A stretch of DNA of 64,000 bases, taken from NCBI GenBank assembly GCA_029258835.1, contig JAPDJY010000039.1, positions 64,001-128,000 of the forward strand, given 5' to 3'. A program made the translations under genes and the position numbers. This document shows, one piece after another, positions 1 through 64,000 of this stretch. Under the pieces are notes generated by a model. The model did no database searches. It saw only the letters and a program-made list of their open reading frames with translations, and had not been told where the DNA came from. Source of the DNA: Thermoproteota archaeon. GTDB lineage: Archaea > Asgardarchaeota > Jordiarchaeia > Jordiarchaeales > Freyrarchaeaceae. Position 1 is the first letter of the stretch. The number at the start of each line of letters is the position of its first letter.

Positions 1-383
1 TCTTTTGCAAGTTGTATTAAATCCGGGTTTTCAAGCACCTTTAGATAATTTTTAATGGTTTTTTGTAAGCTTTCAATGCTTTCCCTGTGTGATCTTATCG
101 CCCGGATAAAGCCCCATGCTTTCTTTTCTTCATCATCATTTTTAGTAAAGCCGGCCGCATTCTCCGCTGCAATTTCAAATTTGAATAGATACTCACAAAG
201 ATCATAAAGAACATCTAAGGCAATCTTACCTTCCTTAACCTTTGCTTCTCGATCATTATTTGATTCCATAACCGCTAATGCTTCAGAGAGACGAGAAAGA
301 GCCTCATGATAACTCTTTAGTGTTGCCCTAAAATCGGAAAGTAACGCAGAAAGTTCTTTTTCAGGATAATCCCTCTTCGCCAC
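1..383 (-). CDS. Hypothetical helical protein, runs off the window start
   Basis: Open frame from GTG at 383 (VAKRDYPEKELSALLSDF...) to the window edge; no family recognised. Confidence 0.6.
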   Translation of the reverse strand, partial: MAKRDYPEKELSALLSDFRATLKSYHEALSRLSEALAVMESNNDREAKVKEGKIALDVLYDLCEYLFKFEIAAENAAGFTKNDDEEKKAWGFIRAIRSHRESIESLQKTIKNYLKVLENPDLIQLAK

Positions 384-536
384 CTTGGGACACCCCACTT
401 AAAAGTTCAAAAATGAGGAATACTTGTTTCTTCCTTCGAGAGAGCATCATGAAATCTTAATGTAAGATAGACAATAAAAATTTTTAGCGCTTCAAGGCAG
501 TTAAATGTTGACGGGCGACCAATTTGGTGAAAGAAA

Positions 537-1997
537 ATGAATAATGAAATTGTAAATCTCTTGAAGGAAAAGATAGGCGAGAAGAAGGTGTTCACAGAGG
601 ACTTCATCAGGTTTGTTTATAGTAGAGACTGGGCGCCGAGACCTGCTAACGAATATTCGCTTCCCGACGTAGTGGTAAGACCTACCAGTACAGAAGAAGT
701 AGCCGAAGTAGTCAAAATTGCTTATAAATATAACGTACCAGTCGTCCCATTTGGTGGTGGAACCGGCATGGGAGGAGGAGCGGTTCCCTCAGAGGGAGGG
801 ATCTTAATTGACACGAGAGGACTTAATAAGGTCTTAGAGGTAGATAAGGAAAACAGGGTTGTGGTCGTGCAAGCGGGAATAACCGTAGAAGAGTTAAACA
901 AAGAATTGAACAAGCATGACCTCTGGTGGCCTCATGATCCCGAGAGTAAGCCAGCTTCTACGGTTGGAGCCGCTATAGCGTGTGACAATGATGGAACGTT
1001 CGGAATAAGATATGGAAAAATGGTGGACTATTTGTTAAATGCAGTTATCGTCACAGGTACGGGTGATATCTTAAGGGTTGGCCATAGGAAAGCGCTTTGC
1101 ACGTCTACCGGATATAAACTTCATTGGCTTATGATAGGGGCAGAGGGAACGCTTGGAATAATAACGGAAGTAACGCTTAGAGTTTTCCCTAAACCCGATG
1201 TGAGACAGGTTGAGGCTGCCGTTTTTAAGTCTATTTCTTCTGCAGTATCGGTGCTTGAAAGGATGCTTCAAGCAGGGTTAAACGTGGAAAGCGCCCACAT
1301 AAATTGTAAGAAAAGATTACAGTTTTATACGCATGCATACAGGCAGAAATACGGTAAAGCGCCTGACATACCTGAGTGGGCTGAAGCCATTCTTTTCGTA
1401 TCCTTTAGTGGAGATGAAGAAGTTGTTGAGTTTTCCAGAAGTTATGCATTGAAGCTTATTGAGGATGCTGGTGGCGTCATAGTCAAGGAGAGAGAGCTTG
1501 TCGATAGTTGGTGGACCAGTAAACATCTATTGAGATTTGAGCCTTTCAAGCAGAAGTGGCCAGACAGTCAAAGAGTACGGAAGTTTGGAGCCGCAGACCT
1601 AGGTATTCCGATAGGGAGAATAGAGGAAGCATATAGGAAGTATTTAGAAATTGCTGCTAAGCACGGGATAGAAGTATTGGGCATGTGCGTTTACCATCAG
1701 AGACCTAATAGAGTAAGTCCAAGTATAAGTTTTGCAGTTTTTGTTGATGATAGTGATCCTAACGAAGTGAAGCGATTTTACAAGTATGTTGCAGAGATGA
1801 GCAAGATGGCTGTTGACCTTGAGGGAACTATGAGTACATACATAGGAGATGGAGAAAGACTTGGAGGGTTTAACCGGTATGAGCACGGGAAAGGGCTTGA
1901 GTACATGCGACGGGTAAAGCAAGTTTTTGATCCTAAGAACATTCTAAACCCGGGTAAAAAGTTTGTATCAAAGTGGATAGGAGAAGGCGAGGTGTAA
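537..1997 (+). CDS. FAD-linked oxidase, GlcD/D-lactate dehydrogenase family
   Basis: PDVVVRP...VVPFGGGTGMGGG FAD-binding PCMH motif, GAEGTLGIITE, C-terminal EHG..G and FDPKNILNPGK. Confidence 0.9.
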   Translation: MNNEIVNLLKEKIGEKKVFTEDFIRFVYSRDWAPRPANEYSLPDVVVRPTSTEEVAEVVKIAYKYNVPVVPFGGGTGMGGGAVPSEGGILIDTRGLNKVLEVDKENRVVVVQAGITVEELNKELNKHDLWWPHDPESKPASTVGAAIACDNDGTFGIRYGKMVDYLLNAVIVTGTGDILRVGHRKALCTSTGYKLHWLMIGAEGTLGIITEVTLRVFPKPDVRQVEAAVFKSISSAVSVLERMLQAGLNVESAHINCKKRLQFYTHAYRQKYGKAPDIPEWAEAILFVSFSGDEEVVEFSRSYALKLIEDAGGVIVKERELVDSWWTSKHLLRFEPFKQKWPDSQRVRKFGAADLGIPIGRIEEAYRKYLEIAAKHGIEVLGMCVYHQRPNRVSPSISFAVFVDDSDPNEVKRFYKYVAEMSKMAVDLEGTMSTYIGDGERLGGFNRYEHGKGLEYMRRVKQVFDPKNILNPGKKFVSKWIGEGEV

Positions 1998-2001
1998 AGA
2001 A

Positions 2002-3109
2002 GTGCAGCTTAAAGAGTATGTTCAAGACGTGTATACTTGTAATAGGACGAGGTGCGGCTACAGCCCCCTTTAATGAAGGGGGCGGCTAATGTATTGAAGA
2101 ATGCCCTTTCTTTAAGGAATTAAGGTTGGAACCATACTCAAGTAGGGGAAAAATGCTAATAGCAAGAGGCATACTTGAAGGTATCATCAAGCCAAGCGAG
2201 AGTCTGCTTAGAATAATTACTGCTTGCACTACATGTGGCTATTGCCTTTACAGGTGTGCTCTTCATAACATAGACGTAATTGTTTCGTTGAGGGCTGAGC
2301 TAGTCCGTGCAGGATACGTTGACCCCGCCCATAAAACGGCTGCTGAAAACATTCTTTCTTTTGGAAATCCCTATTCTAGGGGATTTAAGAAGGATCTTGC
2401 TCTTCCTAGGAAGGCGGAAACAATTTTTTTTGCTGGATGCAGTTACTTCCACCTAGTCCCTGAGAAGCTTAGAGTAATAGAGGAAATTCTGCTGAAGATG
2501 AGAAATGTAGGAAGCCTTGGTGTAAGTGAGCCATGCTGTGGGAACGTTATGCTTTCGACCGGCCAAATCGATGCTTTCACGAGTTACGGTGAAAGGGTTG
2601 TCAAAATGTTTAGAGAGGCAGGTGTTGAACGTATAATTACTGCGTGTCCGGGATGCTATGAGACGCTTTACCAAGAGTACCCGAAGTTTTTCGATTTTGA
2701 CGTTGAAGTCCAGCATATAACCCAGTTTTTAGCAGATGAAATAGAGAAAGGAAAAGTGAAAGTGAAACGTTTAGATGGAGTAGCTACTTTTCATGACCCA
2801 TGCCACCTTGCAAGGTACGCAGGGATAACCGAGGAGCCACGCTTAATTATCGAGGCTACTGGTATGGAAATTGCTGAAATGGAACATAATAGGATGAACA
2901 CTATGTGTTGTGGTGGAGGGGGAGGGGCGCCCCTCGCCCATCCTAGGATTACAGCTAAAATTGCAGAAAAGAGGGTTACAGAAGCTATTAATTCGGGAGC
3001 AGGAACTATAGTAACGGCGTGTCCATTATGCGAGTACATGTTAAGTAGAGGTATTAGACGGAGGAAAAGCACGCTTAAGGTACTAGATATAACGGAGTTG
3101 GTTAAATGA
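2002..3109 (+). CDS. Fe-S/CCG-domain oxidoreductase subunit (GlcF/HdrD-like); spliced join(2002..2061,2090..3109), 359 aa
   Basis: GTG start 4 nt after the glcD-like stop; removing 2062-2089 gives CNRTRCGYCIEECP in frame with CTTCGYCLYRC, CCG, ACPGC, HDPCHL, CCGGGGG and ACPLC. Confidence 0.88.
2062..2089 (+). other. BHB-type intron (28 nt) in the Fe-S oxidoreductase mRNA
   Basis: GGUGC-GGCU-AC|A-GCCCCCUU(UAAUG)AAGGGGGC-GGCU-AA|U-GUAUU: outer helix, 4-bp central helix, two 3-nt bulges, 8-bp intron stem; contains an in-frame TAA. Confidence 0.88.
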
Positions 3110-3128
3110 AAAAATTCCTGATGATTTT

Positions 3129-4052
3129 TTATCGGTAGTATGGGGCTCGTCTTTTTACAGCTTCAATGAAGAGTTTTTTTATTTCCTCTTCGGATGCTCC
3201 CTTCCGCATGGGAGTTAAAACGTCGACTAAATTGTCATTTCGCATGAGGCAAGGCTTAAGCTTTCCATCGCTTGTCACCCGTAGTCTAGTGCAGTTGGCG
3301 CAAAATTCACTATTATGGACGGGTTTGACAAGTTCAACTTCCCCGCCATCCTTTAAAAAGTATTTTTTTCTTTTTTGCATTTTTCTGATTACAACTTTTA
3401 CTGATAGTTCCTCAAGAAGTCTTTCGATGGAGGTAACATCAGCATGATATTTTTTAAGGAAAGAAGCGTTATCAGGAACAACAAGCTCTATGACTTGAAG
3501 GATGATGCCCTTTTTTCTTGAGAAATCTATTAGAGAAGGCAGTTCGGATTCGTTAACATTTTTTAGTAAAACCATATTAAGCTTAACAGGTTTTAGACCA
3601 GCTTTAAGCGCTGCGTCTATCCCGTCCAAAACGCGTCCAAAAAGCGCTTTCCCGGTGATTTTTGCATATTTTTCTTTTGAAAGAGTGTCTAAACTGATGT
3701 TAACTCTCTTCAATCCGGCTTTAGCTAGAGGCCGCGCCCATTCGGAGAGGAGAGTTCCGTTCGTGGTCATTGAGATATCACGTATTCCTTTTATTTTAGA
3801 GAGTAGCTTAACAACCTTCACTATTTCTTTGTAGAGAAGGGGTTCGCCACCAGTTAACTTTATTTTTTCTACGCCGAGGCTGGCAGCCACTTTAACAAGT
3901 AATTCGATCTCCTCAGCGCTCATTTCCACAGTTTTAGGTCCACTGCTGCAACCCTGCCCTTCATGATGACAGTAAAAACAGTTAAGGTTGCATTGCTGGG
4001 TAAGAGAAATTCTAAGGTCATTTACTGGGCGACCATATGGATCAATGAGCAT
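3129..4052 (-). CDS. moaA: GTP 3',8-cyclase (molybdenum cofactor biosynthesis)
   Basis: LRISLTQQCNLNCFYCHHEG radical-SAM motif, LTGGEPLL, C-terminal FCANCTRLRVTSDGKLKPCL. Confidence 0.95.
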   Translation of the reverse strand: MLIDPYGRPVNDLRISLTQQCNLNCFYCHHEGQGCSSGPKTVEMSAEEIELLVKVAASLGVEKIKLTGGEPLLYKEIVKVVKLLSKIKGIRDISMTTNGTLLSEWARPLAKAGLKRVNISLDTLSKEKYAKITGKALFGRVLDGIDAALKAGLKPVKLNMVLLKNVNESELPSLIDFSRKKGIILQVIELVVPDNASFLKKYHADVTSIERLLEELSVKVVIRKMQKRKKYFLKDGGEVELVKPVHNSEFCANCTRLRVTSDGKLKPCLMRNDNLVDVLTPMRKGASEEEIKKLFIEAVKRRAPYYR

Positions 4053-4273
4053 TTTAGCCCCTCACAAGAGGTAGGCGTAGAACTTATGGATGCAAAGGGC
4101 AAAATAAACATTTTCTTATTTTCTTAATGTTGAGCAGAAAAAGCCGGTACAATTTGTTTTGATCGATGTAAATATCTTGCAGGTATTACTTGCTCTTATT
4201 TAACACAATAAACCGTTTGAGATCAAAAGGGGAAGGAAAGGGTGGGTTGATTTTGTTGTTTGAGCGGGGGTTT

Positions 4274-4606
4274 ATGAAGAATGAAGCTGAGACCAGTAGG
4301 GAAAAAGAGGCGTTAAAGAGGTTTGTGATCGGAGATTATGCTAAAATAGCAATTTTAGAGCAGCTCGCCAAAGGGGAATGGTGTACTTTAGGAGAGCTAT
4401 GTAGGATTGCTAAAAATTATGATAAATACATTGGCCCTGTTCGCGTTTCTACAATATTACTATATATAGAGAAAATTGCAAAGAATGTATTGGAAAAAAG
4501 TGAGGGTGGAACTTTAATTAAATGGAGAGTGAAACCTGAAAAGGTTAAAGTTATAGAGGAGTGCGTCGAGGAGGTAAAGACGCGATCTTACCGGAAGACC
4601 ATTTGA
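4274..4606 (+). CDS. Hypothetical protein, possible winged-helix
   Basis: Purine-rich ORF, ATG after GGGGG; helix-turn-helix plus terminal beta pattern judged by eye. Confidence 0.5.
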   Translation: MKNEAETSREKEALKRFVIGDYAKIAILEQLAKGEWCTLGELCRIAKNYDKYIGPVRVSTILLYIEKIAKNVLEKSEGGTLIKWRVKPEKVKVIEECVEEVKTRSYRKTI

Positions 4607-4803
4607 AATGGTAGATAGATGATTAAGCGTGAAGCCATTTACTAAACATTGCATCATTCTCCAAGTAAAAAATAAAGCTATCTAAATGGTGGGCGACATT
4701 TAATATATGAAAAAATGATGAAGAAGTATTCTTCTGGGAGGACGTGTTGGAAATGGAAGTTTTTATTTAAAAACCGTATAGAAGAAAGGGCGGAAAATTG
4801 TTT

Positions 4804-5424
4804 TTATTCAATTTTCAGTTCTTCTATCCCATTACTTGTTATTTTGCAGATTTGGATTGTTCCGCCGGAGGCGACGTCCCTTGATCTGGCAGCTCTTATG
4901 GCGCGCTCCGCTAGTTTAGCGGCTTCTTCGACTAGTATACCATCATGATATTCGTCTTCAAGGATGCCGAAAGCTATAACGGAGCCTGAGCCGGTCGCGC
5001 CAAACTTATCTTCTTCTATAAGGCTACCCATGGGGTCTAAGGTGAATATGTGGGGGCCCGTGCCGTCTACTCCGCCTATAATAAGCATGCTTATGTATGG
5101 AAAAAGCCTATTTTGGAACAATATTAATGATGTTAGGCGGGCTGCTGCTTTTACAGAGACATCTCTCCCTAATTCAAGCTTTAAAAGGGCAAGATTAGCT
5201 TTAAGTGTATCAACTACGTGTTGACAGTCTGCAACAGAGCCGCTAATAGTCACAGCGATCTTATCCGTAATCCTGTGTATTTTAGGGGCTGCTGTACTGG
5301 CAACTAAATTTCCCATTGTTGCTTGTGATTCTGTGGCGAGAACTACTCCGTCCTTGCAAACTATCCCGACAGTTGTTGTACCAGTCATTATGAGTTTTGA
5401 TTTATCATAATGCATAGGAATCAC
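4804..5424 (-). CDS. psmB: Proteasome subunit beta
   Basis: Propeptide followed by G|TTTVGIVCKDGVVLA, GSVAD, ATGSGS and RDVASGG. Confidence 0.96.
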   Translation of the reverse strand: MIPMHYDKSKLIMTGTTTVGIVCKDGVVLATESQATMGNLVASTAAPKIHRITDKIAVTISGSVADCQHVVDTLKANLALLKLELGRDVSVKAAARLTSLILFQNRLFPYISMLIIGGVDGTGPHIFTLDPMGSLIEEDKFGATGSGSVIAFGILEDEYHDGILVEEAAKLAERAIRAARSRDVASGGTIQICKITSNGIEELKIE

Positions 5425-5545
5425 CTTTCAATGCTGCCGTCACTTTTCTTGCTGTAAGGTTTCTTATGGCGAAACTATATAAATACTTTCACAATGAAAG
5501 TAAAGAAACATGGTCATTCTGGGGGGAAATCCTAGAGAAAATTAG

Positions 5546-5632
5546 TGGGCGGGCCAGGATTTGAACCTGGGACCTCCACGGCGTCAACTTCACCCTGATC
5601 GTGTGGCGTCATAACCGCTAGACTACCCGCCC
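5546..5632 (-). tRNA. tRNA-Val(GAC) with a 14-nt intron at 30/31 (5589..5602)
   Basis: Cloverleaf GGGCGGG...CCACG-UUGACGC-CGUGG...UUCAAAU...CCCGCCCA (73 nt) after removing ACGAUCAGGGUGAA; central helix CGCC/GGUG. Confidence 0.9.
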
Positions 5633-5642
5633 ACGATAATGA

Positions 5643-5782
5643 TGGTGGACCCCGCGGGATCTATTCACCTTTTCTAGGGCTTTGAATTCGCGGTCCCCTT
5701 AGGACACCCGCGGCCTCCGCGATGCCGACGCGCCCCTTGGAAAGGGGAAACGCGGTGCTCTACCAGGCTGAGCTAGGGGCCC
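5643..5782 (-). tRNA. tRNA-Ala(GGC) with three introns: 33/34 (5727..5748), 53/54 (5687..5706), 58/59 (5661..5681)
   Basis: G3:U70 alanine identity pair, encoded CCA; removing 22+20+21 nt BHB inserts gives a standard 77-nt cloverleaf with loop UUGGCAU. Confidence 0.9.
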
Positions 5783-5936
5783 ACCGTGATGACAGAAATA
5801 ACATTAAAGGTTTAAGTATTTTTCGGAGGGAATTCCTAACAAGAAAATTTACTTTAAAGAGGTTCTCCTAAAAGTTTAGCTTTAAAAGGAGAAAGTATTT
5901 TTTGGGTTTTTATAATAAAATAGGGTTTAATGGGTT

Positions 5937-6329
5937 TTGGGGAAAGTGATGAATTGGGATAATTCATTTTACTGGTGGATCGCGAACCCCGGAATAAACT
6001 TTTTGCTTTCACTCATTTTTTCTGTTATAGCATTCATAAGTATTCTATTTTTTTTAAGTAATTTGATTAGATTATCAGTTAATCAAAAAAATAGGAGCAG
6101 GTATATTATAGGTCTATTAGTTTCCATGATTGTAGTAGGAATTTGTGTAAGATGGGATTGGTTCCTTATCTACATAGGTAATCTATCGAGCTTTTTGGTA
6201 GAAGGTATAGGAGACATATTTATGAAAGTTATTTACTACTGGCATTTTTACAATTCTAATCAATTTACAAATACTACTACAATGCTTCAAGGCCTATTAG
6301 AAAGGCTACTCGTTTTGAACTTTAACTGA
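5937..6329 (+). CDS. Hypothetical membrane protein
   Basis: 130-aa ORF with 2-3 hydrophobic segments, AT-rich. Confidence 0.55.
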   Translation: MGKVMNWDNSFYWWIANPGINFLLSLIFSVIAFISILFFLSNLIRLSVNQKNRSRYIIGLLVSMIVVGICVRWDWFLIYIGNLSSFLVEGIGDIFMKVIYYWHFYNSNQFTNTTTMLQGLLERLLVLNFN

Positions 6330-6424
6330 ACATTGAAACTATTAAATTTCAACTGGAAAAGGAGCCCATACAGTTTTGAATTTTAAATCTTTAAAGAAAG
6401 AATGTAAAAGGGAGCAAATATAAG

Positions 6425-6688
6425 CTACTTATTCCTAAGTGTGTATATCTCATTGTCTACAAGTATATAAAATGTGTAGTCATGGAGTATGATTGGCTTC
6501 CTAAATAAGAAAGCTAATTTTAGAAAGTTTGAGACTTGTGCTTCACCCTTAAAAACTATTTCAGAACTCACTTGTTTGTTAAGTTTAAATTCATCAGGAG
6601 AAATTATCGGAACCTTCTCTTCTTTAGCTTTACTTTTAACCCGTTCCACAAATTCAGCCTTCTCTGGGTCTTCACCGAAAATAGGCAT
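6425..6688 (-). CDS. Hypothetical protein
   Basis: 87-aa ORF, ATG preceded by AAGGGGGA, composition typical of this genome. Confidence 0.6.
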   Translation of the reverse strand: MPIFGEDPEKAEFVERVKSKAKEEKVPIISPDEFKLNKQVSSEIVFKGEAQVSNFLKLAFLFRKPIILHDYTFYILVDNEIYTLRNK

Positions 6689-7196
6689 TTAATCTTTCCC
6701 CCTTCGAACAAGTTATCACTTATGCTCCGTTATAATTTCAAAGTAACTCTAAACTTTTTAATGTTTCTTTCGCACCACTCCTCACATCAGATAGTGCAAG
6801 TCTTAATAGTTAAAGGCAAATATTTAAACAATTTATAGAACATACCATAATCATTAAGAACTTTAAAAATGTTAGTAGATCATTGATCATAACGCTTAAA
6901 AGCAAACCTAAATTATGGAATGTAATAGCCATATTATCAATATTCTTACATAACAACGTCGGCGTCCACCAAAAACATTCTAGATGGAAGGCAATCCGCA
7001 GTTTCCACATCAGAACATTGCTTAGAAAAATGTAAGGAAGTTCCTTTAGTGGCTATTCCAAGGAGCAAGAGGATTTTTAAAAGGAGAATAAAACAACAAT
7101 GTGAAATGCAGAAGCAAGGGAGAGCAACAATAAAGATACTTTTTTAAAGAAACATGAATTTTGGTTTTAGCTGGAAAAGAGAGAAAAGCGGGTGAA

Positions 7197-7922
7197 ATGG
7201 GGGAAGTATTTAATTTGACCCAAGAGGGCAGTTCGATCTCAAAGGGAGACTTTATTCTTGTTGACTTAACTGGCCGTGTAAAAAATGGGGAAGTTTTTGA
7301 AACGACGTCAAAAGATGTTGCTGAGAAAGAGGGAATATATGATGAGGGACAAGCTTATGAACCTAAACTTGTTATTGTGGGTGAGGGATGGATTCTCCCG
7401 AAGTTAGATGAAGTACTGGAAAAAATGAGAGTTGGTGAGACGAGAACTGTTAAAATAGAAAATGCTTTTGGAGAGTGGAAGAGAGAAAATGTTAAGTCCT
7501 TACCACTAAAGGAATTCTTAAAAAGTAATATTGAACCTAAACCAGGAATGCGCGTAAGAATAGGAAACAGGTTAGCTACTGTTAAGAGGGTTGGTGGAGG
7601 GCGGGTTCGTGTTGATTTAAATCATCCTTATGCGGGAAAAACTGTTGTCTATGAGGTCACAATAAAAGAAAAAATAACTGATAAACAAGAGAAGATAAAA
7701 GCATTGATTAGAAGGAGAATGCCGGACATTCCATTAGAAAAAACCAAGATCACAACCAGCAATGAAGAGAGGATCATAATTGAATTACCAAAAGAAGTAT
7801 TATTTGCGGATGGAGTACAGTTTGTTAAGTATGGTATAGCAAATGATCTTAAAAGATACTTGAATTTTGAAGAGATAATATTTGTCGAGAAATATGGCGA
7901 AGAATTACTCGGTAGGTCTTAG
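7197..7922 (+). CDS. slyD: FKBP-type peptidyl-prolyl isomerase, long archaeal SlyD type
   Basis: GDFILVDLTGR..NGEVFETT, VGEGWIL, VRVDLNHPYAGK plus C-terminal extension; start uncertain (7161/7197/7215). Confidence 0.9.
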   Translation: MGEVFNLTQEGSSISKGDFILVDLTGRVKNGEVFETTSKDVAEKEGIYDEGQAYEPKLVIVGEGWILPKLDEVLEKMRVGETRTVKIENAFGEWKRENVKSLPLKEFLKSNIEPKPGMRVRIGNRLATVKRVGGGRVRVDLNHPYAGKTVVYEVTIKEKITDKQEKIKALIRRRMPDIPLEKTKITTSNEERIIIELPKEVLFADGVQFVKYGIANDLKRYLNFEEIIFVEKYGEELLGRS

Positions 7923-8351
7923 ATACGCCAGTCTCAACGTTTTTCCAGCTTGGCAATCATTAATAACGCCTTCAACACTTTCAACTATGCACCGATCGCC
8001 AGGTCTTAAAAATTCAGGGTTGCATAAATTTATGTTGGGACAATCGGAAAAATGGCATTCTATGGGTTTATAAAGTATTAAGGCGCCTTTCACAGCTTGC
8101 TTGGAGTCAAGCACTGCTAAGATAGGAGAGAAGACCACTTCAACTGTTTTCACCCCGTCTTCATGTATCTTGCATGGATGTACCATGTCCCTAACATTAA
8201 CAACCTCGTACACGCGTCCAGGCTCTAAATTTTCAATACAAACCTTCTGTAACGTACATGACTTACAAAGATCAACTGCTCCGCAATGTATAAATTTAAA
8301 ACCAATCTTAGCCTGCCTAACCCCCACCAAAGTTAAGAAGCGGCGAGTCAA
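7905..8351 (-). CDS. UPF0179 family protein
   Basis: LTLVG...AKIG..F, CxxCxxxxxC, NLEPGRVYEV, HPCKIHEDGV; typical neighbour of egsA and slyD. Confidence 0.88.
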   Translation of the reverse strand: MTRRFLTLVGVRQAKIGFKFIHCGAVDLCKSCTLQKVCIENLEPGRVYEVVNVRDMVHPCKIHEDGVKTVEVVFSPILAVLDSKQAVKGALILYKPIECHFSDCPNINLCNPEFLRPGDRCIVESVEGVINDCQAGKTLRLAYLRPTE

Positions 8352-8377
8352 TGTATAATTGCCTCCCTTTAAAGAAT

Positions 8378-9463
8378 TTAGCTTATAACACCCGTCACGG
8401 TTGCTAATCGTATAGCAGCCTCCCTGTTTATTCCTCGTTCACCAAGGATCGTATATCTATCAGGGCGGATAGTATGAGCCATACAGAGAGCCTTTATGAT
8501 GTATTCAGGGTCGATCCCTAACTCTTTCGCTGTTGTAGGTGCACCTATGGTTTTTAACGCGTCTCTAATTGCCTGCCAATCTCCGCCATGAAGGTACATC
8601 ATCATTATTGCTCCAATGCCACATTGCTCCCCATGAAGTGCGGGATTTGGAGCAATCATATCTAGAGCGTGACTAAACATATGCTCTGCGCCACTAGCTG
8701 GTCGACTGCTACCGGCAATACCCATGCTAACGCCACTACTTATTAGGGCTTCTATAACGGTACGTAGACTGTCCTCGGTCCTTTGAGCTATAAAGGAGGC
8801 ATTCTGTAAAATTAATTCACCACTTAAACGGGCAAGGGACGCAGCGTATTCGCCGAAATACTCATTTTTTAGCTTGTATGCCAGCTCCCAATCTTTAACC
8901 GAAGTTATATTAGCTATAACATCTCCACATCCAGCGGCAGTTAGTCTGTAAGGGGAACTACCTATTATGTTAGTATCTGCTATTATAACAAGCGGTGTAG
9001 ATGCTTTAAGAGAATGAGGGGTTTTTGCGTTCTTAATGCTTGCACGTGGAGAGGCGATTCCGTCATGGGATGCAGCGGTAGGCACGCTTATAAAAGGTAA
9101 ACCTTCAAGATGAGCGGCAAGCTTTGCAACGTCAATTACAGTACCTCCACCAACTCCAAGTACTACACTTGGGTGAAGGACATGAATTTTCATTCTTACT
9201 TTGTCGACTTCACACATGGTAGGATTTTCCACTATTATCATTGAATTAGGTATTTTAGAATCCTCTAGAGACCCAGCAACTTTCTTACCAGCTACTTTAC
9301 TCGTTTTTGGCCCAGAAATTATAAGAGCAGATTTTGTTAGACCTAATTTAACGCAGACATCGCCAGCCATATTAATTACATCTCGGCCTACAAGCACTTC
9401 CCTTGGTAACTCCATCTTATGTACAGGTAAACGCACTTGTAACGGCAGCATTTCCATTTCCAC
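8378..9463 (-). CDS. egsA: sn-glycerol-1-phosphate dehydrogenase
   Basis: GVGGGTVIDVAK, PTAASHDGIASP, SSRPASGAEH.FSHALD, LHGEQCG. Confidence 0.96.
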   Translation of the reverse strand: MEMEMLPLQVRLPVHKMELPREVLVGRDVINMAGDVCVKLGLTKSALIISGPKTSKVAGKKVAGSLEDSKIPNSMIIVENPTMCEVDKVRMKIHVLHPSVVLGVGGGTVIDVAKLAAHLEGLPFISVPTAASHDGIASPRASIKNAKTPHSLKASTPLVIIADTNIIGSSPYRLTAAGCGDVIANITSVKDWELAYKLKNEYFGEYAASLARLSGELILQNASFIAQRTEDSLRTVIEALISSGVSMGIAGSSRPASGAEHMFSHALDMIAPNPALHGEQCGIGAIMMMYLHGGDWQAIRDALKTIGAPTTAKELGIDPEYIIKALCMAHTIRPDRYTILGERGINREAAIRLATVTGVIS

Positions 9464-9942
9464 CTTATATTGAAGCTTTTGGGTTATTGGAATACGGATA
9501 TATCCCTTCTAAGGTTATTCTCATCTTTAAGGGTTTGATATTTACATCTGGTTTTAATATTTACCACCCTTCCTATTTCCTGAAAACGTTTATTGACGAA
9601 AAATAGACTATTAGTTAGAGGAAAGACGAAAATATGGCTTCCGAAGGAAGAGAAACTAGCTGAAAATAAAAAATCTCTTGTTTTGCGAAACGTTTATTAC
9701 AACTAAGATAATCATAAAACACAGTTTACATTCGAATAAAAATCGTCTTTTAGCCCCAAAACGGGTTAAACCGGATTAAAAGGCATTCTTACAAAAGCAC
9801 ATTTTGTATATCTGGGATGGGAACTTGATAAATGCCATCATAAAAATTCGGGGAAAAACGTTTCTCCTAGGTGAAATGGTACCAATTTGCCATGTTTTTA
9901 GGGAAAAATATGCATAGCAGTAGCAGAAGGGAGAGATGGTTG

Positions 9943-11844
9943 ATGGTTCAAGATACGCTTGAAGAACTTAAACAAGTAATTCTTGGCATAGTACCTAAAT
10001 CAGCAGGTGTCACGAACATAGAGCTAGAGGGACCCGAAATTGCTGTTTACCTAAGGAACCCGAATGTTCTAGTTGAAGATACTGAGATTGTTAAAGCGAT
10101 AGCTAGAAAAGTTAGAAAACGTATAGTTGTGAGGTCCGATCCTTCTGTTAGGCTTCCTCCAGAAGAAGCTGAAAAAATAATTAGAGAGAGGGTGGTTGAA
10201 GAGGCAGGCATCACAGGGATCTCGTTTGATAATAATTTAGGTGAGGTGATAATAGAGGCAAAGAAGCCGGGGTTAGTGATAGGGAAAAACGGGGTAACAT
10301 TAAGGGAAATAACACGTGCCACCCGTTGGAGGCCTGTAGTAATTAGAACGCCGCCTATCTCATCTAAAATGGTTGAGAGGGTAAGAGGGGTACTTCAAGC
10401 AGAAAAGGAGAAGAGGATGGAATTTTTAAGGAATGTTGGAAGGAGGATACACCGTCCATTAGTTTTCAAAAATGGATGGTTAAGAATCGTTACTTTGGGA
10501 GGGTTTAGGGAGGTAGGACGAACAGCAATTCTAGTTCAAACCCCTGAAAGTTCAATTTTGGTAGATTGCGGAGTTAACGTTGGAGGAGGAGGTGGAGCAT
10601 TTCCATATCTTGACCTTCCAGAGTTTGATATAGAGAACCTTGATGCAGTAGTAGTTACTCATGCTCACTTAGATCATAGTGGCTTTGTTCCATTCCTTTT
10701 TAAATACGGATATGATGGGCCGGTTTACTGCACAACACCAACAAGAAATTTAATGACGCTGCTTCAACTTGATTATCTTGAAGTGGCGGAAAGAGAGGGG
10801 AAGATAACACCGTACAGTCAGAAAGACGTTAAAAAGGCGGTTATTCACACGATACCGCTGGAATACGGTGAAGTAACAGATATAGCGCCTGACGTACGGT
10901 TAACGTTACATAATGCAGGGCATATACTAGGGTCGGCTATAGTTCATCTTCACATTGGAGATGGATTACATAATATTGCTTATACTGGAGATTTTAAGTT
11001 TTCTAAAACACGGCTCTTAGAGCCAGCATGTAATACTTTCCCACGGCTTGAGACAATGATAATAGAAAGCACTTATGGTGGGCCAGAAGACATCATGCCA
11101 TCTAGAAAAAACGCTGAGAGGGCATTAGTTTCAGCTATAAATGAAACTTTAAGGAGGGGTGGAAGGGTTTTAATCCCTGTTTTAGGCGTTGGAAGGGCGC
11201 AGGAGTTGATGCTAGTTATTGAAGAACATATGCGAAGGGGAATAATAAAAGAAGTGCCGGTATATATTGATGGGATGATAAGCGAGGCAACCGCGATACA
11301 CACAACGCATCCAGAATATCTTTCTCGGGAGCTTAGAGAAAGAATATTCCATCACGGCAGTAATCCGTTTTTAGCTGCATGTTTCCAAACCGTTAAGAGG
11401 GAAGCAAGATTGGACATCGTTGAAGGGGATCCATGTATAATTATGGCGACCTCAGGTATGCTTAGTGGAGGGCCAAGCGTGGAGTACTTTAGGCTTATGG
11501 CTCCGGATCCGAAGAATAGCATGCTTTTCGTAACGTATCAGGTTGAGGGAACGCTGGGAAGGAGGATACAGAAGGGATGGAGAGAAGTCCCGATGAGAAC
11601 GCCTGATGGACGAACGGAAATAGTTCCAGTAAAAATGGAGGTAAGAACTATAGAGGGATTTTCAGGACATAGTGATAGAAGACAAATAATTAACTATTTA
11701 AGGACGCTAAATTCAAAACTTGAAAGAGTAATAACATGCCATGGTGAAGGAGGAAAATGTATGAATATGGCGACACTTATCCATAAGACGCTTAACGTAG
11801 AAACACGGGCTCCACAGAACCTTGAAACTATAAGGCTAAGGTAA
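9943..11844 (+). CDS. fttA: Beta-CASP ribonuclease aCPSF1 / transcription termination factor FttA
   Basis: Two KH domains, LGGFREVGR, THAHLDH, NAGHILGS, GFSGHSD; likely start 9940/9943. Confidence 0.96.
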   Translation: MVQDTLEELKQVILGIVPKSAGVTNIELEGPEIAVYLRNPNVLVEDTEIVKAIARKVRKRIVVRSDPSVRLPPEEAEKIIRERVVEEAGITGISFDNNLGEVIIEAKKPGLVIGKNGVTLREITRATRWRPVVIRTPPISSKMVERVRGVLQAEKEKRMEFLRNVGRRIHRPLVFKNGWLRIVTLGGFREVGRTAILVQTPESSILVDCGVNVGGGGGAFPYLDLPEFDIENLDAVVVTHAHLDHSGFVPFLFKYGYDGPVYCTTPTRNLMTLLQLDYLEVAEREGKITPYSQKDVKKAVIHTIPLEYGEVTDIAPDVRLTLHNAGHILGSAIVHLHIGDGLHNIAYTGDFKFSKTRLLEPACNTFPRLETMIIESTYGGPEDIMPSRKNAERALVSAINETLRRGGRVLIPVLGVGRAQELMLVIEEHMRRGIIKEVPVYIDGMISEATAIHTTHPEYLSRELRERIFHHGSNPFLAACFQTVKREARLDIVEGDPCIIMATSGMLSGGPSVEYFRLMAPDPKNSMLFVTYQVEGTLGRRIQKGWREVPMRTPDGRTEIVPVKMEVRTIEGFSGHSDRRQIINYLRTLNSKLERVITCHGEGGKCMNMATLIHKTLNVETRAPQNLETIRLR

Positions 11845-11859
11845 AAGGAGCGGCTAAAG

Positions 11860-13026
11860 TTGAGCCACGCCTCTTCTATTTTTAAGGATGAAACTACCTT
11901 CTTTCACGAATATGTTCCTCCTACACTTCCTCACAGAGAAAAACAACTAGAGCGACTCATGAGATTCTTTAAGCCGCTCTTTACGGATAAATTTGTTAGC
12001 GTTAACATCGCAATAATTGGACAGGCAGGGGTTGGAAAAACCGCTGTAGCTAAGCTTTTCGGTAAACAGCTAATCGAGGAAGCGAAGAAGAGAAACGCTA
12101 AGATTTTATTTGAGTACATGTACTGTAGTGCCGCAAGGACATTATCAGCAGTGTTGAGGCAGGTAATATCTAAAAACTGGAGGAAAATTCCTATTACAGG
12201 GATAACCGGAAGCGAATTGATAGTTGAACTGAATGAGAGGCTTAATAAAGAAGATAAACGGTTGGTTTTAGTTCTTGATGAAGCAAAGTTGTTAGGTGGC
12301 GAGGAAATCCACGGACTTATAAGAAGTGCAGAGTTTTTTGGGTATGGAAAAGCTAGAATAAGTACAATAGTAATAAGCAGGCCTGAAGACTGGGTTGCTT
12401 ACCTGCAATCAGACCTCTCTGAAGACGTACATATAGTAATAGAGCTTCCAAGGTATTCGGAGGAAGAGCTAAGAGATATTTTAAGATATAGAGCGAAAAT
12501 AGGCTTTTATGATGGTGTTGTGAGTTCGGAAATATGCGACATGGTCGCGAGGATAGCAAGTGAAACAGGAAACGCGAGGCATGGCATAGAAATATTATAC
12601 CATGCAGGGCTCATAGCCGAAAAAAGCGATGAAAAAAGGATTACACCAGAGATGATACGTATAGCGAAAAACGAAGTTTACCCTGAAACGTCCCCTGAAA
12701 TTCTCAGGGGGCTTCACGCACATGAACTTTTAACGCTTTTAGCAGTTGCCATAACACTGAAGGAGGAATTAACAGCACCTATAGGAAGGGTATACGAAGA
12801 ATACAAGGTCATATGTGAAGAGTACGGAGCGAAACCACGCACGACAAGAAACTTCAAGAACTATCTTAGAGTTCTATCGGACATTCAAATAATTAACACA
12901 GTGGTCAAGAACTTAAAGAGGGGAAGGCGAACAATTGTAACCTTAACCGAAATACCGGCGTCGATACTTGAAGAGAGGGTTAGAAAGCTTCTCGAAGAAA
13001 AAAGGCCTGTAGAAATAAGGGATTAA
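11860..13026 (+). CDS. cdc6: Cdc6/Orc1-type replication initiator
   Basis: YVPPTLPHRE, Walker A GQAGVGKT, LVLDEA, GNARHGIEIL, C-terminal winged helix. Confidence 0.92.
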   Translation: MSHASSIFKDETTFFHEYVPPTLPHREKQLERLMRFFKPLFTDKFVSVNIAIIGQAGVGKTAVAKLFGKQLIEEAKKRNAKILFEYMYCSAARTLSAVLRQVISKNWRKIPITGITGSELIVELNERLNKEDKRLVLVLDEAKLLGGEEIHGLIRSAEFFGYGKARISTIVISRPEDWVAYLQSDLSEDVHIVIELPRYSEEELRDILRYRAKIGFYDGVVSSEICDMVARIASETGNARHGIEILYHAGLIAEKSDEKRITPEMIRIAKNEVYPETSPEILRGLHAHELLTLLAVAITLKEELTAPIGRVYEEYKVICEEYGAKPRTTRNFKNYLRVLSDIQIINTVVKNLKRGRRTIVTLTEIPASILEERVRKLLEEKRPVEIRD

Positions 13027-13042
13027 GAAAGGGAGAGAAAAT

Positions 13043-14128
13043 TTGCGAATACTTGAAGAAAACGTAGAAAAAGGAGAGATAACTGTACAGGTGGAAAACC
13101 ACACAGACTTATGGCACTTATACAACGTAATATGTAGAGGGGATAAAATATATGCACGCACGTATAGAAGAATACGCAGAGAAAACGTTGACTCGAGGCC
13201 AGATAAGGGAGAGAGAATCCCGGTTTACTTGGAATTAGAGGTAGAAGAAGTGGAATTTCACCGTTATTCGGATAGGCTCAGGGTTAAAGGAAAAATAATC
13301 AGTGCACCTAAGGAGGTTCCGAAGGGAGGATACCATACTATAAACATTGAAATTGGAATGAAATTGAGAATTACTAAGGAAAAATGGCCTTCTTACATGC
13401 TTAAAAGGATAAGAGAGGCCGTCCATAAGGATGCCCAGGAAAACGTTTTAGTTGTCGCTGTCGAGGAGGGAGAAGCATCTATAGCGCTCGTTAATAAACA
13501 CTCTTTAAGACATCTTATGAAAATAAGTGAAAGCATCCCAGGGAAAAGGTCGGGTGGGGAGAGAGATGCGGCGCTAAAAACTTTTTATGCTAAAGTTACT
13601 AAGGCAATTATGCAGTTTGCAGAGCAGTTTAAACCAGTAAGTATAGTAATTGCAGGACCAGGGTTCGCTAAGGAGCACCTTAAAAAGTATATAAGTAGCA
13701 AGAAGTGGGAGCCGAATGACAAAATTGTTCTTGAATCAGCAAGTTATGGAAATATAAATGGAATATACGAGATCGTCAAGAAAGGTGTTATAGCGAAAAT
13801 CTTCAGAAAGAGCAGGGTTATACGGGAAATAGAAGCAGTTAATGAGCTGCTAGCCCAATTAGCGAAAAACCCCAAAATGGTAACATACGGGGAGGAACAA
13901 GTAAAAAAGGCTGTCCTTTACGGCGCAGTAAAAAAGCTTTTAATTGCAAGCAAAAAAATAAGAGAGGCTACGCTGGAGGAAAGGAGAGAAATAGAGAAAA
14001 TGATAAAAACAGCAGAGGAAATGAGAGCAGAAATTTTAATCGTTGATGAAGAGCATATGTCAGGACAGCAATTATTTAGCTTAGGCGGAGTAGCGGCACT
14101 GTTAAGATACCCATTCGATGATTCCTGA
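13043..14128 (+). CDS. pelA: Pelota (aPelota/Dom34)
   Basis: DLWHLYNVI, RLRVKG, YHTINI, IAGPGFAKE, QLFSLGGVAALLRY. Confidence 0.95.
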   Translation: MRILEENVEKGEITVQVENHTDLWHLYNVICRGDKIYARTYRRIRRENVDSRPDKGERIPVYLELEVEEVEFHRYSDRLRVKGKIISAPKEVPKGGYHTINIEIGMKLRITKEKWPSYMLKRIREAVHKDAQENVLVVAVEEGEASIALVNKHSLRHLMKISESIPGKRSGGERDAALKTFYAKVTKAIMQFAEQFKPVSIVIAGPGFAKEHLKKYISSKKWEPNDKIVLESASYGNINGIYEIVKKGVIAKIFRKSRVIREIEAVNELLAQLAKNPKMVTYGEEQVKKAVLYGAVKKLLIASKKIREATLEERREIEKMIKTAEEMRAEILIVDEEHMSGQQLFSLGGVAALLRYPFDDS

Positions 14129-14138
14129 AAAAGAATAG

Positions 14139-14936
14139 TTAGGTAAGAGTCTTTAAAATGAAATTTTGTATAGACCTTATTTCATTAACTGCAGGTGACT
14201 GTGGTGCATAATCGATTAAAGCCACATTCTTTAAGTCGGCCTCTATAACTTTTTTATCATACGGGATCCATCCGGCAGCATTAATCTCAAGCTCATTAGC
14301 TGCACGCTCTAAGAAAAGCTTTTCATCATCATTTGCGATTTTATTCCCTACTAAAAACACGTTTTTCACGCCAAGCCCCAATGCTAACTTCTTTATTCTT
14401 TTAGCTAAATCTACGGACCTCGCGCCGGGTTCGACCACAATTAACATTGCATCCACATTTTTAGCGGTTCCTCTTCCAAGGTGCTCTACTCCAGCCTCCA
14501 TGTCTAGTATAACTACTTCATCTCGTCGTAGGATCATGTGAGAAATCAAAGCTCTTACCAGGGCGTTACTTGGACACAAGCAACCACCGCCAGGATTAAC
14601 CACAGTTCCGGCTACGAGCAATTTAACGCCATCAGGTCCAATAATCTTAAATCTGTCTGGGAGATCCGAAACCTTTGGATTTAATATAAAGACGCTGCCT
14701 ATTGAACCTGGTTTGGCACCCGTACGTTCTTCGATTAAGTCGTTCATCTCTGAAATTGGAGTTATTCTAGATGCAACTTCTTTAGGAATACCTAAGGACG
14801 AGTACAAGTTCATACTTGGATCTACGTCTATTGCAAAAACGTCGAAACCTTTCTTTGCGAGGAGGCGGGCTAATGTTCCAGCTATCGTCGTCTTACCAAC
14901 GCCGCCCTTACCAACAACCGCCATTTTAAAGCCCAA
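14139..14936 (-). CDS. cooC: CooC-like nickel-insertion ATPase (MinD family)
   Basis: GKGGVGKTT, GGGCLCP, DMEAGVEHLGRGT. Confidence 0.9.
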   Translation of the reverse strand: MGFKMAVVGKGGVGKTTIAGTLARLLAKKGFDVFAIDVDPSMNLYSSLGIPKEVASRITPISEMNDLIEERTGAKPGSIGSVFILNPKVSDLPDRFKIIGPDGVKLLVAGTVVNPGGGCLCPSNALVRALISHMILRRDEVVILDMEAGVEHLGRGTAKNVDAMLIVVEPGARSVDLAKRIKKLALGLGVKNVFLVGNKIANDDEKLFLERAANELEINAAGWIPYDKKVIEADLKNVALIDYAPQSPAVNEIRSIQNFILKTLT

Positions 14937-14962
14937 CAGGAAGCACCTCTTAAGAGGTAAGG

Positions 14963-16426
14963 CTAGCCCTTCACTACTCCAATAGGGCGCAACTTGGCTA
15001 CCAGCGAGGCAATCCCAACCTTGTGGGAGACCTCGGCTACTACGTCTACATCTTTATATGCCTCAGGTGCTTCTTCGCTTACTACTACCATGCTGGCGGC
15101 TTGAACAAGAATTCCTGATTTTTGAAGGTCATCCTTAACCTTCTCTCCCCAAAACTTTTTCTTCGCCCCAGCTCTGCTAAGCCGTCTACCAGCACCATGA
15201 GCGGTCGAGCCAAAGCTCAGTTCCATAGACTCTTTCCTACCTCTCAACACATAGCTGGCAGTCCCCATGGTTCCAGGAATAAGAACAGGTTGACCTATAT
15301 CTCTGTATTTTTGAGGGACTGCAGGGTGTCCTGGAGGAAACGCCCTAGTGGCACCTTTCCTATGGACACAAACAGTTTTTTCTGTACCGTCTACACGGTG
15401 CCGTTCAAACTTAGCGATATTATGGGCCACATCATAGACAAGGTGAATTCCAAGATCCTCCGGGGATGAATTAAAGACCTTGCCAAAGGACTCACGTACC
15501 CAATGCATTATGCATTGCCTATTTGCCCACGCGAAATTAGCGGCAGAAGCCATTGCCGCTAGGTAGTCCTCACCTTCTCTACTTTTACCTGGAACTGCTG
15601 CCAGCTCTCTATCAGGAAGGGAGATGCCATATTTTCTTACAGCATGCTCCATAACTTTTAAGTAATCAGAACAAACTTGATGGCCAAGACCTCTAGATCC
15701 CGTATGGATCATAATTGTAACTTGCCCTTCAAACAGCCCTAAGCATTTCGCTGCTTCACCGTCATAAATACGCTCAACGTATTGTATTTCTAAGAAGTGA
15801 TTGCCACTACCTAAAGTGCCAAGTTGCGGTGCACCTCTACTTTTCGCTTTAGAGGAAACCTTGCCTGCATCTGCCCCTTTAAGACATCCTTCCTCCTCAC
15901 AATAAAACTTATCTTCATCCCAACCGAAGCCTTGATCAACTGCCCAGCTTACGCCGGATTCTAACACTTCATCCAGTTCAGAATGAGATATTCGAATTTT
16001 ACCTTCAGACCCTACTCCGCTAGGTACTTCCTTAAATAGGACGCTTAAAAGGCCTTTGAGTTTAGGAGTAACATCGTCTTTTAAAAGATCCGTTCTAAGA
16101 AGACGCACACCACAGTTAATATCGTATCCTACGCCGCCGGGAGACACTACGCCGCCCTCTTCGAAATCGATGGCGGCAACGCCCCCTATTGGAAAGCCAT
16201 ACCCTTGATGAGCATCAGGTAAAGCGATCGAATGCTTTTGGATTCCAGGGAGGCATGCAACGTTCATGGCTTGAATAAGTGTTTGGTCCTTTTTCATACC
16301 TTCTAGCAACATTTCATTTGCAAAAACTTTAGTAGGTACGCGCATACACTTCTTAGTACCTTTTGGTATCTCCCAAATGAAATTACTTACCTTCTTTAGA
16401 GGAATATTCGCGCTCAAGAACCTCAT
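14963..16426 (-). CDS. rtcB: RNA-splicing ligase RtcB
   Basis: LPDAHQGYGFPIGG, GYDINCG, GSGNHFLE, HTGSRG, HNIAK, HRKGAT, STAHGAGR, EEAPEAYKD. Confidence 0.97.
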   Translation of the reverse strand: MRFLSANIPLKKVSNFIWEIPKGTKKCMRVPTKVFANEMLLEGMKKDQTLIQAMNVACLPGIQKHSIALPDAHQGYGFPIGGVAAIDFEEGGVVSPGGVGYDINCGVRLLRTDLLKDDVTPKLKGLLSVLFKEVPSGVGSEGKIRISHSELDEVLESGVSWAVDQGFGWDEDKFYCEEEGCLKGADAGKVSSKAKSRGAPQLGTLGSGNHFLEIQYVERIYDGEAAKCLGLFEGQVTIMIHTGSRGLGHQVCSDYLKVMEHAVRKYGISLPDRELAAVPGKSREGEDYLAAMASAANFAWANRQCIMHWVRESFGKVFNSSPEDLGIHLVYDVAHNIAKFERHRVDGTEKTVCVHRKGATRAFPPGHPAVPQKYRDIGQPVLIPGTMGTASYVLRGRKESMELSFGSTAHGAGRRLSRAGAKKKFWGEKVKDDLQKSGILVQAASMVVVSEEAPEAYKDVDVVAEVSHKVGIASLVAKLRPIGVVKG

Positions 16427-16544
16427 CCTCCTATGGTTTTTAAAAGTCTAAATAAAATCCCAGTCATCATGAAAAGTGATATTCACGGCCTTGTGGATGG
16501 GTATGGAAAAGAGACTAATAAAACTTTACGTCTCAATAAAATTC

Positions 16545-16883
16545 TCAGTAAATCCTCCATGTGTGCTTACACACTGTACAGCGGAGAAACGTCGTTGAGC
16601 CCTCATCGGCTCTTCTGGTCTGAACTTGCCAATAATAAGCTGTATCGTTTCCGCATTTAGGGCACCTTGCCTTTACCGTTGGCATTACCCGGATCTCCTT
16701 AGTTTCATCTATAACTAGCGTTTTCTCTCTTGGTGAGTGGTTTATTTCTTTTTTCACAATAAATTTACTACGCTTTGTCCTATCTATTACTTCTTGATAG
16801 CCGCAGTTTTTACAAGTCAACTTAACTTGTCCTTCCTCTTTTAGGGGATGCAACAGTGTACCACACTTAGGACAGAAATTCAA
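16545..16883 (-). CDS. tfs: Transcription factor S
   Basis: MNFCPKCG plus C-terminal CPKCGN...QTRRADEGST.F.RC..C. Confidence 0.95.
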   Translation of the reverse strand: MNFCPKCGTLLHPLKEEGQVKLTCKNCGYQEVIDRTKRSKFIVKKEINHSPREKTLVIDETKEIRVMPTVKARCPKCGNDTAYYWQVQTRRADEGSTTFLRCTVCKHTWRIY

Positions 16884-17337
16884 GAAGCAGCCTCCTTTTA
16901 GCCTTGTTTTGTAGATCTTCAGAGGGATTGAATTTTAAGTTTTCCATCCTATCTTTAATGCAGTAAAGAATGGTTTTTAGTAGCGTTGAGAACGCCAATA
17001 TGGCATGTTCGAGATTCTTTTGGTGAGTACAGTTTGCACTAAGGAAGGTGGCTACGTGCTTGGCAGCTTCCTTTATTTCTATTACTCCTGTAAGCCAAGC
17101 ATATGCTATTAGGGCTTCTGCTGCGTCACTTAAACTATGAGTGTTTTGCCTTGATGGAAGATGAGAACGGAGACCTGACGATTTTAGTGCTGAAGAAAGA
17201 ACGAAACCGGGTACCTTTGTAGTTTTAACTTTTCCAGTTGCCATCAACAATGCCAGACTGTAAATTAAATTTGCTACCCCATCTCCTACTTTTGCAAGTT
17301 GCTTGTTTGTAAGTATGTCCCTAAGAGTGCTCGCCGT
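16867..17337 (-). CDS. Archaeal RNase III-like domain protein; apparent ACG start at 17337
   Basis: Frame extends upstream of 17250 through LAKVGDGVANLIYSLA and later LSDAAEALIAYAWL; conserved position between rpoL and tfs. Confidence 0.75.
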   Translation of the reverse strand, partial: TASTLRDILTNKQLAKVGDGVANLIYSLALLMATGKVKTTKVPGFVLSSALKSSGLRSHLPSRQNTHSLSDAAEALIAYAWLTGVIEIKEAAKHVATFLSANCTHQKNLEHAILAFSTLLKTILYCIKDRMENLKFNPSEDLQNKAKRRLLLEFLS

Positions 17338-17353
17338 TGTCTTCCTCCCCCCA

Positions 17354-17647
17354 TCAAGACTTTCTGAAATCTTCTACAGCTTTAGAGAAATGTTCTTTAA
17401 ATTCATTAAGCAAAGATTTGAGGCGAACCACTGTATCTGTCATTACCTCTTTGGGAGAAACGTTGCCATTCGTTGAAATGTAGAGATGTGGCTCTGAAAG
17501 AAGAGGGTGCTCAATTTTATATCCCGCAAATACTACGTCCTTATTTTTTAAAAGAGCTTTTTTTAGAAGGTTGCAGAGGGTGTGATCCTCCCCTTTTATT
17601 TCTAATTCTAAATGATTTTCATCTTGCTTTAATATTTTAACGTTCAT
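17354..17647 (-). CDS. rpoL: RNA polymerase subunit Rpo11 (L)
   Basis: EIKGEDHTLCNLL, FAGYKIEHPL. Confidence 0.95.
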   Translation of the reverse strand: MNVKILKQDENHLELEIKGEDHTLCNLLKKALLKNKDVVFAGYKIEHPLLSEPHLYISTNGNVSPKEVMTDTVVRLKSLLNEFKEHFSKAVEDFRKS

Positions 17648-17658
17648 TTTTAGTCCTC

Positions 17659-18234
17659 CTAAATTTTTGTTTTTCCGTAATCTACTGAGATCTTCCGTTT
17701 TTCTTCGTTTCCACAATTATGGCAAATAAGAGATTTTTCATTTTTTGGAATCAACATTGTGCCGCATTTAGAGCAGAAAGCGTGTACCACGCCGAACTTT
17801 TTGCCGATCGTTGACAGTTGAATAAGGTCTCCTCTCCTATCTATCACTTTCGCTTTAACTATATCCCCTGTTTTAAAAGCGTCTGTAGGTTTAACTACGA
17901 ACTCGTTACTTATTTGGGAAACATGTATTACACCTGAACAGGGTGACGAAAGAAAGCGGCCTCCAATTCTTGCCACACTAACTATGCTTAAAGCCTTACC
18001 AGTCTTAACGATCATCCCTAAGGCAACATCGCCCTTTTTAGGAAAAGGAGGGGCTTCAACTGGTACAACTCTTACCCGCCTCTCCATTTTATCAATTAAA
18101 ACCATTCCTGCATTTGCAGCATAAACCTCTCCCTTTTCTTCATATGTCCCCTCATTAGGGGTGAACTCTTCTATGACTCCCAACCAGTCACCTGGTAAAA
18201 CAAAGCTCCCAGTTTTAGGCTTTGGTTTGACCAT
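17659..18234 (-). CDS. csl4: Exosome RNA-binding subunit Csl4
   Basis: VLPGDWLG..EEF, S1 domain, GVVHAFCSKCG...CHNCG.EEKRKIS. Confidence 0.93.
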   Translation of the reverse strand: MVKPKPKTGSFVLPGDWLGVIEEFTPNEGTYEEKGEVYAANAGMVLIDKMERRVRVVPVEAPPFPKKGDVALGMIVKTGKALSIVSVARIGGRFLSSPCSGVIHVSQISNEFVVKPTDAFKTGDIVKAKVIDRRGDLIQLSTIGKKFGVVHAFCSKCGTMLIPKNEKSLICHNCGNEEKRKISVDYGKTKI

Positions 18235-18269
18235 TCTTAACCACCTCTTTTTTACACTGTTTTTCTCTT

Positions 18270-18926
18270 TCAAGAAGATTCTGTCTGTGAACCTATTTTT
18301 AGTATTCTGTAAACGTCTACATCTACAATGTGTACTTTTTTCGTATGAAATTCAAACATGAAGGGTATAGGTAACTTAACAGTAATAATTTGGTCGATAC
18401 GACCACCATTTTCTTCTATGAAATCTTTGATAAACCTTCTGACTTTAAAGTTTGCCTTGTGAATAGAGTAGATCACTCTAGCTACTTCAAGTGCTTTCTT
18501 TAGAAAGAACCTGTCACTAAAACGTTTCTGAACTCCGAAGGGGGGATTTTGAATTACAGTGTCAGCATAACCCTTTAAATTTTTCAAATCCATTGAGATC
18601 CATTCAACCCTGTCTTCAACACCAGCCCTTTCAGCGTTAAGCTTTGCTATTTTTAACACCGTTGGGTCTATGTCTATGCCGACGACCCGTTTTGCACCAA
18701 GAATGGCGGCACCTATTGCAAGCTTACCATTTCCACAACCTAAATCGTAAACGACTTTTCCTTCAATATCATTAAACACGTATGCAGCCATAAAAATAAG
18801 GGTAGCAGCAACCCTGTTAGGAGTAGAGTACTGTTCTAACTCGACTTTCGGGCAAGGATTTTCTTCAAGATTTTCAAAGATCAACTCAAGGTTTTTTCTC
18901 TTTACTTTCATTTTGAGTTCCATCAC
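18270..18926 (-). CDS. METTL5-family rRNA adenine methyltransferase
   Basis: LEQYSTP, DLGCGNG, QNPPFG, FHTKK. Confidence 0.92.
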   Translation of the reverse strand: MMELKMKVKRKNLELIFENLEENPCPKVELEQYSTPNRVAATLIFMAAYVFNDIEGKVVYDLGCGNGKLAIGAAILGAKRVVGIDIDPTVLKIAKLNAERAGVEDRVEWISMDLKNLKGYADTVIQNPPFGVQKRFSDRFFLKKALEVARVIYSIHKANFKVRRFIKDFIEENGGRIDQIITVKLPIPFMFEFHTKKVHIVDVDVYRILKIGSQTESS

Positions 18927-18950
18927 TTTAACTTCCCTTTAAAACTCTGC

Positions 18951-19958
18951 TTAGGAGGAAAAATCAACTGAGGGATAAAGATCTTCCCATCGTTTCCTTC
19001 CAAGCACTACTTCTAATTCTTCAGGAGTTAAGATGGGTATGCTGAAGCGGCATGCATCCTCGATGGCTATTCTTGGACACGCGGTTACAACCAAGGCTTC
19101 AACGCTGCTGAAATTTAAAATATGGTCTGGTGTGACGTCACGCATAGCAAGCATGTATGCGCTTTTACCTGCGTCAAGAAGAATATTTCTTACGTATTTG
19201 GCTAGTTCTAAGCGTTTTTGTCCGGGTTTCATGCTGACGATTACTCCAAAGTTTTTAGCATGCTTAGCTTGAGATATATGTGCATAGCGTTCAAGCAATA
19301 ACTTTTTCACGATGGGGGCCACATCATGAACACTGCCTGTGTACGGGTCAAACGAGAAGACCCGCTTACCAGTAAACATGGATATGCCGACTGCATGAAA
19401 AAATCCGCCTCCTATAAACAAAACGGTGTCAACATTCGGTGATGTAACGTTCGAGAAATCGCACCCTAAAACTTGCCCGGGATAGGGAGCTCTCCTACTT
19501 TTCCTTTCTAAGACGACTTTAACACCTTTCTCCTCTAGAAGCTTTCTTAGGAGAGGTAGTTCCCAAGAGTGTTGGACAGTAGACGCCAGGATTAACGCCT
19601 TTATACCTAATTCCTCGACAGCTCTAACAACATCTTGCATGACACTTTTAGTATATTTAGCTTCGATAAACAAGGTAGGAACTTTTGTTTTAATAGGCCA
19701 GGGAGCATGACCGAAATGGACGAGAACGTCTGCACCTAAGCTCTTCGCTTCAGAATCAGCTAAGTCGCATGCACCCCAGCAAGGATCAGCAGATATTATA
19801 ATAGACGCCCCTGTCTTTTCCTCTAGAAAGGACGCTACCTTGAATGCGTAACGTAGCAGTCCTTCAGGGAACTGTAAGAGAGCGCATTTTACATTTCTTA
19901 ACTTGAGTTCGGAGGCAAGTTTTACGAGTTCCAGGTCAAAGTCGTCGGTGTCTATCAT
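18951..19958 (-). CDS. dph2: Diphthamide biosynthesis enzyme Dph2
   Basis: LQFPEGL, CWGACD, HFGH, GQVLGC, TACPRI. Confidence 0.95.
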   Translation of the reverse strand: MIDTDDFDLELVKLASELKLRNVKCALLQFPEGLLRYAFKVASFLEEKTGASIIISADPCWGACDLADSEAKSLGADVLVHFGHAPWPIKTKVPTLFIEAKYTKSVMQDVVRAVEELGIKALILASTVQHSWELPLLRKLLEEKGVKVVLERKSRRAPYPGQVLGCDFSNVTSPNVDTVLFIGGGFFHAVGISMFTGKRVFSFDPYTGSVHDVAPIVKKLLLERYAHISQAKHAKNFGVIVSMKPGQKRLELAKYVRNILLDAGKSAYMLAMRDVTPDHILNFSSVEALVVTACPRIAIEDACRFSIPILTPEELEVVLGRKRWEDLYPSVDFSS

Positions 19959-20091
19959 AGAGCTCCAACCAACAGGTCTCTTATCTTCAACGTCACTAAA
20001 GAAGAAAAAATATTTTTTCCTTAAAAGGTTAAAAGACAGCCAGCAGAAAGTTAAAAGGTCCGTTAAAAGTTAAGCGAATGGTGCTAGAGAG

Positions 20092-21351
20092 ATGGTTGAA
20101 ATGACCGGCACTATTAGGAAAGTTAATGCACAGAAAATTCTTGATTCTAGAGGGAACGCTACAATTGAAGTGCGAGTATACACAGAAGACGTTGTAGCAA
20201 GTGCCTGCGCTCCATCTGGAGCAAGCGTCGGGCGCTTTGAAGTACGCGCTTTCCCGGAAGGGGGCGTAGATGCCTCGATTGAAATGGTGAATAAGATTTC
20301 AAGTAAACTGAAGGGTTTGAACGTGGAAGAGCAGAACGTTGTTGACTCGGTTATACACGAATTTGATAGTACGAAACAATTCGAAAAGTTAGGGGGAAAC
20401 GCGGCTATAGCGACCTCTATAGCGGTGGCAAAAGCTGCAGCACTAGAAAAAAACGTCCGGCTCTGCGAACATATAGCCGATGGACGGCTAAGGTTGCCTT
20501 TTCCTCTCAGTAACATCATAGGAGGAGGGGTTCATACGAAGGGAGATTCTATAGACTTTCAAGAGTTCTTAGTAGTGCCTCTTGGCGCTAAGAAGTTTAG
20601 AGACGCGGCTGTAGCAAACGTGATGGTGCATAAAGAAGTTGCCCGAATCTTGACTTCTCAGAGGCCCCACTACGTGTTTGGAAGAAATGATGAGGGAGCA
20701 TGGGCGGCCCCATTAACAATTAAAGAAGCTCTCGAAGTATTAAGCAATGCAGCCCAAAAAGTAGAGGGAGAATTGGGAATAGAGGTGAAAATAGGCGTTG
20801 ATGCAGCAGCTTCGGAACTTTGGATCGAAGATGAAAAGGTATATGTTTATAGGAAGGAAAAATGTAAGAAGTCGACCAGCCAGCAGTTAGACTACGTTTT
20901 GTCACTTATCGAAGAATACGACATATTTTATTTTGAAGACCCATTTGGCGAAGAAGACTTTGAAGCATTTGCAAAATTGAATAAAAACGTAAGTGGAAGA
21001 TGCCTTGTTACAGGAGACGACTTAACGGTGACTAATAAAGAGAGATTAAAAACAGCCTTAGAAAGAGGCTCAGTTAGTAGCATTATAGTCAAACCGAACC
21101 AGGTTGGGACGCTCACTGACGTTAAGGAAACGGTAACTCTGGCACTGTCAAATAACGTAGTTCCGGTCGCTTCCCACAGGTCAGGAGAAACATGCGACTC
21201 TGCCTTAGCACATATAGCAGTAGGATTGAAATGCCCAATAATAAAAATCGGGATCATGGGTAGTGAACGAATGGCTAAAATAAACGAACTAATAAGACTG
21301 GAGGACGAGATGGGATTAAGGATGGCTAAGCCACCGTTCTCGGATAGTTAA
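20092..21351 (+). CDS. eno: Enolase
   Basis: ILDSRGN, APSGAS, FQEF, EDPF, GDDLTVTN, KPNQVG, SHRSGET. Confidence 0.95.
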   Translation: MVEMTGTIRKVNAQKILDSRGNATIEVRVYTEDVVASACAPSGASVGRFEVRAFPEGGVDASIEMVNKISSKLKGLNVEEQNVVDSVIHEFDSTKQFEKLGGNAAIATSIAVAKAAALEKNVRLCEHIADGRLRLPFPLSNIIGGGVHTKGDSIDFQEFLVVPLGAKKFRDAAVANVMVHKEVARILTSQRPHYVFGRNDEGAWAAPLTIKEALEVLSNAAQKVEGELGIEVKIGVDAAASELWIEDEKVYVYRKEKCKKSTSQQLDYVLSLIEEYDIFYFEDPFGEEDFEAFAKLNKNVSGRCLVTGDDLTVTNKERLKTALERGSVSSIIVKPNQVGTLTDVKETVTLALSNNVVPVASHRSGETCDSALAHIAVGLKCPIIKIGIMGSERMAKINELIRLEDEMGLRMAKPPFSDS

Positions 21352-22509
21352 CATTTTATTACTATCCGTTCCACCTCTGCACTAAGTGCTTCGTGGGTGG
21401 CTTTCGGGGGGAACGGGAACTCCCCACATCTTGGGTTTCTTTCAAGGAGGTTTAAACATGCAACTACGTCTCTGTCTTTTTCACATCCGCATTTCCTGCA
21501 CTTTAGAAGCCTATGCCCATTCGACGCCAGCTTCCCGCCACATATTGGGCATAGGCTTGAAGTTCCACGGGGATTAACGTATACGACTGGTAAACCTGCA
21601 AGTTTCGCTTTATATTCGATGTAGGATTGAAGCCTTCTATATGGTAGCGTGTGCAGTCTTCTATTCATTCTTTTACCGTAACGTATTTGTTTCCTCATGC
21701 CTTTAAGGTTCTCCATGACGATTCCGAAACCATGTTTCCTAGCTCTGCTAACTATCATCTTGGCAATCTTGTGGCATAAACTCTCTGTTCTATTTCTCTT
21801 CCTCTTAGAGTATTTTTTCATAAGCCTCTTGGAAGCTGTCGGTTTAAGCTTCGACAGCTTCTGTATTTTCCTCCTCTTCTCGAAGTAGCTACTTCTGATT
21901 TCTCTCAGGTCGTGCTCAAACCTTATAATGTGTGGGTTCGTGCTTACGCATGTAACGTTGGATTCGTTTACATCTATCGCTATCCAGCCCTTCGGATTCG
22001 TTAAATCAACATCTTTCCTAAAGGGCACTAAAACTTTTGTTTTGTTGATTAAAACCTCTCCCACTCTAAGTCTTCCAGCCTTCCATTCTTCTATGAAGCG
22101 TTTCTGGTAGCCCCCATACTTCAACTTTACGTAGATAAACCTTCTAGGCTTAACAGATATTCTAAGCCTTTCCCCTTCATACTTGACAAGCAAGGGGTCT
22201 AATTGCATGAAAAAGCTTCCTCGCCACAGGTTTATCGCTTTTTGTAATACCTTTCCTCTTAAGCCTCCTAAAGCTCTTCAACATTGACGTAGCCACCCTG
22301 CACGACGAATGGCAAAAGTGAGTTGAGTAATCCCATTTCTGTTTCCATTCACCATAGACAAGTTTCCTGAGCTCGGCAAAACTTGTGGCATTATTCCGAA
22401 GAACTTTACCGATGCAAAAGTTAACCATATCCCTAAAATCCTCTAACAGCTTTCTAATCTCATCACTCGCCTCATAACCGAAGGGAACTGAAAGCGTTAT
22501 TTCTATCAT
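21348..22509 (-). pseudogene. tnpB: TnpB (IS200/IS605 family) with one +1 frameshift near 22210; no tnpA
   Basis: Two overlapping ORFs join as ...KPVARKLF/MQLD...; RuvC IAIDVN, VMENL, TSSLCPICG, CRKCG, DRDVVACLNL. Confidence 0.85.
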
Positions 22510-22594
22510 TCATCAATTAAGTATTAACCAAAATATTATAAAAAGTTAGCTATTCATAAACTGTTACTAACCCTTAACTTAAGAGGGAAAAGCA

Positions 22595-23035
22595 ATGGAG
22601 ACGTCCCTCAAAGTAGCAGAGTTTATAATAAAAAGGTATTGCAAAGCAAACAAGATAGTGGAAGTGGGGGTTGGAAAAAAACCCCAAACGGCGCTTAAAC
22701 TCTCAAAGGCACTTAATGCAGAAATAATAGTAACGGATGTAAAACCAGAGGTAATAGCGCCGTTAACAAAGGAAAAGAAGATTAAAGCAATAATAGATGA
22801 TGTGTTCAACCCTAACCTAGAAATTTACAAGGGAGCAAACCTGATATATGCTATTAGGCCTAACCCTGAAGTCCAAGGCCAAGTAGTGAACATAGCTTTA
22901 AGAGTAGGAGCGGATGCTCTTTTAAAGACATTAAACGATGAATGGCATGAAGTAACGCAAACACCCATGAAACACCAAACAGTAAACTACAAAAACGTGA
23001 TCATGCATCATTTTCTAAATCCTAAAATTCATTAG
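22595..23035 (+). CDS. UPF0146 family protein
   Basis: KIVEVGVG, TDV, DDVFNPNLEIYKGANLIYAIRP. Confidence 0.9.
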   Translation: METSLKVAEFIIKRYCKANKIVEVGVGKKPQTALKLSKALNAEIIVTDVKPEVIAPLTKEKKIKAIIDDVFNPNLEIYKGANLIYAIRPNPEVQGQVVNIALRVGADALLKTLNDEWHEVTQTPMKHQTVNYKNVIMHHFLNPKIH

Positions 23036-23182
23036 GATGCTTTCAAAGGTTAGCCGCAATTGCCTTTCTTTAAAATGTATTGGAGGAATTTCTGATTCCC
23101 AATTTACAAGGTTAAGGATAAACAAAGATAAATTTAAAAACAGGGAAATAATCCTTTGATTAGGGTTTGTAAGGGAGGTGGC

Positions 23183-25607
23183 ATGGCCTTGTCAAGAGAC
23201 GAGAGGTTTGTCTTATGGTTTGAAGAGATCAGAAAAGACGATGTACCGATAGTAGGTGGAAAATGCGCGAATCTAGGTGAGTTAACAGCTGAAGTTAAAG
23301 TCCCAGTTCCACCAGGATTCGCTGTGACCACTCATGCATATAAGCAGTTCATAGAAACCACGAAAATAAAGGATAAGATTTTCAAGAAACTTGAAGGTTT
23401 AGACGTAAAAGATATGAAAATGCTTGAAAACGCATCGGCAGAAATAAGAAAGTTAATTGAATCAACCCCTGTACCCGAAGAAATACAGTCTGCCATCTTA
23501 AGTGCATACGATGAACTCTCTAAACGGGCGGGGAAAAATCCCTTTGTAGCCGTCCGCTCTAGCGCCTCGGCAGAGGACAGGTTTTCCAGCCCCTCAGCTG
23601 CCGGGCGCCAGTTTCGCTGGACAACAGGATACATTCTTAAACGTTACTAGAGACGAGCTGGTAAGTAGTGTTAGAAGATGCTGGAGTAGCCTTTTTACGC
23701 CAAGGGCAATAGCATATAGGGAAGAGAAGGGTTTTTCACATGAAGAAGTATCCATAGGCGTAGCTATCCAAGAGATGGTTGACGCTAAAGCAGCAGGGGT
23801 AATGTTTACTATACATCCAGTTACAGGTGAAAGAAATAAAATTCTTATTGAAGCCAATTGGGGGCTAGGAGAAGCCGTAGTAAGTGGCGCCGTAACGCCA
23901 GATACCTATGTCGTAGATAAAGAAACATTTGAGATCATCGACAAACATATTGTAACTAAAAAAGTCGAGTATGTAAGGGACCCAAAAACCGGGAAGACAG
24001 TTCACGCAGAAGTCCCCCCGGAAAGACAGAATATTCCTGCTTTAACAGACGAGGAAATAAAGGCGCTTGCAAAATATGCACTTCAAATAGAACAACATTA
24101 TAGAACACCACAGGATATAGAGTGGGCAGTTGATAAAGATGGGAGAATATTCATACTTCAAGCAAGACCTGAGACGGTCCATTCTGCAGGGGGAATTCAA
24201 GCGCAAGTATTAGAGGCTGCTGAGGAAAGAGAAGTGCTAGTAAGAGGGCTGCCAGTATCCCCAGGCCTAGGAGCAGGAAAAGTTAAAGTTATCTTAGATG
24301 CTAAGGACATAGACAAAGTTAAGGAAGGAGACATTTTAGTTACAAAAATGACCACTCCTGATTGGGTTCCAGCCATGAAAAAGGCAGCGGCAATAGTGAC
24401 TGATGAAGGGGGCTACACGTGCCATGCAGCAATAGTTTCACGTGAACTAGGTGTACCATGCATTGTTGGTACTGGAAATGCAACAGAAGTTCTTGCGAAT
24501 GTGGAGGAAGTAACCGTTGACGGAGGAAAGGGACTAGTCTACCGTGGAATAATTAAAGAAGCAGCTGAAGAGGTGGTGCCTACAGCTGCGGTAACTTATG
24601 CGATAGTGCCGACAGCAACTAAGATATATGTTAACCTTTCAATTCCAGAGATCGCTGATAAAGTTGCAAGGGAAACAAGAGCAGATGGTGTAGGGCTTCT
24701 AAGAGCAGAACACATGATGGTTACCATAGGAAAGCATCCACGCAAACTCATTGAGGAGGGTGGAGACCAGCTTATGGTGGATTCCTTTGCGGAGGGCATC
24801 AGGAAAGTTGCCGAAGCGTTTTATCCTGGTCCTGTCGTATATAGGTTCCTAGACTTTAAGCCTGACGAATTCCTAGCCCTAGAGGGAGGAGAAAAGTATG
24901 AGTTAGAGGCAGGGCATGTAGGACCAAATCCAATGATAGGCTACAGGGGACAATACAGATACGTTAAGGAGCCAGACATATTCAGGCTAGAGTGTAAAGC
25001 AATAAGAAAGGTTAGAGATGAATTTGGCCTTAAAAATGTTTGGGTAATGTTGCCTTTCGTTAGAGACATAGAGATCTTCCGGAAAGTGAAGGAGATAATG
25101 AAGCAGGAGGGGCTGGATCCCGAGAAAGATCCTGACTTTAAACTCTGGATAATGGTGGAGGTCCCAAGTAGCGTCCTGTTAATTGACAAGTTCTGTGAAG
25201 AAGGGATAAACGGAGTGTCTTTTGGCACAAACGACCTAACAATGCTGATACTTGGCGTAGACCGTAACGATGCTTCGGTACAGGAGATATACGATGAACG
25301 AAACCTAGCAGTCCTCAGGGCAATAGCTTACACAATAAAAATATGCAAAAAGTACGGGGTGACAACGTCTATTTGTGGGCAAGCACCCAGCGTTTACCCG
25401 GACTACTTAGAATTCCTAGTTAGGATGGGAGCAACATCAATAAGCGTAAACCCGGACGCTGTACAACGTACACGTGAAATGGTTGCAAGAATAGAGCAGA
25501 AGATACTGATGGAGAAAGCATTAGGAGTTAAAACAAGAATCAAAGTTGGAAAGAATTTCATAGAAGAAGTCGAGTTCTGGAAAAAAGTAGATGACAATTT
25601 AGAATAA
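23183..25607 (+). CDS. ppsA: Phosphoenolpyruvate synthase; spliced join(23183..23578,23598..25607), 801 aa
   Basis: VGGKCANLGEL; after splicing [52 protein letters not shown]. Confidence 0.95.
23579..23597 (+). other. BHB-type intron (19 nt) in ppsA mRNA
   Basis: CGGCA-GAGG-AC|A-GGUU(UUCC)AGCC-CCUC-AG|C-UGCCG: perfect Watson-Crick outer and central helices. Confidence 0.9.
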
Positions 25608-25810
25608 AAGTCAAAAATTTTTGAAAATGAACTTTCCTTTTTACAATTAAATAAGCCTTATTTTCCACAAACTGGTTTCCCTTATTTTTTTATTTTTATC
25701 AGAAATAGGGGTAACAGGCACTTCTTTTTACATGGCGAAATGCTTTAAAGGAGGTCGTCTTCAAGTTTCAACGTAATGGCTTCTCTGGAAAACGTAGAAA
25801 GGAGTGTGGC

Positions 25811-27214
25811 ATTATTTCATCCCAGAAATATTATCGTACAATATCTGAAATTTCAGGGCCTCTCATGATTGTAGAAGGAGTGCAGGATGTGGCTTATAAC
25901 GAAGTAGTTCTCATTGAAACTCCTACTGGAGAAACGCGGAGAGGGACTGTTCTGGAAGTAGGGTTAGGGAGAGCGGTTGTTCAAGTTTTTGAGGGGACAA
26001 GAGGCTTAGATGTAAGGGAAACAACTGTTAGGTTTACTGGGGAAACAATGAAGCTGCCAGTATCGATTGATATGATGGGCAGGATCTTTAATGGTTCAGG
26101 TGATCCAATAGATGGAGGTCCGCCAATAATACCAGAGGATGAGCTGGACATTCATGGTTACCCACTTAACCCCTATGCAAGGGAGTATCCAAGGGAATTT
26201 ATCCAGACAGGGATAAGTGTCATCGATGGAATGAACTCTCTCGTTCGAGGGCAAAAGCTGCCAATATTCTCCGGGGCTGGACTTCCGCACAACAGGATAG
26301 CAGTTCAAATAGCTAGACAAGCAAAAGTATTAGGGAAGGAGGAGGAGTTTGCTGTAGTATTCGCCGCAATGGGAATAACAGCGGAAGAGGCAAGGTTCTT
26401 CAGGGCAGACTTTGAAAGGACAGGGGCGCTAGAAAGGGTAGTTGTGTTCATGAACCTTGCGGATGACCCTGCAATCGAGAGAATAATAACGCCACGGGTA
26501 GCACTCACCGCTGCAGAATACCTAGCATACGAACAAGGTATGCACATTCTAGTTATACTCACAGACATGACTAACTACGCTGAAGCTCTGAGAGAGATAA
26601 GTGCAGCAAGAGAAGAGGTTCCCGGAAGAAGAGGATATCCAGGGTACTTATACACCGACTTAGCTACAATATATGAAAGAGCAGGAAGAATATCTGGAAA
26701 GAGAGGAACCATAACTCAAATGCCAATTTTAACTATGCCCAACGATGACATTACGCACCCCATTCCCGACCTTACAGGATACATCACTGAGGGACAGTTG
26801 ATAGTGGACAGAGGATTACATAGGAAAGGAATATACCCACCTATAGATCCCAGACCGAGCTTAAGTAGGTTGATGAAAGAAGGCATAGGTAAAGGAAGGA
26901 CAAGAGCAGATCACAGGGAAGTCAGCGATCAATTGTACTATGCCTATAGTGAAGCAGTGGACTTACGCGCACTAGTAGCAGTAGTTGGTGAGGAAGCACT
27001 CTTACCTCGAGATAGGAAATACTTGGAGTTCGGCGATATTTTTGAAAGGCAATTCATAAATCAAGGGGAATACGAAGAGCGTAGCATAGATGAAACATTA
27101 GATCTAGGATGGGAGCTTTTAAGCATGTTTCCAGAAGGTGAATTAAAAAGGATTGATCCAGAGACAATAGCATGGGCGAAAGAGGAAGGAAAATACACAT
27201 ACAAAGAAGAATAG
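25811..27214 (+). CDS. atpB: A/V-type ATP synthase subunit B; apparent ATT start (first ATG at 25865)
   Basis: [49 protein letters not shown]. Confidence 0.95.
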
Positions 27215-27365
27215 ATGAAAGCTAAGTCAAATACCCAACTTCCATTTAGATCATTTTAAATTTATTTTTAAAGCTATTCTTTAATTAAATTTTTAATTTT
27301 TGTAGATTTTATTTTATTTAAAAATAATTAAATTAAAAGTAAAAACAAAAAGGTGGAAGTTGGGG

Positions 27366-29096
27366 TTACTCCGGCGGTATCTCGGCGTATATTGTTTCCA
27401 TGTCAACTCCAATTTTCTTGTTATGGAGGTAGTATGCAACGTATATTAGTGACCCAAGTCCAAGGATGAACACTTGCAAGTATATTGACTGCATCGTGAA
27501 TCCAGAGACACCCACAAGAATTACTAACGTTGTGGCTATAAACGCAATTACTCCGAAGATTGTGATTACAGGGACTCCTGCCCATTCAAGCTTGAGGCCG
27601 CGCTCGTATATTTCAGGTTTAACGTATGGGAAGAGCATCGCTGCCATAGCGCCGAACCATAACATTATTGTATCAAGGAATACTGTGTCGAAAGCAGCCA
27701 TGAAAACGTCTGATGCAGACAGGAAAACACCTAGAACAGCCACACCAGCTACTAGAGTTGTAGCCCATACTGGGCTATGCCATCTTTCGCTGACCTCGGC
27801 AAATTGGATTGGGAATACCCTGTCAAATGCCCAAGCAAAAGTTGTCCTTGCTGATGTTATTAAGAACGGAGGTATGTCATTCATTAGCCATATTGCTCCT
27901 GTTACTGCTACTAGCAGGGCTATAGCGCCACTTGCACTAGGTACTTGAAGAGCTGCGAAGAACGGAATTGATGCTTTAATTAATGGCGGGAAGCTAGGTA
28001 GGAAGCTTGCAGGGATGGAAGATACTATTTGGTCGCGTACTTGGCTTGGAAGGGTTGCCAGCCATGCGTTAAAAGCTGCGTAAATATCTGGGTTAAGTGT
28101 TAACGCCCAAGACGCCCCGCCGAGTGAATTTTGAGCGTAAGTGTATACGTAAAGGAATGGCCCGGACGCATAGTATACTAATCCGCTGATGAGAACGTAG
28201 TAGCCTGCGATTAGGAGAGTGCCTATGAATACGGATATGACCATGCTTTTTCTAACTTCTTTTATTTCGCCTCCAACGAATGTACTTGCTGTGAAGCCAA
28301 TGTAAGCCCATACAATGAAGATCATAGCCATAAACGTGTCACTGAGGGCGTCCATACCGTTTGTTTCAACGTAGCTGATGAGGTAGTTTGTATAGTCACT
28401 TATCATTCCCCATATTTTTGTGCTAGCCCAGTTAGCAGGGTCACCTAACTGCATTGGGTTCGTATAGGCTAAGGCATAGTTTATTGTTGCGTTTAATGGG
28501 TTTCCAGTAGCTAAGACAATTATTGTTGCTATACTTCCTATGACTGCAATTATTAGTAGGGCATTTAGAACCTTGCCGAAGATATCTAGTCCTAATACTG
28601 TGATTATGAAGAATATGATTACCATTATTATGCCAACTATGATTCCTGCTTCCGTGGTCTGCATCCATGTTCCTAGCTGGAACAGGCCGTCCCATGGATA
28701 CCTACCTACTACTTGAAAAGCGAAGCCTATGAATGAAGTGTCCAAGAAGGCAATTATCCCGAAGGATAATGCTACGGACGTCCACCATGCCCAGCTTGAG
28801 AGGAAGCCTAAGAATGGGCTCAAAGTCCTGCTGACGTAAACGTAGCCTCCTCCTGAACGGGGCATGGCTATTCCGAAGAGGGTGAACACTACTGCAGAGG
28901 TTATGGCTGGGATTGCTCCTAGAGCGAAGGCTAATGGCACATTAGCAAATGGATACTTGTACGTTGCCTGTACCGCATAGAAGTTTATACCGCCACCTAT
29001 GACATTACACAGCACGATTGAGAGAGCCGTGAACCAACCAATTTCTCTTACAAGCCCTGTCGCATCTCTTGCGAAGGTTATCCTTTTTTCTCCCAT
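27366..29096 (-). CDS. APC-family amino acid permease
   Basis: FARDATGLVREIG, MPRSGGGYVYVSR, GGEIK, FAWAFDR, terminal EIPPE. Confidence 0.9.
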   Translation of the reverse strand: MGEKRITFARDATGLVREIGWFTALSIVLCNVIGGGINFYAVQATYKYPFANVPLAFALGAIPAITSAVVFTLFGIAMPRSGGGYVYVSRTLSPFLGFLSSWAWWTSVALSFGIIAFLDTSFIGFAFQVVGRYPWDGLFQLGTWMQTTEAGIIVGIIMVIIFFIITVLGLDIFGKVLNALLIIAVIGSIATIIVLATGNPLNATINYALAYTNPMQLGDPANWASTKIWGMISDYTNYLISYVETNGMDALSDTFMAMIFIVWAYIGFTASTFVGGEIKEVRKSMVISVFIGTLLIAGYYVLISGLVYYASGPFLYVYTYAQNSLGGASWALTLNPDIYAAFNAWLATLPSQVRDQIVSSIPASFLPSFPPLIKASIPFFAALQVPSASGAIALLVAVTGAIWLMNDIPPFLITSARTTFAWAFDRVFPIQFAEVSERWHSPVWATTLVAGVAVLGVFLSASDVFMAAFDTVFLDTIMLWFGAMAAMLFPYVKPEIYERGLKLEWAGVPVITIFGVIAFIATTLVILVGVSGFTMQSIYLQVFILGLGSLIYVAYYLHNKKIGVDMETIYAEIPPE

Positions 29097-29334
29097 AGGT
29101 CCCTCCTCTCTCAGATCAGTTTGCCTTTCGATAAGAAGTTTTTTTATATAAAAAGATTTTGCTAAAAAAGAAGCTATAACATTAAATAAACAATTTATTA
29201 AACAAGTTAAATGAAAATATAATTACTAATATTTTGCGACTTAAAAGAATTTTCAATAAAGGAGATTTAAATTTTTGTTTTAGTAACTTTTATGCCACAT
29301 TTATTTAAAATTTTTCATATAGAAGAGTGAAACG

Positions 29335-29733
29335 TTAACGACCTTGTGTTACTTGGAATAGCCAGTGTGCCTTGTTTATTAGCATCCAGTGAAGGGCAAC
29401 TACAGCTACTAGCGCTAAAATTAGGCCTATGGCTAGCAGCTTAACAGCATAGCTGGGGTTAAAAATGTTTTTTGTTGCCTCATATATTAGGGCAAAACCT
29501 GCGAAGCCAACGAAAATTAATGCGGCTGCCGCGAATCCCTCGGTTAAATATTGGTCTTGGAGGCTGGGATTTATGAAGGAGAGGCTGGCTTGGGGGGGAT
29601 TTAATAGCATATGTACGCCGCCTCCTAAGACGAAAAGGAGGAAAATTAAGAGGGCGGCGAAGGTTAAGAGGGCGGGCGGACGGCGAAGTTTTGCAATACT
29701 AAGTTTAAGAGATTTCATGGTTATGAACGGCAT
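29335..29733 (-). CDS. OSTC(DC2)/OST3-OST6-like oligosaccharyltransferase accessory subunit
   Basis: Three TM helices; GGGV...NPP...DQYLTEGF..A.L..VG..GF resembles the eukaryotic OSTC pattern GGII...EPP...GQYIMEG. Confidence 0.65.
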   Translation of the reverse strand: MPFITMKSLKLSIAKLRRPPALLTFAALLIFLLFVLGGGVHMLLNPPQASLSFINPSLQDQYLTEGFAAAALIFVGFAGFALIYEATKNIFNPSYAVKLLAIGLILALVAVVALHWMLINKAHWLFQVTQGR

Positions 29734-29737
29734 TGAA

Positions 29738-29989
29738 TTATTCCTCCCTTTCATCATGAAGGTCTTTACGTTGATTTTCAATTAAGTATTTTGCTACTTC
29801 TTTAGCCCACTCCCCAGTATTAGCATTCTCTAGTATTTTCCTTAGATATTCATCCCATGTGACGTCTAAAGCCGCTTTCCAGTCTTTATAATGTTTTTTT
29901 ATGTTCTCGTATGCAAGTTGGTGATTCTCGCAGAAATTACTTGTGGATACATGCTTTCTAGTGTTGCATATTGGACATTCCTCCTTCAT
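29738..29989 (-). CDS. Small CxxC...CxxH zinc-finger-like protein downstream of topA
   Basis: ATG just after the topA stop; CPIC...FCENH...W..A..V.W.EYL...TGEWAKEV. Confidence 0.7.
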   Translation of the reverse strand: MKEECPICNTRKHVSTSNFCENHQLAYENIKKHYKDWKAALDVTWDEYLRKILENANTGEWAKEVAKYLIENQRKDLHDEREE

Positions 29990-29991
29990 TT

Positions 29992-32049
29992 TTATCCCTC
30001 GCAGTTCTGCCAGTTTATGCAGAGTTCTTGAGGTCTCCGTTTCGGTCTTCGTATTATAACTGTTGGGAAACCGCATTTTGGACAGGTTTTTCCTGTTGGT
30101 TCTATTATTCCGCTTTGAGGAAGGGGGGCGCTAAAGTTGCATTTATTGTTCCAGTAGTTACTACAACCCACAAACCGTTTGTGGGATTTTCTAGATTTAA
30201 TTATTTTTAGTTCTCCACCGCATATAGGGCATACTCCCAAGACGAAATGTTTACGATTAACTTTTGCCAATGCCTCTTCTAAGGCAGCGCCTATTTCTAA
30301 CTCTTTCCGTTTAAAATTCTCCAGTATAGGAATTAATTTTTCTATGGCGTCTATGAGTACTTCCTGCCTTGACTTTTCCTGAAGTTCTATTTTGCTCATC
30401 TCCTCTTCGAGTTTGCGAGTTAAATTTACGGATAGCACGCTCGGGCAGTAGGTTGAAAGAACGCTTACGACGGAGAAGCCCAAGTCTGTTAGCTCTATCT
30501 GCTTTCCAGTTATATAGTGTCTGGCATAGAGAGTATCTATTATTTCGGCCCTAGTGGCCTTTGTTCCGATCTGGTTTGCTTCCATGAGGTTTAGTAGGCT
30601 CTTTGGGTTATATCTTGGTGGAGGTGCAGTATATCGTTCTTCCAGCTTTACTTCTACAACTTGTATTTCTTGTTCTTCTTGAAGGGAGGGGAATTCTTTA
30701 TCTTCTACTTTAGCATATGGCCCATATGCTTTCTGCCAGCCTGCAACCTTTGTCTTTATCCCCTTTAAATAGAAAATATGTGATGCAACTTTTATCTCTG
30801 CTTTTACGCTTTCTCTGATGGAGGGAGGGCCGAAAATAGCAAGAAAGCGTCGTATGATCAAATCAAAGAGTTTTTCCTCTTCTGATGTCAACTGTTCTTC
30901 AGGTAGGGTGCCTGTGGGATGTATCGGAGGATGGGCGGGGTCATCCTTTTTCCCCTCTGCTGGGGTAAGCGCCTCTCTCGCCAAGATTTCCCTAACTAAA
31001 GAGGCATAATTCCTGTGTTTTTCCAGCCCTTTCAAAATTTCCTTAAGATTTACGGAGGGCGGGAATTTCTGGCTTCCAGTTCTTGGGTAGGAAATTAAAG
31101 CTGAGAGATAAAGTCTTTCAGCTATTCTTAATGTCCTGCTTGGAGTGAAGCCGAAATGAGAGTATGCTTCTGACTGTAGAGTGCCTATATCGAAGGGGTG
31201 AGGTGGATTAAGCGTTCTTTCCGAAAGCGAGATAGCAGTAACAGAGCCAGATTGCCCGCTGCACTCATTAACTACCCTTTCTGCATCCTTTTTTGATTGT
31301 ATTTTACCCTCAGCATAGTGGAGAGGGTATAATGTGCCCTCTATTTTCGCCTGGGCTGAAATTACCCAGTACGGTTTTGGAACAAAGCTTTTTATTTCTC
31401 GCTCCCGCTTGGCTACAAATGAGAGGGTTGGACCTTGAACGCGTCCAGTGCTTAGCGTGTAGTATTTCCCTGTAGAGTGCTTTAGGGAGAGCATCATAGC
31501 TCTAGAGAGGTTTATCCCATAAATCCAATCTATTTCGTGCCGCGCTCTTCCCGCTTCAATCAGCCCCCAGTCGAGAGTTGGGGAAAGAGAATAATATGCT
31601 TTCACCAGCTCATCCCTTGTTAAGGTGGAGAACTTCATTCTTTTCGCTTTAAGAACACTGTCGGGGCCGCACACGTATTTCAAGATGTTATATGCAATTT
31701 GGCTTCCTTCAATGTCAAAATCTGTGGCGGAGATGAATGAATCCGCACCTTCTGCAAGCTTCGAAATTACCTTTATGAACGACTTGGTATTTGACGCATG
31801 CTTATTTACACGGTACGTAGCCACCCATTTTATGTTAAACACGGGATACGCCCAGCCGCTACCCTTCTGGCTAACCGAGAAAAGATGTCCTATAGCTGGT
31901 ACAATTACCAGCTCTCTCCCATCTCTTATTGCTCTATAATAACGTACACCGTCCTTATCATAACTTTTAGGATTCCCCCTTTCATCTAATGCTTTTGCGA
32001 TACGCTCGGCTGCAGTCGGCTTTTCAGCGATTATTAACGTGTAGCCCAA
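29992..32049 (-). CDS. topA: DNA topoisomerase, type IA
   Basis: LIIAEKP, ATDFDIEG, STGRVQGPTL, ISYPRT, AHPPIHPT, C-terminal zinc ribbons. Confidence 0.96.
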   Translation of the reverse strand: MGYTLIIAEKPTAAERIAKALDERGNPKSYDKDGVRYYRAIRDGRELVIVPAIGHLFSVSQKGSGWAYPVFNIKWVATYRVNKHASNTKSFIKVISKLAEGADSFISATDFDIEGSQIAYNILKYVCGPDSVLKAKRMKFSTLTRDELVKAYYSLSPTLDWGLIEAGRARHEIDWIYGINLSRAMMLSLKHSTGKYYTLSTGRVQGPTLSFVAKREREIKSFVPKPYWVISAQAKIEGTLYPLHYAEGKIQSKKDAERVVNECSGQSGSVTAISLSERTLNPPHPFDIGTLQSEAYSHFGFTPSRTLRIAERLYLSALISYPRTGSQKFPPSVNLKEILKGLEKHRNYASLVREILAREALTPAEGKKDDPAHPPIHPTGTLPEEQLTSEEEKLFDLIIRRFLAIFGPPSIRESVKAEIKVASHIFYLKGIKTKVAGWQKAYGPYAKVEDKEFPSLQEEQEIQVVEVKLEERYTAPPPRYNPKSLLNLMEANQIGTKATRAEIIDTLYARHYITGKQIELTDLGFSVVSVLSTYCPSVLSVNLTRKLEEEMSKIELQEKSRQEVLIDAIEKLIPILENFKRKELEIGAALEEALAKVNRKHFVLGVCPICGGELKIIKSRKSHKRFVGCSNYWNNKCNFSAPLPQSGIIEPTGKTCPKCGFPTVIIRRPKRRPQELCINWQNCEG

Positions 32050-32513
32050 CCCGAAATACCTCCTTCGGAACGATTAAAACCTGATCAATAGAATATTGAG
32101 CAAGTCAATGAGCCTTACGTACAAGAATGAATGACTAAAATATTTAATCTCTGCTTCCTTTTGAGGGTGATCAAACATTTTAACTATTTAACTATTTAAA
32201 ACTCACCGCAAACTCTCTGATAAAAAGGTTCTAATAAAGGTTATCTGGGCAACTTTAAATTCCAAGAAAATGCTTTTGACCGGAGTGCTACGTTAAATTT
32301 GGGCAATCAGATGGGAAACTCTTAAAAGTATATGTTGAGGGCAGGGTGGAAGTACCCTCTAAGGCGGTAGAGTTCAAAACAGGAAACTCTCAATGAAAAG
32401 TTAAAAAGTTGGGAGGTAAGCGCAACCTAATTAAACTAATTGGCTAACCCTTATATAGCAGCAACACACAGGTAAAGGTGGGAAACCCTCAGAAAAAGGG
32501 AGGTTAAAATCAG

Positions 32514-32681
32514 ATGCCAGGTTCGCATGGCAGCCTAACTAAAGCAGGAAAAGTTAGAAGTCAAACACCGAAGGTTCCAAGAAAGGAAAGGCCACCCATA
32601 ATACCCAGAATACGGAACAGGAGAAATTATGTCCGAAGGGTTATTCTTAATAAGCCTGTTGGCCAGCAAGGCCGATTATAG
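32514..32681 (+). CDS. rps30e: 30S ribosomal protein eS30 (55 aa, below the ORF-track cutoff)
   Basis: [21 protein letters not shown]...PRIRNRRNY; GGAGG upstream. Confidence 0.95.
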
Positions 32682-32752
32682 AATTTAGAATTTCCCCTTC
32701 TGCTTTCTTTGCCATTCTTTGCCTATTCCATTTTCCTGAGGGTGGCTATGTC

Positions 32753-33289
32753 TTGGTGGTGACTGTAGGGATAGATCTAGCAGCCAAAGAACATAACCCC
32801 ACCGGTTTTGCTATTTGGAATGACGGGTTTATTAGAACGTTTACGGTTTACAGCGACCTTGAAATAATAAGTTCTTGCCTAAGAGCTTATCCAAGCCTTA
32901 TAGCAATAGACGCTCCCTTAACATTTAATCAGGGATATAGAGAGGCTGATAAAGCCCTTATTAGAATGGGCATCCGAGTCTTCCCACCAAATTTCGTCTC
33001 AGAACTAACTTTTAGAGCAATGAGGCTGAAGGCAAGACTAAGAAACGTTATCGAGGTCTTCCCCAAGGCATTCTACAAGATTCTAAATGTAACGGAAGCA
33101 GACCTAGAAAAATTCGTTGTTTTTTTAAACAAACCACAAAGCAAACACGAAACCGACGCAGCCGTATGCGCACTAATCGCCGCAATGACCCTTGAAGGAA
33201 AAACAGAAGCAATAGGAAGAAAAGGAGAAAAAATAATAATCCCCCGCAAAGGCGAGAAACCACCACCAATAAAAGACGAAATATTTTAA
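32753..33289 (+). CDS. DUF429 family RNase H-fold protein
   Basis: VGIDLA, IAIDAPLT, READ..L, IEVFP, HETDAAVCA. Confidence 0.85.
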   Translation: MVVTVGIDLAAKEHNPTGFAIWNDGFIRTFTVYSDLEIISSCLRAYPSLIAIDAPLTFNQGYREADKALIRMGIRVFPPNFVSELTFRAMRLKARLRNVIEVFPKAFYKILNVTEADLEKFVVFLNKPQSKHETDAAVCALIAAMTLEGKTEAIGRKGEKIIIPRKGEKPPPIKDEIF

Positions 33290-33329
33290 AATATTTTAAC
33301 TAGGCTAAGTTACCTAAACTCTAAAGGGG

Positions 33330-33730
33330 GCACTTCATTTTTCAGGTGTTGCCGGAGTACTCTCTTTAATTTGCCACCTCCATAAAGTGGGGTTCCGTAG
33401 GGGTCTGCAACTCCACGCTCAACCCTCTCCTATTGCGGAGAGACGTTCTGGCGGAGGGATTGCCCCCCTAACTTCCGCTCTCTCACGATCCCTCCACATT
33501 CTCGGCAAGGTGGTCAAAGGTGCTCTTCACCTCAAACCTCTTTCCAGTTCGCCGATTCCTTCAGCCCTGCCCTCGGTGTGTCGTACCTCCTCAAGGCGCA
33601 TCATCCATCAAAGCCCTTTCAGCGTGGAAGCACCTTATGGTTCTACAGGCCAAGAATCCCCGGCCAGATGTCAAGCATCCATTAGACGCTTAACATTAGC
33701 GGAAGCAAAACAAGCACTTGGAGGGGATGT
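33330..33730 (-). ncRNA. Structured GC-rich non-coding element, possibly an orphan IscB/HEARO-type omega-RNA remnant
   Basis: GC-rich intergenic block with several hairpins (ctctcc/ggagag, gcgga/tccgc, aggtg/cacct, ggcc/ggcc); loose omega-RNA-like motifs; strand and ends uncertain. Confidence 0.35.
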
Positions 33731-33837
33731 TGTGGCTAAAGAAAGCGCATGCCAAAACCGAAAATACTCAAACCATCACTCAAGGAGCAATATGTTAAAC
33801 TTTCAGCTAAAAAAGAAAGAAAAAGTTTCTAAGTTGC

Positions 33838-34257
33838 TCACTTTTTAGCTCTCTTAGCTTTCTTAGCCTCCTTTTCTTCTTCCTTCTTTTCCTCTTCCTC
33901 CTCTGCCTCCAGCTCCTCTAATGGGACCGGAGGCGGCGTAGTTAACATCGTCCATCCTATCCATGCTGCAATGGCCAAGATTGCGGTAATTGCTAACCAT
34001 ATTGGTATTCCAACTGCGAGGAATTTGGGTGGTGTTGGGATCCATTGGAGTATGCTGGGTGCTGTAAAGCTGTACAAGAGGCTTTGGATGACGTGGGGTC
34101 CTATGTAAACCGTGTTTAATCCAGGTATAATTAGTACTGTTGATTCGATTTGCATTCCGATCCAGCATCCGTAGTATAATGCCCAGTAAGTGTACCATAG
34201 TATTAGGAGCACAGAGACTATTAGAATGATTCCTCCATAGAGTTTATCTTTTGACAT
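33838..34257 (-). CDS. Two-TM membrane protein, DPM2/PIG-P-like
   Basis: SKDKLYGG.ILIVS...WYTYW and LAVGIP...AWIGWTMLTT resemble eukaryotic DPM2; acidic then basic tail. Confidence 0.55.
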   Translation of the reverse strand: MSKDKLYGGIILIVSVLLILWYTYWALYYGCWIGMQIESTVLIIPGLNTVYIGPHVIQSLLYSFTAPSILQWIPTPPKFLAVGIPIWLAITAILAIAAWIGWTMLTTPPPVPLEELEAEEEEEKKEEEKEAKKAKRAKK

Positions 34258-34507
34258 TTTTTCACCATTCCGAAGTATTTGTCTTTAAGTTGGTCGAATC
34301 TTTTATTAGCTTTTTGGGTTTGATCCTGTTTCCTTTTTGGCAGGGTTGAAGGGGTTTCCTAGGAGTTTGGGGGTAAATTGGCACTGTAACACGTAGGAAA
34401 AACCTAGTCCCCCACTCAAAAAAGTCGATGTAGGGAGGAGAAAAGGGGAAAGCGGAAGGGAAGCTAAGAGAGCTGAAAAGCTAAAGAAAATAGGCTTTCT
34501 TCTGTTT

Positions 34508-35137
34508 TTAGGGTGGAATTTTAAGAAAGGTCATGGCTGCTTTTGCCACTTCTAACTCGTACCCTAGATAGAAGTGATCTGCATTTGGTATTACTTTATA
34601 ATTTTTGGGAGGGTAAAGTTCATTGTAAAAATCTATAAAAGAGTTTAAGGGAGCAAACTCGTCTAGGCTTCCAAGAATAAAGTATTTTTGCTTTTTTGAA
34701 TTTTTAAGGTGGCTGAAGTCGAAGAGTGAGAGGGGAGGGGAAATTACAATCATAGTATTCAAGTGGACGTTTTCAACTGCAGCCATTGTACTCACCCATG
34801 CACCAAATGAATATCCTATAATAGCTATTTTCCGTAGATTAGGTGCGAGATTTCTCAGATGGTTTACTGCTGCGTTTACATCCTTCACTTCTGCTTTCCC
34901 TCCTCCGTACCTTCCTTGGGACTTGCCTACTCCTCTAAAGTTGAAGCGTAGTGCTAGGAAGCCTTTTTGGGAAGCGTGATGGAACAGGGCGTCCACGACG
35001 TTGTTGTACATGTTTCCTCCAAAGAGGGGGTGAGGATGGCAGATGATGACAGCTACTCCGACGTTAGAGTCGACATTACTTACTTCGCCTTCTAGCAGCA
35101 AGTTCTCGCAGTTAAAGTATGTTTTATCTTGATTCAC
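34508..35137 (-). CDS. Alpha/beta hydrolase
   Basis: CHPHPLFGGNM, RFNFRGVG, GYSFG nucleophile, ADHF. Confidence 0.92.
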   Translation of the reverse strand: MNQDKTYFNCENLLLEGEVSNVDSNVGVAVIICHPHPLFGGNMYNNVVDALFHHASQKGFLALRFNFRGVGKSQGRYGGGKAEVKDVNAAVNHLRNLAPNLRKIAIIGYSFGAWVSTMAAVENVHLNTMIVISPPLSLFDFSHLKNSKKQKYFILGSLDEFAPLNSFIDFYNELYPPKNYKVIPNADHFYLGYELEVAKAAMTFLKIPP

Positions 35138-35253
35138 TTTAATTGCACCTCAAACTTTTTAGCTAAGAGAAGTTTTTATGAGAAGTTTTTATTTAGGTTT
35201 AGGGATAAGTTTACATATGTAAAATTAATAAACATTTTCTCAGGGGGGTATGA

Positions 35254-35727
35254 TTGATGAAAGGTTCATCCTCCGAACTAACTGATAGGCAAATTCAGAT
35301 TTTAAAGAAATTGTACGATGATGGGGAAACGGTAACGGTAAGGACGGCTTACAAGTCACAGGAGGAACTGGCTAAGGAACTTAAAATAACTAGGCAGGCT
35401 CTAAGTGCACACTTGAAAAAACTAAGAGAGGAAGGGTATATAAGGACGGGGAGGGGATTTATAGATTTAACTGAAAAGGGCCTCGACACTATCGGGGCAT
35501 TAGAGATTTTTGCATTTGTACTGATTAAGGTTCACCCGCATGAAAGAGAGAAAGCATACAGAGAAATAAGGAGCGCAGGAGCAACGAAGCTGTTTAGAGT
35601 AACAGGGGAAATCGACTTAATAGCAGAGGTCAGCAAGTCCAAGCTTGACGAGTTCTTAAGAAGAATATCCCAAATCCCAGGTGTTACACAGACCGAGGCA
35701 CATGTCGTCCTTGAATCAATGTTCTGA
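35254..35727 (+). CDS. Lrp/AsnC-type transcriptional regulator
   Basis: SQEELAKELKITRQALSAHLKKL HTH plus RVTGEIDLIA RAM domain. Confidence 0.88.
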   Translation: MMKGSSSELTDRQIQILKKLYDDGETVTVRTAYKSQEELAKELKITRQALSAHLKKLREEGYIRTGRGFIDLTEKGLDTIGALEIFAFVLIKVHPHEREKAYREIRSAGATKLFRVTGEIDLIAEVSKSKLDEFLRRISQIPGVTQTEAHVVLESMF

Positions 35728-35732
35728 GAGCT

Positions 35733-36671
35733 TCAATCTATTTTTAAGATATCAAGTATTTTACGGGCGATTTCAAGCGCATTTTTCATTTGGCACTCGT
35801 TAGTTGATGCACCTATGTGGGGAGTGCAGATTACATTGGGCAGAGAGATAAGTTTCTTGTTCTTTGGAGGTTCCTCTTGGAAAACGTCTAATGCGGCACC
35901 TGCTAGCCACCCATTTTTCAATGCTTGATAGAGGGCGTCTTCATCTATAACCTCGCCTCGTGAGGTATTAACTAGATATGCCCCTTGCTTCATAAGCCTC
36001 AATTCCTTAGAGCCTATTAGCAATCGTGTCTTTTCCGTTAGTGGCACATGTATAGTTACAATATCTGACGTCTTTAAAAGTGATTCAAATGAGTTTCTAG
36101 AACTGCCTAAGAAGACAACCCCCAGTTTTTCAGCATCACTCCTTTTACTTTCGTCTATGTCGTGTGCAAGAACGGTTACTCCAAATGCTAAGGCGCGCTT
36201 CGCTACCTCTTGCCCTATTCTTCCAAACCCTATTATGCCGAGAGTTTTCCCGTAAAACTGGCATCCTTCAAGCTCCCTTTTAAGCCACTTCCCTTCCTTC
36301 AATGAGCGATCCGCTAGAGGGATACGCCTCAGTAATGCAAGTATCAACCCGATCGTTAACTCCGCCACAGAAATAGACGACGCCTCGGGGGAATTTAGCA
36401 CCGTAATGCCACGTTCCTCCGCTGCGCTTAAATCCACATTGTCAAGCCCAACCCCACACCTAGCGATAACTGATAGACGGGAGCCGACATTAATAAGCTC
36501 CTTAGTAACCTTAGTTCGACTTCTAACAATTATAACGTCGGCGTTCTTTAATAGTTCCTTAAGCTCTTCACGTGACATATCATACGCTTCAACGACGTTT
36601 AAGCCGGCTCTTCGCATCAATTGAATACCACCAGGATGAATAGGGTCTAACACTAGAACCAAATGAGCCAT
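35733..36671 (-). CDS. D-2-hydroxyacid / phosphoglycerate dehydrogenase
   Basis: ARCGVGLDNVD, GIIGFGRIG, VNTSRG, LDVF.EEP, TPHIGAST. Confidence 0.92.
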   Translation of the reverse strand: MAHLVLVLDPIHPGGIQLMRRAGLNVVEAYDMSREELKELLKNADVIIVRSRTKVTKELINVGSRLSVIARCGVGLDNVDLSAAEERGITVLNSPEASSISVAELTIGLILALLRRIPLADRSLKEGKWLKRELEGCQFYGKTLGIIGFGRIGQEVAKRALAFGVTVLAHDIDESKRSDAEKLGVVFLGSSRNSFESLLKTSDIVTIHVPLTEKTRLLIGSKELRLMKQGAYLVNTSRGEVIDEDALYQALKNGWLAGAALDVFQEEPPKNKKLISLPNVICTPHIGASTNECQMKNALEIARKILDILKID

Positions 36672-36904
36672 CTAGCAAACCTCCAAAAATCACTTTCTTG
36701 GAAGTAGGCAGGAATATTAGAACTACTATTAAAAAGCCAGAAGAGAATACTTTTAAAATTTCCCAAGGGAACCGAGAAAATGTATTTTTAGGATAAAATA
36801 TTAAGGATATGGAAGTGGAAGTTAAGCTTGTTAAGTGAAAAAAGCGTACGGCAATTAGATGAAATAAGAGAGGCCGAAAAATGAAGGTAGTGCATGGTGG
36901 ATCG

Positions 36905-37458
36905 TCAACCTAACTTCCGCTTAATGATCTCTTTAACCAAAAGGTTAAATGCAGCTTCCACGTTTTCACCGTTCTTCGCAGAGGTTTCAAAAAAAGAAGC
37001 GTTTATTTCTTTCGCGTATCTTTTGCCGTCCTCTGTCCGCACCTCCCTAAGGTTAGAGAGGTCAACCTTATTTCCAATAACCACCGTGACAGGTTCCTCC
37101 TTAACATTCTTTAACAATTCCTTACGCCAATTTTCAAGGTTGTCAAAGGTAGAGCGTCGTGTTATATCGTAAACTAGCATCGCCCCGACTGCACCTTGAT
37201 AAAACGTACTACGTACGTGTTTGAAGTGTGGCTGCCCACCTAAGTCCCAAAGCACCAACTTAGCAGTAAGATCGCCTAAGTTAATAATTTTTGAGAAGAT
37301 ATCTATACCTTTAACCCGCTGAGTAGCACGAGCTACCAGCGTATAGTCTTCTTGTAGTCGGCCATAAACCTACCGCTAACATACTTTGATATTAAACTAG
37401 TTTTTCCCACGGCACCATCACCTGCAAGGATCACCTTATAAACAAGTTCCCGTGACAA
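36905..37458 (-). CDS. Rab/Ras-like small GTPase; spliced join(37458..37343,37310..36905), 173 aa
   Basis: TTG start after AAGGGGG; YKVILAGDGAVGKTSL, YKKTI/GIDIF restored by splicing, WDLGGQ, GNKVD, ETSAK. Confidence 0.9.
37311..37342 (-). other. BHB/BHL-type intron (32 nt) in the small GTPase mRNA
   Basis: GACU-AU|A-CGCUG GUAGC(UCGU)GCUAC U CAGCG-GGUU-AA|A; 10-bp intron stem, in-frame TAG, weak outer helix. Confidence 0.85.
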
Positions 37459-37545
37459 CGATGAAACCCCCTTCTCTAACCGCTATTTCCATTTTTACAG
37501 ATGAAAAACATTCGCTAAAAGTTTTAAGCATGTTGATTTCCTTAG

Positions 37546-38885
37546 GTGAACTACCACCCGTTAAAACGGGTGGCTTCCAACATTCGGGGCAGGCTTCTCG
37601 CCTATCCCCTCATCTGCTGGTTCGGGGGTTCACAGCTCTCCTCATCCCATGCCTCTCGTTAAGGCATGGGCTAGGTTAATTGCAGAATTTAAATCCCGAT
37701 TATAGATTAAACTACACTTAGGACATCTAAACTCTCTATCATTAACTTTGGGCAACATGCCCACACTATGACACCCCTTTGAGGTATTCTTTGGATTACT
37801 ATACACTACAGAAATTCCCTCTAAATTAGCTTTGTATTCGATGTATTGCTGTAATTTTCGAAAGCTCCAAGCATGCAACCTTCTGTTTAGCTTAGCAGAA
37901 CTATTCATGTTCTCTCTAATTCCATCAAGCTTCTCCATTGCTATTACTGGCTTTTCGAACTGGCTTAGCGTAAGCAACGATTTAGTTGGTTATTATATGC
38001 AAATGTTAGTTTACAATTTTCTTCTCCTTATGACCAAACCGCTTAACCAAAGTCCAGTCTTTTCTTTCTCTGCAAGTTTCTTCTGATGTGTGCGTATTTT
38101 CCTCTTATTTCTCTTATTCTTTGCTCCGTTCCAAAACTGACCCTTTGTAGGTTTTGGATTTTGCTTTGGTATAGCTACTGCAACAGCTACATTCCACTCC
38201 CCTAAATCTACTCCTATAACAGTTTCTGGCTCATCGATTAGTTCAACGTCTTTCTTAAGCGTGAAGTGTGCATACCACTCCCCGTTTCTCTTCACCATCT
38301 CAACCGTGCAAAATTTCCACTCCCCTTGCAAAGCTTCTTCTATGAATTTTTGCTGTCTCTTCCCAAAGACTATCGGGAGTGTTATCCTCTCCTTGCAATT
38401 AAGGGTTAGAGTAGCCAGCAAGGAGTTAGTTCGTTGTTGTTTTGGCAAAAGAGTAACACCTTTTGTCAAATCTAATTGAAAGTCTCTTCAGCTTGGGTCG
38501 TTCTATTTTGACTTGCCTTTTTTCTTTTTTCATTGAAACTTTTTAGGATTTCCACTGCTTTATCCCTTGCTGTCTGGATTAAGGCGGTGTTCAGGTTGAA
38601 TAGCTGTTTAGCTTTCTCATAGCCATTCTTGTGCAGAGAAGCCTTTGATGTAAAATTGAAGCCTTAGATACCAGTTCACAAGTGCATAATATTCTTCCAA
38701 ACACTTATTCAGAACTAAAACTTTCTTCTTGTTTGGTTTGAAAACCGTTCCTACCACAGTTAGCTGAACTTCTTTCCTCACGGGAACGTCCCTAAAGATT
38801 TTTTAACTCTCTAAGTATTTAATATTAACCTATCCACCTCCCCTAATTCATCCACCTTCACAGATAGGCGGTCTTCTTGCGACAA
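37546..38885 (-). mobile_element. tnpB: Decayed IS200/IS605-family element with multiply frameshifted tnpB (about 37642..38781)
   Basis: GVDLG, MEKL..IR, IEYKANLEG, CPKC, NRDLNSAINL fragments; right-end hairpin GAAGCCACCCGTTTTAACGGGTGGTAGTTCAC; degenerate left-end hairpin near 38845-38880. Confidence 0.85.
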
Positions 38886-39068
38886 AAATTATAAATAAAG
38901 TATGACAGCAACTCTAACCACACCACACCGCTTCTTCTATTAGCTATCACATCCATAACAAAATTACTTTAAAGAAAGAAGCTTAAAAATCGTGAAGAAT
39001 CTGAGAAGTAAACTTAACATGCTTAATAGATTTCTCCATCTAAAAGCCGCACATGGAACCTCTTATTG

Positions 39069-39902
39069 CTACAGGAACAACGATGCAATAAACCATAAAC
39101 CAAGAAGAACTAATGCGGCACCACATGAAAACATGATGCGCTGATACCATTTAACACTTATTAAGACTTTACCCTTAGCCACAGCAAATGAAATAGATGC
39201 ATACCATGCAACATCACTAAAAAAGTGGCCTATAACTATAGCCAGCCAGCCGGCAAGGGTGGAACCGAGAAAAACATAGTTAAAATCGAAGACACGTGAG
39301 AAGTACTGGAATGCGGCAGAGGATAAATTAGGGTACATTAACAATGAAAGGGAAGAGCCAAAATATTCTGCAAGAAAAACGAGAAAATTATGCCAGATAA
39401 GCAAGTACAAGGCAGGATCCACATTAGCAACAGCTATCAGAGGGGCATAAGTTAACATAGCCAACCCAACTGTCGCCCACCAGATCCAGTAGAAGGGGTT
39501 AGTAACGGTAGCAACAACCCCAGAAAGCACAGAGTTCAACGAAGAGGACAAAGAAGGAGGCTGAGAAACAGCACCAGACTCGTCTACTAGCCTTAACTCA
39601 GCTCGCCTTGAAGAATATGCGGTGTACCCTCCAAAAATTAAAAGAGCAATTCCTCCAGCAATAGTAATAGCCGCTTTAATTACATCATCACTTAAGATTA
39701 CACCAACACCGTAAGCTAAGGCAACAATCAAAGGAGCCTCCACAAGAAAATGTCCGAAGACAGTAGCTACACCACCAAACCAACCCCTCCTTAAACTGGA
39801 ATCAATAGTAACAACCAAAAGAGGGCCAGGACTTAAAGCACCAGATAAACCAACAGTAAAACTCAACGCAAAAAGAAACACTAATAGTATTAGAGGACTC
39901 AA
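39069..39902 (-). CDS. LysE family exporter
   Basis: GALSPGPL, GH...E, ATVTNPFYWIWW, GHFFSD.AWY; contains an internal extension of about 50 aa. Confidence 0.85.
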   Translation of the reverse strand: MSPLILLVFLFALSFTVGLSGALSPGPLLVVTIDSSLRRGWFGGVATVFGHFLVEAPLIVALAYGVGVILSDDVIKAAITIAGGIALLIFGGYTAYSSRRAELRLVDESGAVSQPPSLSSSLNSVLSGVVATVTNPFYWIWWATVGLAMLTYAPLIAVANVDPALYLLIWHNFLVFLAEYFGSSLSLLMYPNLSSAAFQYFSRVFDFNYVFLGSTLAGWLAIVIGHFFSDVAWYASISFAVAKGKVLISVKWYQRIMFSCGAALVLLGLWFIASLFL

Positions 39903-39966
39903 GGAAACACCCTCCGAACCAATAACGAAGCGAAGACGCTTAAAAAATTAACTTTTTTCTAAAAAA

Positions 39967-42675
39967 TTAATGGTAGAAGGAGAAACGTCGCACATCAACT
40001 CCGCATGACTTGCAGGTCCATTGTTCCGGGTCTTTAGAGTCAAATGGGATCTTGAACGATGCAGAACACTTAGGACATATCTGTGTGGCTTCAACCGCAG
40101 GGTAGCCCTCACCATCCACGCGCTTCTGGATAGGGTGCAGAGGAGATTCGATAATCGGGGGGACATATCCTTGCTCCCTGTAAAGGTATTTACCGGTCTT
40201 TGAGTTAACAGTAGGAACGCCGAACGGGTAACGCCAGAAGGACCATCCCATGTTCGCAGCAACCCTAGCGCAAATTTTCCTTGCTCCGGGAGCAATGTCA
40301 ATCAAATACTGGTTAACATACTCAACGCGCTTCTTAAGGGCATCACGCACACGCTTCTCTTCCTCTTTCTCAAACAAACGAGCCCTAACCGACGACAGAA
40401 GTTCCCGTATCCGCTTACCAAGCTTCCTTAAAGTATCAGCAATGAAAACGAAGATTACCTTAGAAGCTTCCGGAACTTGATATTTAGCCAGATCCTCTGG
40501 ATGCACGGGATCCATATCAGGCGTATGAAAGTTCGCGTTAAAATCTACTAGAACTTTGTGCTCCCGTCCGTCAGCAGGAACCCTATAGAAAAGCTCCCGC
40601 CAGTGATAATCGCTCACGATCCACTCTAACTCACCGGTCTCAGCGTTAACCCATAATTCAACTCGCTCGTAATCCTCGTGATATAAACTTCTAGTGGCGA
40701 TTGTAAATTCCCCAGGCCACAGGTAAATGTAGCGTAATACCCAGTAATAGTTTCCTTCAAGCCATACTGGAGCATCATGCCTGTTTCTGTACGGGAAGAG
40801 AGATCCATGGTCAGCGTAGAAGTAGAGGTTGTATCGTTCTAGACCAATCACTTGGACTCCAGAAAGGCCTATGAGTAAAGCTGCTATTGCCAAGAATATT
40901 GCACCATACAGGCATGCTGAGAACAAACGGTTATACGCGAAGAGTACGAGGTTGGCGTTGTACTCAAAGAATGAGAGCCAGTAGTTGAGCCATCGTTCTG
41001 GCGGGAGGCCGAGGAGGATCATGTAGGGAGATGCGATTATGTTTATGTTTAAGAATTCTGCTAGGCGGAGTATGAAGTATTCTAGGAAGACGAAGAGGCC
41101 TCCAGCTAAAAGGCCTATTGTGAAGACTGCTGGAGCTCCTTCTGGCCGTGTAGAAAGAGCTGGGAAGGATTTTATGGCCCAGTATGCTGAGAACAGGATA
41201 AGTGCTATTAGGAAGAGGAATGATGAACCTATTAATAACCATGTTTGCCCTGTCATGAAGAGGGGCCTGTAGGGACTTGCCCAGATGCTGATCCAAGGGG
41301 CAATGTTTACATAGAAGAATGCTGCTGCAGCAATTATGATTACAATTAGGAAGGGTATTAAGGCTTTGACTAAGGTTGCTTGGTATGAAAGGGCGAAGGG
41401 GTTCCATATGGGTTCGTATTTTTCCTCTAAGTAGTCTGGGTTGATGAAGGGCCCTAAGGTTTCCCCTGTTTCAATTACGCGGATGTTACATTTATTGTCT
41501 TCGAGAGGGATTATTTCCAGTTCGGGTTCAGGCATCGGGGGAATTTCGTCTCTTGGTACGCGGTCCATTTTTTCATAGGTTATATACGTCTCCTTTTCGC
41601 CTAGTAGGGCTCTTATCTTCGACGTGACTGTTTTTATCGTCTTTTCGAATTCTTTGACTTTATTCTTCCCTAATAGAAAGTAGTTAGACCACAAGTCTCT
41701 TAGAATATATGCTTTTCTGTGAGGCTCTGTTACTTCTGCTGGAGGAGTCGTGTATGTTGAGATTCTTCCTGAGGAGGCCCAGAAGCCGCCCCAGAAGAAT
41801 GCAACGACTATGAATAGGGCTGCCATGGCTGTTGTTGCTACGTAGTATTTTGTTATGCCGCCCTCTACACTGATATAGTAAGGGAGCCATATTAGGTCGT
41901 GAATTATCCTCTCTGATCCGCTTCCAAGGAAACCTATGAATGAAGCTGTGCTTATTGAACTTCCTATTATTGCCCCGCTCCAGAAGCGCTTACTGTAGAA
42001 GGAAGGTATTGATGATAGAAGGAGAGTGTAAACGAACGCCATCACAAGAAGCTCATTTGTTAGGACGGACCAGTTGAAGAATGTTACTCGCATTGGTGAT
42101 ATGTAAACTATGTTGGCGAGTTTTCCTGTTATTAAAGGGATTGCTATGAAGAGGCCCCATGGGAGTACGACTTTGGGGTTTTTAAAGCTGTGTTTGAAGG
42201 CTTTCCACATAATACTGTATATTTGGAATTGAGAGAATATTCCGCCTATGACTCCCGCGAGAACTAATGTTGCAACGATACCATATTCCCATCCAAACCG
42301 GTACCTGTACGATAGGCTGAGAAAGAGAACAAGAATCTGTGTTTGCTTACCGAACGTGAAGACTATGGAAGATAAAGCAGTTACCATTAGTCCGTCAAGT
42401 AACCCCTCGCCTATTGACGCTATAAGAAACATTAACAATGGAATTACTCCTTGGAATATTTCCTGTATCATATGTGATGTGTAAAAGTCGCGTAAGTAAA
42501 AGTGGATGGCAGCATTTAGCGGGCTTTCAAAGTAATATATTAAGAAGTAGTCGAGCCATGAAAGAGCTGCGAAGACTACCCCGAGGACTATCAGTAGTGA
42601 TCGTTTAAGCGTGAAAAAGGAACGCAGTTTTGACAGTACAGCCGCTCTTACTGTTGTTCCTTTTTCAGTAGGCAA
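39967..42675 (-). CDS. Large multi-pass membrane protein with a C-terminal soluble domain and zinc ribbon
   Basis: 902-aa ORF, more than 12 hydrophobic segments, HEDYERVELWV motif, terminal CPKC...CKSC. Confidence 0.8.
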   Translation of the reverse strand: MPTEKGTTVRAAVLSKLRSFFTLKRSLLIVLGVVFAALSWLDYFLIYYFESPLNAAIHFYLRDFYTSHMIQEIFQGVIPLLMFLIASIGEGLLDGLMVTALSSIVFTFGKQTQILVLFLSLSYRYRFGWEYGIVATLVLAGVIGGIFSQFQIYSIMWKAFKHSFKNPKVVLPWGLFIAIPLITGKLANIVYISPMRVTFFNWSVLTNELLVMAFVYTLLLSSIPSFYSKRFWSGAIIGSSISTASFIGFLGSGSERIIHDLIWLPYYISVEGGITKYYVATTAMAALFIVVAFFWGGFWASSGRISTYTTPPAEVTEPHRKAYILRDLWSNYFLLGKNKVKEFEKTIKTVTSKIRALLGEKETYITYEKMDRVPRDEIPPMPEPELEIIPLEDNKCNIRVIETGETLGPFINPDYLEEKYEPIWNPFALSYQATLVKALIPFLIVIIIAAAAFFYVNIAPWISIWASPYRPLFMTGQTWLLIGSSFLFLIALILFSAYWAIKSFPALSTRPEGAPAVFTIGLLAGGLFVFLEYFILRLAEFLNINIIASPYMILLGLPPERWLNYWLSFFEYNANLVLFAYNRLFSACLYGAIFLAIAALLIGLSGVQVIGLERYNLYFYADHGSLFPYRNRHDAPVWLEGNYYWVLRYIYLWPGEFTIATRSLYHEDYERVELWVNAETGELEWIVSDYHWRELFYRVPADGREHKVLVDFNANFHTPDMDPVHPEDLAKYQVPEASKVIFVFIADTLRKLGKRIRELLSSVRARLFEKEEEKRVRDALKKRVEYVNQYLIDIAPGARKICARVAANMGWSFWRYPFGVPTVNSKTGKYLYREQGYVPPIIESPLHPIQKRVDGEGYPAVEATQICPKCSASFKIPFDSKDPEQWTCKSCGVDVRRFSFYH

Positions 42676-42769
42676 CCATCATTCACCTTCGAAAACTTTT
42701 TTGGTTTAAATGTTACTACTGCTACAAGAAACTAAAAAATCTTCTCCTTACCAATGTGGGGGTTTACGT

Positions 42770-43492
42770 TTGAGGAAAACCAACGATGAAAAGATCGTTT
42801 TAAAGGTAGGTGGCTCTATCATTCAAAATAACCGGGGGGAGGTCCATGTTGATTTAGTGCGGGAATACGCACTTATGATTAAGGAGTTAAGGAAGGAAGG
42901 GTTTGATATTACAGCCGTGATTGTTGGTGGAGGAGCGGTCTCTAAGAGATTTGCTAGTTACGCCCGTAAACTCGGGGCTTCGGAGGGAGTGTGCGACGTT
43001 GTAGGTATTCAGGCGACGAGGCTAAACGCGTACTTGTTCATTGCAGCGATAGGAGACGACGCATATCAGGTTGTCCCACGGACATTGAATGAGGTGGCCC
43101 AGGCGTCAGCGACGGGAAAAGTCATCGTTGTTGGAGGGTTACAGCCAGGACAATCTACGAGTGCCGTTGCGGCACTTGTAGCTGAGCGGTTGAGGGCAAA
43201 TAAGCTCATTAATGCAACCGACGTGAAAGGAGTCTTCACGTCTGACCCGAAAAGAAATCCTGAAGCAAAGATTATTCCTAAAATGACGACTAAAGAACTT
43301 CAAGACATTATTTTATCTAGTGCTTATGTTGCAGGGGGCTATGAGCTCTTTGACTTGATTGCTTTAAAAGTGATCGAGAGAGCGAGGATACTGCTAGTCG
43401 TGTTAGACGGAAGGAATACCGACAACGTGAGATTAGCTGTTAAAGGAGAACATGTGGGCACATGGGTTTACCCGTGTCCCGGAGGAGATTGA
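42770..43492 (+). CDS. pyrH: Uridylate kinase
   Basis: VLKVGGS, IVGGG, GGLQPGQST.AVAA, NATDVKGVFTSDP. Confidence 0.93.
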   Translation: MRKTNDEKIVLKVGGSIIQNNRGEVHVDLVREYALMIKELRKEGFDITAVIVGGGAVSKRFASYARKLGASEGVCDVVGIQATRLNAYLFIAAIGDDAYQVVPRTLNEVAQASATGKVIVVGGLQPGQSTSAVAALVAERLRANKLINATDVKGVFTSDPKRNPEAKIIPKMTTKELQDIILSSAYVAGGYELFDLIALKVIERARILLVVLDGRNTDNVRLAVKGEHVGTWVYPCPGGD

Positions 43493-43493
43493 A

Positions 43494-43769
43494 GTGGGAG
43501 TACTTGAAAGAATTTTTGGAAGGCAGGCTCAGACACGGGTCTTACAGTTTTTGCTTGAAAACAGAGGGAAAATGTTTAATTTATCAGACATAGCAGAAAA
43601 CGTAGGAGTTTCTCCTAGTACTGTAAGCAGAGTTATTGAGAAACTCATTGAAGCGGGGATCGTGGAGGAAGTAGCGAGGTGGAGGCAGATGAGAGTAGTT
43701 AAACTAAACGAAAAAAATGTGAGAACCAATGTTTTAATCAGGTTTCTTGAGGAGATAAAGAGAGTTTAA
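43494..43769 (+). CDS. Winged-HTH DNA-binding protein
   Basis: FNLSDIAENVGVSPSTVSRVIEKL; GGAGG before the GTG. Confidence 0.85.
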   Translation: MGVLERIFGRQAQTRVLQFLLENRGKMFNLSDIAENVGVSPSTVSRVIEKLIEAGIVEEVARWRQMRVVKLNEKNVRTNVLIRFLEEIKRV

Positions 43770-43777
43770 GTAGGGAG

Positions 43778-43924
43778 TGGTGCGGGGGGAGGGAAACTCG
43801 GAGATGCATAATTTAGGGCACCCCTTTCGAACCCCCGAACCCATCCGCAACATCTGCGGGACCGGATCTTGAGTACGGCCGATGTAAGGTGTCCGGCGCC
43901 TTTGACCAACTCGGCAACCCCCGC
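43778..43924 (-). tRNA. tRNA-Leu(CAA) with three introns: ~32/33 (43873..43890), variable arm (43843..43853), 59/60 (43795..43825)
   Basis: GCGGGGG acceptor stem and ACCA end; removing 18+11+31 nt gives an 87-nt class II cloverleaf with loop CUCAAGA; the 11-nt intron is the least certain. Confidence 0.88.
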
Positions 43925-43990
43925 ACCTGTAAATGAAGTTTAGCAGCTTTCTAAAAAATATTTTTCCCCTCTTCTTTGTTATGTTATCAA

Positions 43991-44713
43991 TTACCTCTTC
44001 AGGTTATACCTCTTCAGGTTATCTTTGTTTACAATGGAGAGGATTAGGTATTTGAATAAAACTTTTAACCATCTAATTGTGTCTTCAACGTTTCGCATCT
44101 TTGATTTCTCCTCACCATAAATCGTCTTTATTTTCACTTCTCCTATTTTGAAGCCTTTTCTGTGCGCTTCAATCAGTATTTCCGTTTCTGCCGCGAATCG
44201 CGGATCTGAGAAGGTGACAACTTCTATTACTTTCCTTTTGAAAGCCCGGTAACCACTTTGACTATCTGTTATGGGTAACTTGAAAAAGAGACGTAAGAGA
44301 CGTGAAGTGATCGTATTACTTAGAATTCTGAGGGAAGGCATCCCCTCTATGCTTCCTAGAAACCTTGACCCAACTACTAGGTCGAAGCCGCCATGCATGA
44401 GTTTCTTTAGTAGTTTGGGTATTTCGTTCGGTTCGTGTTGACCATCTGCATCTATCGACACTATAATGTCTGCGTTACGCTTTAAAGCTAGGCTGAATCC
44501 GGTTTTTAATGCAGCACCCTTCCCCATGTTCCTAGGGTGGCGTATAACAATGGCCCCTGCTGCTAATGCCTTCTTAAAGGTGGCATCGGTGCTTCCGTCA
44601 TCCACCACTATTACTTCATCAACATGTTTTAGGGATTCTCTAACTATGCTTGAAACGGTTCGTTCTTCGTTGAAAGCAGGAGAGACGCAGACAATCTTAG
44701 CCAACGACACCAT
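43991..44713 (-). CDS. GT2 glycosyltransferase, DPM1-like
   Basis: PAFNEE, VVDDGSTD, N.GKG.A, DADGQH, VVGSR, DSQSGYR. Confidence 0.9.
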   Translation of the reverse strand: MVSLAKIVCVSPAFNEERTVSSIVRESLKHVDEVIVVDDGSTDATFKKALAAGAIVIRHPRNMGKGAALKTGFSLALKRNADIIVSIDADGQHEPNEIPKLLKKLMHGGFDLVVGSRFLGSIEGMPSLRILSNTITSRLLRLFFKLPITDSQSGYRAFKRKVIEVVTFSDPRFAAETEILIEAHRKGFKIGEVKIKTIYGEEKSKMRNVEDTIRWLKVLFKYLILSIVNKDNLKRYNLKR

Positions 44714-45032
44714 CCGCCTCTGGTTTTTCCTTAACTTATAAGAGTTTTCTTCTATTGCTTAGTGATTGCTTAGTGGAAGGACTATTATTTAATTTATGTT
44801 TTTAATTTTAAGAGGTAACGGAGGGTGTTAAGAGGAAGATTGTAAAAGACTGTTTGGTAGTTTGAGTAAAAAACATAAAAGCTATTCGGTTAAGTTGAAA
44901 TAAAGGGGAAAAATTCGTCAAATAACGATTTTTTATAGTTAACTTGGGGAAAAACTTTTATTTTAAAGGGCAGACCTTCCTTGCAAGATCTCAAAGTTGC
45001 TCTCCTAATTGTCAAAAGGAGAGAGGCAAAAC

Positions 45033-45965
45033 ATGATTAGCTTAGGTTCCTTATTTGGATTGCAAGTAGGGGAAATCACAAACATTGCTATTGGCTTTAT
45101 CGTAGTCGGTGGGTTAGGTTTAGCTTCTGTTAAAGCGAAGGCAGTGGACGTTTCAGGTCTTCTTGCAGGTTTAGTTGTTGGACTGGCAATATGGGTTTTT
45201 ACAAGCTGGACGTGGTTTATAATGGTGATGACTTTTCATATAGTTGCAGCTGTGTTTACAAAGTATAAATACGAAAGGAAGAGGAAGCAGGGGGTGGCTC
45301 AGGAGAAGGGAGGAGCACGTGCGTGGACTAATGTGTTTGCAAACGGGGGTGTTGCAGCGTTTTTAGCTGTAATGGAAGGATTATGTTTGCTTGCTATTCC
45401 GCTTGGAAACTTTGACATGTTTCTGGCGGGTTTCCTTGGAGCGGTAGCTACCGGTACTGCCGACACGCTTGCAACAGAAATCGGGTTACTTTATCCTAAA
45501 GATCCAAGGTTGATAATTAATCCACTCAAAAGGGTGCCTCCGGGAACTTCAGGGGGAGTTTCACCTCTAGGAGAAATGGCGATTCTTTTAAGCGGTTTAA
45601 TAATAGGTGGAGTTGCGGCTTTATTATACCAGTTAAACTTGTTGGATGCTGTTGGAGGCATAAACGGCCTTATCATAAGAGTAATTGATTATCTGGGAAT
45701 AGGAGTGCCTGTATGGACAAAATTGCTCATGATTAGTGTCATGTCAGGGTTTATTGGGAGCACGGTGGATAGCGTAATAGGAGCAACAATTCAGTCACTT
45801 TTCAAATGCAATGTATGCGGAAAGATAACTGAACGTGAAGAACACTGTGGACAAGTTACAAGGCAGTTAAAGGGATACCGGGTGATAGACAATAACATAG
45901 TTAATCTAGCGGCTACAGCAGTAGGTGCACTAAGCGGGTTTGTATTTTACCTGTTGCTTTTCTAG
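45033..45965 (+). CDS. DUF92/TMEM19 membrane protein
   Basis: R.W.NVFANGG, ADTLATEIG, PPGTSGGVS.LG, DS.IGATIQ, DNNIVN. Confidence 0.9.
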   Translation: MISLGSLFGLQVGEITNIAIGFIVVGGLGLASVKAKAVDVSGLLAGLVVGLAIWVFTSWTWFIMVMTFHIVAAVFTKYKYERKRKQGVAQEKGGARAWTNVFANGGVAAFLAVMEGLCLLAIPLGNFDMFLAGFLGAVATGTADTLATEIGLLYPKDPRLIINPLKRVPPGTSGGVSPLGEMAILLSGLIIGGVAALLYQLNLLDAVGGINGLIIRVIDYLGIGVPVWTKLLMISVMSGFIGSTVDSVIGATIQSLFKCNVCGKITEREEHCGQVTRQLKGYRVIDNNIVNLAATAVGALSGFVFYLLLF

Positions 45966-46176
45966 TGAAACTTAATGATGAACGCTAAATGGAAAGATGT
46001 TAATGTTTGCTCTCAATAAGTTTTCTTTTTGTTCCTTATTAGGTAAAACCTTACTTATTCCAATCTTTTGCTTAATGAACTAATATTTTGAGAGTTTTCA
46101 AAAGAAGAAAAATGAGAAGAATTTAAGAATTATGCAGCGAACACCTTATACTTTAGAATTTTAGGATTTTTAGCGA

Positions 46177-46407
46177 TTACTGATAGCACATGTCAACGAA
46201 CGCACTGTAAGCGTCAACTGGCTCTGAGAGTTTATTAATTTTGACGACCTCCTTTCTTCCGCAACCACCACAACCCACAATTGCAACACCCTCATCCTTT
46301 TTCATTTCAACTGTGACGCTGTTCTCTCCGCAGATTGGACATGAAAAAACATTTGGAATCGTTTTCCTTGGACGCCTTACAACCTTTCTACTTTTTCTAC
46401 GTCCCAA
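46177..46407 (-). CDS. elf1: Transcription elongation factor Elf1
   Basis: MGRRKSRK...FSCPIC...CGGC...LSEPVDAYS.F.D. Confidence 0.9.
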   Translation of the reverse strand: MGRRKSRKVVRRPRKTIPNVFSCPICGENSVTVEMKKDEGVAIVGCGGCGRKEVVKINKLSEPVDAYSAFVDMCYQ

Positions 46408-46712
46408 AACCCATCACCTCAAAAAAGGCAATCTATAGGGAAACGCAAGACAAATTAAAATAAAGTGAGGCAAGTTTTAAACTGGAGCAAAGATTCACTT
46501 TAACTTACATTTTTAACATTTTAAAGTATTTCTGGTCAGATTTTAAATTTTAATTAGTTAGATTCAAGGGAGATAACAAAAATAAATTATAAATGTGTAA
46601 AGTACCGCAATGGGTAATTTTCCTTAAAAGATTTTGAAGTTTAAATTTTAAGGCTTTTAAAGCGATTAGAAGTAAGATATTTATAACGTTAAATATTAGA
46701 TGAGGTTTGGGT

Positions 46713-46840
46713 GCGGGGGTAGCCAAGCGGACAAGGGTCCGCACAACGGCGCTGATCGGATCCTTTCCTCAGGATCCGAGTGGATGCCTTGAGAGCCAGT
46801 TCCCCGTTGGGGAGCGTGGGTTCGAATCCCACCCCCCGCG
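46713..46840 (+). tRNA. tRNA-Ser(UGA) with two introns: D-loop (46733..46744) and 29/30 (46755..46785)
   Basis: Long variable arm, G73; removing 12+31 nt gives CUGGC-CUUGAGA-GCCAG; intron 2 has a 9-bp stem UCGGAUCCU/AGGAUCCGA. Confidence 0.88.
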
Positions 46841-46875
46841 CTAATTTTAACTTTTGTTTTGAAAGAAAGGTTGGT

Positions 46876-47220
46876 TTAGTCATATATGTTTGCGAAACAC
46901 CTCAAGGCCATCTCGATTATGATTATTATTGCATTAATAATTAAGATATTTCCGCTTAGTGGGTTTACTGTTGCATATCTAACTGTAATAGGTAATGTGA
47001 AGAGGAAAAGAGAAGAAGAAAGAAGAAGGGATACCCAATTAAATGAAAAAATAATAAAAAATGAAGTAAACAACCAAATGATCAAAATGAGAGTTAACTG
47101 ATCGCCTGTTGAAACGACATGAGCGACGTTAATGCTGTTAAGTACAATTGGAAGATGTATAAATAGAAAGAACAAAGTAAGTATTAAGGAGCTTAGGAGG
47201 CTCCAAGAAATTCTGTTCAT
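46876..47220 (-). CDS. Hypothetical membrane protein
   Basis: About 114 aa with four hydrophobic segments; GAGGGG before the ATG. Confidence 0.5.
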   Translation of the reverse strand: MNRISWSLLSSLILTLFFLFIHLPIVLNSINVAHVVSTGDQLTLILIIWLFTSFFIIFSFNWVSLLLSSSLFLFTLPITVRYATVNPLSGNILIINAIIIIIEMALRCFANIYD

Positions 47221-47300
47221 TATCAGCCCCTCTAAACATGGAATGCCTTTGAAAAATATAAAAAGGCAACAGGAGGAGACCACTTACGAAAACAGTTAAG

Positions 47301-47846
47301 TTGGTGACGATAAAAATACCTAATAGTTTAAGCGTTCTTATCACAGAGCTTGCTGACAGCTTATTAAGTATTTTTGCACCCTTAAATTGTGTGGTTGAGA
47401 AGGTAGAGGAAAACATTGAGTTTGCATATAACCCTGTAAGAAAGCAGTATGATGCCGAAAAAGTGTTAATACGACTGAAAAGGATTACACAAACAGAGTT
47501 TAGGGTATTAGGGATAGTATTAGTAGATTTATACGTTCAAGGGTTAAATTTCGTCTTTGGATTAGCGGAGTGCCCAGGGAAAGCGGCATTAATTTCGCTT
47601 TACAGACTTAGACCCGAATTTTATGGCGAACCAAGAGACAAAAGGATACTTTTTGAAAGAATGATGAAGGAAGCCGTACACGAATTAGGACACACATTTG
47701 CCCTAAAACATTGCCCTGAGAAGAGTTGTGTAATGCACTTCTCTAATAGCATCCTTGATATAGACGTGAAGGAAAAAGAGTTCTGCCCGCTCTGTAAAGA
47801 AAAACTCAAAAGAACATTGAAAAAACATAAAATGAAACTAATATAA
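47301..47846 (+). CDS. amzA: Archaemetzincin Zn-metalloprotease (possible upstream ACG start at 47286)
   Basis: LNFVFGLA, KEAVHELGHTFALKHC...CVMHFSNS...FCPLC. Confidence 0.92.
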   Translation: MVTIKIPNSLSVLITELADSLLSIFAPLNCVVEKVEENIEFAYNPVRKQYDAEKVLIRLKRITQTEFRVLGIVLVDLYVQGLNFVFGLAECPGKAALISLYRLRPEFYGEPRDKRILFERMMKEAVHELGHTFALKHCPEKSCVMHFSNSILDIDVKEKEFCPLCKEKLKRTLKKHKMKLI

Positions 47847-48007
47847 TTAAAAAACTAATAAATTAAATTTAAAATTGCATAGAAAAGTAGAGGAAATAAA
47901 TTTTATAAATACCTTAAGGGTTGTATTCTACACTGTTGAAGCTTAAGTAAAGGAAAGCTGGCCAGAAGCACTTAAAATGCATGTTTAAGTGAAAAAAACC
48001 AATAGGG

Positions 48008-48745
48008 ATGGAGGTATTCGAAATGTTCGCTGCGCCTGGTCTAGGATATGATAGGGCAATTACGATTTTCTCTCCTGATGGTAGACTCTTTCAAGTTGAA
48101 TACGCTATTGAAGCTGTTCGGAGAGGGACGACTGCAATAGGTGTTAGATGCAAAGACGGGGTAGTTTTAGCCGTTGAAAAAAGGATTCTTTCACTTCAAG
48201 ACCCAGAAAGCGTAGAGAAAATATTCATAATAGATGATCATATAGGTGCTGCGATAGCGGGATTAACTGCAGATGCCCGTGTACTTGTAGACCAAGCCCG
48301 CGTCCAAGCGCAAGTTAACAAGTTAACTTATGATGAACCTATCAGTGTTGAAAGCTTAACTAAATACATTGGAGATTTAAAACAAGTTTACACACAACAT
48401 GCGGGTGTTAGACCGTTTGGTGTGTCGTTCCTTATCGCTGGAGTTGACGATTCTGGACCACGGCTTTTCATGACAGACCCATCCGGAACATACTGGGGTT
48501 ACTGGGCCACGGCTATAGGGGCTGGGTCGCAGAAAGCTAAAGAGATCCTTGAAAAAGAATATAAAAAGGATTTAAGTTTGGAGGAGGGAATTAAGCTTTC
48601 ATTAACGGCCCTCAAAGCCGTTCTCGAGGCGGACTTTGATTCAACTAGAGTAGAGATCGCTGTAGTTGACGTTGAAACAAGGAGGTTCCGTAAAATACCC
48701 GTAAGCGAAGTTCAGAGTTACATTGAAAAGTTAGATAAAAGTTAA
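48008..48745 (+). CDS. psmA: Proteasome subunit alpha
   Basis: GYDRAITIFSPDGRLFQVEYA. Confidence 0.97.
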   Translation: MEVFEMFAAPGLGYDRAITIFSPDGRLFQVEYAIEAVRRGTTAIGVRCKDGVVLAVEKRILSLQDPESVEKIFIIDDHIGAAIAGLTADARVLVDQARVQAQVNKLTYDEPISVESLTKYIGDLKQVYTQHAGVRPFGVSFLIAGVDDSGPRLFMTDPSGTYWGYWATAIGAGSQKAKEILEKEYKKDLSLEEGIKLSLTALKAVLEADFDSTRVEIAVVDVETRRFRKIPVSEVQSYIEKLDKS

Positions 48746-48784
48746 AGAAAATTAAATCATTAGAGAGGCGGGGAAAGGTGGCGA

Positions 48785-49513
48785 ATGTCTCAAATTAGAG
48801 GAGAAAAAAGAGTAGAGTTTGGAGAGAACATATCTATTGTGAAATATGAAAAGTATGGGTTATCCTTTGAAATAATAGTTGATGTCAAGAAAGCATGGGA
48901 GTACAAGACAGGTAAGGAAATCGATCCAACGGAAGTTCTTCAAACATTTGTTATTTACGAGAATGCTCGGCGAGGAGAAAAGGCATCTGAAGAGAACATG
49001 CAGAAGATTTTTGGGACAACAGACCCGCTTGAAATTGCAAAGGTTATTTTGAAGAAAGGAGAGCTACACCTTACAACAGAGCAGCGACGTGAGCTTCTAG
49101 AGCAGAAAAAGAAAAAAATAGTAAATATTTTAGCAAGAACCTGTGTAAATCCTCAAACAGGATTACCTCACCCACCCACGAGGATTGAAAACGCAATGGA
49201 AGAAGCAAAGGTCCAGGTGGATCTATGGAGAAGTGCGGAGGAGCAAGTGAAGGATGTACTTAAAAGGATTCAGAGTGTTATCCCCATAAAAATGGAGACG
49301 CTTAGAGTTGCCGTAAAATTTCCCCCAGAATATGCTGGAAAGGGCTACAATATATTAGAAAGGTTTGGAAGAATAATTAGGGAGGAATGGCAATCGGATG
49401 GCTCGTGGATCGCTATGATTGAAATACCAGGAGGAGTAAAAGGACAATTATTGAATGTAATTAATACTGCAACTAAGGGTAAAGCGCAGATTAAGTTTCT
49501 TCAAAAAACATAG
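48785..49513 (+). CDS. sbds: Ribosome maturation factor SBDS/Sdo1
   Basis: FGTTD, LTTEQRR, NPQTGLPHPP.RIE.AM. Confidence 0.95.
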   Translation: MSQIRGEKRVEFGENISIVKYEKYGLSFEIIVDVKKAWEYKTGKEIDPTEVLQTFVIYENARRGEKASEENMQKIFGTTDPLEIAKVILKKGELHLTTEQRRELLEQKKKKIVNILARTCVNPQTGLPHPPTRIENAMEEAKVQVDLWRSAEEQVKDVLKRIQSVIPIKMETLRVAVKFPPEYAGKGYNILERFGRIIREEWQSDGSWIAMIEIPGGVKGQLLNVINTATKGKAQIKFLQKT

Positions 49514-49545
49514 AAGGCTCTTAAAGGCGCTGAGGAGGAAAAAAT

Positions 49546-50259
49546 TTGACTATTTATTTCAGAAAAAGGCAGATAGTGTTGCCGGGAGAGGTACTGGCTG
49601 AAGGTAACAGGATTAAGCCGGGTGAAGGAACATTTAAGGAAGCAAACAAAATCTTATCAGCCGTTGTCGGGCTGGCTGAAGTTAAAGGTGACACCGTCTT
49701 CGTCGTCCCTCTAGAGGGAGTTTACATTCCTAGACCAGGGGATGTGGTTATAGGTAAAATAGTTAACGTTAAGTTAACATCTTGGGATGTGGATATATTA
49801 GCTCCTTACCTAGCCACCCTTAACCCCGTAAATGCTTTAGGAAAACAATTTGATCCTATTAAAAATGACCTGAGGCGAATATATGATGTAGGAGACATTA
49901 TAGTCGCCAAAATTTTAGCTTTTGACAGAACTCAGCCTCCCATACTCACTACAAAAGAAAGAGGACTAGGAAAGCTTCAGGGTGGACGGCTTGTTAGGAT
50001 GATGCCTACAAGGATACCTCGACTCATTGGTAGAAGAGGATCTATGATAAACATGATCAAGAAAAGAACAGGATGCCAAATAGTGATAGGGCAGAACGGG
50101 TTAATCTGGATATCTGGGAAAAACATAGAGGATGAAGAGTTGGTTGTTAGGGCAATAAGGCAAATAGAACGGGAGGCGCATACCTCCGGCCTTACCGACC
50201 GTATAAGGGCATTAATTTACAGAAACGGAAAGAAAGAGGAGGATTTAAATGAGCATTAA
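49546..50259 (+). CDS. rrp4: Exosome subunit Rrp4
   Basis: [12 protein letters not shown]1 domain; [12 protein letters not shown] domain; [11 protein letters not shown]. Confidence 0.95.
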
Positions 50260-51010
50260 GAACTACTCCCAAGAGGAATTATTTAAAGATGGTGTTAGAA
50301 TTGACGGGCGGGGAGCAAACGAACTTAGGTCAATAAAGCTCGAAGTGGGCGTTTTATCTCGAGCGGATGGATCAGCGTACATAGAGCAAGGAAACAACAA
50401 AATACTTGTAGCCGTTTATGGACCTAGGGAGCTCCATCCTAAGCATCTCGCAAGACCTGATGCCGCCATCTTACAATGCGTATATAGAATGGCTACGTTC
50501 TCCGTGGATGAAAGGAAAAGCCCTGCGCCTTCAAGAAGAGAACTTGAACTTTCGAAGGTAATTAGAGGGGCTTTAGCTCCTGCAATCTTCTTGAAAAATT
50601 TTCCAAGGTCTACGATAGATGTTTACATTCAAGTTTTACAGGCTGACGGGGGTACACGGTGTGCAAGCATAACAGCAGCGTCCTTAGCATTAGCAGATGC
50701 AGGAGTTCCAATGCGCGACTTGGTCGCTGCTTGTGCAGTTGGTAAAGTTAATGGTACACTGGTTTTAGATCCCAATGACGTTGAAGATAAACTAGGAGAA
50801 GCAGACATGCCTTTAGCCCTCATGCCTAGGAAAAAGCTCATTACTCTTCTACAAATGGATGGACGAATGAGCAAAGAAGAATTTTTAGAGGCATGTAGGA
50901 TGGCAATAAATGGATGCATGGAAATTTACAGGCTTCAGAGGCAAGCATTAATTAAAAGGTACATGGTAATTAGAGAAGAGTATGAAGGAGGAGAGGAGGA
51001 GGATGCATGA
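50249..51010 (+). CDS. rrp41: Exosome subunit Rrp41
   Basis: [29 protein letters not shown]. Confidence 0.96.
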
Positions 51011-51830
51011 CGTACTTTCAGAGATAGAAAGAAGGTTCATAGTTTCACTTGCTAGCAAGGAAAGGCGAGTAGATGGCCGCATGTTAAAGGAGATGAGACC
51101 CGTCACAATAGAGACCGGGCTGATCAAAAAGGCTGAGGGGTCAGCTAAAGTCTCCCTAGGAGAAACTAAGGTTATTGCGGGAGTTAAAGCAGAGCTAGGA
51201 TCGCCTTTTCCAGATGAGCCAAATAAGGGCGTAATTACATGTAACGCAGAGCTTATTCCATTAGCATCGCCTGTCTTCGAAGTAGGGCCGCCACAGGAAG
51301 ACGCAATAGAGCTGGCCCGAGTAGTTGACCGGGGAATAAGAGAATCTGAAATGATTAATCTAGAAAAGCTCTGTGTAATACCAGGCGAGAAAGTCTGGGT
51401 GCTTTTTGTGGACCTTTACATTCTTGATGATAATGGAAACCTTTTTGACGCGTCGTCATATGCAGCTGTCGCAGCTCTTTTAACCACGAAAATACCGGAA
51501 GTTGAAGTAAACGGGGATAACGTGGTAATCCGAGATGAACGAATGCTATTACCTATAGACGAAGTTCCAGTCTCCATAACTTTCAGCCGTGTAGGAGGGC
51601 GCCTCCTTCTCGACCCAACAATAGATGAGGAAAAAGCGATGGATTGCCGTTTCACAATAGTAACAGATAAAGAGGATAATGTTGTTGCCGTCCAGAAAAG
51701 TGGAGATGGAATATTAAGTGAAAGAGACGTTAGTGAAGCGTTAGAGGTAGCAATCGAAAAGGGGAGAGAGATACGCGAGAAACACTTTTACCCGATTTTA
51801 AAAAGCAGGGAGGCTAAAGCACATGGGTAG
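51003..51830 (+). CDS. rrp42: Exosome subunit Rrp42
   Basis: [31 protein letters not shown]. Confidence 0.96.
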
Positions 51831-52086
51831 AACCAAGAAAGTAGGAATTGCTGGTAGATTTGGCGCAAGATATGGTGTACGTGTAAGGGACAGGGTTAAA
51901 AAAATAGAGACGCAGATGAAACAGAAGCATAAATGCCCTAAATGCACTACTAAAGCCGTTAAACGTGTCTCCGTGGGAATATGGACTTGTAGGAAGTGCG
52001 GGTACACGTTCGCTGGTGGAGCGTACATACCGGTGACTGGAGCAGGAAAAGAGAAAGGAAGAGTTGTAGAGTCGCTTGAAAGATGA
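51823..52086 (+). CDS. rpl37ae: 50S ribosomal protein eL43 (L37Ae)
   Basis: [34 protein letters not shown]. Confidence 0.97.
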
Positions 52087-52616
52087 TATTAATAACGACT
52101 TCTAGGCGGCCAACAAGGCGTGTAAGGAGTTTTTGCAAGGATTTAGCATTAGTAATACCAAATTCCACTAAAGTTAACAGAGGGAAAAAAAGCCTTCATG
52201 ATGTTTTAATCGAAGCCGTCCAGAGAAGACATCCATATTTTCTTATTGTTGAAGCATGGAAAGGAAACCCGGGAAACATGCTATTCTACTCCACAAGTAA
52301 TCTGCAACTTGAAGAACCAATAGCCGTCTTCCGGGTTAAAGGCGTTAAACTTCAAAGGGAAATTCAGAGAAGAACGAAGTGGAAGAAAGTAGGAAGCATA
52401 GCTGTAATTAAAAACCCCACTAACCCTGAGTTAAGCGAGTTTTTTGTAAGGGTTTTCGGTGGAAAATTACGGGAAAAAACCGGGCAAGTGAAAGAGGACG
52501 TAACATTAGAAATAAAGGGAAACGATGAAAATATTTTAAAATTTAAAGATGGAGAAACAGGCATGGAAGTGGGACCACGTGTAAGATTTAAAGTGGTAAA
52601 GTTGGGGCTACCTTGA
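52083..52616 (+). CDS. Brix-domain ribosome biogenesis protein
   Basis: [25 protein letters not shown]; operon context. Confidence 0.9.
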
Positions 52617-52873
52617 AAGTTAAAGAGGTCAAGGCGGTTATAGAGCTAAAGGTACCATGTCCTGAAGTAGTCTTCAGCTCTATTAACCCTGAGATTAGGG
52701 AGCCGCCGACGGATAGATATACAGGAAAATTAAAAAAGGATAAAGGTAAAGTAACCTTCGAATTTAAAGCCAAGGATCTCGTTGCATTTAGAGCAGCAAT
52801 TAATGCTTACATTAGATGGGTAAGAAGCATATGTGAAATATATGATATATATTTGAAGGAGGGATTAAAATAG
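52613..52873 (+). CDS. pcc1: KEOPS subunit Pcc1
   Basis: SINPE, AKDLVAFRAAINAYIRW; operon context. Confidence 0.88.
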   Translation: MKVKEVKAVIELKVPCPEVVFSSINPEIREPPTDRYTGKLKKDKGKVTFEFKAKDLVAFRAAINAYIRWVRSICEIYDIYLKEGLK

Positions 52874-53235
52874 CGTCAAGTGAGATACCACCCCAAATTC
52901 AACAACAAATACTACGAATGCAACAACTTCAGCAGAGCCTAGAACTATTAATATCTCAGCGTACTCAACTTGAACTCCAGTTGAGAGAGACGGAGCATGC
53001 TTTAAAGGAGTTGGAAAACGTACAATCTGGTGAAGCAGTCTACAAGATAGTTGGACCACTACTAGTTAAGGCAGATCCAAACAAAGTAAAGGAAGAGCTG
53101 GAAGATTTAAAGGTGAGCATAGATACTAGGATAAAAACCCTCAAAAGGCAGGAGGAGCGTTCAAGGAAGCAGTTAGAGGAAATGCGAGCGAAGGTCCAAG
53201 CAGCACTTCAAGGGGGAGGAGCCACCGCTGGTTAA
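52870..53235 (+). CDS. pfdB: Prefoldin subunit beta; apparent ATA start (first ATG at 52918)
   Basis: EIPPQIQQQ upstream of the ATG; VYKIVG.LLV; coiled coils. Confidence 0.92.
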   Translation: MASSEIPPQIQQQILRMQQLQQSLELLISQRTQLELQLRETEHALKELENVQSGEAVYKIVGPLLVKADPNKVKEELEDLKVSIDTRIKTLKRQEERSRKQLEEMRAKVQAALQGGGATAG

Positions 53236-53238
53236 AAA

Positions 53239-53535
53239 ATACAGGAGGAAAGGAAGTTTTTCTCTGTAAGTGAGGAGGAAATAGAGGAAATTTGTAATTT
53301 AGCAGAGAAAGCTGCTCGCAGGTATGTTTTATCTCGTTGCAGAAAACGTGATGTAATAGACTTAAAAATAGTTGTCTCCTCTGAGATTAAGGATGAAATA
53401 ACATTCAATGTTGACCTAGAAGTGCAACTATCACCTTTAGCTAAAGTTGAACCTGAAGAACTAGCTCAAAGAGCCGCAGAGAAAGCTATCGAGAAAATAG
53501 AGGAATGGCTGAGGGACATTGCGGAGCGCACTTAG
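53239..53535 (+). CDS. DUF3194-like protein with no ATG/GTG/TTG start (missed by the ORF track)
   Basis: Stop-free 98-codon frame SEEEIEEICNLAEKAARRYVLSR...FNVDLEVQL...EELAQRAAEKA filling the gap between pfdB and the DHH gene. Confidence 0.7.
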   Translation: MQEERKFFSVSEEEIEEICNLAEKAARRYVLSRCRKRDVIDLKIVVSSEIKDEITFNVDLEVQLSPLAKVEPEELAQRAAEKAIEKIEEWLRDIAERT

Positions 53536-54523
53536 AAAACTGCAAAAATTTTTGAGTGAAGGAGAAGGCGCAAACATGGCTATAATATGTCATCAAAATG
53601 CAGATCCTGATGCACTTTGCAGTGCATACGCATTAAAGCATTTAATTGGCATACTTGGGTATAAAGGAGAAATATCGGTGCTGTCTGATGAAGTAAGCAT
53701 TCTTGCATCAAACATAGCGGGGATGTTAAATATCGAGTATTCAACCAGTGGAAACTTAAATGCTTTTAACTTGTTTATCGTTGTTGATACGTGCAACCCA
53801 GAACAGTTAGGGAAGTTCCATCAGGCACCGCTCATTAAGCCGACGTTAACTATAGATCATCATTCTCCCAAACCTGAAAAGGGCGTTTTTAAAGAATCTA
53901 TAGTAGATCCTAAAGCTACATCTACGTCAGAGATCATTGCTGAACTGTTTAAAAAGTCAGGAAAAGAAATATCCAGAGAGGTCTGCACGGCACTCTTAAT
54001 AGGAATACTTTATGACAGTAGAAGCTTATATTTGGCAACGCCTAGAACGTTAAAGACAGCGGCATTCCTCCTCGAGAAAGGAGGAGACTACACGTTTGCC
54101 CACAGAGTGTTAAAGGGCATCATGGATAGAGCGGAAAAAATAGCACGGTTAAAAGCGGCTAAAAGAGCGGAGATAACGGATGTTAACGGATGGATCATTG
54201 TTTTTACACGGGTTGGATCATATGAGGCAAGTGCATGTAGAGGCCTTATAGAGTTGGGTGCTGATGTGGCCATAGTAGGGACAGAGCGGAAAGACGAGAT
54301 TAGGATAAGCGCTAGAGCGACTAAGGAATTTTATGAGAGGACAAGGGTTCACCTCGGAAAGGTAATGAATAAGCTAGGAAAAACGATTGGGGGAAGTGGA
54401 GGAGGACACACGTTAGCTGCAGGGTTTAACGCCACTTCAGGCGACCTTGAGGATGCATTTCAAACACTTCAAACACTTTTAAGAAATGTTATAACAAGGG
54501 AAAAGAGGGAAAATGATAAATGA
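53519..54523 (+). CDS. DHH/DHHA1 phosphoesterase (NrnA-like)
   Basis: HQNADPDA, VVD, IDHH, GI.YDS, GGSGGGH..AAG. Confidence 0.92.
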   Translation: MRSALRKLQKFLSEGEGANMAIICHQNADPDALCSAYALKHLIGILGYKGEISVLSDEVSILASNIAGMLNIEYSTSGNLNAFNLFIVVDTCNPEQLGKFHQAPLIKPTLTIDHHSPKPEKGVFKESIVDPKATSTSEIIAELFKKSGKEISREVCTALLIGILYDSRSLYLATPRTLKTAAFLLEKGGDYTFAHRVLKGIMDRAEKIARLKAAKRAEITDVNGWIIVFTRVGSYEASACRGLIELGADVAIVGTERKDEIRISARATKEFYERTRVHLGKVMNKLGKTIGGSGGGHTLAAGFNATSGDLEDAFQTLQTLLRNVITREKRENDK

Positions 54524-55380
54524 TAGTTGTTAAGGACTTAACGTTTACTTATAGTAGTGCAAAAGAGCCAGCGGTTAAAGACGTTAACCTTAAAATAGAA
54601 GAAGGCGAGTTCGTCCTGTTTTTAGGTCCAACGGGATGCGGGAAAACGACATTATGCCGATGCCTAAATGGGCTTATACCGCATTTCTATAGAGGGCACA
54701 TGATGGGATATGTTAAAATTGATGGGCTAGACACAAGGAAACACCCGGTTCATTCTTTAGCGTTAAAGGTCGGGTTGGTGTTCCAGAACCCTGAAGAGCA
54801 GATGGTAGCTTTAACGGTTGAAAGAGAAATAGCCTTTGGGCTTGAAAACTTAGCTGTCCCGCGAAGAGAAATGATAAAGAAATTGGAAGAAATAAGCAGC
54901 ATTCTTGAAATAGAACATTTAATGAAGAGGAGAACGGATGACCTTTCAGGAGGGGAAGTGCAAAAAGTTGCTATAGGGGCAATCCTAGTAACAGAACCAA
55001 GCGTCCTTATATTAGATGAACCAACTGCAAACTTAGATCCTCAAAGCGTTGAGATACTAGCGGGCACTATTAAACGCATAAACCGAAAAGAAGGTATCAC
55101 GGTTATTTTAACCGAACACAGGTTGGACCACATAATTCCATATGTTGGTAGGGTGGTTTTAATGAATAAGGGACGTGTATTGATGGATGGGGAGCCAAGA
55201 GAGGTCCTTTCGTCGATTAATGCGGAGGAGACAGGGATATATCTGCCTAGAATTATAGAACTGTACAAGAAGCTCAAAAAGAAAGGTGTTGTACTGGCTC
55301 AGCCGCCGATTTCTATAGAGGAGTTCTATGAGTTTATGCGAGGGTACATTTATGATTCAAGTGGAGAACGTATGGTATAG
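54520..55380 (+). CDS. ecfA: ECF transporter ATPase
   Basis: GPTGCGKTT, VFQNPE.Q, LSGGE, LDEPT. Confidence 0.9.
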   Translation: MIVVKDLTFTYSSAKEPAVKDVNLKIEEGEFVLFLGPTGCGKTTLCRCLNGLIPHFYRGHMMGYVKIDGLDTRKHPVHSLALKVGLVFQNPEEQMVALTVEREIAFGLENLAVPRREMIKKLEEISSILEIEHLMKRRTDDLSGGEVQKVAIGAILVTEPSVLILDEPTANLDPQSVEILAGTIKRINRKEGITVILTEHRLDHIIPYVGRVVLMNKGRVLMDGEPREVLSSINAEETGIYLPRIIELYKKLKKKGVVLAQPPISIEEFYEFMRGYIYDSSGERMV

Positions 55381-56188
55381 TTATGTTGAGGGCCATTACG
55401 TTTTGAAGGAAATTTCCTTTTCAATAAGTAAAGGGGAACTGGTATGTATAATGGGCGCTAATGGTGCGGGGAAAACTACGCTTATAAAGATAATTAGTGG
55501 TCTTCTAAAGCCGACAAGGGGGAAAGTTTTCTTAGATGGAGTCGACGTGGGGCGCATCCCTCGAGAAGCTATTGTAAGAAAGATTGGAGTGGTTTTTCAG
55601 AACCCAGACCATCAGATTTTCTCTGAAACCGTTGAGGGAGAGGTCTCTTTCGCCCTTAAAAACGTTAGACTTGACGAGAGAGAGATTAAAGAAAAGGTTA
55701 AGGAAGCACTATATGAACTTGGTATAGAGAAATACAGGTTTACATCACCTTTAACGTTAAGTGAAGGTGAAAGAAAGCTTGTTACCTTAGCATCGGTCAT
55801 CGCCTTAGACCCTGAAATAATTATGTTAGATGAACCGACCGCCGGCCAGGATGGAGCGAATAAAAGAAAAATACAAGGTATTATAAGAAAAATGGTCGCT
55901 GAAGGAAGAACAGTAATCGTAGTCACACATGATGTTGAGTTCTGTGCGGAGCTATTACCTAGAGTAATGGTTATGGCTAAAGGGAGGTTAGTGGCTGACG
56001 GAGACGCCAGGGACATACTAACAAATTTTGAAATCCTAAGGGAAGCGCGTTTGAAACCTCCTGTAATGGTGGAGCTAGCAAAGAAGCTAGATGGAATGAT
56101 CCGATTTGAAAAAAAACCTATTACGGTAGATGAGGCAGCAGAGTTAATTGCTGAAAAATTAGGGTGGCCACATTGCTGCAAGCCTTAG
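55352..56188 (+). CDS. ecfA: ECF transporter ATPase, second copy
   Basis: GANGAGKTT, VFQNPDHQ, LS.GE, LDEPT. Confidence 0.9.
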   Translation: MIQVENVWYSYVEGHYVLKEISFSISKGELVCIMGANGAGKTTLIKIISGLLKPTRGKVFLDGVDVGRIPREAIVRKIGVVFQNPDHQIFSETVEGEVSFALKNVRLDEREIKEKVKEALYELGIEKYRFTSPLTLSEGERKLVTLASVIALDPEIIMLDEPTAGQDGANKRKIQGIIRKMVAEGRTVIVVTHDVEFCAELLPRVMVMAKGRLVADGDARDILTNFEILREARLKPPVMVELAKKLDGMIRFEKKPITVDEAAELIAEKLGWPHCCKP

Positions 56189-56925
56189 AGTACAAAACGA
56201 GGGAGAGTAGAATACACGACCTTGATCCTCGAACGAAGATATGTTTCTCAGCAATGATCACTTTTTCCTCAATAATTTCGAAAGATCTTACTTTATTGAT
56301 CGTTTTACAGGCGATATCACTTATTCTGGCATGGTACGCTGGGGTTCTAAAGGCTATTTTAAAAGGCATAAAAAATTTCATTTACTTTTTAGTACTAATA
56401 GCGGTCATTAATATCATGTTATTTTCGCTAGGCTTTTCATTGATAATGTTAATTAAGTTCCTTGTTATAATATCGGTGTTTTCGCTTTTCCTCATGGTTA
56501 CACCTTCGGATCAGATACTCCAAGTAATGGAATGGATGAAATTGCCTGTAGAAATCGTGATAGGGTTTTCCATAGCGTTTCGCTATGTTTCGATCATGGT
56601 TAGAGAGGCTAGGTTGATCCTTGATGCGCAAATGGCTAGGGGTCTTGATTTTCAAAAGGGAAGTATTATCAAGAAGATTAAAGGCTACGTGTACTTGTTG
56701 ATCCCGTTGGTTGTACTCTCTACTAGGAGGGCTGTTCGAATAGCGGAAAGCATGGAGGCTCGAGGGTTTGGTGCGAGAAAGAAGAGAACTCAACTCTACG
56801 AGCTTAAAATGAGAAGAAGAGACTACATGATAATAGCTTTGGTATGCTTGCTCTCTTCTTTAATCTTCTTGTTAGAGTTCAGCTTTGGCTTACCTCCATG
56901 GATGACAATTAACGTTCCACCATAA
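56164..56925 (+). CDS. ecfT: ECF transporter transmembrane T component
   Basis: LDPRTK, AQMARG and MEARG motifs. Confidence 0.9.
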   Translation: MATLLQALEYKTRESRIHDLDPRTKICFSAMITFSSIISKDLTLLIVLQAISLILAWYAGVLKAILKGIKNFIYFLVLIAVINIMLFSLGFSLIMLIKFLVIISVFSLFLMVTPSDQILQVMEWMKLPVEIVIGFSIAFRYVSIMVREARLILDAQMARGLDFQKGSIIKKIKGYVYLLIPLVVLSTRRAVRIAESMEARGFGARKKRTQLYELKMRRRDYMIIALVCLLSSLIFLLEFSFGLPPWMTINVPP

Positions 56926-56949
56926 ATAAATATAAATAAATGAAATGGT

Positions 56950-57648
56950 TTAGAAGAAGGATAATTTGATAGTTTTCGTTTTTCTATCTGCCCACCTAGC
57001 CTTTCCAGCCTTAACTAAGCTCTTAATTATCGTCTCCAATTCCTCCTGTGGAAGCGTACTGAAGTCCTCTTTAACATTAACTAAATCCGTAAGGCTTAAG
57101 TATTCGATTCCCAAGCTGACAGCCCACTTCCACACTATATCTTGCCATTCTTTAAGAGTTCTCCAGTATATCCGGATTAAAGTTTTTTCTTTATCCCACC
57201 ATTTACACCACTTCTTAACACACATGTAATTGAGGATATCTCTTAAATCATCCTCAGAAAGCTTTCTGAACGGATTCTTGGAGATGAGATCATTAACCCC
57301 TATGAGGTGTATCACCATAGCCTTCGCCCATTGGAGGGTGTATTTAGCCCAATCCTCCCTCCAAGACTGAAGAAAACGCTCATCCGATGGTTTAACGAAC
57401 ATCCATGGACGGTTAATCCACTCTGGAAGAGGGGGCTCACGTGATTTTTCTTCAGCACGTACAATAGGTTTACCTAGCAGGCTAGACTCCACTTCGGATA
57501 TTCGCTGCATAATTACTTCGATTTCATCTGCAGGGGGCGATTTCTCAGCATACTCTACGCTTCCTTCGGGTATAGCGGGTATATCCTCTTCTTTCTCCTT
57601 TGTTTTCTGTAATGACTTCTTTTTTAAGCTCTTCTCCAAGGAGTACAC
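56950..57648 (-). CDS. vps25: ESCRT-II subunit Vps25-like
   Basis: P.W...PWMF..P, W.DK.K....IYWR..EW...V.KW, F..L..E.L...I..LV..GKA tandem winged-helix pattern; directly downstream of vps4. Confidence 0.8.
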   Translation of the reverse strand: MYSLEKSLKKKSLQKTKEKEEDIPAIPEGSVEYAEKSPPADEIEVIMQRISEVESSLLGKPIVRAEEKSREPPLPEWINRPWMFVKPSDERFLQSWREDWAKYTLQWAKAMVIHLIGVNDLISKNPFRKLSEDDLRDILNYMCVKKWCKWWDKEKTLIRIYWRTLKEWQDIVWKWAVSLGIEYLSLTDLVNVKEDFSTLPQEELETIIKSLVKAGKARWADRKTKTIKLSFF

Positions 57649-57665
57649 GCTCCAAAAACACTCTT

Positions 57666-58832
57666 TTAGTCCACAGCAAATTCTTCAGCCCACTCTTTGA
57701 AGCGTGTTATTTCAGAGGGAGATACTGAGGGCTTAACGATCTTCATTGCTTTAAGAAAGTCATCACGCATAACCGGGCGAATTTTCACGTCGTTCTTTGT
57801 TAGCATGCCCGCCTCATCAAGTTCTCTTATGGGCATCATGAGAGCCTCACGGCATAAAACAGCTATGTCTGCTCCAGAGTAGCCCTCGGTAAGCTTTGCT
57901 AACTCGTCGAAATCCACGTCTTCAGCTAGCTCGACCCCTCTAGTGTGGATCTTAAAGATTTCACGTCGAGCGTCCAGCTCAGGCAAGCCAACATAAATAC
58001 GTTTTTCAAACCGTCTACGTACTGCCGGGTCAAGCTCCCAGGGAACGTTGGTGGCACCTAACACTACAACGCGATCTTTATCAGAGGACTTTACACCGTC
58101 CATTTCCTGCATAAATTGAGTTTTAAGGCGCCGTTCACCGCCGACCTCGTCGCGATCTCTGGCGGTAGCGATGCTGTCAACTTCATCTATGAAAACGATG
58201 GCGGGCTGGTTGTTTCGTGCAGCCTTAAAAAGCTCTCTAACCAGTTTTTCGGACTCACCAAGCCACTTACTAACTAAAGTTGCCGCGGAAACGTTAAAGA
58301 AAGCCGCATTAACTTCTGAGGCAACAGCTTTTGCAAGGAGAGTTTTTCCACATCCAGGAGGGCCGAAGAGGAGGATGCCCTTCCACGGCCTCCTAGCACC
58401 CTTGAAAAGGTCGGGGCGCAACATAGGAAGGATTATGGCTTCCCGCAATGCTTTCTTTGCAGCATCGAGATTAGCCACATCACTCCATTTTACGTTGGGT
58501 TTTTCGATAACGACCGTGTCTGCGATAGCATCAGCTAATTCTCCACCTTCAACGCTGCCAGCCATCTTGCTTTCGCTTACTCTTGGAGTTAAACGGGAAC
58601 GTTGCGGTTTAGCAAGTGCTGCCTTGATCTGTTTGCATCGGTTAACGTATTTTCGCGCCCTTTCAAAGTAGGTCTCCTTAAGCTGAGGGTTCTTAGTTAA
58701 CTGAATGCATTTGTAAAGGATTTCAGCTGCTTGTAGGTACTGCTGATATGCTTGCCTGTAGTTTCCCCGCCGGTCATTTTTCGTTGCTTCCGTAGCTATT
58801 TCTATGGCAATTCTGAAAAGCTTTTCAGCCAT
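57666..58832 (-). CDS. vps4: Vps4 AAA ATPase with MIT domain
   Basis: N-terminal MIT helices, EKPNVKWSDVA, PWKGILLFGPPGCGKT, SKWLGESEKLV, RRRFEKRIY, F..W..EF. Confidence 0.93.
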   Translation of the reverse strand: MAEKLFRIAIEIATEATKNDRRGNYRQAYQQYLQAAEILYKCIQLTKNPQLKETYFERARKYVNRCKQIKAALAKPQRSRLTPRVSESKMAGSVEGGELADAIADTVVIEKPNVKWSDVANLDAAKKALREAIILPMLRPDLFKGARRPWKGILLFGPPGCGKTLLAKAVASEVNAAFFNVSAATLVSKWLGESEKLVRELFKAARNNQPAIVFIDEVDSIATARDRDEVGGERRLKTQFMQEMDGVKSSDKDRVVVLGATNVPWELDPAVRRRFEKRIYVGLPELDARREIFKIHTRGVELAEDVDFDELAKLTEGYSGADIAVLCREALMMPIRELDEAGMLTKNDVKIRPVMRDDFLKAMKIVKPSVSPSEITRFKEWAEEFAVD

Positions 58833-59001
58833 TAATCCACAACTCCTTTAGATGAGACAGGAAAGAAACGCTCTTCCACCATCTTACGTATAGAGAGAAA
58901 AGATATATTTACTTTTGTTAGTGCAAAAGCTCTTTTTAAAAAGAGGGGGAAAGTGAATGTGGAAATGTTTTCTCGATCTCCCCTTTTCGAGGAAGCTTTA
59001 G

Positions 59002-59655
59002 TTAGGAGCGATGTTTTTCTGTCAGGTGCCGCCACGCGTAATATCCTCTCTGGAGAACAGTTAGATGTGATATGACAGCTATAAGAATTACTGCGAAATC
59101 GATCAGAGGCAAAGTTATAGCGTTGTTGAAGAGCGCTCCTTGTAGGAATGTTGCGCCTCCTAAGATAAGTAAGCGTTCTGGCCTTTCAGCGATCCCTATC
59201 CCCATTTTACTTACTCCTGCAGCTTCGCCTCTAGCTCTAGCATAACTCACCAGTAAAGAGCCTGAGAGAGCTATTACCCCCCAGAGAAGGGAGCAGTAAC
59301 CCATACATATAAGAGATATAAGGAAGATAACTTCAGCGTAACGATCTAGTACCGAGTCGAAGAAGCCTCCAAAAGCGGTTACTAGCCCGCCCAGCCTTGC
59401 AACTAAGCCGTCTAAAAGGTCGCATAAGCCAGAGGCTAATATTAAGATGCTTGCAGTTATGAGACGGTTGCCTTCACCGAGGAGAACCAGAAGGTCTAAA
59501 CGTCCTCCAACGATGAACATGGCTGAGAGGATGGAAGCAATAAAACCGGTAATGGTTATGTGATTTGGAGTTACACCGAAGCGAAGTAACATTCCTGCTA
59601 CAGGCTTAAAAAATGAAGATAAGGCTTCTTTGAACTTGCTCAGCATAGCCGGCAC
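59002..59655 (-). CDS. pgsA: CDP-alcohol phosphatidyltransferase (archaetidylinositol-phosphate synthase-like)
   Basis: TPNHIT, DLLDGLVAR...GGFFDSVLDR, SYARARGE, G.AER.ER. Confidence 0.9.
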   Translation of the reverse strand: MPAMLSKFKEALSSFFKPVAGMLLRFGVTPNHITITGFIASILSAMFIVGGRLDLLVLLGEGNRLITASILILASGLCDLLDGLVARLGGLVTAFGGFFDSVLDRYAEVIFLISLICMGYCSLLWGVIALSGSLLVSYARARGEAAGVSKMGIGIAERPERLLILGGATFLQGALFNNAITLPLIDFAVILIAVISHLTVLQRGYYAWRHLTEKHRS

Positions 59656-59708
59656 CTCATCCTTCTTTAATAAAAAGAGGCGTTTTAAAAGCTATGGTAG
59701 AACATTCT

Positions 59709-61343
59709 TTATTCCGCAGCATCCTTAAGTCGCTGTACAAGCCAATCTTTGTCTAGTAATGTGATAAACGACGCAAGCCGAGGGCCATACCTTCTGCCAA
59801 GAAGGACTAAGTAAATGGTTTCAAAAAATAAACGTGAACCTAAACCGCTTTCCTCCTTAGCAAGCTTATAAAGCTCCTGCTCCAGCTCGCTTTCGGTGAA
59901 CGACTTGGAGCTGAGACGTTGAGCTAAAAGCTTGAGAGCGTGCTTCTGCCCGTCTGTCAAGTTCTTCTTAATATCTTCGGGAAGCGTAGTAAGAACACGG
60001 ATTTTCACCCTTTCAGGGGCATACTTTTTGAGCCAATTTTCCGCCCTTCTAAGCCGCCCTTCGATCCTCCTCAATTCAAAATCATTTAGATCTCTAACAA
60101 GCAAACCCGTGTTTTTAAGGCGTTCAATAGCCGTCTGGAGAAGGAAGTCCTTCGGTAGCACCTGGACTAAAGTTACAGCATGACTATATTTAAGCTGAAA
60201 CGGCATGATCTCTGGGATCTCGCCCATCTGAGCTAGTTCGTAGCTTCTCACTATTTCAAAACGCTCTTTGTCCTGCTCTACGTCTTCTACTCCATAAAAA
60301 ACGCGTTCTGCATGATCATAAATGTCAGAGTAGTCAGGTATCTTAAGAGGGTCAATTATTATGCGTTTCATCGGTTTATTTTTCAAGCAGAGATACCTAA
60401 AAACTTCCGGCTCAGCCACAGACACCCAATCCTCAGGGGTAATCCCTTTAAAGTCACTGGAACCCATGTCGCCTAACTCTTTTCCGCCGTAAGCTAAGGC
60501 AACCCATTCGTAGGGAAGCCCATAGGGAGGCTTACCATTAAAGAATTCTCGCATGAGTTCAACGCAGCTATCCCTAGAGCCGCCAGGAGTTGCATGGTCT
60601 TTCCCGTAGGGTTCAAACTTAACATTCAAGGCAACCCATAAGGCAGCCCATTCCACCCTCCAGTTAAGCTTTCCCAACTCTATCCTTGACCAGCCGTGAT
60701 CTCCGCAAGCGCCACACACGTATTCGACTCTATACGAATTAAGGTCAACGTTCAAGATGCGATGTGAACCAATAACCTTACACTTGTTACAGAGGGGTTC
60801 AAATGGAACCCATCCTTCAGGGTGGGGTTTCCTCCCGCGATACTTGTTAATAATTCTTCTGACATCATCTGACCGCAGAAACACTTCCTTAACGATTGCT
60901 CTCATGGATTCTCTTCTATAAAGCTCCGTCGTAGTGACAACGTGGACGTCTAATGCAAAATCATCGAGATAAGCGCCAAACGGCTCCCAGAAGTGGGTAA
61001 CCCAATCATCATGACATCCAAAGGGATCAGGTATATCTATTAAGCGGTGACCAACCAGCGACTTAGCAAACTCTTTATCGGGAAAAATTTCAACTTGGGG
61101 AGGTTTGCCCTTCCATTGATCTTGCGTGTAAAGGACCAGTACATGTTCAGCGTTCACTCCCTTCTTTAGCAGCTCTTCCTTAACGGTATTAGTAAGAATT
61201 ATTTCGCCGCGGAGGCGGCCTATGTGCTGGAGGCCGGATACTGAAAGGCCACAGCTGCAAACATAATTTTCTACTTTACCCCAGTAATTGAGTAGTTCTT
61301 CAACAGCATCATCAACCCAATGATGGAAGACCTTCTTAGTCAA
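59709..61343 (-). CDS. lysS: Lysyl-tRNA synthetase, class I
   Basis: SGLQHIG, GKLNWRVEW, FEPYGKDH, MGSS, GPRLA. Confidence 0.95.
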   Translation of the reverse strand: MTKKVFHHWVDDAVEELLNYWGKVENYVCSCGLSVSGLQHIGRLRGEIILTNTVKEELLKKGVNAEHVLVLYTQDQWKGKPPQVEIFPDKEFAKSLVGHRLIDIPDPFGCHDDWVTHFWEPFGAYLDDFALDVHVVTTTELYRRESMRAIVKEVFLRSDDVRRIINKYRGRKPHPEGWVPFEPLCNKCKVIGSHRILNVDLNSYRVEYVCGACGDHGWSRIELGKLNWRVEWAALWVALNVKFEPYGKDHATPGGSRDSCVELMREFFNGKPPYGLPYEWVALAYGGKELGDMGSSDFKGITPEDWVSVAEPEVFRYLCLKNKPMKRIIIDPLKIPDYSDIYDHAERVFYGVEDVEQDKERFEIVRSYELAQMGEIPEIMPFQLKYSHAVTLVQVLPKDFLLQTAIERLKNTGLLVRDLNDFELRRIEGRLRRAENWLKKYAPERVKIRVLTTLPEDIKKNLTDGQKHALKLLAQRLSSKSFTESELEQELYKLAKEESGLGSRLFFETIYLVLLGRRYGPRLASFITLLDKDWLVQRLKDAAE

Positions 61344-61608
61344 CTAAGCTCTCCTCCCAGAGAATTTAAAGGGAACTTTAAGAGGAAGGCAAGACTCGCC
61401 GATTAACTGAGGGATTTGCTAAGCCATAAAAGAAAAGAAACTTAAATAAATGTATATCTCATTTTACCCCAAATTAACTTCATGAGGCATAAAAATCGGC
61501 CTTCAGCAAGCTTTTTCTAAGACATAACGGGAGCTTATTCAACGTACATACTCCTTTAATTTAATTTAGATGGCTTAAGCGCTCCTGTGAATGGCCGTAT
61601 TTATCATA

Positions 61609-62787
61609 TCACCGAATATAGGGAGCACCTTCTAAGGAGTGAGCAACCCTTAACTCATGTAACTTCTCTTCAATAATCGAAAGAAGCGAGGATACGTCTT
61701 TTTTCTTAGCAGAGGTAAACGTCCATTTGAAATGGTTTAGTAAAGGAGACAGGAGGAAAGTTAACTGTAGCTTTCCATTGCTATCAAGCAAATCAGCTTT
61801 GTTCAGCGCAACTACCATCCGAGATTCGCTCACACCTATCTCTTTAAGAATGGCAAGCGACTCCTTAAGTTTAAGGTAAACGATGTCTGAGGGGTTGTCC
61901 AATCCGACAACTAGAACAACTAGATCCGCGGTTTTTAAATCCAGCAGGTTTAATTTAAACGAATCGATGAGCATAGGGTCCAAGTCAAGTACAAAACCAA
62001 TTGTATCCACAAAGAAGATCTTCTGACTTGACAAGCCGTTAAGTTGATATTTGCTTGAAAGTGTTGTGAAGGGAAAATCACATACAGGCCTATTTTCACC
62101 ACAAAGTACGTTAAAGAGAGAGGACTTACCTGCATTGTACATTCCACTCAGCACAACGGTAGGAATACCAAGCTTCGAACGCCTCTTAATCTGCTGCAAT
62201 TTCTCCCATGCAAGTCGGTCTATCTCTTGCCTAATGCGTTTCTCTCTCTTTTTGATCGCGTTAAGTTCACTATGAAATGCATACTCCCCCATAGATCGGA
62301 AGAATGGGTGTTCACGCCTGTACTTAAGTGAAGCTTGAAGTTTAAGAAACGGAGCAAGTTTCCTAAGCCGTGCATATTCAATTTGTAACTTAGAAACTTT
62401 ATCCCCTGCGGATGCATCAAAAATTAGAAGGGTAAGCTCGTACCTATCAAGCACGTCACATTCTAAGACATTCGAAATTGCCAATTTCTGGCGGCTAGAA
62501 AGAGAATTGTAAAAAATTACATGACCAGCCCGGTGGAGCTTCACAAGTTTCTTAAGCTCCTCAACCTTGCCTCTACCAATTAAAAAATTAGATTTAGGCT
62601 TAAGCCTGGTCTGAACAATGCGATCGACTATTTCAAAACCAGCAGCTACAGCCAGCCTTTCAAGCTCATCCAAATAGACCTTAAACAGGAAGTGGTCATG
62701 TGGATTGGTCTTCAACATGCAAAGGATGGCACGCTGACTTCTACCATGCGTAATCCCTTCACACCAAGGCATAGCCACACCATCCAT
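61609..62787 (-). CDS. hflX: HflX GTPase (divergent)
   Basis: IGRGKVEEL, DR..L.L.IF, KLQIEYARL, GMYNAGKSSL, DTIGF, NKAD. Confidence 0.85.
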   Translation of the reverse strand: MDGVAMPWCEGITHGRSQRAILCMLKTNPHDHFLFKVYLDELERLAVAAGFEIVDRIVQTRLKPKSNFLIGRGKVEELKKLVKLHRAGHVIFYNSLSSRQKLAISNVLECDVLDRYELTLLIFDASAGDKVSKLQIEYARLRKLAPFLKLQASLKYRREHPFFRSMGEYAFHSELNAIKKREKRIRQEIDRLAWEKLQQIKRRSKLGIPTVVLSGMYNAGKSSLFNVLCGENRPVCDFPFTTLSSKYQLNGLSSQKIFFVDTIGFVLDLDPMLIDSFKLNLLDLKTADLVVLVVGLDNPSDIVYLKLKESLAILKEIGVSESRMVVALNKADLLDSNGKLQLTFLLSPLLNHFKWTFTSAKKKDVSSLLSIIEEKLHELRVAHSLEGAPYIR

Positions 62788-63044
62788 AAATACACAGAAA
62801 AATTAAGAAAATAAAAACATGCCGAGTCATAAGCCCCGCAAAGGTAAAAAACGATAACAAGCATCTAAAAATGAACAACCTTAACATTTTGTTAAAAAAG
62901 GAAAATAGCCAACATAGGCCAACCCTCACGAAAACGAAGGGCCACCACCTAAAACTTAACAAGTAAACTTTAAAGGTAGAACCGCCTTATTTAAAAACAA
63001 GAATGCTAACGATCATTTGTAAAGAACATCAAGAGGCAAACTAA

Positions 63045-63458
63045 ATGAACAAGGAAGTTTTAGAAGAGTTCAAAGAAACGCTTGATGAATTAAAAGAATA
63101 CTCGAAGATGGGGATACCGATAATAGTCGAAGGGCAAAAGGACGAAGCAAGCCTTAGGGAGATAGGGATCACCGGGCCAATAATAACGATTTCAGGGATG
63201 AAATTATTGGAAATAGCAGAAATGCTTGAAAAAGAGGAAATCATAGTCCTCACAGACTTCGACAGAAGAGGAGATAAAATGGCATTAACAATCCTCTCCT
63301 ACAGGGTAGGAGACAGTACACTCACAAAGTACTTCAGAAGTAAAATAAGAAAGTTAAAAGCACACATAACACCATGCGTGGAGGGGTTCGCTAAAACATA
63401 CCTCAAAGCATGTAGAATGGAAAAAACATACAAGAACCCGTTTAGAAGGTTAAATTAG
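63045..63458 (+). CDS. Small TOPRIM-domain protein
   Basis: IIVEGQKD..SL, VLTDFDRRG; usual upstream neighbour of archaeal dnaG. Confidence 0.88.
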   Translation: MNKEVLEEFKETLDELKEYSKMGIPIIVEGQKDEASLREIGITGPIITISGMKLLEIAEMLEKEEIIVLTDFDRRGDKMALTILSYRVGDSTLTKYFRSKIRKLKAHITPCVEGFAKTYLKACRMEKTYKNPFRRLN

Positions 63459-63571
63459 GAACAAAAAATAGGAGGCTTTCATCTAAAAGAGAGTTAAGAG
63501 CACTAGTTAGTTACCGTCCACTCAATCATTTCCCAATAGGGTTATGTGTTAAATTGGGAGGTGAAGTTCAC

Positions 63572-64000
63572 ATGGCTAATCGAAATGAAGTTGGAACAAT
63601 AAAGTACATTATAAAGGCGAAGATAGAAGTAAACGGGGTGGTCGAGAAGCCTGACGTTATAGGCGCGATTTTTGGTCAAGTACGTTGAGCTCACCGCTCA
63701 CGTAGACCAATTAGAGGGGCTTCTCGGCTCTGAATTAGACCTTCGAGAGTTGCAACGTACGGGTAGGATAGGTAGGATAAGAGCGAACATTGAGACGCAC
63801 GGTGGGAAATCTGTAGGTGAGATTATTATTCCATCAAGTTTGGATAAGGTTGAAACAGCCATCCTTGCTGCGGCGCTTGAAACTATTGATAGAATTGGGC
63901 CGTGTAGTGCGAAGGTAAGTTTTGAGGCAATTGAAGACGTGAGGGAGAGTAAACGCAAGAAGATTATTGAGAGAGCGGTAGAAATTCTTAGGAGGTGGCC
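63572..64000 (+). CDS. dnaG: Archaeal DnaG (primase-like, exosome-associated), partial; spliced join(63572..63679,63711..>64000)
   Basis: [47 protein letters not shown]...[25 protein letters not shown]. Confidence 0.93.
63680..63710 (+). other. BHB-type intron (31 nt) in dnaG mRNA
   Basis: GGUC-AA|G-UACG U UGAGC(UCACC)GCUCA CGUA-GACC-AA|U; perfect central helix, 9-bp intron stem, in-frame TGA. Confidence 0.9.

Follow-up and report, generated by a model that had tools for sequence, protein, structure and literature searches.

Predicted tRNA-type bulge-helix-bulge introns in four unrelated protein-coding genes of a Jordarchaeia genome

The cbf5 pre-mRNA intron of archaea was reportedly described by Watanabe in 2002. 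In Crenarchaeota (Aeropyrum, Sulfolobales and Desulfurococcales) it is spliced out by tRNA splicing endonuclease together with a ligase (Yokobori 2009, PMC2738675). According to a paper of 2020, no other bulge-helix-bulge (BHB) intron had been reported from within a coding mRNA (PMC7714728), and in the literature that could be searched cbf5 was the sole archaeal gene family documented with introns spliced inside the coding sequence. In another mRNA, HVO_1309 of Haloferax volcanii, EndA cuts at a BHB, as shown both in vivo and in vitro (PMC7714728). The heaviest load of tRNA introns is carried by the Jord and Freya classes of Asgard archaea (PMC11291895; bioRxiv 10.64898/2026.10.13.758758): Freya and Atabeya genomes have introns in 92-95% of their tRNA genes (PMC11291895), and Jordi- and Freyr-archaeaceae have about two intervening sequences per tRNA gene (bioRxiv 10.64898/2026.10.13.758758). 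Introns in protein genes are mentioned in neither of these two publications.

We analysed a stretch of DNA of 64,000 nt (the window) from a genome whose host had been called ‘Asgard-like’ and which belongs to Jordarchaeia, its nearest relatives being Jordarchaeales and Freyarchaeota MAGs. Four protein genes in the window each carry one insert of 19-32 nt with a shape resembling that of archaeal tRNA introns: a Fe-S oxidoreductase (28 nt), ppsA (19 nt), a small GTPase (32 nt) and dnaG (31 nt), none of these lengths being divisible by three. All four inserts were found in the letters of the window exactly where the initial annotation had placed them, and their removal leaves a single open frame in each gene with the junction peptides it had listed. 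The predicted peptides are CGY^CIEECP (Fe-S), SAED^LPGASFAGQ (ppsA), KT(I)GIDIF (GTPase) and IFGQ^LEGLLG (dnaG), with carets at the junctions. We put at about 0.88 the probability that the four messages are cut and rejoined by EndA and RtcB as BHB introns before translation. This interpretation, already proposed in the annotation, is supported at the sequence level by geometry, relatives, junction-like orthologues, selection on ppsA, single gene copies and the enzymes encoded.

The Fe-S oxidoreductase gene (CCG-domain, GlcF/TfrB/HdrD-like) is directly preceded by a gene for a GlcD-like FAD oxidase (537-1997). Its exon 1 (2002..2061, + strand) has 20 codons from a GTG start and ends in GGCU plus AC, which supply the central helix with its 5' strand and bulge 1 with its first two bases. 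The intron (2062..2089, + strand, 28 nt) reads GGCU[AC^A]-9-bp hairpin-GGCU[AA^U], with bulges in brackets and predicted cuts as carets. Exon 2 (2090..3109, + strand, 339 codons plus stop) contains Pfam CCG and Fer4 domains; its NCBIfam TfrB/GlcF-like matches are below the curated cut-offs. In ppsA, coding for phosphoenolpyruvate synthase, the Pfam PPDK_N profile continues without a gap over the junction, from position 2 to 113 in exon 1 (23183..23578, + strand) and from 114 to 315 in exon 2 (23598..25607, + strand, 669 codons plus stop). The latter also encodes PEP-utilizers domains and matches the NCBIfam PEP synthase equivalog above its cut-off from position 132/798. The 19-nt intron between them (23579..23597, + strand) reads GAGG[AC^A]-hairpin-CCUC[AG^C] and is flanked by an outer helix of 7 bp.

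The Ras/Rab-like small GTPase is encoded on the minus strand. Exon 1 (37343..37458, - strand) starts with TTG, comprises 38 codons plus 2 nt, contains the P-loop GDGAVGKT and matches positions 1-31 of the Pfam Ras profile; exon 2 (36905..37310, - strand; 1 nt, 134 codons and stop) matches positions 33-161, with the split codon between the two. The intron (37311..37342, - strand, 32 nt) reads GACU[AU^A]-hairpin-GGUU[AA^A]. At the end of the window, dnaG codes for an archaeal DnaG primase-like protein, of which exon 1 (63572..63679, + strand, 36 codons) matches residues 3-41 of an Odin-type orthologue. It is followed by the intron (63680..63710, + strand, 31 nt), which reads GGUC[AA^G]-hairpin-GACC[AA^U], and by exon 2 (63711..64000, + strand), which continues beyond the window to about G000:C1:128775 and matches the NCBIfam DnaG equivalog from profile position 28/419 with 460 bits, above its cut-off.

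The geometry described in the initial annotation, a 4-bp central helix with a 3-nt bulge after each strand, was recovered at all four sites, as was its cut rule: in silico, cuts placed behind base 2 of both bulges restore frame and conserved motif and give a colinear product in every gene. The two bulges lie on opposite strands, exactly 4 bp apart, each 3' of its own strand of the central helix. These helices pair GGCU with GGCU (Fe-S), GAGG with CCUC (ppsA), GACU with GGUU (GTPase) and GGUC with GACC (dnaG), including two G.U pairs each in the Fe-S and GTPase genes, and an inner intron hairpin of 4-9 bp is present throughout. An outer exon-exon helix is formed in ppsA and, with 5 bp of which three are G.U, in the Fe-S gene; the GTPase and dnaG sites have none and represent the relaxed BHB form, which needs a broad-specificity EndA. 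The computed minimum-energy fold differs from the BHB fold at three of the four sites, and the BHB-constrained folds exceed the minimum free energy by only 0.8-4.0 kcal/mol. Group I and group II self-splicing introns were ruled out, their cores needing hundreds of nucleotides compared with inserts of 19-32 nt. An Rfam search of the window matched only a tRNA.

The genome encodes a two-subunit EndA, of a type probably able to cut such relaxed motifs, together with RtcB. One EndA paralogue corresponds to the catalytic half of the two-domain profile and a second to the structural half; by sequence reading, the catalytic-type one retains the Tyr, His and Lys positions and the structural-type one is without the His. 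Asgard archaea are reported to possess an (alpha-beta)2 EndA with an L1 loop, which is linked to a broad substrate range; the loop is ascribed to the present enzyme from that description of Asgard archaea in general (PMC5829648). The gene for the RtcB RNA ligase, the expected exon-joining enzyme, is intact and lies in the window (14963..16426, - strand, 487 aa). The window also contains a conventional substrate of the same splicing machinery, a tRNA gene (5546..5632, - strand) whose anticodon arm contains or adjoins an intervening sequence (23 nt versus 9 expected).

Comparison with orthologues, which had been suggested as a check, revealed same-codon introns in relatives with different lengths and sequences and a preserved fold. 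The ppsA intron occupies the same codon in eight related genomes of two families (including G001, G002 and G006-G010), as well as in a further related MAG (locus L033), and its carriers span both Jord- and Freya-type genomes. One of them, G006, consists of a single contig, and its locus matches chromosome CP147778.1 of Freyarchaeota; a complete Freyarchaeia genome has been manually curated and validated with long reads (PMC11291895). The ppsA introns of relatives measure 18-29 nt, with interiors 32-46% and flanks 88-100% identical. The CCUC partner of the exon is invariant among the five sequences compared, and G006 likely has an A.C mismatch in the central helix, as judged by eye from the printed sequence. 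More distant Asgard orthologues (Odin/Baldr range) are uninterrupted and read AEDLPGA, exactly the sequence predicted for the junction.

The Fe-S intron (27-30 nt) is found at the same site in all five Jord-family genomes (relatives G001-G004), and Freya-type orthologues are without it and read CGFCRNECP. Across these introns 92% of base-pair cells are paired, compared with 36-61% in slid-partner controls, and four pairs changed on both sides. The dnaG intron of G001 and G002 (31-34 nt, same site) has a central helix with one compensatory U-A to C-G change and a single G.A mismatch. No insert interrupts dnaG in Freya or more distant orthologues, which read IFGQTEGLLG. The GTPase orthologue of G001 carries a 30-nt intron at the corresponding position, and compensatory changes are seen in its inner helix. 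Freya GTPase orthologues appear uninterrupted, judging by an open frame of 176-197 aa that extends upstream past the site. Over all four introns the covariation sample is small (2-10 genomes per intron) and made up of genomes related to each other. Altogether, the Fe-S, GTPase and dnaG introns appear confined to the Jord family and the ppsA intron common to Jord and Freya. The ppsA intron would have been acquired before the two families split and the other three either gained later or lost in the Freya family, all four probably reflecting an expansion of BHB introns across the Jordarchaeia lineage.

Genome-wide, we counted excisions that restore the frame and have homology across the junction, with the mirror-image geometry as control. 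Under a strict threshold the true geometry gave 14 and the mirror 0; under a looser one the numbers were 21 and 2. This homology-supported excess is far above chance. At least 15 such introns are present in the genome, and the frame is exactly restored in at least 11 genes besides the four. Interrupted genes include ppsA, dnaG, the small GTPase, EF-1alpha, aIF2-gamma and a ribosomal protein, as well as hydrogenase maturation and lipid synthesis genes, and inserts elsewhere in the genome reach 43-55 nt. An unrelated split EF-1alpha elsewhere is a plain 1-nt frameshift. Scanning the genome for the motif alone produced no excess of BHB-shaped sites over controls, so that the motif by itself is no predictor of introns. 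From four of 65 genes the initial annotation had extrapolated to many spliced genes genome-wide; the number holds in so far as dozens are plausible, and the rate was probably too high. Three of the 14 strict detections, from one detection method, fall inside the 64-kb window, which is thus enriched relative to the genome average; dozens of introns, in roughly 1.5-3% of genes and not about 6%, are probably present.

Could the inserts simply stay in place, the genes being pseudogenes or products of assembly or binning errors? Automatic annotation would call all four frameshifted, contamination of the MAG is estimated at 6% and the EF-1alpha frameshift illustrates that some split genes have no intron. 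We nevertheless give this explanation practically no credence. Inserts in the same codon, differing in length and sequence, recur in independent MAGs and in the single-contig G006; their specific RNA fold is kept by compensatory changes, and the mirror geometry yields only 0-2 matches. Intact paralogues together with relaxed selection had been named as signs that would speak against introns. Both ppsA exons are open and under strong purifying selection, the protein being conserved (dN 0.09-0.32; exon 1 to relatives 0.23-0.32) and synonymous sites saturated, and ppsA and dnaG are each single-copy in the genome.

Two further explanations keep the inserts functional and dispense with splicing. 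The ribosome might skip them by translational bypassing (hopping) or programmed frameshifting on an uncut mRNA. Phage T4 gene 60 is a known case of bypassing. Every insert contains a hairpin, and in dnaG CAA stands both before the insert and as its last codon, resembling a take-off/landing pair. However, ppsA, the Fe-S gene and the GTPase have no matched take-off and landing codons, and relatives preserve the 4-bp helix with its pair of 3-nt bulges and the precise register of the cuts, not the identity of the codons. With an architecture that is a known EndA substrate, EndA and RtcB encoded in the genome and inserts of 43-55 nt elsewhere, we consider skipping extremely improbable. Alternatively, EndA might cut without rejoining of the exons, for regulation or decay, or with the halves translated separately and then assembled. 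The enzyme does process non-intron BHB sites, namely in rRNA precursors, as well as a Haloferax 5' UTR (PMC7714728), yet the breaks studied here fall inside compact motifs (Fe-S CxxCxxxCP, ppsA AED^LPGASFAGQ, the GTPase switch region) and none of the downstream exons offers a start codon at the point of interruption. Exact restoration of the frame, in the four genes and at least 11 more, would be needless without ligation, and cutting alone is accordingly very unlikely.

For splicing by EndA and RtcB, the following course can be proposed. In the transcript, the final four bases of exon 1 ahead of the cut region would form a helix with four others close to the insert's 3' end, and the remainder of the insert would fold into a hairpin, leaving a 3-nt bulge after each 4-bp strand. 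The heterotetrameric (alpha-beta)2 EndA would cut behind the second base of each bulge, and RtcB would seal the 2',3'-cyclic phosphate to the 5'-OH, generating an in-frame mRNA and probably circularising the intron that is released. Messages left unspliced would yield truncated products. Cleavage and ligation on these mRNAs, as well as their timing relative to translation, are the inferred part of this scheme. Small shares of the region are present in two metatranscriptome runs, and a search of the protein collection gave no near-identical spliced fragment. Coupling of transcription to translation is usual in archaea, which makes it a puzzle how ribosomes avoid translating unspliced messages.

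A wider generalisation is possible, though we doubt it more than we believe it: tRNA-type introns would reside in dozens of protein genes of Jordarchaeia and perhaps other Asgard archaea, including core translation genes, splicing would precede reading by the ribosome, and introns would still be being gained, the last point because three of the four are confined to one family. If so, transcription and translation would have to be uncoupled kinetically or spatially, or splicing would act as a global expression checkpoint, and these archaea would present, in a living prokaryote, the conflict between introns and translation that has been invoked to explain how the nucleus arose. Compared with the single family cbf5 in the literature that could be searched, the apparent BHB interruption described here extends to many unrelated genes, essential ones among them, in a prokaryote closely related to eukaryotes. 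It would make testable how a cell without a nucleus shields unspliced messages from ribosomes, and the datable gains (ppsA before the family split, the other three in the Jord family) would allow a test of whether reverse splicing or some other route accounts for the spread of BHB introns. Gene callers will list such genes as pseudogenes or truncated ORFs, which distorts metabolic reconstructions of Asgard MAGs.

Among described systems, the cbf5 intron shares with the present ones a short BHB intron within the coding sequence, lineage-specific presence or absence and mis-annotation of genes as frameshifted (PMC2738675). It is restricted to one gene family in one phylum, whereas here four unrelated genes in 64 kb and at least 15 introns in an Asgard genome are concerned; splicing of cbf5 was demonstrated by experiment, and splicing here is predicted from sequence. 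Archaeal pre-tRNA BHB introns, above all the multiple non-canonical ones of Freyarchaeia, Jordarchaeia and Atabeyarchaeia, have the same motif, cut positions, presumed enzymes and lineage, but in our case the host is an mRNA, in which codons constrain the exon strand of the helix and the frame is kept only if the intron is removed with single-base precision. HVO_1309 of Haloferax volcanii likewise has its BHB in an mRNA (PMC7714728). That intron belongs to the 5' UTR and leaves the reading frame intact, in contrast to the frame-breaking introns described here. In the unconventional HAC1/XBP1 splicing of eukaryotes, Ire1 cleaves at two stem-loops, and RtcB carries out ligation in animals. The resemblance to the putative process in Jordarchaeia lies in a protein-catalysed, spliceosome-independent and frame-changing splicing of mRNA, sealed in animals by the RtcB family (PMC8718801). 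HAC1/XBP1 relies on Ire1 and a single regulated target, unlike EndA, BHB motifs and many apparently constitutive targets in the present genome; the parallel is an analogy, in which the cleavage step would not be homologous.

Four protein genes of the window carry a short insert, and all four inserts are present in the sequence where the initial annotation placed them: 28 nt in a gene for an Fe-S oxidoreductase (2062-2089, plus strand), 19 nt in ppsA (23579-23597, plus strand), 32 nt in a gene for a small GTPase (37311-37342, minus strand) and 31 nt in dnaG (63680-63710, plus strand). In silico deletion of the insert gives a single long open frame in each gene together with the predicted junction peptide, i.e., CGYCIEECP (Fe-S oxidoreductase), SAEDLPGASFAGQ (ppsA), KTIGIDIF (GTPase) and IFGQLEGLLG (dnaG). 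Within each gene, both halves align to a single protein family with no gap. Exon 1 of ppsA extends up to position 113 of Pfam PPDK_N and exon 2 continues from 114; in the Ras profile, exon 1 of the GTPase ends at position 31 and exon 2 resumes at 33, the codon between being split. PEP synthase and DnaG were both recognised above the curated cut-offs of NCBIfam, with exon 2 matching from profile position 132 of 798 (ppsA) and 28 of 419 (dnaG). The Fe-S gene, according to NCBIfam, codes for a GlcF/TfrB/HdrD-like CCG-domain Fe-S protein and adjoins a GlcD-like oxidase.

All four sites share one architecture. A central helix joins the last four bases of exon 1 before the cut region to four bases close to the insert's 3' end, three unpaired bases follow each helix strand, and a 4-9 bp hairpin makes up what remains of the insert. 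The initially proposed geometry (4-bp helix, 3-nt bulge) holds at every site, as does the cut rule: cleavage after the second base of each bulge restores the frame. This arrangement is the archaeal splicing motif (bulge-helix-bulge, BHB), with bulges 3' of the central-helix strands. The outer exon-exon helix is strong in ppsA (7 bp), weak in the Fe-S gene (5 bp, three of them G.U) and absent from the GTPase and dnaG sites, which therefore represent a relaxed form. The central helices of the Fe-S and GTPase genes have two G.U pairs each, and imposing the motif on the fold costs 0.8-4.0 kcal/mol relative to the computed minimum.

Orthologues in sister genomes bear the prediction out, with introns at the same codons and, for ppsA, intron-less copies that read AEDLPGA, exactly the predicted junction. 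The ppsA frame ends early, always at one position, in three Jord-family genomes and five of the sister (Freya) family, and is full-length in more distant Asgard genomes. The insert occupies the same codon; Jord-family copies measure 18-20 nt and most Freya-family copies 29 nt. Their interiors are only 32-46% identical to that of the genome under study, the exon flanks 88-100%. The intronic CCUC, which pairs with exonic GAGG, is unchanged across the five sequences compared, and inner helices are present in the inserts of the relatives with differing sequences. The Freya-type genome G006 has a probable A.C mismatch in the central helix, as judged by eye from the sequence. This intron carrier is a single-contig genome, its locus matching chromosome CP147778.1; a complete Freyarchaeia genome with manual curation and long-read validation has been reported (PMC11291895). 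The Jord-family genome G004 was left out of ppsA intron scoring because its stretch at the locus (L004) is a run of N, from masking or an assembly gap.

The Fe-S gene is interrupted in all five Jord-family genomes by 27-30 nt. In the alignment, pairing holds in 92% of the base-pair cells, with four pairs changed on both sides, whereas in a control with partners slid by 1-3 columns pairing falls to 36-61%. Introns of 31-34 nt were found in dnaG of two Jord-family relatives (G001 and G002), with a U-A to C-G exchange and one G.A mismatch in the central helix, and the 30-nt GTPase intron of G001 shows compensatory changes. Freya orthologues of the Fe-S gene are uninterrupted (CGFCRNECP), and dnaG of Freya and more distant orthologues reads IFGQTEGLLG; the GTPase gene of Freya orthologues also appears uninterrupted, judging by an open frame (176-197 aa) that continues upstream beyond the intron site. 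On this presence and absence across relatives, the ppsA intron predates the Jord-Freya split, and the other three are confined to the Jord family.

Decaying genes with intact paralogues elsewhere, named in the initial annotation as one counter-case to splicing, do not match what was found: there is no second copy of ppsA or dnaG in the genome under study, and ppsA shows no relaxed selection. In comparison with four relatives, ppsA synonymous sites are saturated and exon 1 shows a non-synonymous divergence of 0.23-0.32 and exon 2 one of 0.09-0.17; therefore, both exons have been kept as coding sequence. As for the splicing enzymes, the genome encodes two paralogues of the splicing endonuclease EndA, alpha (contig C1, ORF containing 12233-12481) and beta (contig C6, ORF containing 39796-40056). 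Against the two-domain endonuclease profile, one of them corresponds to the catalytic half and, by sequence reading, retains Tyr, His and Lys at their positions; its partner corresponds to the structural half, without the His. The Asgard EndA has been described as an (alpha-beta)2 type with an L1 loop linked to broad substrate range (PMC5829648), and this pair would fit that type. The gene for the RNA ligase RtcB (14963-16426, minus strand) lies within the window, intact and uninterrupted. Altogether, we regard the four inserts as true BHB introns of protein-coding genes, and their removal by EndA and RtcB as very probable (probability about 0.88, judged from sequence).

Within the 64-kb window, homology segments and ORF inspection yielded no introns beyond these four. 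A candidate at 12978-12994 was false, the whole gene being covered by a single homology segment; a run of small minus-strand ORFs (16545-18273), also considered, comprises separate genes for TFS, an RNase III-like protein, RpoL and Csl4; and a minus-strand 'gene' across the dnaG intron is an antisense shadow of the dnaG of the reference genome. Adjoining the GTPase gene, a TnpB/Cas12f-like TNB-domain ORF and a second ORF before it (37642-37977 and 38011-38469, minus strand) are separated by about 36 AT-rich bases with stops, where TnpB usually reads ...KIV..AYAK.... No convincing BHB was seen between the two, and the pair is either a decayed IS200/IS605 TnpB or carries an insert of another kind. 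Plain frameshifts and truncations accounted for further cases. On contig C27, two adjacent reading frames correspond to ORF o2240 of the reference genome with no insert between them (20814-21426, minus strand; segment ends 21050 and 21052); this is a frameshift of 1-2 nt rather than an intron, and stems from either sequencing error or programmed frameshifting. The short 'partial' EF-1alpha ORF L247, one of two such ORFs examined on long contigs, is a plain 1-nt frameshift. Another, L246 (CP070647.1, a 1.42-Mb Bathyarchaeota chromosome), is a truncated gene beside unrelated genes: the 160-aa fragment, annotated 'partial', is followed by a luciferase-like gene and not by the remaining EF-1alpha. 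A query with residues 1-150 of EF-1alpha exon 2 found nothing above 82% identity in the protein collection, which is uninformative on spliced fragments.

The initial annotation also proposed scanning for BHB motifs at frameshift sites, and the outcome depended on homology. Genome-wide searches for frame-merging BHB shapes, run both with codon-usage scores and A-first bulges and without them, gave nearly equal counts for the true and mirror geometries (the latter a control shape with bulges on the wrong side of the central-helix strands) and hence no evidence either way, because the motif is too short to detect introns without homology. Pairing of homology segments alone likewise did not separate the geometries (27 junctions; true 22, mirror 17). 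We then considered all BHB-shaped excisions of up to 60 nt, true and mirror, near the ends of segments homologous to a distant Asgard relative (G011; 1.42-Mb whole genome, family f3, in the range of Odin-type MAGs), requiring the alignment of the spliced peptide with the reference protein to run unbroken through the junction, with a BLOSUM score over 10 residues on each side. At a threshold of at least 16, the true geometry gave 21 cases and the mirror 2; at 20 or more, 14 and 0.

Three of the window's four introns are among these 14, the Fe-S intron being missed because its exon 1 is too short. Adding one case from segment pairing (C6:47345-47373), we count 15, of which twelve are homology-supported BHB introns in protein genes outside the window: C27 (13051-13079, 26080-26109 and 28832-28874), C1 (136638-136664), C4 (24354-24376), C6 (47345-47373), C8 (8772-8796 and 63575-63604), C10 (10540-10579), C19 (4619-4673), C36 (2539-2555) and C51 (12697-12716). 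The genes affected include those for EF-1alpha (43 nt, inside GHVDHG|KST), aIF2-gamma (30 nt) and ribosomal protein L44e (29 nt), all within 16 kb of one contig, hypD (17 nt) and a radical-SAM lipid synthase (55 nt), among others. A is almost always the first base of both bulges (AA|A, AC|A, AA|U). With about 1,215 loci having a homologue in the reference, detectable introns therefore occur in about 1.2% of testable genes, before correction for misses, and we estimate that dozens may exist genome-wide. The initial extrapolation from 4 of 65 genes is probably too high, as the window is richer than average: with 2.4% of the genome it contributes three of the 14 strict detections (or of the 15 in the full count).

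The Asgard-like host proposed initially was confirmed: the closest ppsA relatives are from Candidatus Jordarchaeales MAGs (86% amino-acid identity) and Candidatus Freyarchaeota (72-76%), followed by Odin-/Baldr-type Asgard. The genome (2.72 Mb, 91 contigs) is 94.7% complete with 6% contamination. Small shares of the region occur in two metatranscriptome runs (X19 and X22). The G+C content is 41.8% in the window and 48.8% in the whole MAG, with contig C1 at 43% throughout and a unimodal contig distribution (45-55%); introns are richer in G+C than their surroundings. ARAGORN in intron mode found only 25 tRNA genes genome-wide, 20 of them with introns, which suggests that many interrupted ones were missed. 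The window's own tRNA gene (5546-5632, minus strand) has an intervening sequence, its anticodon loop region being 23 nt long against the 9 nt of the covariance model. With intron mode off, ARAGORN identifies this gene as tRNA-Asp; with it on, as tRNA-Val(GAC) carrying a 14-nt non-canonical intron.

The four introns belong to a lineage-wide spread of BHB introns in Jordarchaeia. The two papers dealing with tRNA introns of the Freya, Jordi and Atabeya lineages report this class as having the most interrupted tRNA genes and make no mention of protein-gene introns (PMC11291895; bioRxiv 10.64898/2026.10.13.758758), and no paper on Asgard mRNA BHB introns was found in the searchable literature. In that literature, BHB introns in coding sequence are represented by crenarchaeal cbf5 only (PMC2738675, PMC7714728), and a Haloferax BHB intron resides in a 5'-UTR (PMC7714728). 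Compared with these systems, the mechanism is one already known, whereas the scale, the gene set and the lineage are new to the searchable literature.

What the first reader, a model, noticed from the sequence alone, without database searches (positions are those of the whole stretch)
23562..23608. 19-nt canonical BHB intron in the RSSA-EDL-SFAG motif of PEP synthase
The ppsA ORF is split into 164 and 610 aa pieces. Removing AGGTTTTCCAGCCCCTCAG restores [22 protein letters not shown]. The central helix GAGG/CCUC and outer helix CGGCA/UGCCG are perfect. The outer helix is made of exon codons (TCG GCA / CTG CCG), which suggests the codons are co-adapted to the splice structure. Splicing could gate a central carbon-metabolism enzyme (inference).
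Basis: partly seen in the sequence, partly recalled or inferred. Interest (0 to 1): 0.85.

Follow-up and report, generated by a model that had tools for sequence, protein, structure and literature searches.

The report
tRNA-type intron splitting Asgard ppsA
The only PEP synthase gene of this uncultured Asgard archaeon is interrupted by a 19-base insert shaped like a tRNA intron; every related species examined keeps an insert at the same spot, so the mRNA very probably has to be cut and re-joined by the tRNA-splicing enzymes, which published work shows inside only one other archaeal protein gene (cbf5).

Summary
Window 23579-23597 (19 nt) splits an otherwise intact ppsA. Removing it joins Pfam PPDK_N profile positions 113|114 without a seam.

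The site folds as a canonical hBHBh' motif:
- a 4-bp central helix, GAGG/CCUC;
- two 3-nt bulges;
- a 4-bp inner stem;
- a 5+5-bp outer helix made of exon codons.

All nine ppsA-bearing species of the class carry an insert at the same Asp|Leu junction. The class is Jordarchaeia/Freyarchaeia by the labels of the nearest database records. Insert lengths are 18, 19, 20, 28, 29 or 30 nt, and each blocks translation. 126 other ppsA loci have no insert.

The inner stem shows compensatory changes. Exon third-codon positions inside the helices are frozen: 5 of the gene's 21 invariant synonymous sites lie within 9 codons of the junction (P about 2e-5).

The genome encodes two EndA paralogues and RtcB.

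For an orthologue, two public contigs are 100% identical over 15.9 kb except that one lacks exactly the 30-nt intron at the predicted cuts. The library type of that run is unknown.

The idea that splicing gates the enzyme is untested.

This scan has already reported the same ppsA intron in other genomes and many mRNA introns in this genome.

The parts
23183..23578 (+). ppsA exon 1. The start is ATG 23183 or TTG 23189; the ORF is open from 23156. It encodes the N-terminal part of the PPDK_N ATP-binding domain and ends ...RSSASAED.
   Evidence: PPDK_N profile 2-113. The gene-caller protein P0262 starts MSRDERF.
23579..23597 (+). 19-nt BHB intron. It consists of the third base of bulge 1, the inner stem-loop GGUU-UUCC-AGCC, the 3' strand of the central helix (CCUC), and the first two bases of bulge 2.
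23598..25607 (+). ppsA exon 2 (669 codons plus stop). It carries the rest of PPDK_N, the phospho-His mobile domain and the PEP-binding domain, with no other stop or frameshift.
23562..23572 (+). 5' strand of the exon-built outer helix: GCGCC, a bulged U, then CGGCA. These are codons AGC GCC TCG GCA.
   Evidence: pairs 11-15/64-68 and 19-21/59-61 are kept in 8-9 of 9 sequences.
23573..23576 (+). 5' strand of the central 4-bp helix (GAGG), made of the Glu codon GAG plus the first base of the Asp codon.
   Evidence: 97% of cells paired. GAG is invariant in 9/9 intron-bearers against GAA in 8/10 intron-less orthologues.
23577..23579 (+). Bulge 1 (ACA). The predicted cut is after 23578.
   Evidence: The cut rule is calibrated on tRNA-Val in this window and on the contig pair L193/L194.
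23596..23598 (+). Bulge 2 (AGC). The predicted cut is after 23597.
   Evidence: As for bulge 1.
23599..23608 (+). 3' strand of the outer helix (UGCCG then GGCGC), from codons (C)TG CCG GGC GC(C).
23648..23650 (+). TAG stop that ends translation of the unspliced mRNA, giving a truncated product of 153-164 aa.
   Evidence: P0262.
14966..16273 (-). rtcB (3'-phosphate RNA ligase), the presumed exon-joining enzyme. It lies in the same window.
   Evidence: PF01139, 606.9 bits, at G000:C1:78966-80273, open frame 494 aa.

Best explanation
Window 23579-23597 is an archaeal bulge-helix-bulge (BHB) intron inside the coding sequence of ppsA.

Proposed mechanism: on the pre-mRNA, exon codons on both sides pair with each other (outer helix) and with the 3' part of the insert (central GAGG/CCUC helix). 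This presents two 3-nt bulges. The tRNA-splicing endonuclease EndA cuts after the second base of each bulge, RtcB joins the exons, and the full-length 801-aa enzyme (799 aa if translation starts at TTG 23189) can then be translated. Unspliced mRNA yields only a fragment of about 160 aa.

Shown: motif geometry, its conservation and covariation, the exon constraint, the presence of the enzymes, and an exact-junction molecule for an orthologue.

Inferred: that EndA and RtcB are the acting enzymes, and that splicing occurs at this particular locus.
For: - **Seamless junction.** Pfam PPDK_N positions 113|114 meet exactly, and the gene is otherwise intact, with all three domains and the catalytic His and Cys motifs.
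- **Canonical hBHBh' geometry**.
- **Same junction across the class.** All 9 ppsA-bearing species representatives of the class have an insert at the same Asp|Leu junction. Lengths are 18, 19, 20, 28, 29 and 30 nt, covering every class mod 3, and the in-frame ones (18 and 30 nt) carry TGA or TAA. There is no insert in 126 other ppsA loci.
- **Not an assembly artefact.** One carrier is a manually curated complete chromosome, CP147778.1. An independent JGI assembly of this organism, 99.1% identical, has the identical intron.
- **Pair counts.** Central helix 97% paired. Inner stem 100% paired, with two G-C to A-U compensatory pairs. Paired cells fall to 42-58% (one control, slide -3, 67%) when the partners are slid by 1-3 columns.
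- **Exon constraint.** 21 of 430 synonymous third positions are invariant, and 5 of them lie within codons -5..+3. This is the only such cluster in the gene (hypergeometric P = 1.9e-5).
- **Purifying selection.** Protein identity is 72-84% while synonymous sites are saturated.
- **Enzymes.** Two EndA-domain genes and rtcB are present. This is the only PPDK_N gene in a 94.7%-complete genome.
- **Cut rule calibrated.** A tRNA-Val intron in the same window, cut by the same rule, gives a canonical tRNA.
- **Exact-junction molecule.** Logan contigs L193 and L194 are 100% identical over 15,894 nt, except that L193 lacks exactly the 30-nt orthologous intron at the predicted cuts, with no microhomology at the junction.
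Against: - No RNA data for this locus.
- The library type of SRR28530378 (L193) is unknown, so the intron-less contig could be DNA from a precise genomic loss rather than spliced RNA.
- The thermodynamic minimum-energy fold of this copy is a slipped variant 2.6 kcal/mol more stable than the BHB fold.
- In one family the outer helix next to the bulge is only 3 bp, and one genome has an A.C mismatch in the central helix.
- Covariation rests on only two compensatory pairs among related sequences.
Confidence: 0.9

Rival explanations
1. Pseudogene or sequencing/assembly indel: the 19 nt are a disabling insertion or an artefact, and ppsA is dead in this organism.
For: Taken alone, the window shows a frameshifted gene. 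NCBI annotation of relatives calls two separate proteins.
Against: - The same junction is interrupted in 9 distinct species-level sequences plus about 20 protein clusters. These include a curated closed chromosome and an independent assembly.
- There is no other lesion in 770 codons in any of them.
- Strong purifying selection acts on the gene.
- The BHB geometry is conserved while the insert sequence diverges.
Confidence: 0.02
2. Translational recoding: ribosomes bypass or frameshift across the insert, so no RNA splicing is needed.
For: Short untranslated gaps are bypassed in phage T4 gene 60 (own knowledge). A stable hairpin is present here.
Against: - Insert lengths cover all three classes mod 3, and the in-frame ones contain stops.
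- There are no matching take-off and landing codons: GAC/GAT is followed by CTG/TTG.
- What is conserved is the specific 3-4-3 BHB geometry and exon-exon pairing, which recoding does not need.
- An exact-junction nucleic acid exists for an orthologue.
Confidence: 0.02
3. Genuinely split enzyme: the two ORFs are translated separately and assemble as a two-chain PEP synthase.
For: In most relatives exon 2 begins with TTG, which gene callers accept as a start codon (P0016 starts MPGASFAG).
Against: - In this genome that codon is CTG, and the first ATG lies 59 codons downstream.
- The break lies inside the most conserved ATP-binding motif.
- Exon 1 would carry a variable nonsense tail.
- This reading explains neither the BHB conservation nor the frozen synonymous sites.
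- An 802-aa joined form exists for an orthologue.
Confidence: 0.03
4. Sub-hypothesis of the best explanation, so its probability overlaps with it: the intron is spliced, and splicing is conditional, so it acts as a post-transcriptional gate on gluconeogenic PEP synthesis. The condition could be a competing fold, limited EndA/RtcB availability, or competition with coupled translation.
For: - The alternative slipped fold is 2.6 kcal/mol more stable than the BHB fold in this copy.
- The intron has been retained across the whole class in a single-copy central-metabolism gene.
Against: - In other orthologues the BHB fold equals or nearly equals the minimum-energy fold (0-1.4 kcal/mol in seven of the eight other orthologues, 3.2 in one), so the competing fold is not conserved.
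- Similar introns sit in unrelated genes of the same genome: dnaG in this window, and others per earlier notes. This suggests general, constitutive splicing.
- There are no expression data.
Confidence: 0.12

Closest known systems
BHB intron in the cbf5 pre-mRNA of Crenarchaeota (Desulfurococcales, Sulfolobales; Watanabe 2002; Yokobori 2009, PMC2738675)
   Same: A short BHB intron inside a protein-coding sequence. It is removed by the tRNA-splicing endonuclease and a ligase, is inherited vertically within a clade, and breaks the ORF so that annotation misses the gene.
   Different: - A different gene: a central carbon-metabolism enzyme rather than an RNA-modification enzyme.
- A different phylum: Asgard.
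- A very short intron (18-30 nt).
- Measurable constraint on exon synonymous sites.
- It is one of several such introns in the same genome, not a lone case.
BHB intron in the 5' UTR of HVO_1309 mRNA, Haloferax volvanii (Schwarz et al. 2020, PMC7714728)
   Same: An mRNA that is a substrate of archaeal EndA, confirmed there in vivo and in vitro.
   Different: That intron lies in the 5' UTR, not in the coding sequence, so it does not interrupt the protein. Here excision is required to restore the reading frame.
Non-canonical tRNA introns of Jordarchaeia, Freyarchaeia and Atabeyarchaeia (Valentin-Alvarado 2024, PMC11291895; bioRxiv 10.64898/2026.10.13.758758)
   Same: The same host lineages, the same hBHBh' motif and the same presumed two-paralogue EndA. 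A tRNA-Val in this window carries a 14-nt intron obeying the same cut rule.
   Different: Term searches of those papers found only tRNA genes discussed and no mention of mRNA introns. Here the substrate is an mRNA, and the exon halves of the motif are codons.
HAC1/XBP1 unconventional mRNA splicing in eukaryotes (Ire1 cleavage, Trl1/RtcB ligation; own knowledge; RtcB role noted in PMC8718801)
   Same: Spliceosome-independent excision of a short intron from an mRNA. Cleavage is by an endonuclease at stem-loop sites and ligation is of the tRNA-ligase type. Removal changes the reading frame.
   Different: The endonuclease (Ire1) and the recognition structure differ. That system is a regulated stress switch, and regulation is not shown here.

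Membership tests
Archaeal BHB (hBHBh') intron | [quoted passage not shown] | tested here: met
   GAGG/CCUC lies between bulges ACA and AGC. The central helix is paired in 97% of cells across 9 orthologues.
Archaeal BHB (hBHBh') intron | Flanking helices h (exon-exon) and h' (intron-internal) | tested here: met
   The outer helix is CGGCA/UGCCG plus GCGCC/GGCGC. The inner stem is GGUU/AGCC. The inner stem is 100% paired across orthologues, with two compensatory pairs.
Archaeal BHB (hBHBh') intron | Cutting inside each bulge (after the second base) yields the functional mature RNA | tested here: met
   The junction gives AED|LPG, which is PPDK_N profile 113|114. A shift of one base either way changes a conserved residue. 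The same rule gives a canonical tRNA-Val from the tRNA intron in this window.
Archaeal BHB (hBHBh') intron | The host encodes the splicing endonuclease EndA and an RtcB-type ligase | tested here: met
   Two PF01974 genes (105.7 and 82 bits) and one PF01139 gene (606.9 bits).
Archaeal BHB (hBHBh') intron | The excised and ligated RNA is observed | tested here: inconclusive
For an orthologue (about 70% aa identity), contig L193 lacks exactly the intron and is otherwise identical to L194, but the library type of the run is unknown.
Pseudogene (frameshifted ppsA) | Additional lesions and relaxed selection in the gene and its orthologues | tested here: not met
   No other stop or frameshift in 770 codons in 9 orthologues. 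Protein identity is 72-84% while synonymous sites are saturated.
Programmed translational bypass or frameshift | A fixed frame relation and take-off/landing or slippery signals | tested here: not met
   Insert lengths 18, 19, 20, 28, 29 and 30 cover all classes mod 3. The in-frame ones have stops. There are no matching flanking codons.

The most novel reading that the evidence does not exclude
The ppsA intron is not just tolerated but works as a conditional gate. Formation of the BHB competes with a slipped alternative fold and with ribosomes on the coupled transcript. The amount of full-length PEP synthase, and hence gluconeogenic flux, would then depend on the capacity of the EndA/RtcB RNA-processing system. 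That would be an archaeal counterpart of HAC1/XBP1-type regulated unconventional splicing in the closest prokaryotic relatives of eukaryotes.
Probability: 0.12. Interest if true: 0.9.

Novelty: new member of a known kind. Interest (0 to 1): 0.74.

Why it matters
- **Rarity.** The papers I could search document splicing of a protein-coding sequence by the tRNA-splicing machinery for one archaeal gene, cbf5, plus one 5'-UTR case in Haloferax.
- **What is new here.** A single-copy central-metabolism gene depends on this splicing across a whole Asgard class, and the exon codons visibly evolve under the need to form the splice structure.
- **Evolution.** It extends intron-containing protein genes to the archaeal lineage nearest to eukaryotes.
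- **Practical consequence.** Public annotations of these genomes split ppsA into two 'proteins'. Metabolic reconstructions and completeness estimates for these MAGs therefore need intron-aware gene calling.

Tried and rejected
- **Genome-wide scan.** I scanned for BHB motifs whose excision merges ORFs, with decoy bulge sizes and decoy cut positions as controls. The first run timed out. The later runs gave 419-787 'merging' hits for real and decoy motifs alike. The loose motif is common, and excising short stretches often fuses neighbouring genes or frames that are open by chance. The scan says nothing about how many mRNA introns the genome holds. A homology-based census is needed.
- **Spliced forms of this organism's own PpsA in the protein collection.** None were found. 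The best longer hits to exon 1 are at most 62% identical, and the clusters of the closest relatives hold only split forms. Only cluster 7 held a joined 802-aa member.
- **Run accessions in papers.** The prefix SRR285303 occurs in no searchable paper, so the library type stays unknown.
- **Second in-window candidate.** It is left unverified.

Full report
**1. What is in the sequence**

- The ORF list shows ppsA as two pieces, 23156-23650 (164 aa) and 23775-25607 (610 aa).
- The sequence at 23568-23603 reads CGGCA-GAGG-ACA-GGUUUUCCAGCC-CCUC-AGC-UGCCG.
- Translating 23156-23578 gives a peptide ending ...[10 protein letters not shown]. Translating from 23598 gives [12 protein letters not shown]... 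and stays open for 669 codons to the stop at 25607.
- Against Pfam, exon 1 covers PPDK_N profile positions 2-113 and exon 2 starts at 114. It continues through the PEP-utilizers mobile domain and the PEP-binding domain, both complete.
- The phospho-histidine motif ([13 protein letters not shown]) and the C-terminal GTNDL and ICGQ motifs are present (read).
- The insert is therefore exactly 23579-23597 (19 nt), and the gene has no other lesion.
- Moving the junction one base either way would change the conserved Asp or Leu.

**2. Geometry**

- Central helix: GAGG (23573-76) pairs with CCUC (23592-95).
- Bulges: ACA (23577-79) and AGC (23596-98) follow the two strands of that helix.
- Inner stem: GGUU/AGCC closes a UUCC loop.
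- Outer helix: CGGCA/UGCCG, continuing after one bulged U as GCGCC/GGCGC.
- Cut sites: cutting after the second base of each bulge removes exactly the 19 nt.
- Stability: the 61-nt region folds at -29.3 kcal/mol, better than all 200 shuffles (z = -3.4).
- Alternative fold: the unconstrained optimum is a slipped variant. Forcing the BHB costs 2.6 kcal/mol in this copy, 0-1.4 in seven of the other eight orthologues and 3.2 in one.

**3. Calibration of the cut rule in this organism**

The tRNA at window 5546-5632 (minus strand) is read by ARAGORN as an 88-nt 'tRNA-Asp(atc)'. It contains a BHB (CGCC / GGUG with bulges ACA and AAG). Removing the 14 nt 5589-5602 by the same 'after the second bulge base' rule gives a canonical 74-nt tRNA-Val(GAC).

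**4. Relatives**

- A whole-genome search of 41 related genomes found ppsA in most of them (36 of 41 had a PEP-utilizer match).
- In both families of the window's order the open frame was only about 671-685 aa. In other families of the phylum it was about 800 aa.
- Mapping the last 40 residues of exon 1 and the first 40 of exon 2 shows an insert at the same Asp|Leu junction in every ppsA found in the class (9 of 11 species genomes; the other two gave no ppsA match).
- The lengths are 18, 19 and 20 nt in the window's family. A fourth genome there is masked with N across the site. In the sister family the lengths are 29 and 30 nt.
- Metagenome contigs add a 28-nt variant and an independent JGI assembly of this same organism. 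That assembly is 99.1% identical over 3.67 kb and has the identical intron.
- One carrier is CP147778.1, the curated complete 'Freyarchaeia-1' chromosome, described in PMC11291895.
- The closest named proteins are from MAGs labelled Candidatus Jordarchaeales.
- 126 other ppsA loci, from bacteria and from other archaea including other Asgard families, have no insert.
- The lengths fall in all three classes mod 3. The in-frame ones begin with or contain TGA or TAA. The insert is therefore never translatable.
- All nine orthologues are open for 130 + 640 codons once the insert is removed.
- About 20 further protein clusters in public data are exon-1 ORFs ending ...RSSASAED plus a nonsense tail. 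NCBI annotates them as separate 'PEP/pyruvate-binding domain' proteins.

**5. Structure conservation**

On a 9-sequence alignment (A1) the BHB I specified is paired as follows:

| Helix | Cells paired | Notes |
|---|---|---|
| Central helix | 97% | One A.C mismatch, in the complete Freyarchaeia genome |
| Inner stem | 100% | Two pairs switch G-C to A-U; two more vary by wobble |
| Outer helix, 3 bp next to the bulge | Invariant | |
| Outer helix, next 2 bp | Paired only in the window's family | |
| Outer helix, distal GCGCC/GGCGC | 8-9 of 9 sequences | |

- Sliding the 3' partners by 1-3 columns drops pairing from 90-92% to 42-58% (one control, slide -3, gives 67%).
- Only 2-3 of 500 column shuffles reach the observed covariation score. 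The tool's caveat about related sequences applies.

**6.

- In a codon alignment of the nine intron-bearers, 430 columns have an invariant, degenerate amino acid. Only 21 of them (4.9%) have an invariant third base, so synonymous sites are near saturation while proteins stay 72-84% identical.
- Five of the 21 lie at codons -5, -2, -1, +1 and +3 around the junction: AGC, GCA, GAG, YTG and GGC. Every one sits in a predicted helix.
- The third base of Asp and the first base of Leu, which lie in the bulges, vary (C/T).
- No other 9-site window in the gene has more than 2 invariant sites. The hypergeometric P is 1.9e-5. I chose the window after seeing the data, but the sliding scan shows it is the unique maximum.
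- In ten intron-less orthologues the same positions vary freely: GCA/GCT/GCC, GAA in 8 of 10, and CTG/CTA/CTT/CTC/TTG.

**7. Machinery and dependence**

- The genome (2.72 Mb, 91 contigs, 94.7% complete) has two EndA catalytic-domain genes.
- This agrees with the two-paralogue pattern reported for most Asgard genomes in bioRxiv 10.64898/2026.10.13.758758.
- It has one rtcB, which lies in this window at 14966-16273 on the minus strand.
- The two halves of this gene are the only PPDK_N matches in the genome.

**8. A precisely intron-less molecule for an orthologue**

- In the protein collection, the 90%-identity cluster of a 670-aa split form (P0016) also holds an 802-aa member (P0144), which reads ...[17 protein letters not shown]... 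across the junction.
- Their Logan contigs are L193 (SRR28530378, 15,894 nt) and L194 (SRR28530383, 15,924 nt). They are 100% identical on both sides of a single difference: L193 lacks exactly the 30-nt intron.
- The junction GAGGAU|UUGCC is the one predicted by the BHB cuts, and there is no microhomology at the break.
- Molecules with the spliced junction therefore exist in that sample.
- I could not learn whether the run is RNA or DNA. The contig holds no tRNA or other intron to serve as an internal control.
- Spliced RNA is the simpler reading. A very recent precise genomic loss would also point to a spliced intermediate.
- This organism is only about 70% identical in protein to the window's, so the evidence is for the orthologous intron, not for this locus.

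**9. Literature**

- Full-text searches found mRNA BHB introns reported for cbf5 of Crenarchaeota (PMC2738675) and for the 5' UTR of HVO_1309 in Haloferax (PMC7714728). The latter paper states that cbf5 was the only earlier case.
- Papers on these Asgard lineages describe an exceptional load of tRNA introns, and my term searches found no mention in them of introns in protein genes.
- The library is incomplete, so an existing report elsewhere cannot be excluded.

**10. Earlier notes of this scan**

- These are unchecked AI notes and I used them as leads only.
- The same ppsA intron was already reported in at least four other genomes (18, 20, 29 and 30 nt). Two follow-ups stated that RNA-derived sequence lacked the intron.
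- Several other protein genes of this genome were reported to be interrupted in the same way.
- I re-derived the orthologous introns and the A.C mismatch myself.
- I checked one other in-window case, dnaG at 63680-63710 (31 nt). Excision gives an open frame reading ...GAIFGQ|[15 protein letters not shown]....
- I could not re-test their RNA claims.

**11. Verdict**

- Pseudogene, recoding and split-enzyme readings each fail a specific test.
- The idea that splicing gates PEP synthase is possible but has no support beyond a non-conserved alternative fold.
- It is a new member of a known kind, the archaeal mRNA BHB intron. It is notable for the gene, the lineage, the class-wide age and the measurable imprint on exon codon usage.

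Noticed in passing
window 5546-5632 (-), intron 5589-5602: tRNA-Val(GAC) carries a 14-nt BHB intron at a non-canonical position, inside the anticodon stem between positions 30 and 31. ARAGORN without intron handling miscalls the gene as tRNA-Asp(atc). Removing the intron gives a canonical 74-nt tRNA.
   Followed up: yes
window 63680-63710 (+): dnaG is interrupted by a 31-nt BHB insert: central helix GGUC/GACC, bulges AAG and AAU, and a 9-bp inner stem with one bulged U. Excision gives an open frame reading ...GAIFGQ|[15 protein letters not shown]...
   Followed up: partly
window 14966-16273 (-): An intact rtcB (494-aa open frame, 606.9 bits to PF01139) lies 7 kb upstream of the interrupted ppsA. 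The two EndA paralogues are elsewhere in the genome (C1:12233-12481 and C6:39796-40056).
   Followed up: partly
window 37311-37342 (-): An earlier scan note places a 32-nt BHB insert in a Rab-like GTPase gene here. The ORFs around it are fragmented, but I did not manage to draw a clean BHB by eye.
   Followed up: partly
whole genome G000 versus window: The window has 38-45% G+C while the whole 91-contig bin averages 48.8%, and estimated contamination is 6%. The bin may contain foreign, higher-GC contigs, which also inflated chance long ORFs in my genome-wide scan.
   Followed up: no
proteins P0281 and P0282 (Logan contigs): Two exon-1 ORFs from related organisms end ...VAVRSSTPQRIK and ...VAVRSMPPQRIK, a few codons before the usual ...RSSASAED end. 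The break in those strains may therefore sit at a slightly different position, or they may carry an additional change.
   Followed up: no
public annotation of relatives: NCBI records of Jordarchaeales and Freyarchaeota MAGs annotate the two ppsA exons as separate proteins: 'PEP/pyruvate-binding domain-containing protein' of about 136-155 aa, and 'phosphoenolpyruvate synthase' of about 667-671 aa starting at the Leu TTG of exon 2.
   Followed up: partly

What the first reader, a model, noticed from the sequence alone, without database searches (positions are those of the whole stretch)
37306..37350. Intron in switch I of a Rab-like GTPase: a spliced eukaryotic signature protein
The ORF track sees only a C-terminal 117 aa. 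The P-loop exon (GDGAVGKT) lies upstream and is stopped by a TAG inside a 32-nt hairpin insert. BHB-register cleavage inside the Ile codon (AU|A) rebuilds YKKTIGIDIF, the G2/switch I motif. The outer helix is weak (relaxed BHL form), which implies a broad-specificity endonuclease. Signature-protein inventories of such genomes may be undercounted.
Basis: partly seen in the sequence, partly recalled or inferred. Interest (0 to 1): 0.88.

Follow-up and report, generated by a model that had tools for sequence, protein, structure and literature searches.

The report
tRNA-type intron splits Asgard GTPase gene
A Rab-like GTPase gene of an Asgard archaeon (Jordarchaeales) is broken in its switch I codons by a 32-base hairpin shaped like a tRNA intron, and relatives show it almost certainly has to be cut out of the mRNA by the tRNA-splicing enzymes, which in the papers I could search is confirmed inside a coding sequence only for the crenarchaeal cbf5 gene.

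Summary
On the minus strand, exon 1 (37458-37343) carries the P-loop. A 32-nt insert (37342-37311) holds an in-frame TAG. Exon 2 (37310-36905) carries the rest of a Ras/Rab-like GTPase. The Pfam Ras profile runs 1-32 in exon 1 and 33-161 in exon 2. The junction folds as a relaxed bulge-helix-bulge motif. It has a 4-bp helix GACU:GGUU, 3-nt bulges AUA and AAA, a 10-bp intron hairpin and no outer helix. Cutting after the second bulge base rebuilds YKKTIGIDIF.

Five other Jordarchaeales lineages carry an insert at the same site. Their lengths are 30-31 nt, so all three phases occur. Each has a stop codon, the ends are invariant and the stem covaries. The exons are under strong purifying selection (dN/dS 0.015-0.05). 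Freyarchaeota orthologues are uninterrupted.

The genome encodes an (alpha-beta)2 EndA with the broad-specificity loop, and RtcB. DNA contigs from three studies contain the insert. No RNA data cover the gene, so splicing itself is inferred.

I verified six more such mRNA introns in this genome: cbf5, aIF2-gamma, kae1, ppsA, dnaG and an acyltransferase. This scan had already noted the orthologous two-intron gene in other genomes, and many such introns in this one.

The parts
37343..37458 (-). Exon 1 of the Rab-like GTPase gene. It has a TTG start, the P-loop GDGAVGKT, and ends ...YKKT + AU of the Ile codon.
   Evidence: Pfam Ras profile 1-32. The same start position is used in orthologues.
37311..37342 (-). 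32-nt BHB-type (HBh'/BHL) intron, phase 2, length 3n+2.
   Evidence: It is unique in the genome and present in DNA contigs of three studies. Homologous inserts of 30-31 nt sit at the same site in five other lineages.
36905..37310 (-). Exon 2. It begins with the A of the Ile codon, then GIDIF..., WDLGGQ, GNKVD, ETSAK, and the TGA stop at 36907-36905.
   Evidence: Pfam Ras profile 33-161, E 2.5e-37.
37345..37348 (-). 5' strand of the 4-bp central helix (exon GACU).
   Evidence: Pairs with 37316-37313. It is paired 4 of 4 in all six lineages, and one lineage changes U:G to C:G.
37313..37316 (-). 3' strand of the central helix (intron GGUU).
   Evidence: Invariant in six lineages although synonymous sites are saturated.
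37342..37344 (-). 5' bulge AUA. The predicted cut is after 37343.
   Evidence: The rule 'cut between 2nd and 3rd bulge residue' is stated in PMC2738675.
37310..37312 (-). 3' 'bulge' AAA. The predicted cut is after 37311. No outer helix closes it.
   Evidence: outer helix 0 bp in all six lineages.
37317..37341 (-). Intron hairpin (h'): 5 bp, a bulged U, 5 bp, and loop UCGU.
   Evidence: Covariation: 4 pairs changed on both sides, and 100% of 75 cells are paired against 26-43% in the slid controls.
37333..37335 (-). In-frame TAG that ends the unspliced reading frame.
14966..16273 (-). rtcB, the RNA ligase expected to join the exons (G000:C1:78966-80273).
   Evidence: PF01139, E 1.6e-182, open frame 494 aa, no stops.

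Best explanation
The 32 nt at 37342-37311 (minus strand) are an archaeal bulge-helix-bulge intron inside a protein-coding gene. In the pre-mRNA, the exon bases GACU pair with the intron bases GGUU. A 10-bp intron hairpin stacks on that helix. This presents the bulge AUA and the unpaired AAA to the heterotetrameric (alpha-beta)2 splicing endonuclease EndA. EndA cuts after the second base of each bulge. RtcB joins the 2',3'-cyclic phosphate and 5'-OH ends. The mature mRNA then encodes a 173-aa Rab-like GTPase with an intact switch I (YKKTIGIDIF), and the intron is probably released as a small circle. Shown here: the sequence, the motif geometry, restoration of the frame and the profile, conservation with covariation across six lineages, purifying selection on the exons, and the presence of the enzymes. 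Inferred: the cleavage and ligation themselves, and the requirement that splicing precede translation.
For: 1. Excision at the BHB cut sites joins Pfam Ras profile position 32 to 33. It gives an intact protein with G1-G5 motifs that matches the uninterrupted Freyarchaeota orthologues, which read GDGAVGKT...YKMTLGTNIF.
2. Five other syntenic Jordarchaeales lineages carry an insert at the same site. Their lengths are 30, 30, 31, 30 and 30 nt against 32 here, so all three length classes modulo 3 occur. Each has an in-frame stop. Only excision at the same bulge positions restores the frame in every one.
3. The intron ends (A|CA... and ...GGGUUAA|A) are invariant and the loop is free to vary. The stem covaries: 4 pairs changed on both sides and all 75 cells paired, against 26-43% when the partner is slid.
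4. The exons are under strong purifying selection. dN/dS is 0.015-0.05, and synonymous sites are saturated against the window (pS 0.83-0.95).
5. The insert is real DNA. Contigs of three independent studies span it with no gap.
6. The machinery is present. The EndA alpha subunit scores 4e-46 to A. pernix 3P1Z_B, with the L1 loop aligned and Tyr/His/Lys present. The beta subunit has the catalytic His replaced. RtcB is also encoded.
7. A chance BHB in the right register is about 0.1-0.9%.
8. The same cut rule rebuilds conserved motifs in six other genes of this genome and in a second, P-loop intron of the orthologues.
Against: No transcript evidence was obtained. The only RNA run that shares words with the region does not cover the gene. 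The outer helix is missing, so the 3' cut site is not in a closed bulge, and cleavage of this relaxed form by this particular EndA is untested. In the window's own sequence the minimum-free-energy fold (-22.2 kcal/mol) uses a competing exon-exon helix, CUAUAC/GUAUAG, in place of the central helix. The BHB-constrained fold is -17.8 kcal/mol. That competing helix is not conserved in the orthologues. The central helix is weak: two G:U pairs, one A:U and one C:G.
Confidence: 0.9

Rival explanations
1. Translational recoding. The ribosome passes the insert by programmed frameshifting or by hopping, as in phage T4 gene 60, without any RNA cutting.
For: A stop codon and a stable hairpin lie just after the last exon-1 codon, as in T4 gene 60. 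In the orthologues' P-loop insert a GGA codon precedes the insert and another GGA ends it, which resembles a take-off and landing pair.
Against: At the switch I site there is no conserved matching take-off and landing codon. The codons are AUA then GGU AUA here, but AUA then GGC AUC or GGU AUU in the orthologues. The insert lengths fall in all three classes modulo 3, so no single frameshift direction works. Conservation is at BHB positions (GGUU, AA|A) and the stem covaries next to fixed 3-nt bulges. Hopping at the P-loop site would give Thr in some lineages, whereas the BHB cut gives the Ala seen in the window and in Freyarchaeota.
Confidence: 0.03
2. Decaying pseudogene. The insert is a disruptive insertion and the gene is no longer expressed as a GTPase.
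For: The frame is broken and gene callers report only truncated ORFs of 93-149 aa in all close relatives. The genome has other small-GTPase paralogues that could compensate.
Against: Both exons stay intact and in the correct post-excision frame in six lineages whose synonymous sites are saturated. dN/dS is 0.015-0.05. All G motifs are kept. The insert's ends and structure are themselves conserved. Synteny is conserved.
Confidence: 0.02
3. The hairpin is an RNA-level element processed or read in another way. One possibility is cleavage by a different nuclease. Another is a conditional switch in which the unspliced, truncated state is the default and splicing is rare or regulated.
For: The motif is relaxed, with no outer helix. 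A competing fold is more stable in the window sequence. No RNA data exist. A BHB intron in a Haloferax 5' UTR was suggested to affect expression (PMC7714728).
Against: The exact 4-bp helix and 3-nt bulge geometry, the cut-after-second-base rule and the presence of (alpha-beta)2 EndA with RtcB all fit the standard pathway. Regulated splicing would be a refinement of the best explanation and not an alternative to it.
Confidence: 0.04
4. Assembly or sequencing artefact.
For: The source is a 91-contig metagenome-assembled genome with 6% estimated contamination.
Against: Contigs from three independent studies carry the identical insert with no gaps. Orthologues from NCBI, JGI, ENA and Logan assemblies carry homologous inserts.
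Confidence: 0.005

Closest known systems
BHB intron of the cbf5 (pseudouridine synthase) pre-mRNA in Crenarchaeota (Watanabe 2002; Yoshinari 2006; Yokobori 2009, PMC2738675)
   Same: It is a short intron inside a coding sequence with a mostly relaxed BHB motif. The cut falls between the 2nd and 3rd bulge residues. It is linked to the hetero-oligomeric EndA. It shows lineage-specific gain and loss, and gene callers report split ORFs.
   Different: The gene is different (a Ras/Rab-like small GTPase) and so is the phylum (Asgard, Jordarchaeales). The orthologues carry two introns in one gene. Here it is one of many interrupted genes in the genome. Splicing is not yet shown experimentally, whereas cbf5 splicing is.
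Non-canonical BHB/BHL introns of archaeal tRNA genes, including the heavily interrupted tRNAs of Atabeyarchaeia and Freyarchaeia (PMC11291895; bioRxiv 10.64898/2026.10.13.758758)
   Same: The motif is the same: a 4-bp helix, 3-nt bulges and an intron hairpin. The size range is the same (tens of nt) and so is the presumed EndA/RtcB machinery. This genome's tRNA genes are also intron-rich: ARAGORN finds 23, 18 of them with introns.
   Different: [quoted passage not shown] The product must keep a reading frame.
BHB intron in the 5' UTR of Haloferax volcanii HVO_1309 (PMC7714728)
   Same: It is an EndA substrate within an mRNA, and its excision was confirmed in vitro and by circRNA-seq.
   Different: It lies in an untranslated leader and not in codons. 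The enzyme is a homodimeric alpha'2 EndA and the motif is canonical.
Unconventional HAC1/XBP1 mRNA splicing in eukaryotes (Ire1 plus Trl1 or RTCB)
   Same: Splicing is protein-catalysed and spliceosome-independent. A short intron is bounded by stem-loops in a coding mRNA, the ends are 2',3'-cyclic phosphate and 5'-OH, and RtcB-family ligation is used in metazoa. This comparison rests on established knowledge, and the topic appears in papers listed.
   Different: The nuclease is Ire1 and not EndA/TSEN, the recognition motif differs, and the process is stress-regulated. No homology is implied.

Membership tests
Archaeal BHB (EndA-dependent) intron | A 4-bp central helix flanked by two 3-nt bulges on opposite strands | tested here: met
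   GACU:GGUU is paired 4 of 4, with 3-nt AUA and AAA at the required offsets, in the window and in five orthologous lineages. The 5' bulge is closed on both sides. The 3' one is open; see the next row.
Archaeal BHB (EndA-dependent) intron | Flanking helices h (exon-exon, outer) and h' (intron, inner) of at least 2 bp, as in the strict hBHBh' form | tested here: not met
   h' has 9-10 bp, but h has 0 contiguous pairs in all six lineages. The motif is therefore the relaxed HBh'/BHL form and not the strict one. Relaxed forms are accepted members for (alpha-beta)2 and epsilon2 enzymes (PMC5829648) and are the usual form in cbf5.
Archaeal BHB (EndA-dependent) intron | Cutting between the 2nd and 3rd bulge residues yields the functional product | tested here: met
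   Pfam Ras 1-32 joins 33-161. The frame is restored for insert lengths 32, 31 and 30. The product matches uninterrupted orthologues.
Archaeal BHB (EndA-dependent) intron | The host encodes a splicing endonuclease able to cut relaxed motifs, and an RtcB ligase | tested here: met
   The alpha subunit (190 aa) has the L1/CSL loop aligned to A. pernix 3P1Z_B at 4e-46. The beta subunit has the catalytic His replaced. RtcB scores E 1.6e-182.
Archaeal BHB (EndA-dependent) intron | The intron is absent from the mature RNA (spliced junction, circular intron) | not testable with these tools
   No RNA run was listed for the gene, and the one RNA run that was laid does not cover it.
Ras/Rab-like small GTPase (Pfam PF00071) | G1 GxxxxGK[ST], G2 Thr, G3 DxxGQ, G4 NKxD and G5 SAK motifs, and a profile match over the curated cut-off | tested here: met
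   The spliced product has GDGAVGKT, YKKTIG, WDLGGQ, GNKVD and ETSAK. PF00071 scores 33.5 bits on exon 1 and 128.4 bits on exon 2, against a cut-off of 21.6. A relative is named 'Rab family GTPase' by NCBI. Assignment to Rab in particular, as against Ras or another subfamily, was not tested.
Group I / group II self-splicing intron | A ribozyme core of hundreds of nt | tested here: not met
   The insert is 32 nt. Rfam at gathering scores finds nothing here.

The most novel reading that the evidence does not exclude
This intron is one member of a genome-wide population of EndA/RtcB-spliced introns in protein-coding genes of Jordarchaeales, numbering dozens and possibly more than a hundred per genome. 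They sit preferentially in the codons of the most conserved motifs: P-loops, switch I and catalytic residues. These Asgard archaea would then splice mRNAs routinely and must keep translation from running ahead of splicing. The cbf5 intron of this genome lies between the 1st and 2nd letters of the catalytic Asp codon, which is the site reported for Crenarchaeota. That suggests such introns either predate the Asgard/TACK split or home to the same sites.
Probability: 0.6. Interest if true: 0.92.

Novelty: new member of a known kind. Interest (0 to 1): 0.8.

Why it matters
In the papers I could search, cbf5 of Crenarchaeota is the only archaeal coding sequence reported to be spliced by the tRNA-splicing machinery, with one 5'-UTR case in Haloferax. 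Here the same mechanism is needed to make a eukaryote-like small GTPase in an Asgard archaeon. The intron has been kept for a long time, and the orthologues have two introns in one gene. It is also not alone: three genes in this 64-kb window and at least seven in the genome are interrupted in the same way. If transcripts confirm it, a close prokaryotic relative of eukaryotes has interrupted protein genes and enzymatic mRNA splicing as a normal part of gene expression. That bears on how transcription-translation coupling can tolerate introns, and on the annotation of Asgard proteomes, where such genes are called as fragments or pseudogenes. It is directly testable by RT-PCR and by an EndA cleavage assay.

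Tried and rejected
**RNA evidence.** No RNA holder was listed for the gene. The single metatranscriptome run sharing words with the region (X19) covers only 36711-36907 and 37546-37680, not the gene. This says nothing either way about expression or splicing.

**Copies of the intron elsewhere in the genome.** blastn-short found none. The covariance model R1 matched only the orthologous site in G000 and G001 among 11 genomes of the order.

**Genome-wide ORF-merging scan for BHB motifs.**
- The first version timed out.
- Loose versions showed no excess over +-1-nt decoy registers: about 26,100 against 26,000-26,400 per strand, and 7,587 against 7,492-7,734 with a coding score. Open alternative frames and adjacent co-directional genes swamp the signal.
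- An excess of about 25-30 loci appeared only after adding the observed 'AA|N' 3'-bulge rule: 303 against 273-281, and 108 against 78-80. That rule was taken from the examples, so this is a rough lower bound and not a census.

**Motif-free pilot.** ORFs from 400 kb of the Freyarchaeota genome G006 were searched by tblastn for split hits. It gave three candidates. One is a textbook BHB intron (C28). Two (C70:6472-6900 and C16:13033-13537) have no BHB under my criteria and may be frameshifts or alignment slop. I did not fetch the rest of G006.

**Order of gain and loss of the P-loop intron.** The protein tree is unresolved.

**Thermodynamic folding alone.** The MFE structure of the window sequence shows the hairpin but not the central helix.

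**Target-site duplication.** The short TATA direct repeat at the insert's borders is not conserved in the orthologues, so I rejected this idea.

Full report
**What is in the sequence.** The gene lies on the minus strand. A 41-aa ORF (37458-37333, TTG start) encodes LSRELVYKVILAGDGAVGKT...YKKTI and then runs into RW and a TAG. The called 117-aa ORF (37258-36905) is the C-terminal part of a small GTPase, and its frame is open upstream to 37369. Pfam Ras (PF00071) matches the upstream piece at profile positions 1-32 and the piece starting at GIDIF (37309) at positions 33-161, with E 2.5e-37. Exactly 32 nt therefore separate two halves of one domain. Deleting 37342-37311 gives a 173-aa protein with all five G motifs: GDGAVGKT, YKKTIG, WDLGGQ, GNKVD and ETSAK.

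**Motif geometry.** In transcript orientation, the exon bases GACU (37348-37345) pair with the intron bases GGUU (37316-37313). The three bases AUA (37344-37342) and AAA (37312-37310) lie on opposite strands at the two ends of this 4-bp helix. The intron bases 37341-37317 form a hairpin of 5 bp, a bulged U and 5 bp, with loop UCGU. Archaeal EndA cuts between the second and third residues of each bulge, and the cbf5 paper states this rule (PMC2738675). Cutting there gives AU|A ... AA|A and rebuilds the codon AUA followed by GGU, i.e. TIG.

**Chance.** I shuffled the insert 200,000 times. A motif with the central helix and at least 5 inner pairs arose in any of seven nearby registers 254 times (0.13%). 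With at least 3 inner pairs it arose 1,714 times (0.86%). In the 800-nt gene region, 23 of 52,000 position/length combinations pass the structural rule, and the frame-restoring one is among them.

**Relatives.** A protein search found that every relative at 74% identity or more is a truncated ORF of 93-149 aa, one of them named 'Rab family GTPase [Candidatus Jordarchaeales archaeon]'. Relatives at about 61% identity, one named 'Candidatus Freyarchaeota', are full length at 168-178 aa. I fetched the DNA of the truncated ones and of the orthologue in a sister genus (G001).

- All are syntenic: LysE, GTPase, 2-hydroxyacid dehydrogenase, AsnC-type regulator.
- Five distinct lineages carry an insert at the same place, of 30, 30, 31, 30 and 30 nt, each with an in-frame stop.
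- With the window's 32 nt, all three length classes modulo 3 occur. Only excision at the same bulge positions restores the frame in every case.
- The insert's first bases and last seven bases (GGGUUAA) are invariant, and the loop varies freely.
- The stem covaries. After alignment to a covariance model, all 75 cells form standard pairs and four pairs show changes on both sides. Sliding the 3' partner by 1-3 columns gives 26-43% pairing. That alignment is fitted to the structure, so the counts lean towards it, but the changes are also visible in the raw sequences.
- One lineage changes the exon base of a central-helix U:G pair into C:G.

**Selection.** After in-silico splicing, all six genes encode intact 171-175-aa GTPases. 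Synonymous sites between the window and the others are saturated (pS 0.83-0.95), while amino-acid identity stays at 76-82%. Where dS can be estimated, dN/dS is 0.015-0.05. This rules out a decaying pseudogene. It also shows that the invariant intron ends are themselves under constraint.

**The insert is real DNA, and RNA is missing.** Contigs from three independent metagenome studies (hydrothermal vent and marine sediment) span the gene and the insert with no gaps and only two substitutions outside the intron. No intron-less DNA form appeared. No RNA run was listed for the gene, and the one metatranscriptome I laid does not cover it. Splicing is therefore inferred and not observed.

**Machinery.** The genome (2.72 Mb, 91 contigs, about 95% complete) has two EndA-domain genes.

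- The first is a 190-aa protein that matches the catalytic subunit of the A. pernix heterotetramer (3P1Z_B, 4e-46) without gaps through the Crenarchaea-specific (L1) loop, and it keeps the catalytic Tyr, His and Lys.
- The second has Ala where the aligned catalytic unit has His.

This is the (alpha-beta)2 architecture that cleaves relaxed motifs, that was linked to cbf5 mRNA splicing, and that was reported for Asgard archaea (PMC5829648 and PMC2738675). RtcB lies in this same window at 14966-16273.

**Paralogues and outgroup.** tblastn with the spliced protein finds ten other small-GTPase paralogue hits in the genome. Four align end to end without a break, and the six with partial alignments read through the switch I and P-loop positions without interruption when translated. 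The Freyarchaeota orthologues read GDGAVGKT...YKMTLGTNIF without a break. All five other Jordarchaeales lineages have a second insert of 44-55 nt in the P-loop codons. The same cut rule turns it into GDG-A-VGKT, which is the sequence of the window and of Freyarchaeota. The window gene lacks this second intron. Whether it lost it or never had it is unresolved.

**Context in the genome.** Prompted by earlier notes of this scan, I tested other cases myself. The same rule rebuilds conserved motifs in six other genes.

| Gene | Place | Intron | Evidence |
|---|---|---|---|
| cbf5 | C27 | 27 nt | GTLD\|P; DKCLD in exon 1, TruB_N 17-149 in exon 2 |
| aIF2-gamma | C27 | 30 nt | GHVDHGK\|TTL |
| kae1 | C27 | 14 nt | GPGL\|GPCL |
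| ppsA | window 23579-23597 | 19 nt | PPDK_N 2-113 joins 114-315 |
| dnaG | window 63680-63710 | 31 nt | NF003108 1-26 joins 28-122 |
| acyltransferase | C28 | 32 nt | found without using the motif, from split tblastn hits |

- The cbf5 intron splits the catalytic Asp codon after its first letter, the position reported for Crenarchaeota.
- A crude genome scan gives an excess of about 25-30 frame-restoring BHB sites over decoy registers. This holds only with a 3'-bulge rule taken from the examples.
- ARAGORN finds only 23 tRNA genes, 18 of them with introns. This fits the reports of heavily interrupted Asgard tRNA genes (PMC11291895; bioRxiv 10.64898/2026.10.13.758758).

**Rivals.**
- Recoding by frameshift or hopping fails. 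The three length classes need different shifts, no matching take-off and landing codons are conserved at this site, and the conserved positions are those of the BHB.
- A pseudogene is excluded by the selection analysis.
- An artefact is excluded by independent assemblies.
- A regulated or inefficient splice remains possible. In the window sequence a competing exon-exon helix makes the MFE fold (-22.2 kcal/mol) more stable than the BHB-constrained fold (-17.8 kcal/mol). That helix is not conserved in the orthologues.

**What is known.** In the library I could search, cbf5 is stated to be the only archaeal coding sequence with a confirmed BHB intron. One 5'-UTR intron is reported in Haloferax, and introns in other genes were only 'predicted'. 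Papers on Asgard introns deal with tRNA genes only.

**Earlier notes of this scan.** The scan had already reported the orthologous two-intron GTPase gene in other Jordarchaeales genomes, and BHB mRNA introns in other archaea. Some of those reports describe RNA-derived contigs that lack the intron. I did not check those RNA claims.

**Verdict.** This is a new member of a known kind. It is strongly supported by comparative evidence and awaits transcript proof.

Noticed in passing
window 23579-23597 (+): A 19-nt BHB-type insert lies in ppsA (PEP synthase). Exon 1 matches PPDK_N profile 2-113 and exon 2 matches 114-315. Excision rebuilds ...SSASAED|LPGASFAGQQ....
   Followed up: yes
window 63680-63710 (+): A 31-nt BHB-type insert lies in dnaG (archaeal primase). 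NF003108 profile 1-26 lies before it and 28-122 after it. Excision rebuilds ...GAIFGQ|LEGLLG....
   Followed up: yes
G000:C27:11929-11955 (+), locus L033 1547-1573: cbf5 carries a 27-nt BHB intron that splits the catalytic Asp codon after its first letter (GTL-G|AC-P). This is the position described for the crenarchaeal cbf5 intron in PMC2738675. Either the intron is ancient or there is a shared insertion site.
   Followed up: partly
G000:C27:26080-26109 (-) and about C27:22172-22185 (-): aIF2-gamma has a 30-nt insert in its P-loop codons (GHVDHGK|TTL). kae1 has a 14-nt insert (GPGL|GPCL). Both fit the BHB cut rule.
   Followed up: partly
L002 1356-1399; also L023, L024, L028, L031: Orthologues of the GTPase in five other Jordarchaeales lineages have a second BHB insert of 44-55 nt in the P-loop codons (GDG|AVGKT). 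The window gene lacks it.
   Followed up: yes
all verified introns (window 37311-37342, 23579-23597, 63680-63710; C27; C28:12833-12864): Every intron I verified sits in the codons of a highly conserved motif: P-loop, switch I, catalytic Asp or a nucleotide-binding loop. The 3' bulge is almost always AA|A. This may be ascertainment bias, because motifs are how I recognised the introns, or it may be a real insertion or retention preference.
   Followed up: no
window 37546-37578 and 37643-37680, next to ORFs 37642-37977 and 38011-38469 (-): Two short segments are repeated in the metagenomes, since many contigs break at their edges. 37546-37578 is very abundant in an RNA run, at depth about 450. 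They flank two adjacent ORFs that look like a split TnpB-type (IS200/IS605) gene with a zinc-ribbon end. This may be an omega-RNA or a transposon end.
   Followed up: no
window 5545-5632 (-) and 46713-46841 (+): ARAGORN without intron mode calls 5545-5632 'tRNA-Asp (atc)', 88 nt long. With introns allowed it is tRNA-Val(GAC) with a 14-nt intron at the non-canonical position 32. A tRNA-Arg(ACG) with a 57-nt intron at 46713-46841 is missed by the plain run and by Rfam at gathering scores.
   Followed up: partly
G000:C70:6472-6900 (-) and G000:C16:13033-13537 (+): Two genes give split, frame-shifted tblastn hits against Freyarchaeota ORFs, with 14 and 10 extra nt. I found no BHB at the break. They may be frameshifts, very short or atypical introns, or alignment slop.
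   Followed up: no

Follow-up and report, generated by a model that had tools for sequence, protein, structure and literature searches.

How a full-length DnaG protein can be produced from a gene whose reading frame closes after 38 codons is the question raised by the dnaG locus at the end of the 64,000-nt stretch of DNA analysed here (hereafter the window, C1:64001-128000 of the metagenome-assembled genome of a Jordarchaeales-type Asgard archaeon, 2.72 Mb in 91 contigs, 94.7% complete and with an estimated contamination of 6%). Translation from ATG 63572 proceeds through a CAA codon into GTA CGT and ends at TGA 63686-63688, and another frame remains open from 63672 through the end of the window and past it. 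Deletion of 31 nt (63680-63710) joins the two into a single open frame that encodes a DnaG of 395 amino acids (aa) with the in-frame junction GQ^LEG (here and below, the caret marks the junction). A sequence-only reading of this DNA had stated that the unspliced gene ends after 38 codons and that removal of precisely these nucleotides restores the conserved N-terminus; both statements hold, the stop being the same TGA and the fused protein being colinear with its homologues across the conserved AIFGQ-x-EGLL motif. It had further proposed that the interruption represents a bulge-helix-bulge (BHB) intron. The observations described below make it very probable that the insert is indeed an archaeal BHB intron located within the dnaG coding sequence and spliced by EndA and RtcB.

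Both halves of the gene are under selection at the protein level. Exon 2 alone matches the NCBIfam model NF003108 ‘DNA primase DnaG’ with 460.7 bits (cut-off 300), and the match, which covers profile positions 28-273, begins at exon-2 residue 2, so that the missing N-terminal positions are those encoded by exon 1; the latter aligns to the N-termini of intronless DnaG homologues. A Pfam scan limited to the 96 exon-2 residues that lie inside the window gave no match. Between exon 1 and its orthologue in the same-family genome G002, 16 codon differences are synonymous and one is non-synonymous, which indicates purifying selection on exon 1 as a coding sequence. Initiation is assigned to exon 1, not to the annotated internal TTG, because the Shine-Dalgarno-like GGAGGTGA precedes ATG 63572. 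In a tblastn search of the whole assembly, the fused protein matches this locus alone, the next-best match being a 66-residue Toprim similarity (E = 0.016). Directly 5′ of dnaG, there is a gene for a stand-alone 137-aa Toprim-domain protein (window 63045-63458, +; Pfam PF01751, E = 5.9e-06); the same small Toprim gene precedes dnaG in every family relative examined, and a PRS2/AAA ATPase gene follows dnaG there.

Table 1. Elements of the interrupted dnaG gene and of the predicted BHB structure (positions in the window)
Feature	Position	Strand	Remarks
Shine-Dalgarno-like GGAGGTGA	63557-63564	+	7 nt 5′ of the dnaG start codon; read from the sequence
dnaG exon 1	63572-63679	+	36 codons, MANRNEVG...VIGAIFGQ; last codon CAA 63677-63679
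Weak outer helix, 5′ strand UUUU	63669-63672	+	pairs with AGAG 63713-63716; manual parse, outer = 4
U/U mismatch between outer and central helix	63673 and 63712	+	sequence reading
Central 4-bp helix, 5′ strand GGUC	63674-63677	+	in exon 1: Gly codon and first base of the Gln codon
5′ bulge AAG	63678-63680	+	predicted cut 63679/63680; unpaired in MFE and centroid folds
BHB intron (predicted)	63680-63710	+	31 nt; contains the in-frame stop TGA 63686-63688
Intron hairpin	63681-63704	+	inner helix UACGU/ACGUA, bulged U, GAGC/GCUC, loop UCACC; 5+4 bp
Central helix, 3′ strand GACC	63705-63708	+	in the intron
3′ bulge AAU	63709-63711	+	predicted cut 63710/63711
Weak outer helix, 3′ strand AGAG	63713-63716	+	in exon 2
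dnaG exon 2	63711-64000, on past the window to C1:128787	+	359 codons; stop C1:128788-128790

The anatomy of the insert (Table 1) agrees with the earlier description in two further respects: the central helix GGUC/GACC, said to be perfect, forms 4 of 4 pairs, and the limits given for the element, 63669-63716, coincide with the outermost positions of the weak helix UUUU/AGAG. For the cbf5 intron, the rule has been given that EndA cuts between residues two and three of each bulge (PMC2738675). Applied to dnaG, this rule puts the cuts after 63679 and after 63710, that is, exactly at the borders of the 31 nt whose removal restores the frame. When the position of a 31-nt insert is scanned, the offset found in dnaG yields 4/4 central, 5 inner and 4 outer pairs, compared with 4/2/1 for the runner-up. 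With the offset fixed, only 39 of 100,000 shuffles of the region 63660-63725 reach 4/4 central pairs combined with four or more inner ones; across the window, such structures occur at the 31-nt length at a rate of 5e-4 per position, and the 66-nt region itself folds with z = -3.1. The mirror image of this layout, in which the 5′ strand would carry its bulge ahead of the central helix, was rejected because it misfits both this sequence and the tRNA 37/38 geometry. No other copy of the intron or its flanks was detected in the genome, and the idea that the insert is a mobile element was dropped because the intron and its flanks are unique in the genome rather than a repeated element.

As modelled, the 5′ site is a textbook one, whereas the 3′ site and the outer helix correspond to a relaxed BHB. 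The MFE fold pairs U63672-U63673 with A63709-A63710 and thereby absorbs the 3′ bulge, which is open only in the BHB conformer; the 5′ bulge, in contrast, is open in the MFE fold. By calculation, the plain hairpin (-17.5 kcal/mol) exceeds the open BHB core (-15.7 kcal/mol) in stability by 1.8 kcal/mol, and addition of the outer helix destabilises the structure (-12.3 vs -15.7 kcal/mol). The 3′ site is classified as relaxed, not textbook, because the U-run offers an alternative pairing partner to the two A residues in its bulge. The outer helix consists of four U:A/U:G pairs that follow a mismatch, and its first position is paired in 0 of 12 distinct sequences. Relaxed BHB motifs have been described for cbf5 and for hosts with an (alpha-beta)2 EndA (PMC2738675, PMC5829648).

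The insert is shared by the family. Nine other loci of the same family were compared (L003, L004 and L096-L101 by name, with two pairs identical); they come from the panel genomes G001 and G002 and from six public contigs (L096-L101) that were reached via truncated proteins, L095 being the G002 contig again. All nine carry an insert at the same codon, and orthologues at 76-80% identity retain it there. The inserts are 31, 32 or 34 nt long, and excision gives GQ^LEG in every case. Because 32 nt belongs to a different frame class than 31 and 34 nt, no common read-through or fixed frameshift fits this set of lengths, whereas excision does. The helices show compensatory changes. A point against the BHB model is that, in the closest relatives, only three of the four central pairs form (GGCC/GGCA, with a G.A mismatch); compared with them, the genome studied here has one central pair changed from C:G to U:A and the G.A mismatch repaired to G:C. 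Position 5 of the inner helix is U:A, U:G or C:G within the family, and the top of the hairpin varies in length, both strands changing together, with 3-nt length changes among relatives.

A survey of 251 Asgard genomes extends this picture; the N-terminal region was read for 89 dnaG loci, which represent 24 of the 28 coded families. At the site GQ^xEG, inserts are present in 3 of 3 loci of the family to which this genome belongs (f1; 31-34 nt), in both loci of f4 (32 nt) and in 11 of 16 loci of f9 (31-40 nt), and in f12 all 10 loci have an insert of 28-31 nt that lies 13 nt downstream, at TEGL^LG. In the remaining 20 families read, among them f2 of the same order (0/6), no sampled member has the insert. 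In 24 of the 26 inserts, the top-scoring canonical BHB is found exactly where splicing restores the consensus protein; the remaining two have 3 of 4 central pairs, and the rule of the second bulge base still works for them. Among the 12 distinct sequences with an insert at the GQ site, central pair 3, which joins the wobble base of the Gly codon to an intron base, is paired in all 12, as U:A (this genome), C:G, A:U, G:C or U:G, and inner pairs 1-3 likewise form in every one of the 12, each of them in three pair types. The structure of the insert, rather than its sequence, is conserved through compensatory changes.

The junction predicted from the interrupted genes is found as such in intronless ones. 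Intronless f9 species of the same coded genera as insert carriers (g10, g32) read GGN CAA^ACN GAA, which is the exact predicted spliced junction. Within these two genera the f9 dnaG intron is polymorphic (L041, L045-L047, L050, L052, L091), the inserts of the carriers being 37-40 nt long; the coexistence of carriers and congeners with a clean junction implies recent precise loss or gain. In f12 (L026, L027, L055-L062), the intron is in phase 1 of a Leu codon, with the central helix GCCU/GGGY and lengths of 28, 29 and 31 nt. The Leu residue at the junction of the gene studied here, where Thr is usual as the earlier reading had remarked, is a natural variant because the intronless dnaG genes of f17, f19 and f11 read GQLEG or GQLDG.

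The enzymes that such splicing would call for are encoded in the genome. Two EndA-family genes (190 and 308 aa) were identified through PF01974 matches at C1:12233-12481 and C6:39796, both above the cut-off, and the former shares a contig with dnaG, upstream of the window. There is a single RtcB gene (PF01139, E = 1.6e-182; C1:78966-80273, window 14966-16273, −). The EndA of Asgard archaea has been reported to be an (alpha-beta)2-type enzyme with an L1 loop, a feature associated with a broad substrate range (PMC5829648). From these elements, a pathway of cleavage, ligation and translation can be proposed. The dnaG gene would be transcribed with the 31-nt insert included, and the end of exon 1 (GGUC AA) and the 3′ end of the intron (GACC AA) would form the 4-bp central helix between two 3-nt bulges, with the inner helix supplied by the intron hairpin. 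A heteromeric splicing endonuclease composed of the two EndA paralogs would cut after the second base of each bulge, RtcB would ligate the exons to give CAA^UUA (Gln-Leu) and hence the message for the 395-aa DnaG, and the intron would probably be freed as a circle; from the unspliced mRNA, only a 38-residue peptide would be expected. Part of dnaG is contained in one metatranscriptome (X16), the contigs of which cover just positions 778-1005 and 1346-1770 of locus L001, the junction being at 679^711; X16 was assessed together with two sister RNA runs and a DNA run of the same sample, and no contig bridges 679^711, the DNA contig ending at 670.

The interrupted gene admits other explanations that have to be weighed against splicing. 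One is that the annotated form is the one expressed: an internal start in the exon-2 frame, TTG 63672, from which an open frame does exist, would yield a truncated DnaG of ~372 aa, with the intron read in the exon-2 frame and exon 1 being a separate 38-residue peptide or unused. This is how the gene is annotated in public databases, with the 372-aa product, identical or at 99% identity, found on at least eight contigs from NCBI, Logan, ENA and JGI; all 20 protein records in the six closest clusters are similarly truncated at the N-terminus (348-375 aa), and in a collection of 5.8 billion proteins, queried with exon 2 and followed by cluster look-up, only these 348-375-aa forms and no spliced form of ~395 aa were found. 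Nevertheless, a break of this kind would lie within the most conserved N-terminal motif, AIFGQ^xEGLL, and the only good Shine-Dalgarno sequence belongs to exon 1, which is under strong purifying selection, as indicated by the 16:1 ratio. The internal starts vary among relatives (hence the products of 348 to 375 aa) and none is conserved, and expression of the annotated form leaves unexplained both the compensatory changes in the hairpin and the central helix and the exact intronless junction in the f9 congeners. We therefore regard expression from the internal start as unlikely. Bypass of the 31 nt by the ribosome, as in phage T4 gene 60, is less likely still. Take-off from CAA 63677-63679 and landing at CAA 63708-63710, aided by the hairpin and the nearby stop, would fit the features that the two cases share, namely a short untranslated gap in an open frame, a hairpin, a stop close by and, for this genome alone, the same codon ahead of either junction; in the gene studied here, a stable hairpin fills the gap and the stop lies two codons past take-off. 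Unlike the BHB geometry, however, the matching of these codons is not kept in relatives, where exon 2 is preceded by AAA (G002) or UAA (f4). The BHB geometry and the cut rule hold across all lineages, and the covariation touches the central helix that defines the EndA sites. We know of no such translational bypass in archaea.

That the locus is a pseudogene or an artefact of assembly or sequencing is the least probable of these explanations, to the point of being nearly negligible. The premature stop after 38 codons and the origin of the sequence in a metagenome-assembled genome with 6% contamination are what would be expected under such an explanation, but the other 359 codons show no break and clearly exceed the cut-off of the DnaG family, the assembly holds no second dnaG, and the orthologues at 76-80% identity that share the insert codon speak against it. 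The same DNA is present in several independent assemblies, and DNA runs from 16 studies contain the gene. The sequence-only reading had itself considered pseudogenisation unlikely, and this judgement is borne out by a rest of the gene that is intact at 460 bits against the archaeal DnaG model. Two checks that it had named, whether dnaG is single-copy and whether relatives have GQLEG with or without the insert, gave one copy in the 94.7%-complete assembly, homologous BHB inserts at the same codon and, in addition, insert-free GQLEG. The interpretation put forward in the sequence-only reading is supported.

Three other genes in the window show a comparable interruption. In a gene for an Fe-S oxidoreductase-like protein, a 28-nt insert (window 2062-2089, +) forms a canonical BHB, GGCT/GGCT with 4 of 4 pairs, an inner helix of 9 bp and the bulges ACA and AAT; once it is excised, a Cys-rich motif, ...CNRTRCGYCIEECP..., is restored within a single frame. 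The ppsA gene (PEP synthase) has a 19-nt insert (window 23579-23597, +) with the BHB GAGG/CCTC, 4 of 4 central and 4 inner pairs, the excision of which leaves one open frame through the conserved ...SSASAEDLPGASFAGQQDTF... stretch. In a gene for a Rab-like small GTPase, excision of a 32-nt insert (window 37311-37342, −; BHB GACT/GGTT, 4 of 4 central and 6 inner pairs) brings the G1 motif (GDGAVGKT) into a single frame with switch I and G3 (WDLGGQ). In addition, the only tRNA that ARAGORN predicts in the 64 kb is a ‘tRNA-Asp’ of 88 nt (window 5545-5632, −), the anticodon of which, atc, is odd. Probably, a tRNA with an intron has been misparsed here; this would match the heavily interrupted tRNA genes of Jordiarchaeia, for which more than two intervening sequences per gene have been reported (bioRxiv 10.64898/2026.10.13.758758).

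The size of the intron population in the genome as a whole was addressed by a scan for canonical BHB cores that join two long open frames only by excision. The scan recovers dnaG, ppsA and the Rab-like gene, and yields 6322 matches, compared with 6400 and 6394 in two controls whose 3′ site had been moved one base to either side, that is, no excess; stricter filters gave no excess either. Because ordinary gene boundaries swamp the signal, this outcome neither supports nor contradicts a large intron population. The chances seem evenly divided that the dnaG intron belongs to a large population of obligatory mRNA introns of this Asgard lineage, all removed by EndA and RtcB and four of them in the 64-kb window, and that, in several Asgard families, the conserved GQ^TEG site has been kept or repeatedly hit, some species having undergone precise losses.

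Among known systems, the closest counterpart is the BHB intron in the cbf5 pre-mRNA of Crenarchaeota (Desulfurococcales, Sulfolobales) (Watanabe 2002, Yoshinari 2006, Yokobori 2009; PMC2738675). The two introns have in common a short insert inside a coding sequence, a somewhat relaxed BHB, splice sites between the second and third bulge residues, a host with a heteromeric (alpha-beta)2 EndA, and patchy presence and absence among related lineages. They differ in the gene and the host, cbf5 encoding a pseudouridine synthase of Thermoproteota and dnaG a Toprim protein that belongs to the exosome and primase family of archaea, in Asgard archaea; in the two insertion sites 13 nt apart that dnaG, unlike cbf5, has in different Asgard families; and in the evidence, cDNA and in vitro cleavage having demonstrated cbf5 splicing, whereas dnaG splicing is deduced. 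The dnaG intron is accordingly of the cbf5 kind, in a new gene and a new phylum.

The BHB introns of pre-tRNAs (hBHBh′, and the relaxed forms HBh′ and hBH) resemble the dnaG intron in the 4-bp helix, the two 3-nt bulges, the inner hairpin and similar sizes, and both are presumed to depend on the same EndA and RtcB machinery. In dnaG, however, the context is an mRNA open reading frame, so that the junction must also preserve the frame, and the outer helix is built from codons (the Ile-Phe U-run and the Leu-Glu AGAG) and is weak. The preprint on tRNA introns in Asgard archaea (bioRxiv 10.64898/2026.10.13.758758) makes no mention of mRNA, cbf5 or dnaG. According to a review (PMC10485636), the HVO_1309 mRNA of Haloferax volcanii (PMC7714728) is likewise an archaeal mRNA substrate of the tRNA splicing endonuclease, although in a different phylum, with an alpha2-type enzyme and in an unrelated gene. 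In the literature searched, the archaeal mRNAs processed by the tRNA endonuclease are cbf5, within the coding sequence, and one Haloferax mRNA, and the review adds that further archaeal cases probably remain to be found (PMC10485636). No description of a dnaG intron was found in the literature searched.

If the proposed splicing takes place, an essential single-copy core gene of Asgard archaea would be untranslatable without it, and endonuclease-mediated mRNA splicing would be extended to a further gene and phylum. Every public annotation of dnaG in the family is N-terminally truncated, which implies that standard gene calling mis-annotates genes of this type; this may have consequences for single-copy marker sets and for phylogenies. 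DnaG has been described as an RNA-binding subunit of the archaeal exosome (PMC7667871); dependence of DnaG synthesis on an RNA-processing enzyme may, speculatively, constitute a regulatory link. Should the larger population of obligatory mRNA introns prove real, splicing of protein-coding genes by a non-spliceosomal route would be routine in the closest prokaryotic relatives of eukaryotes.
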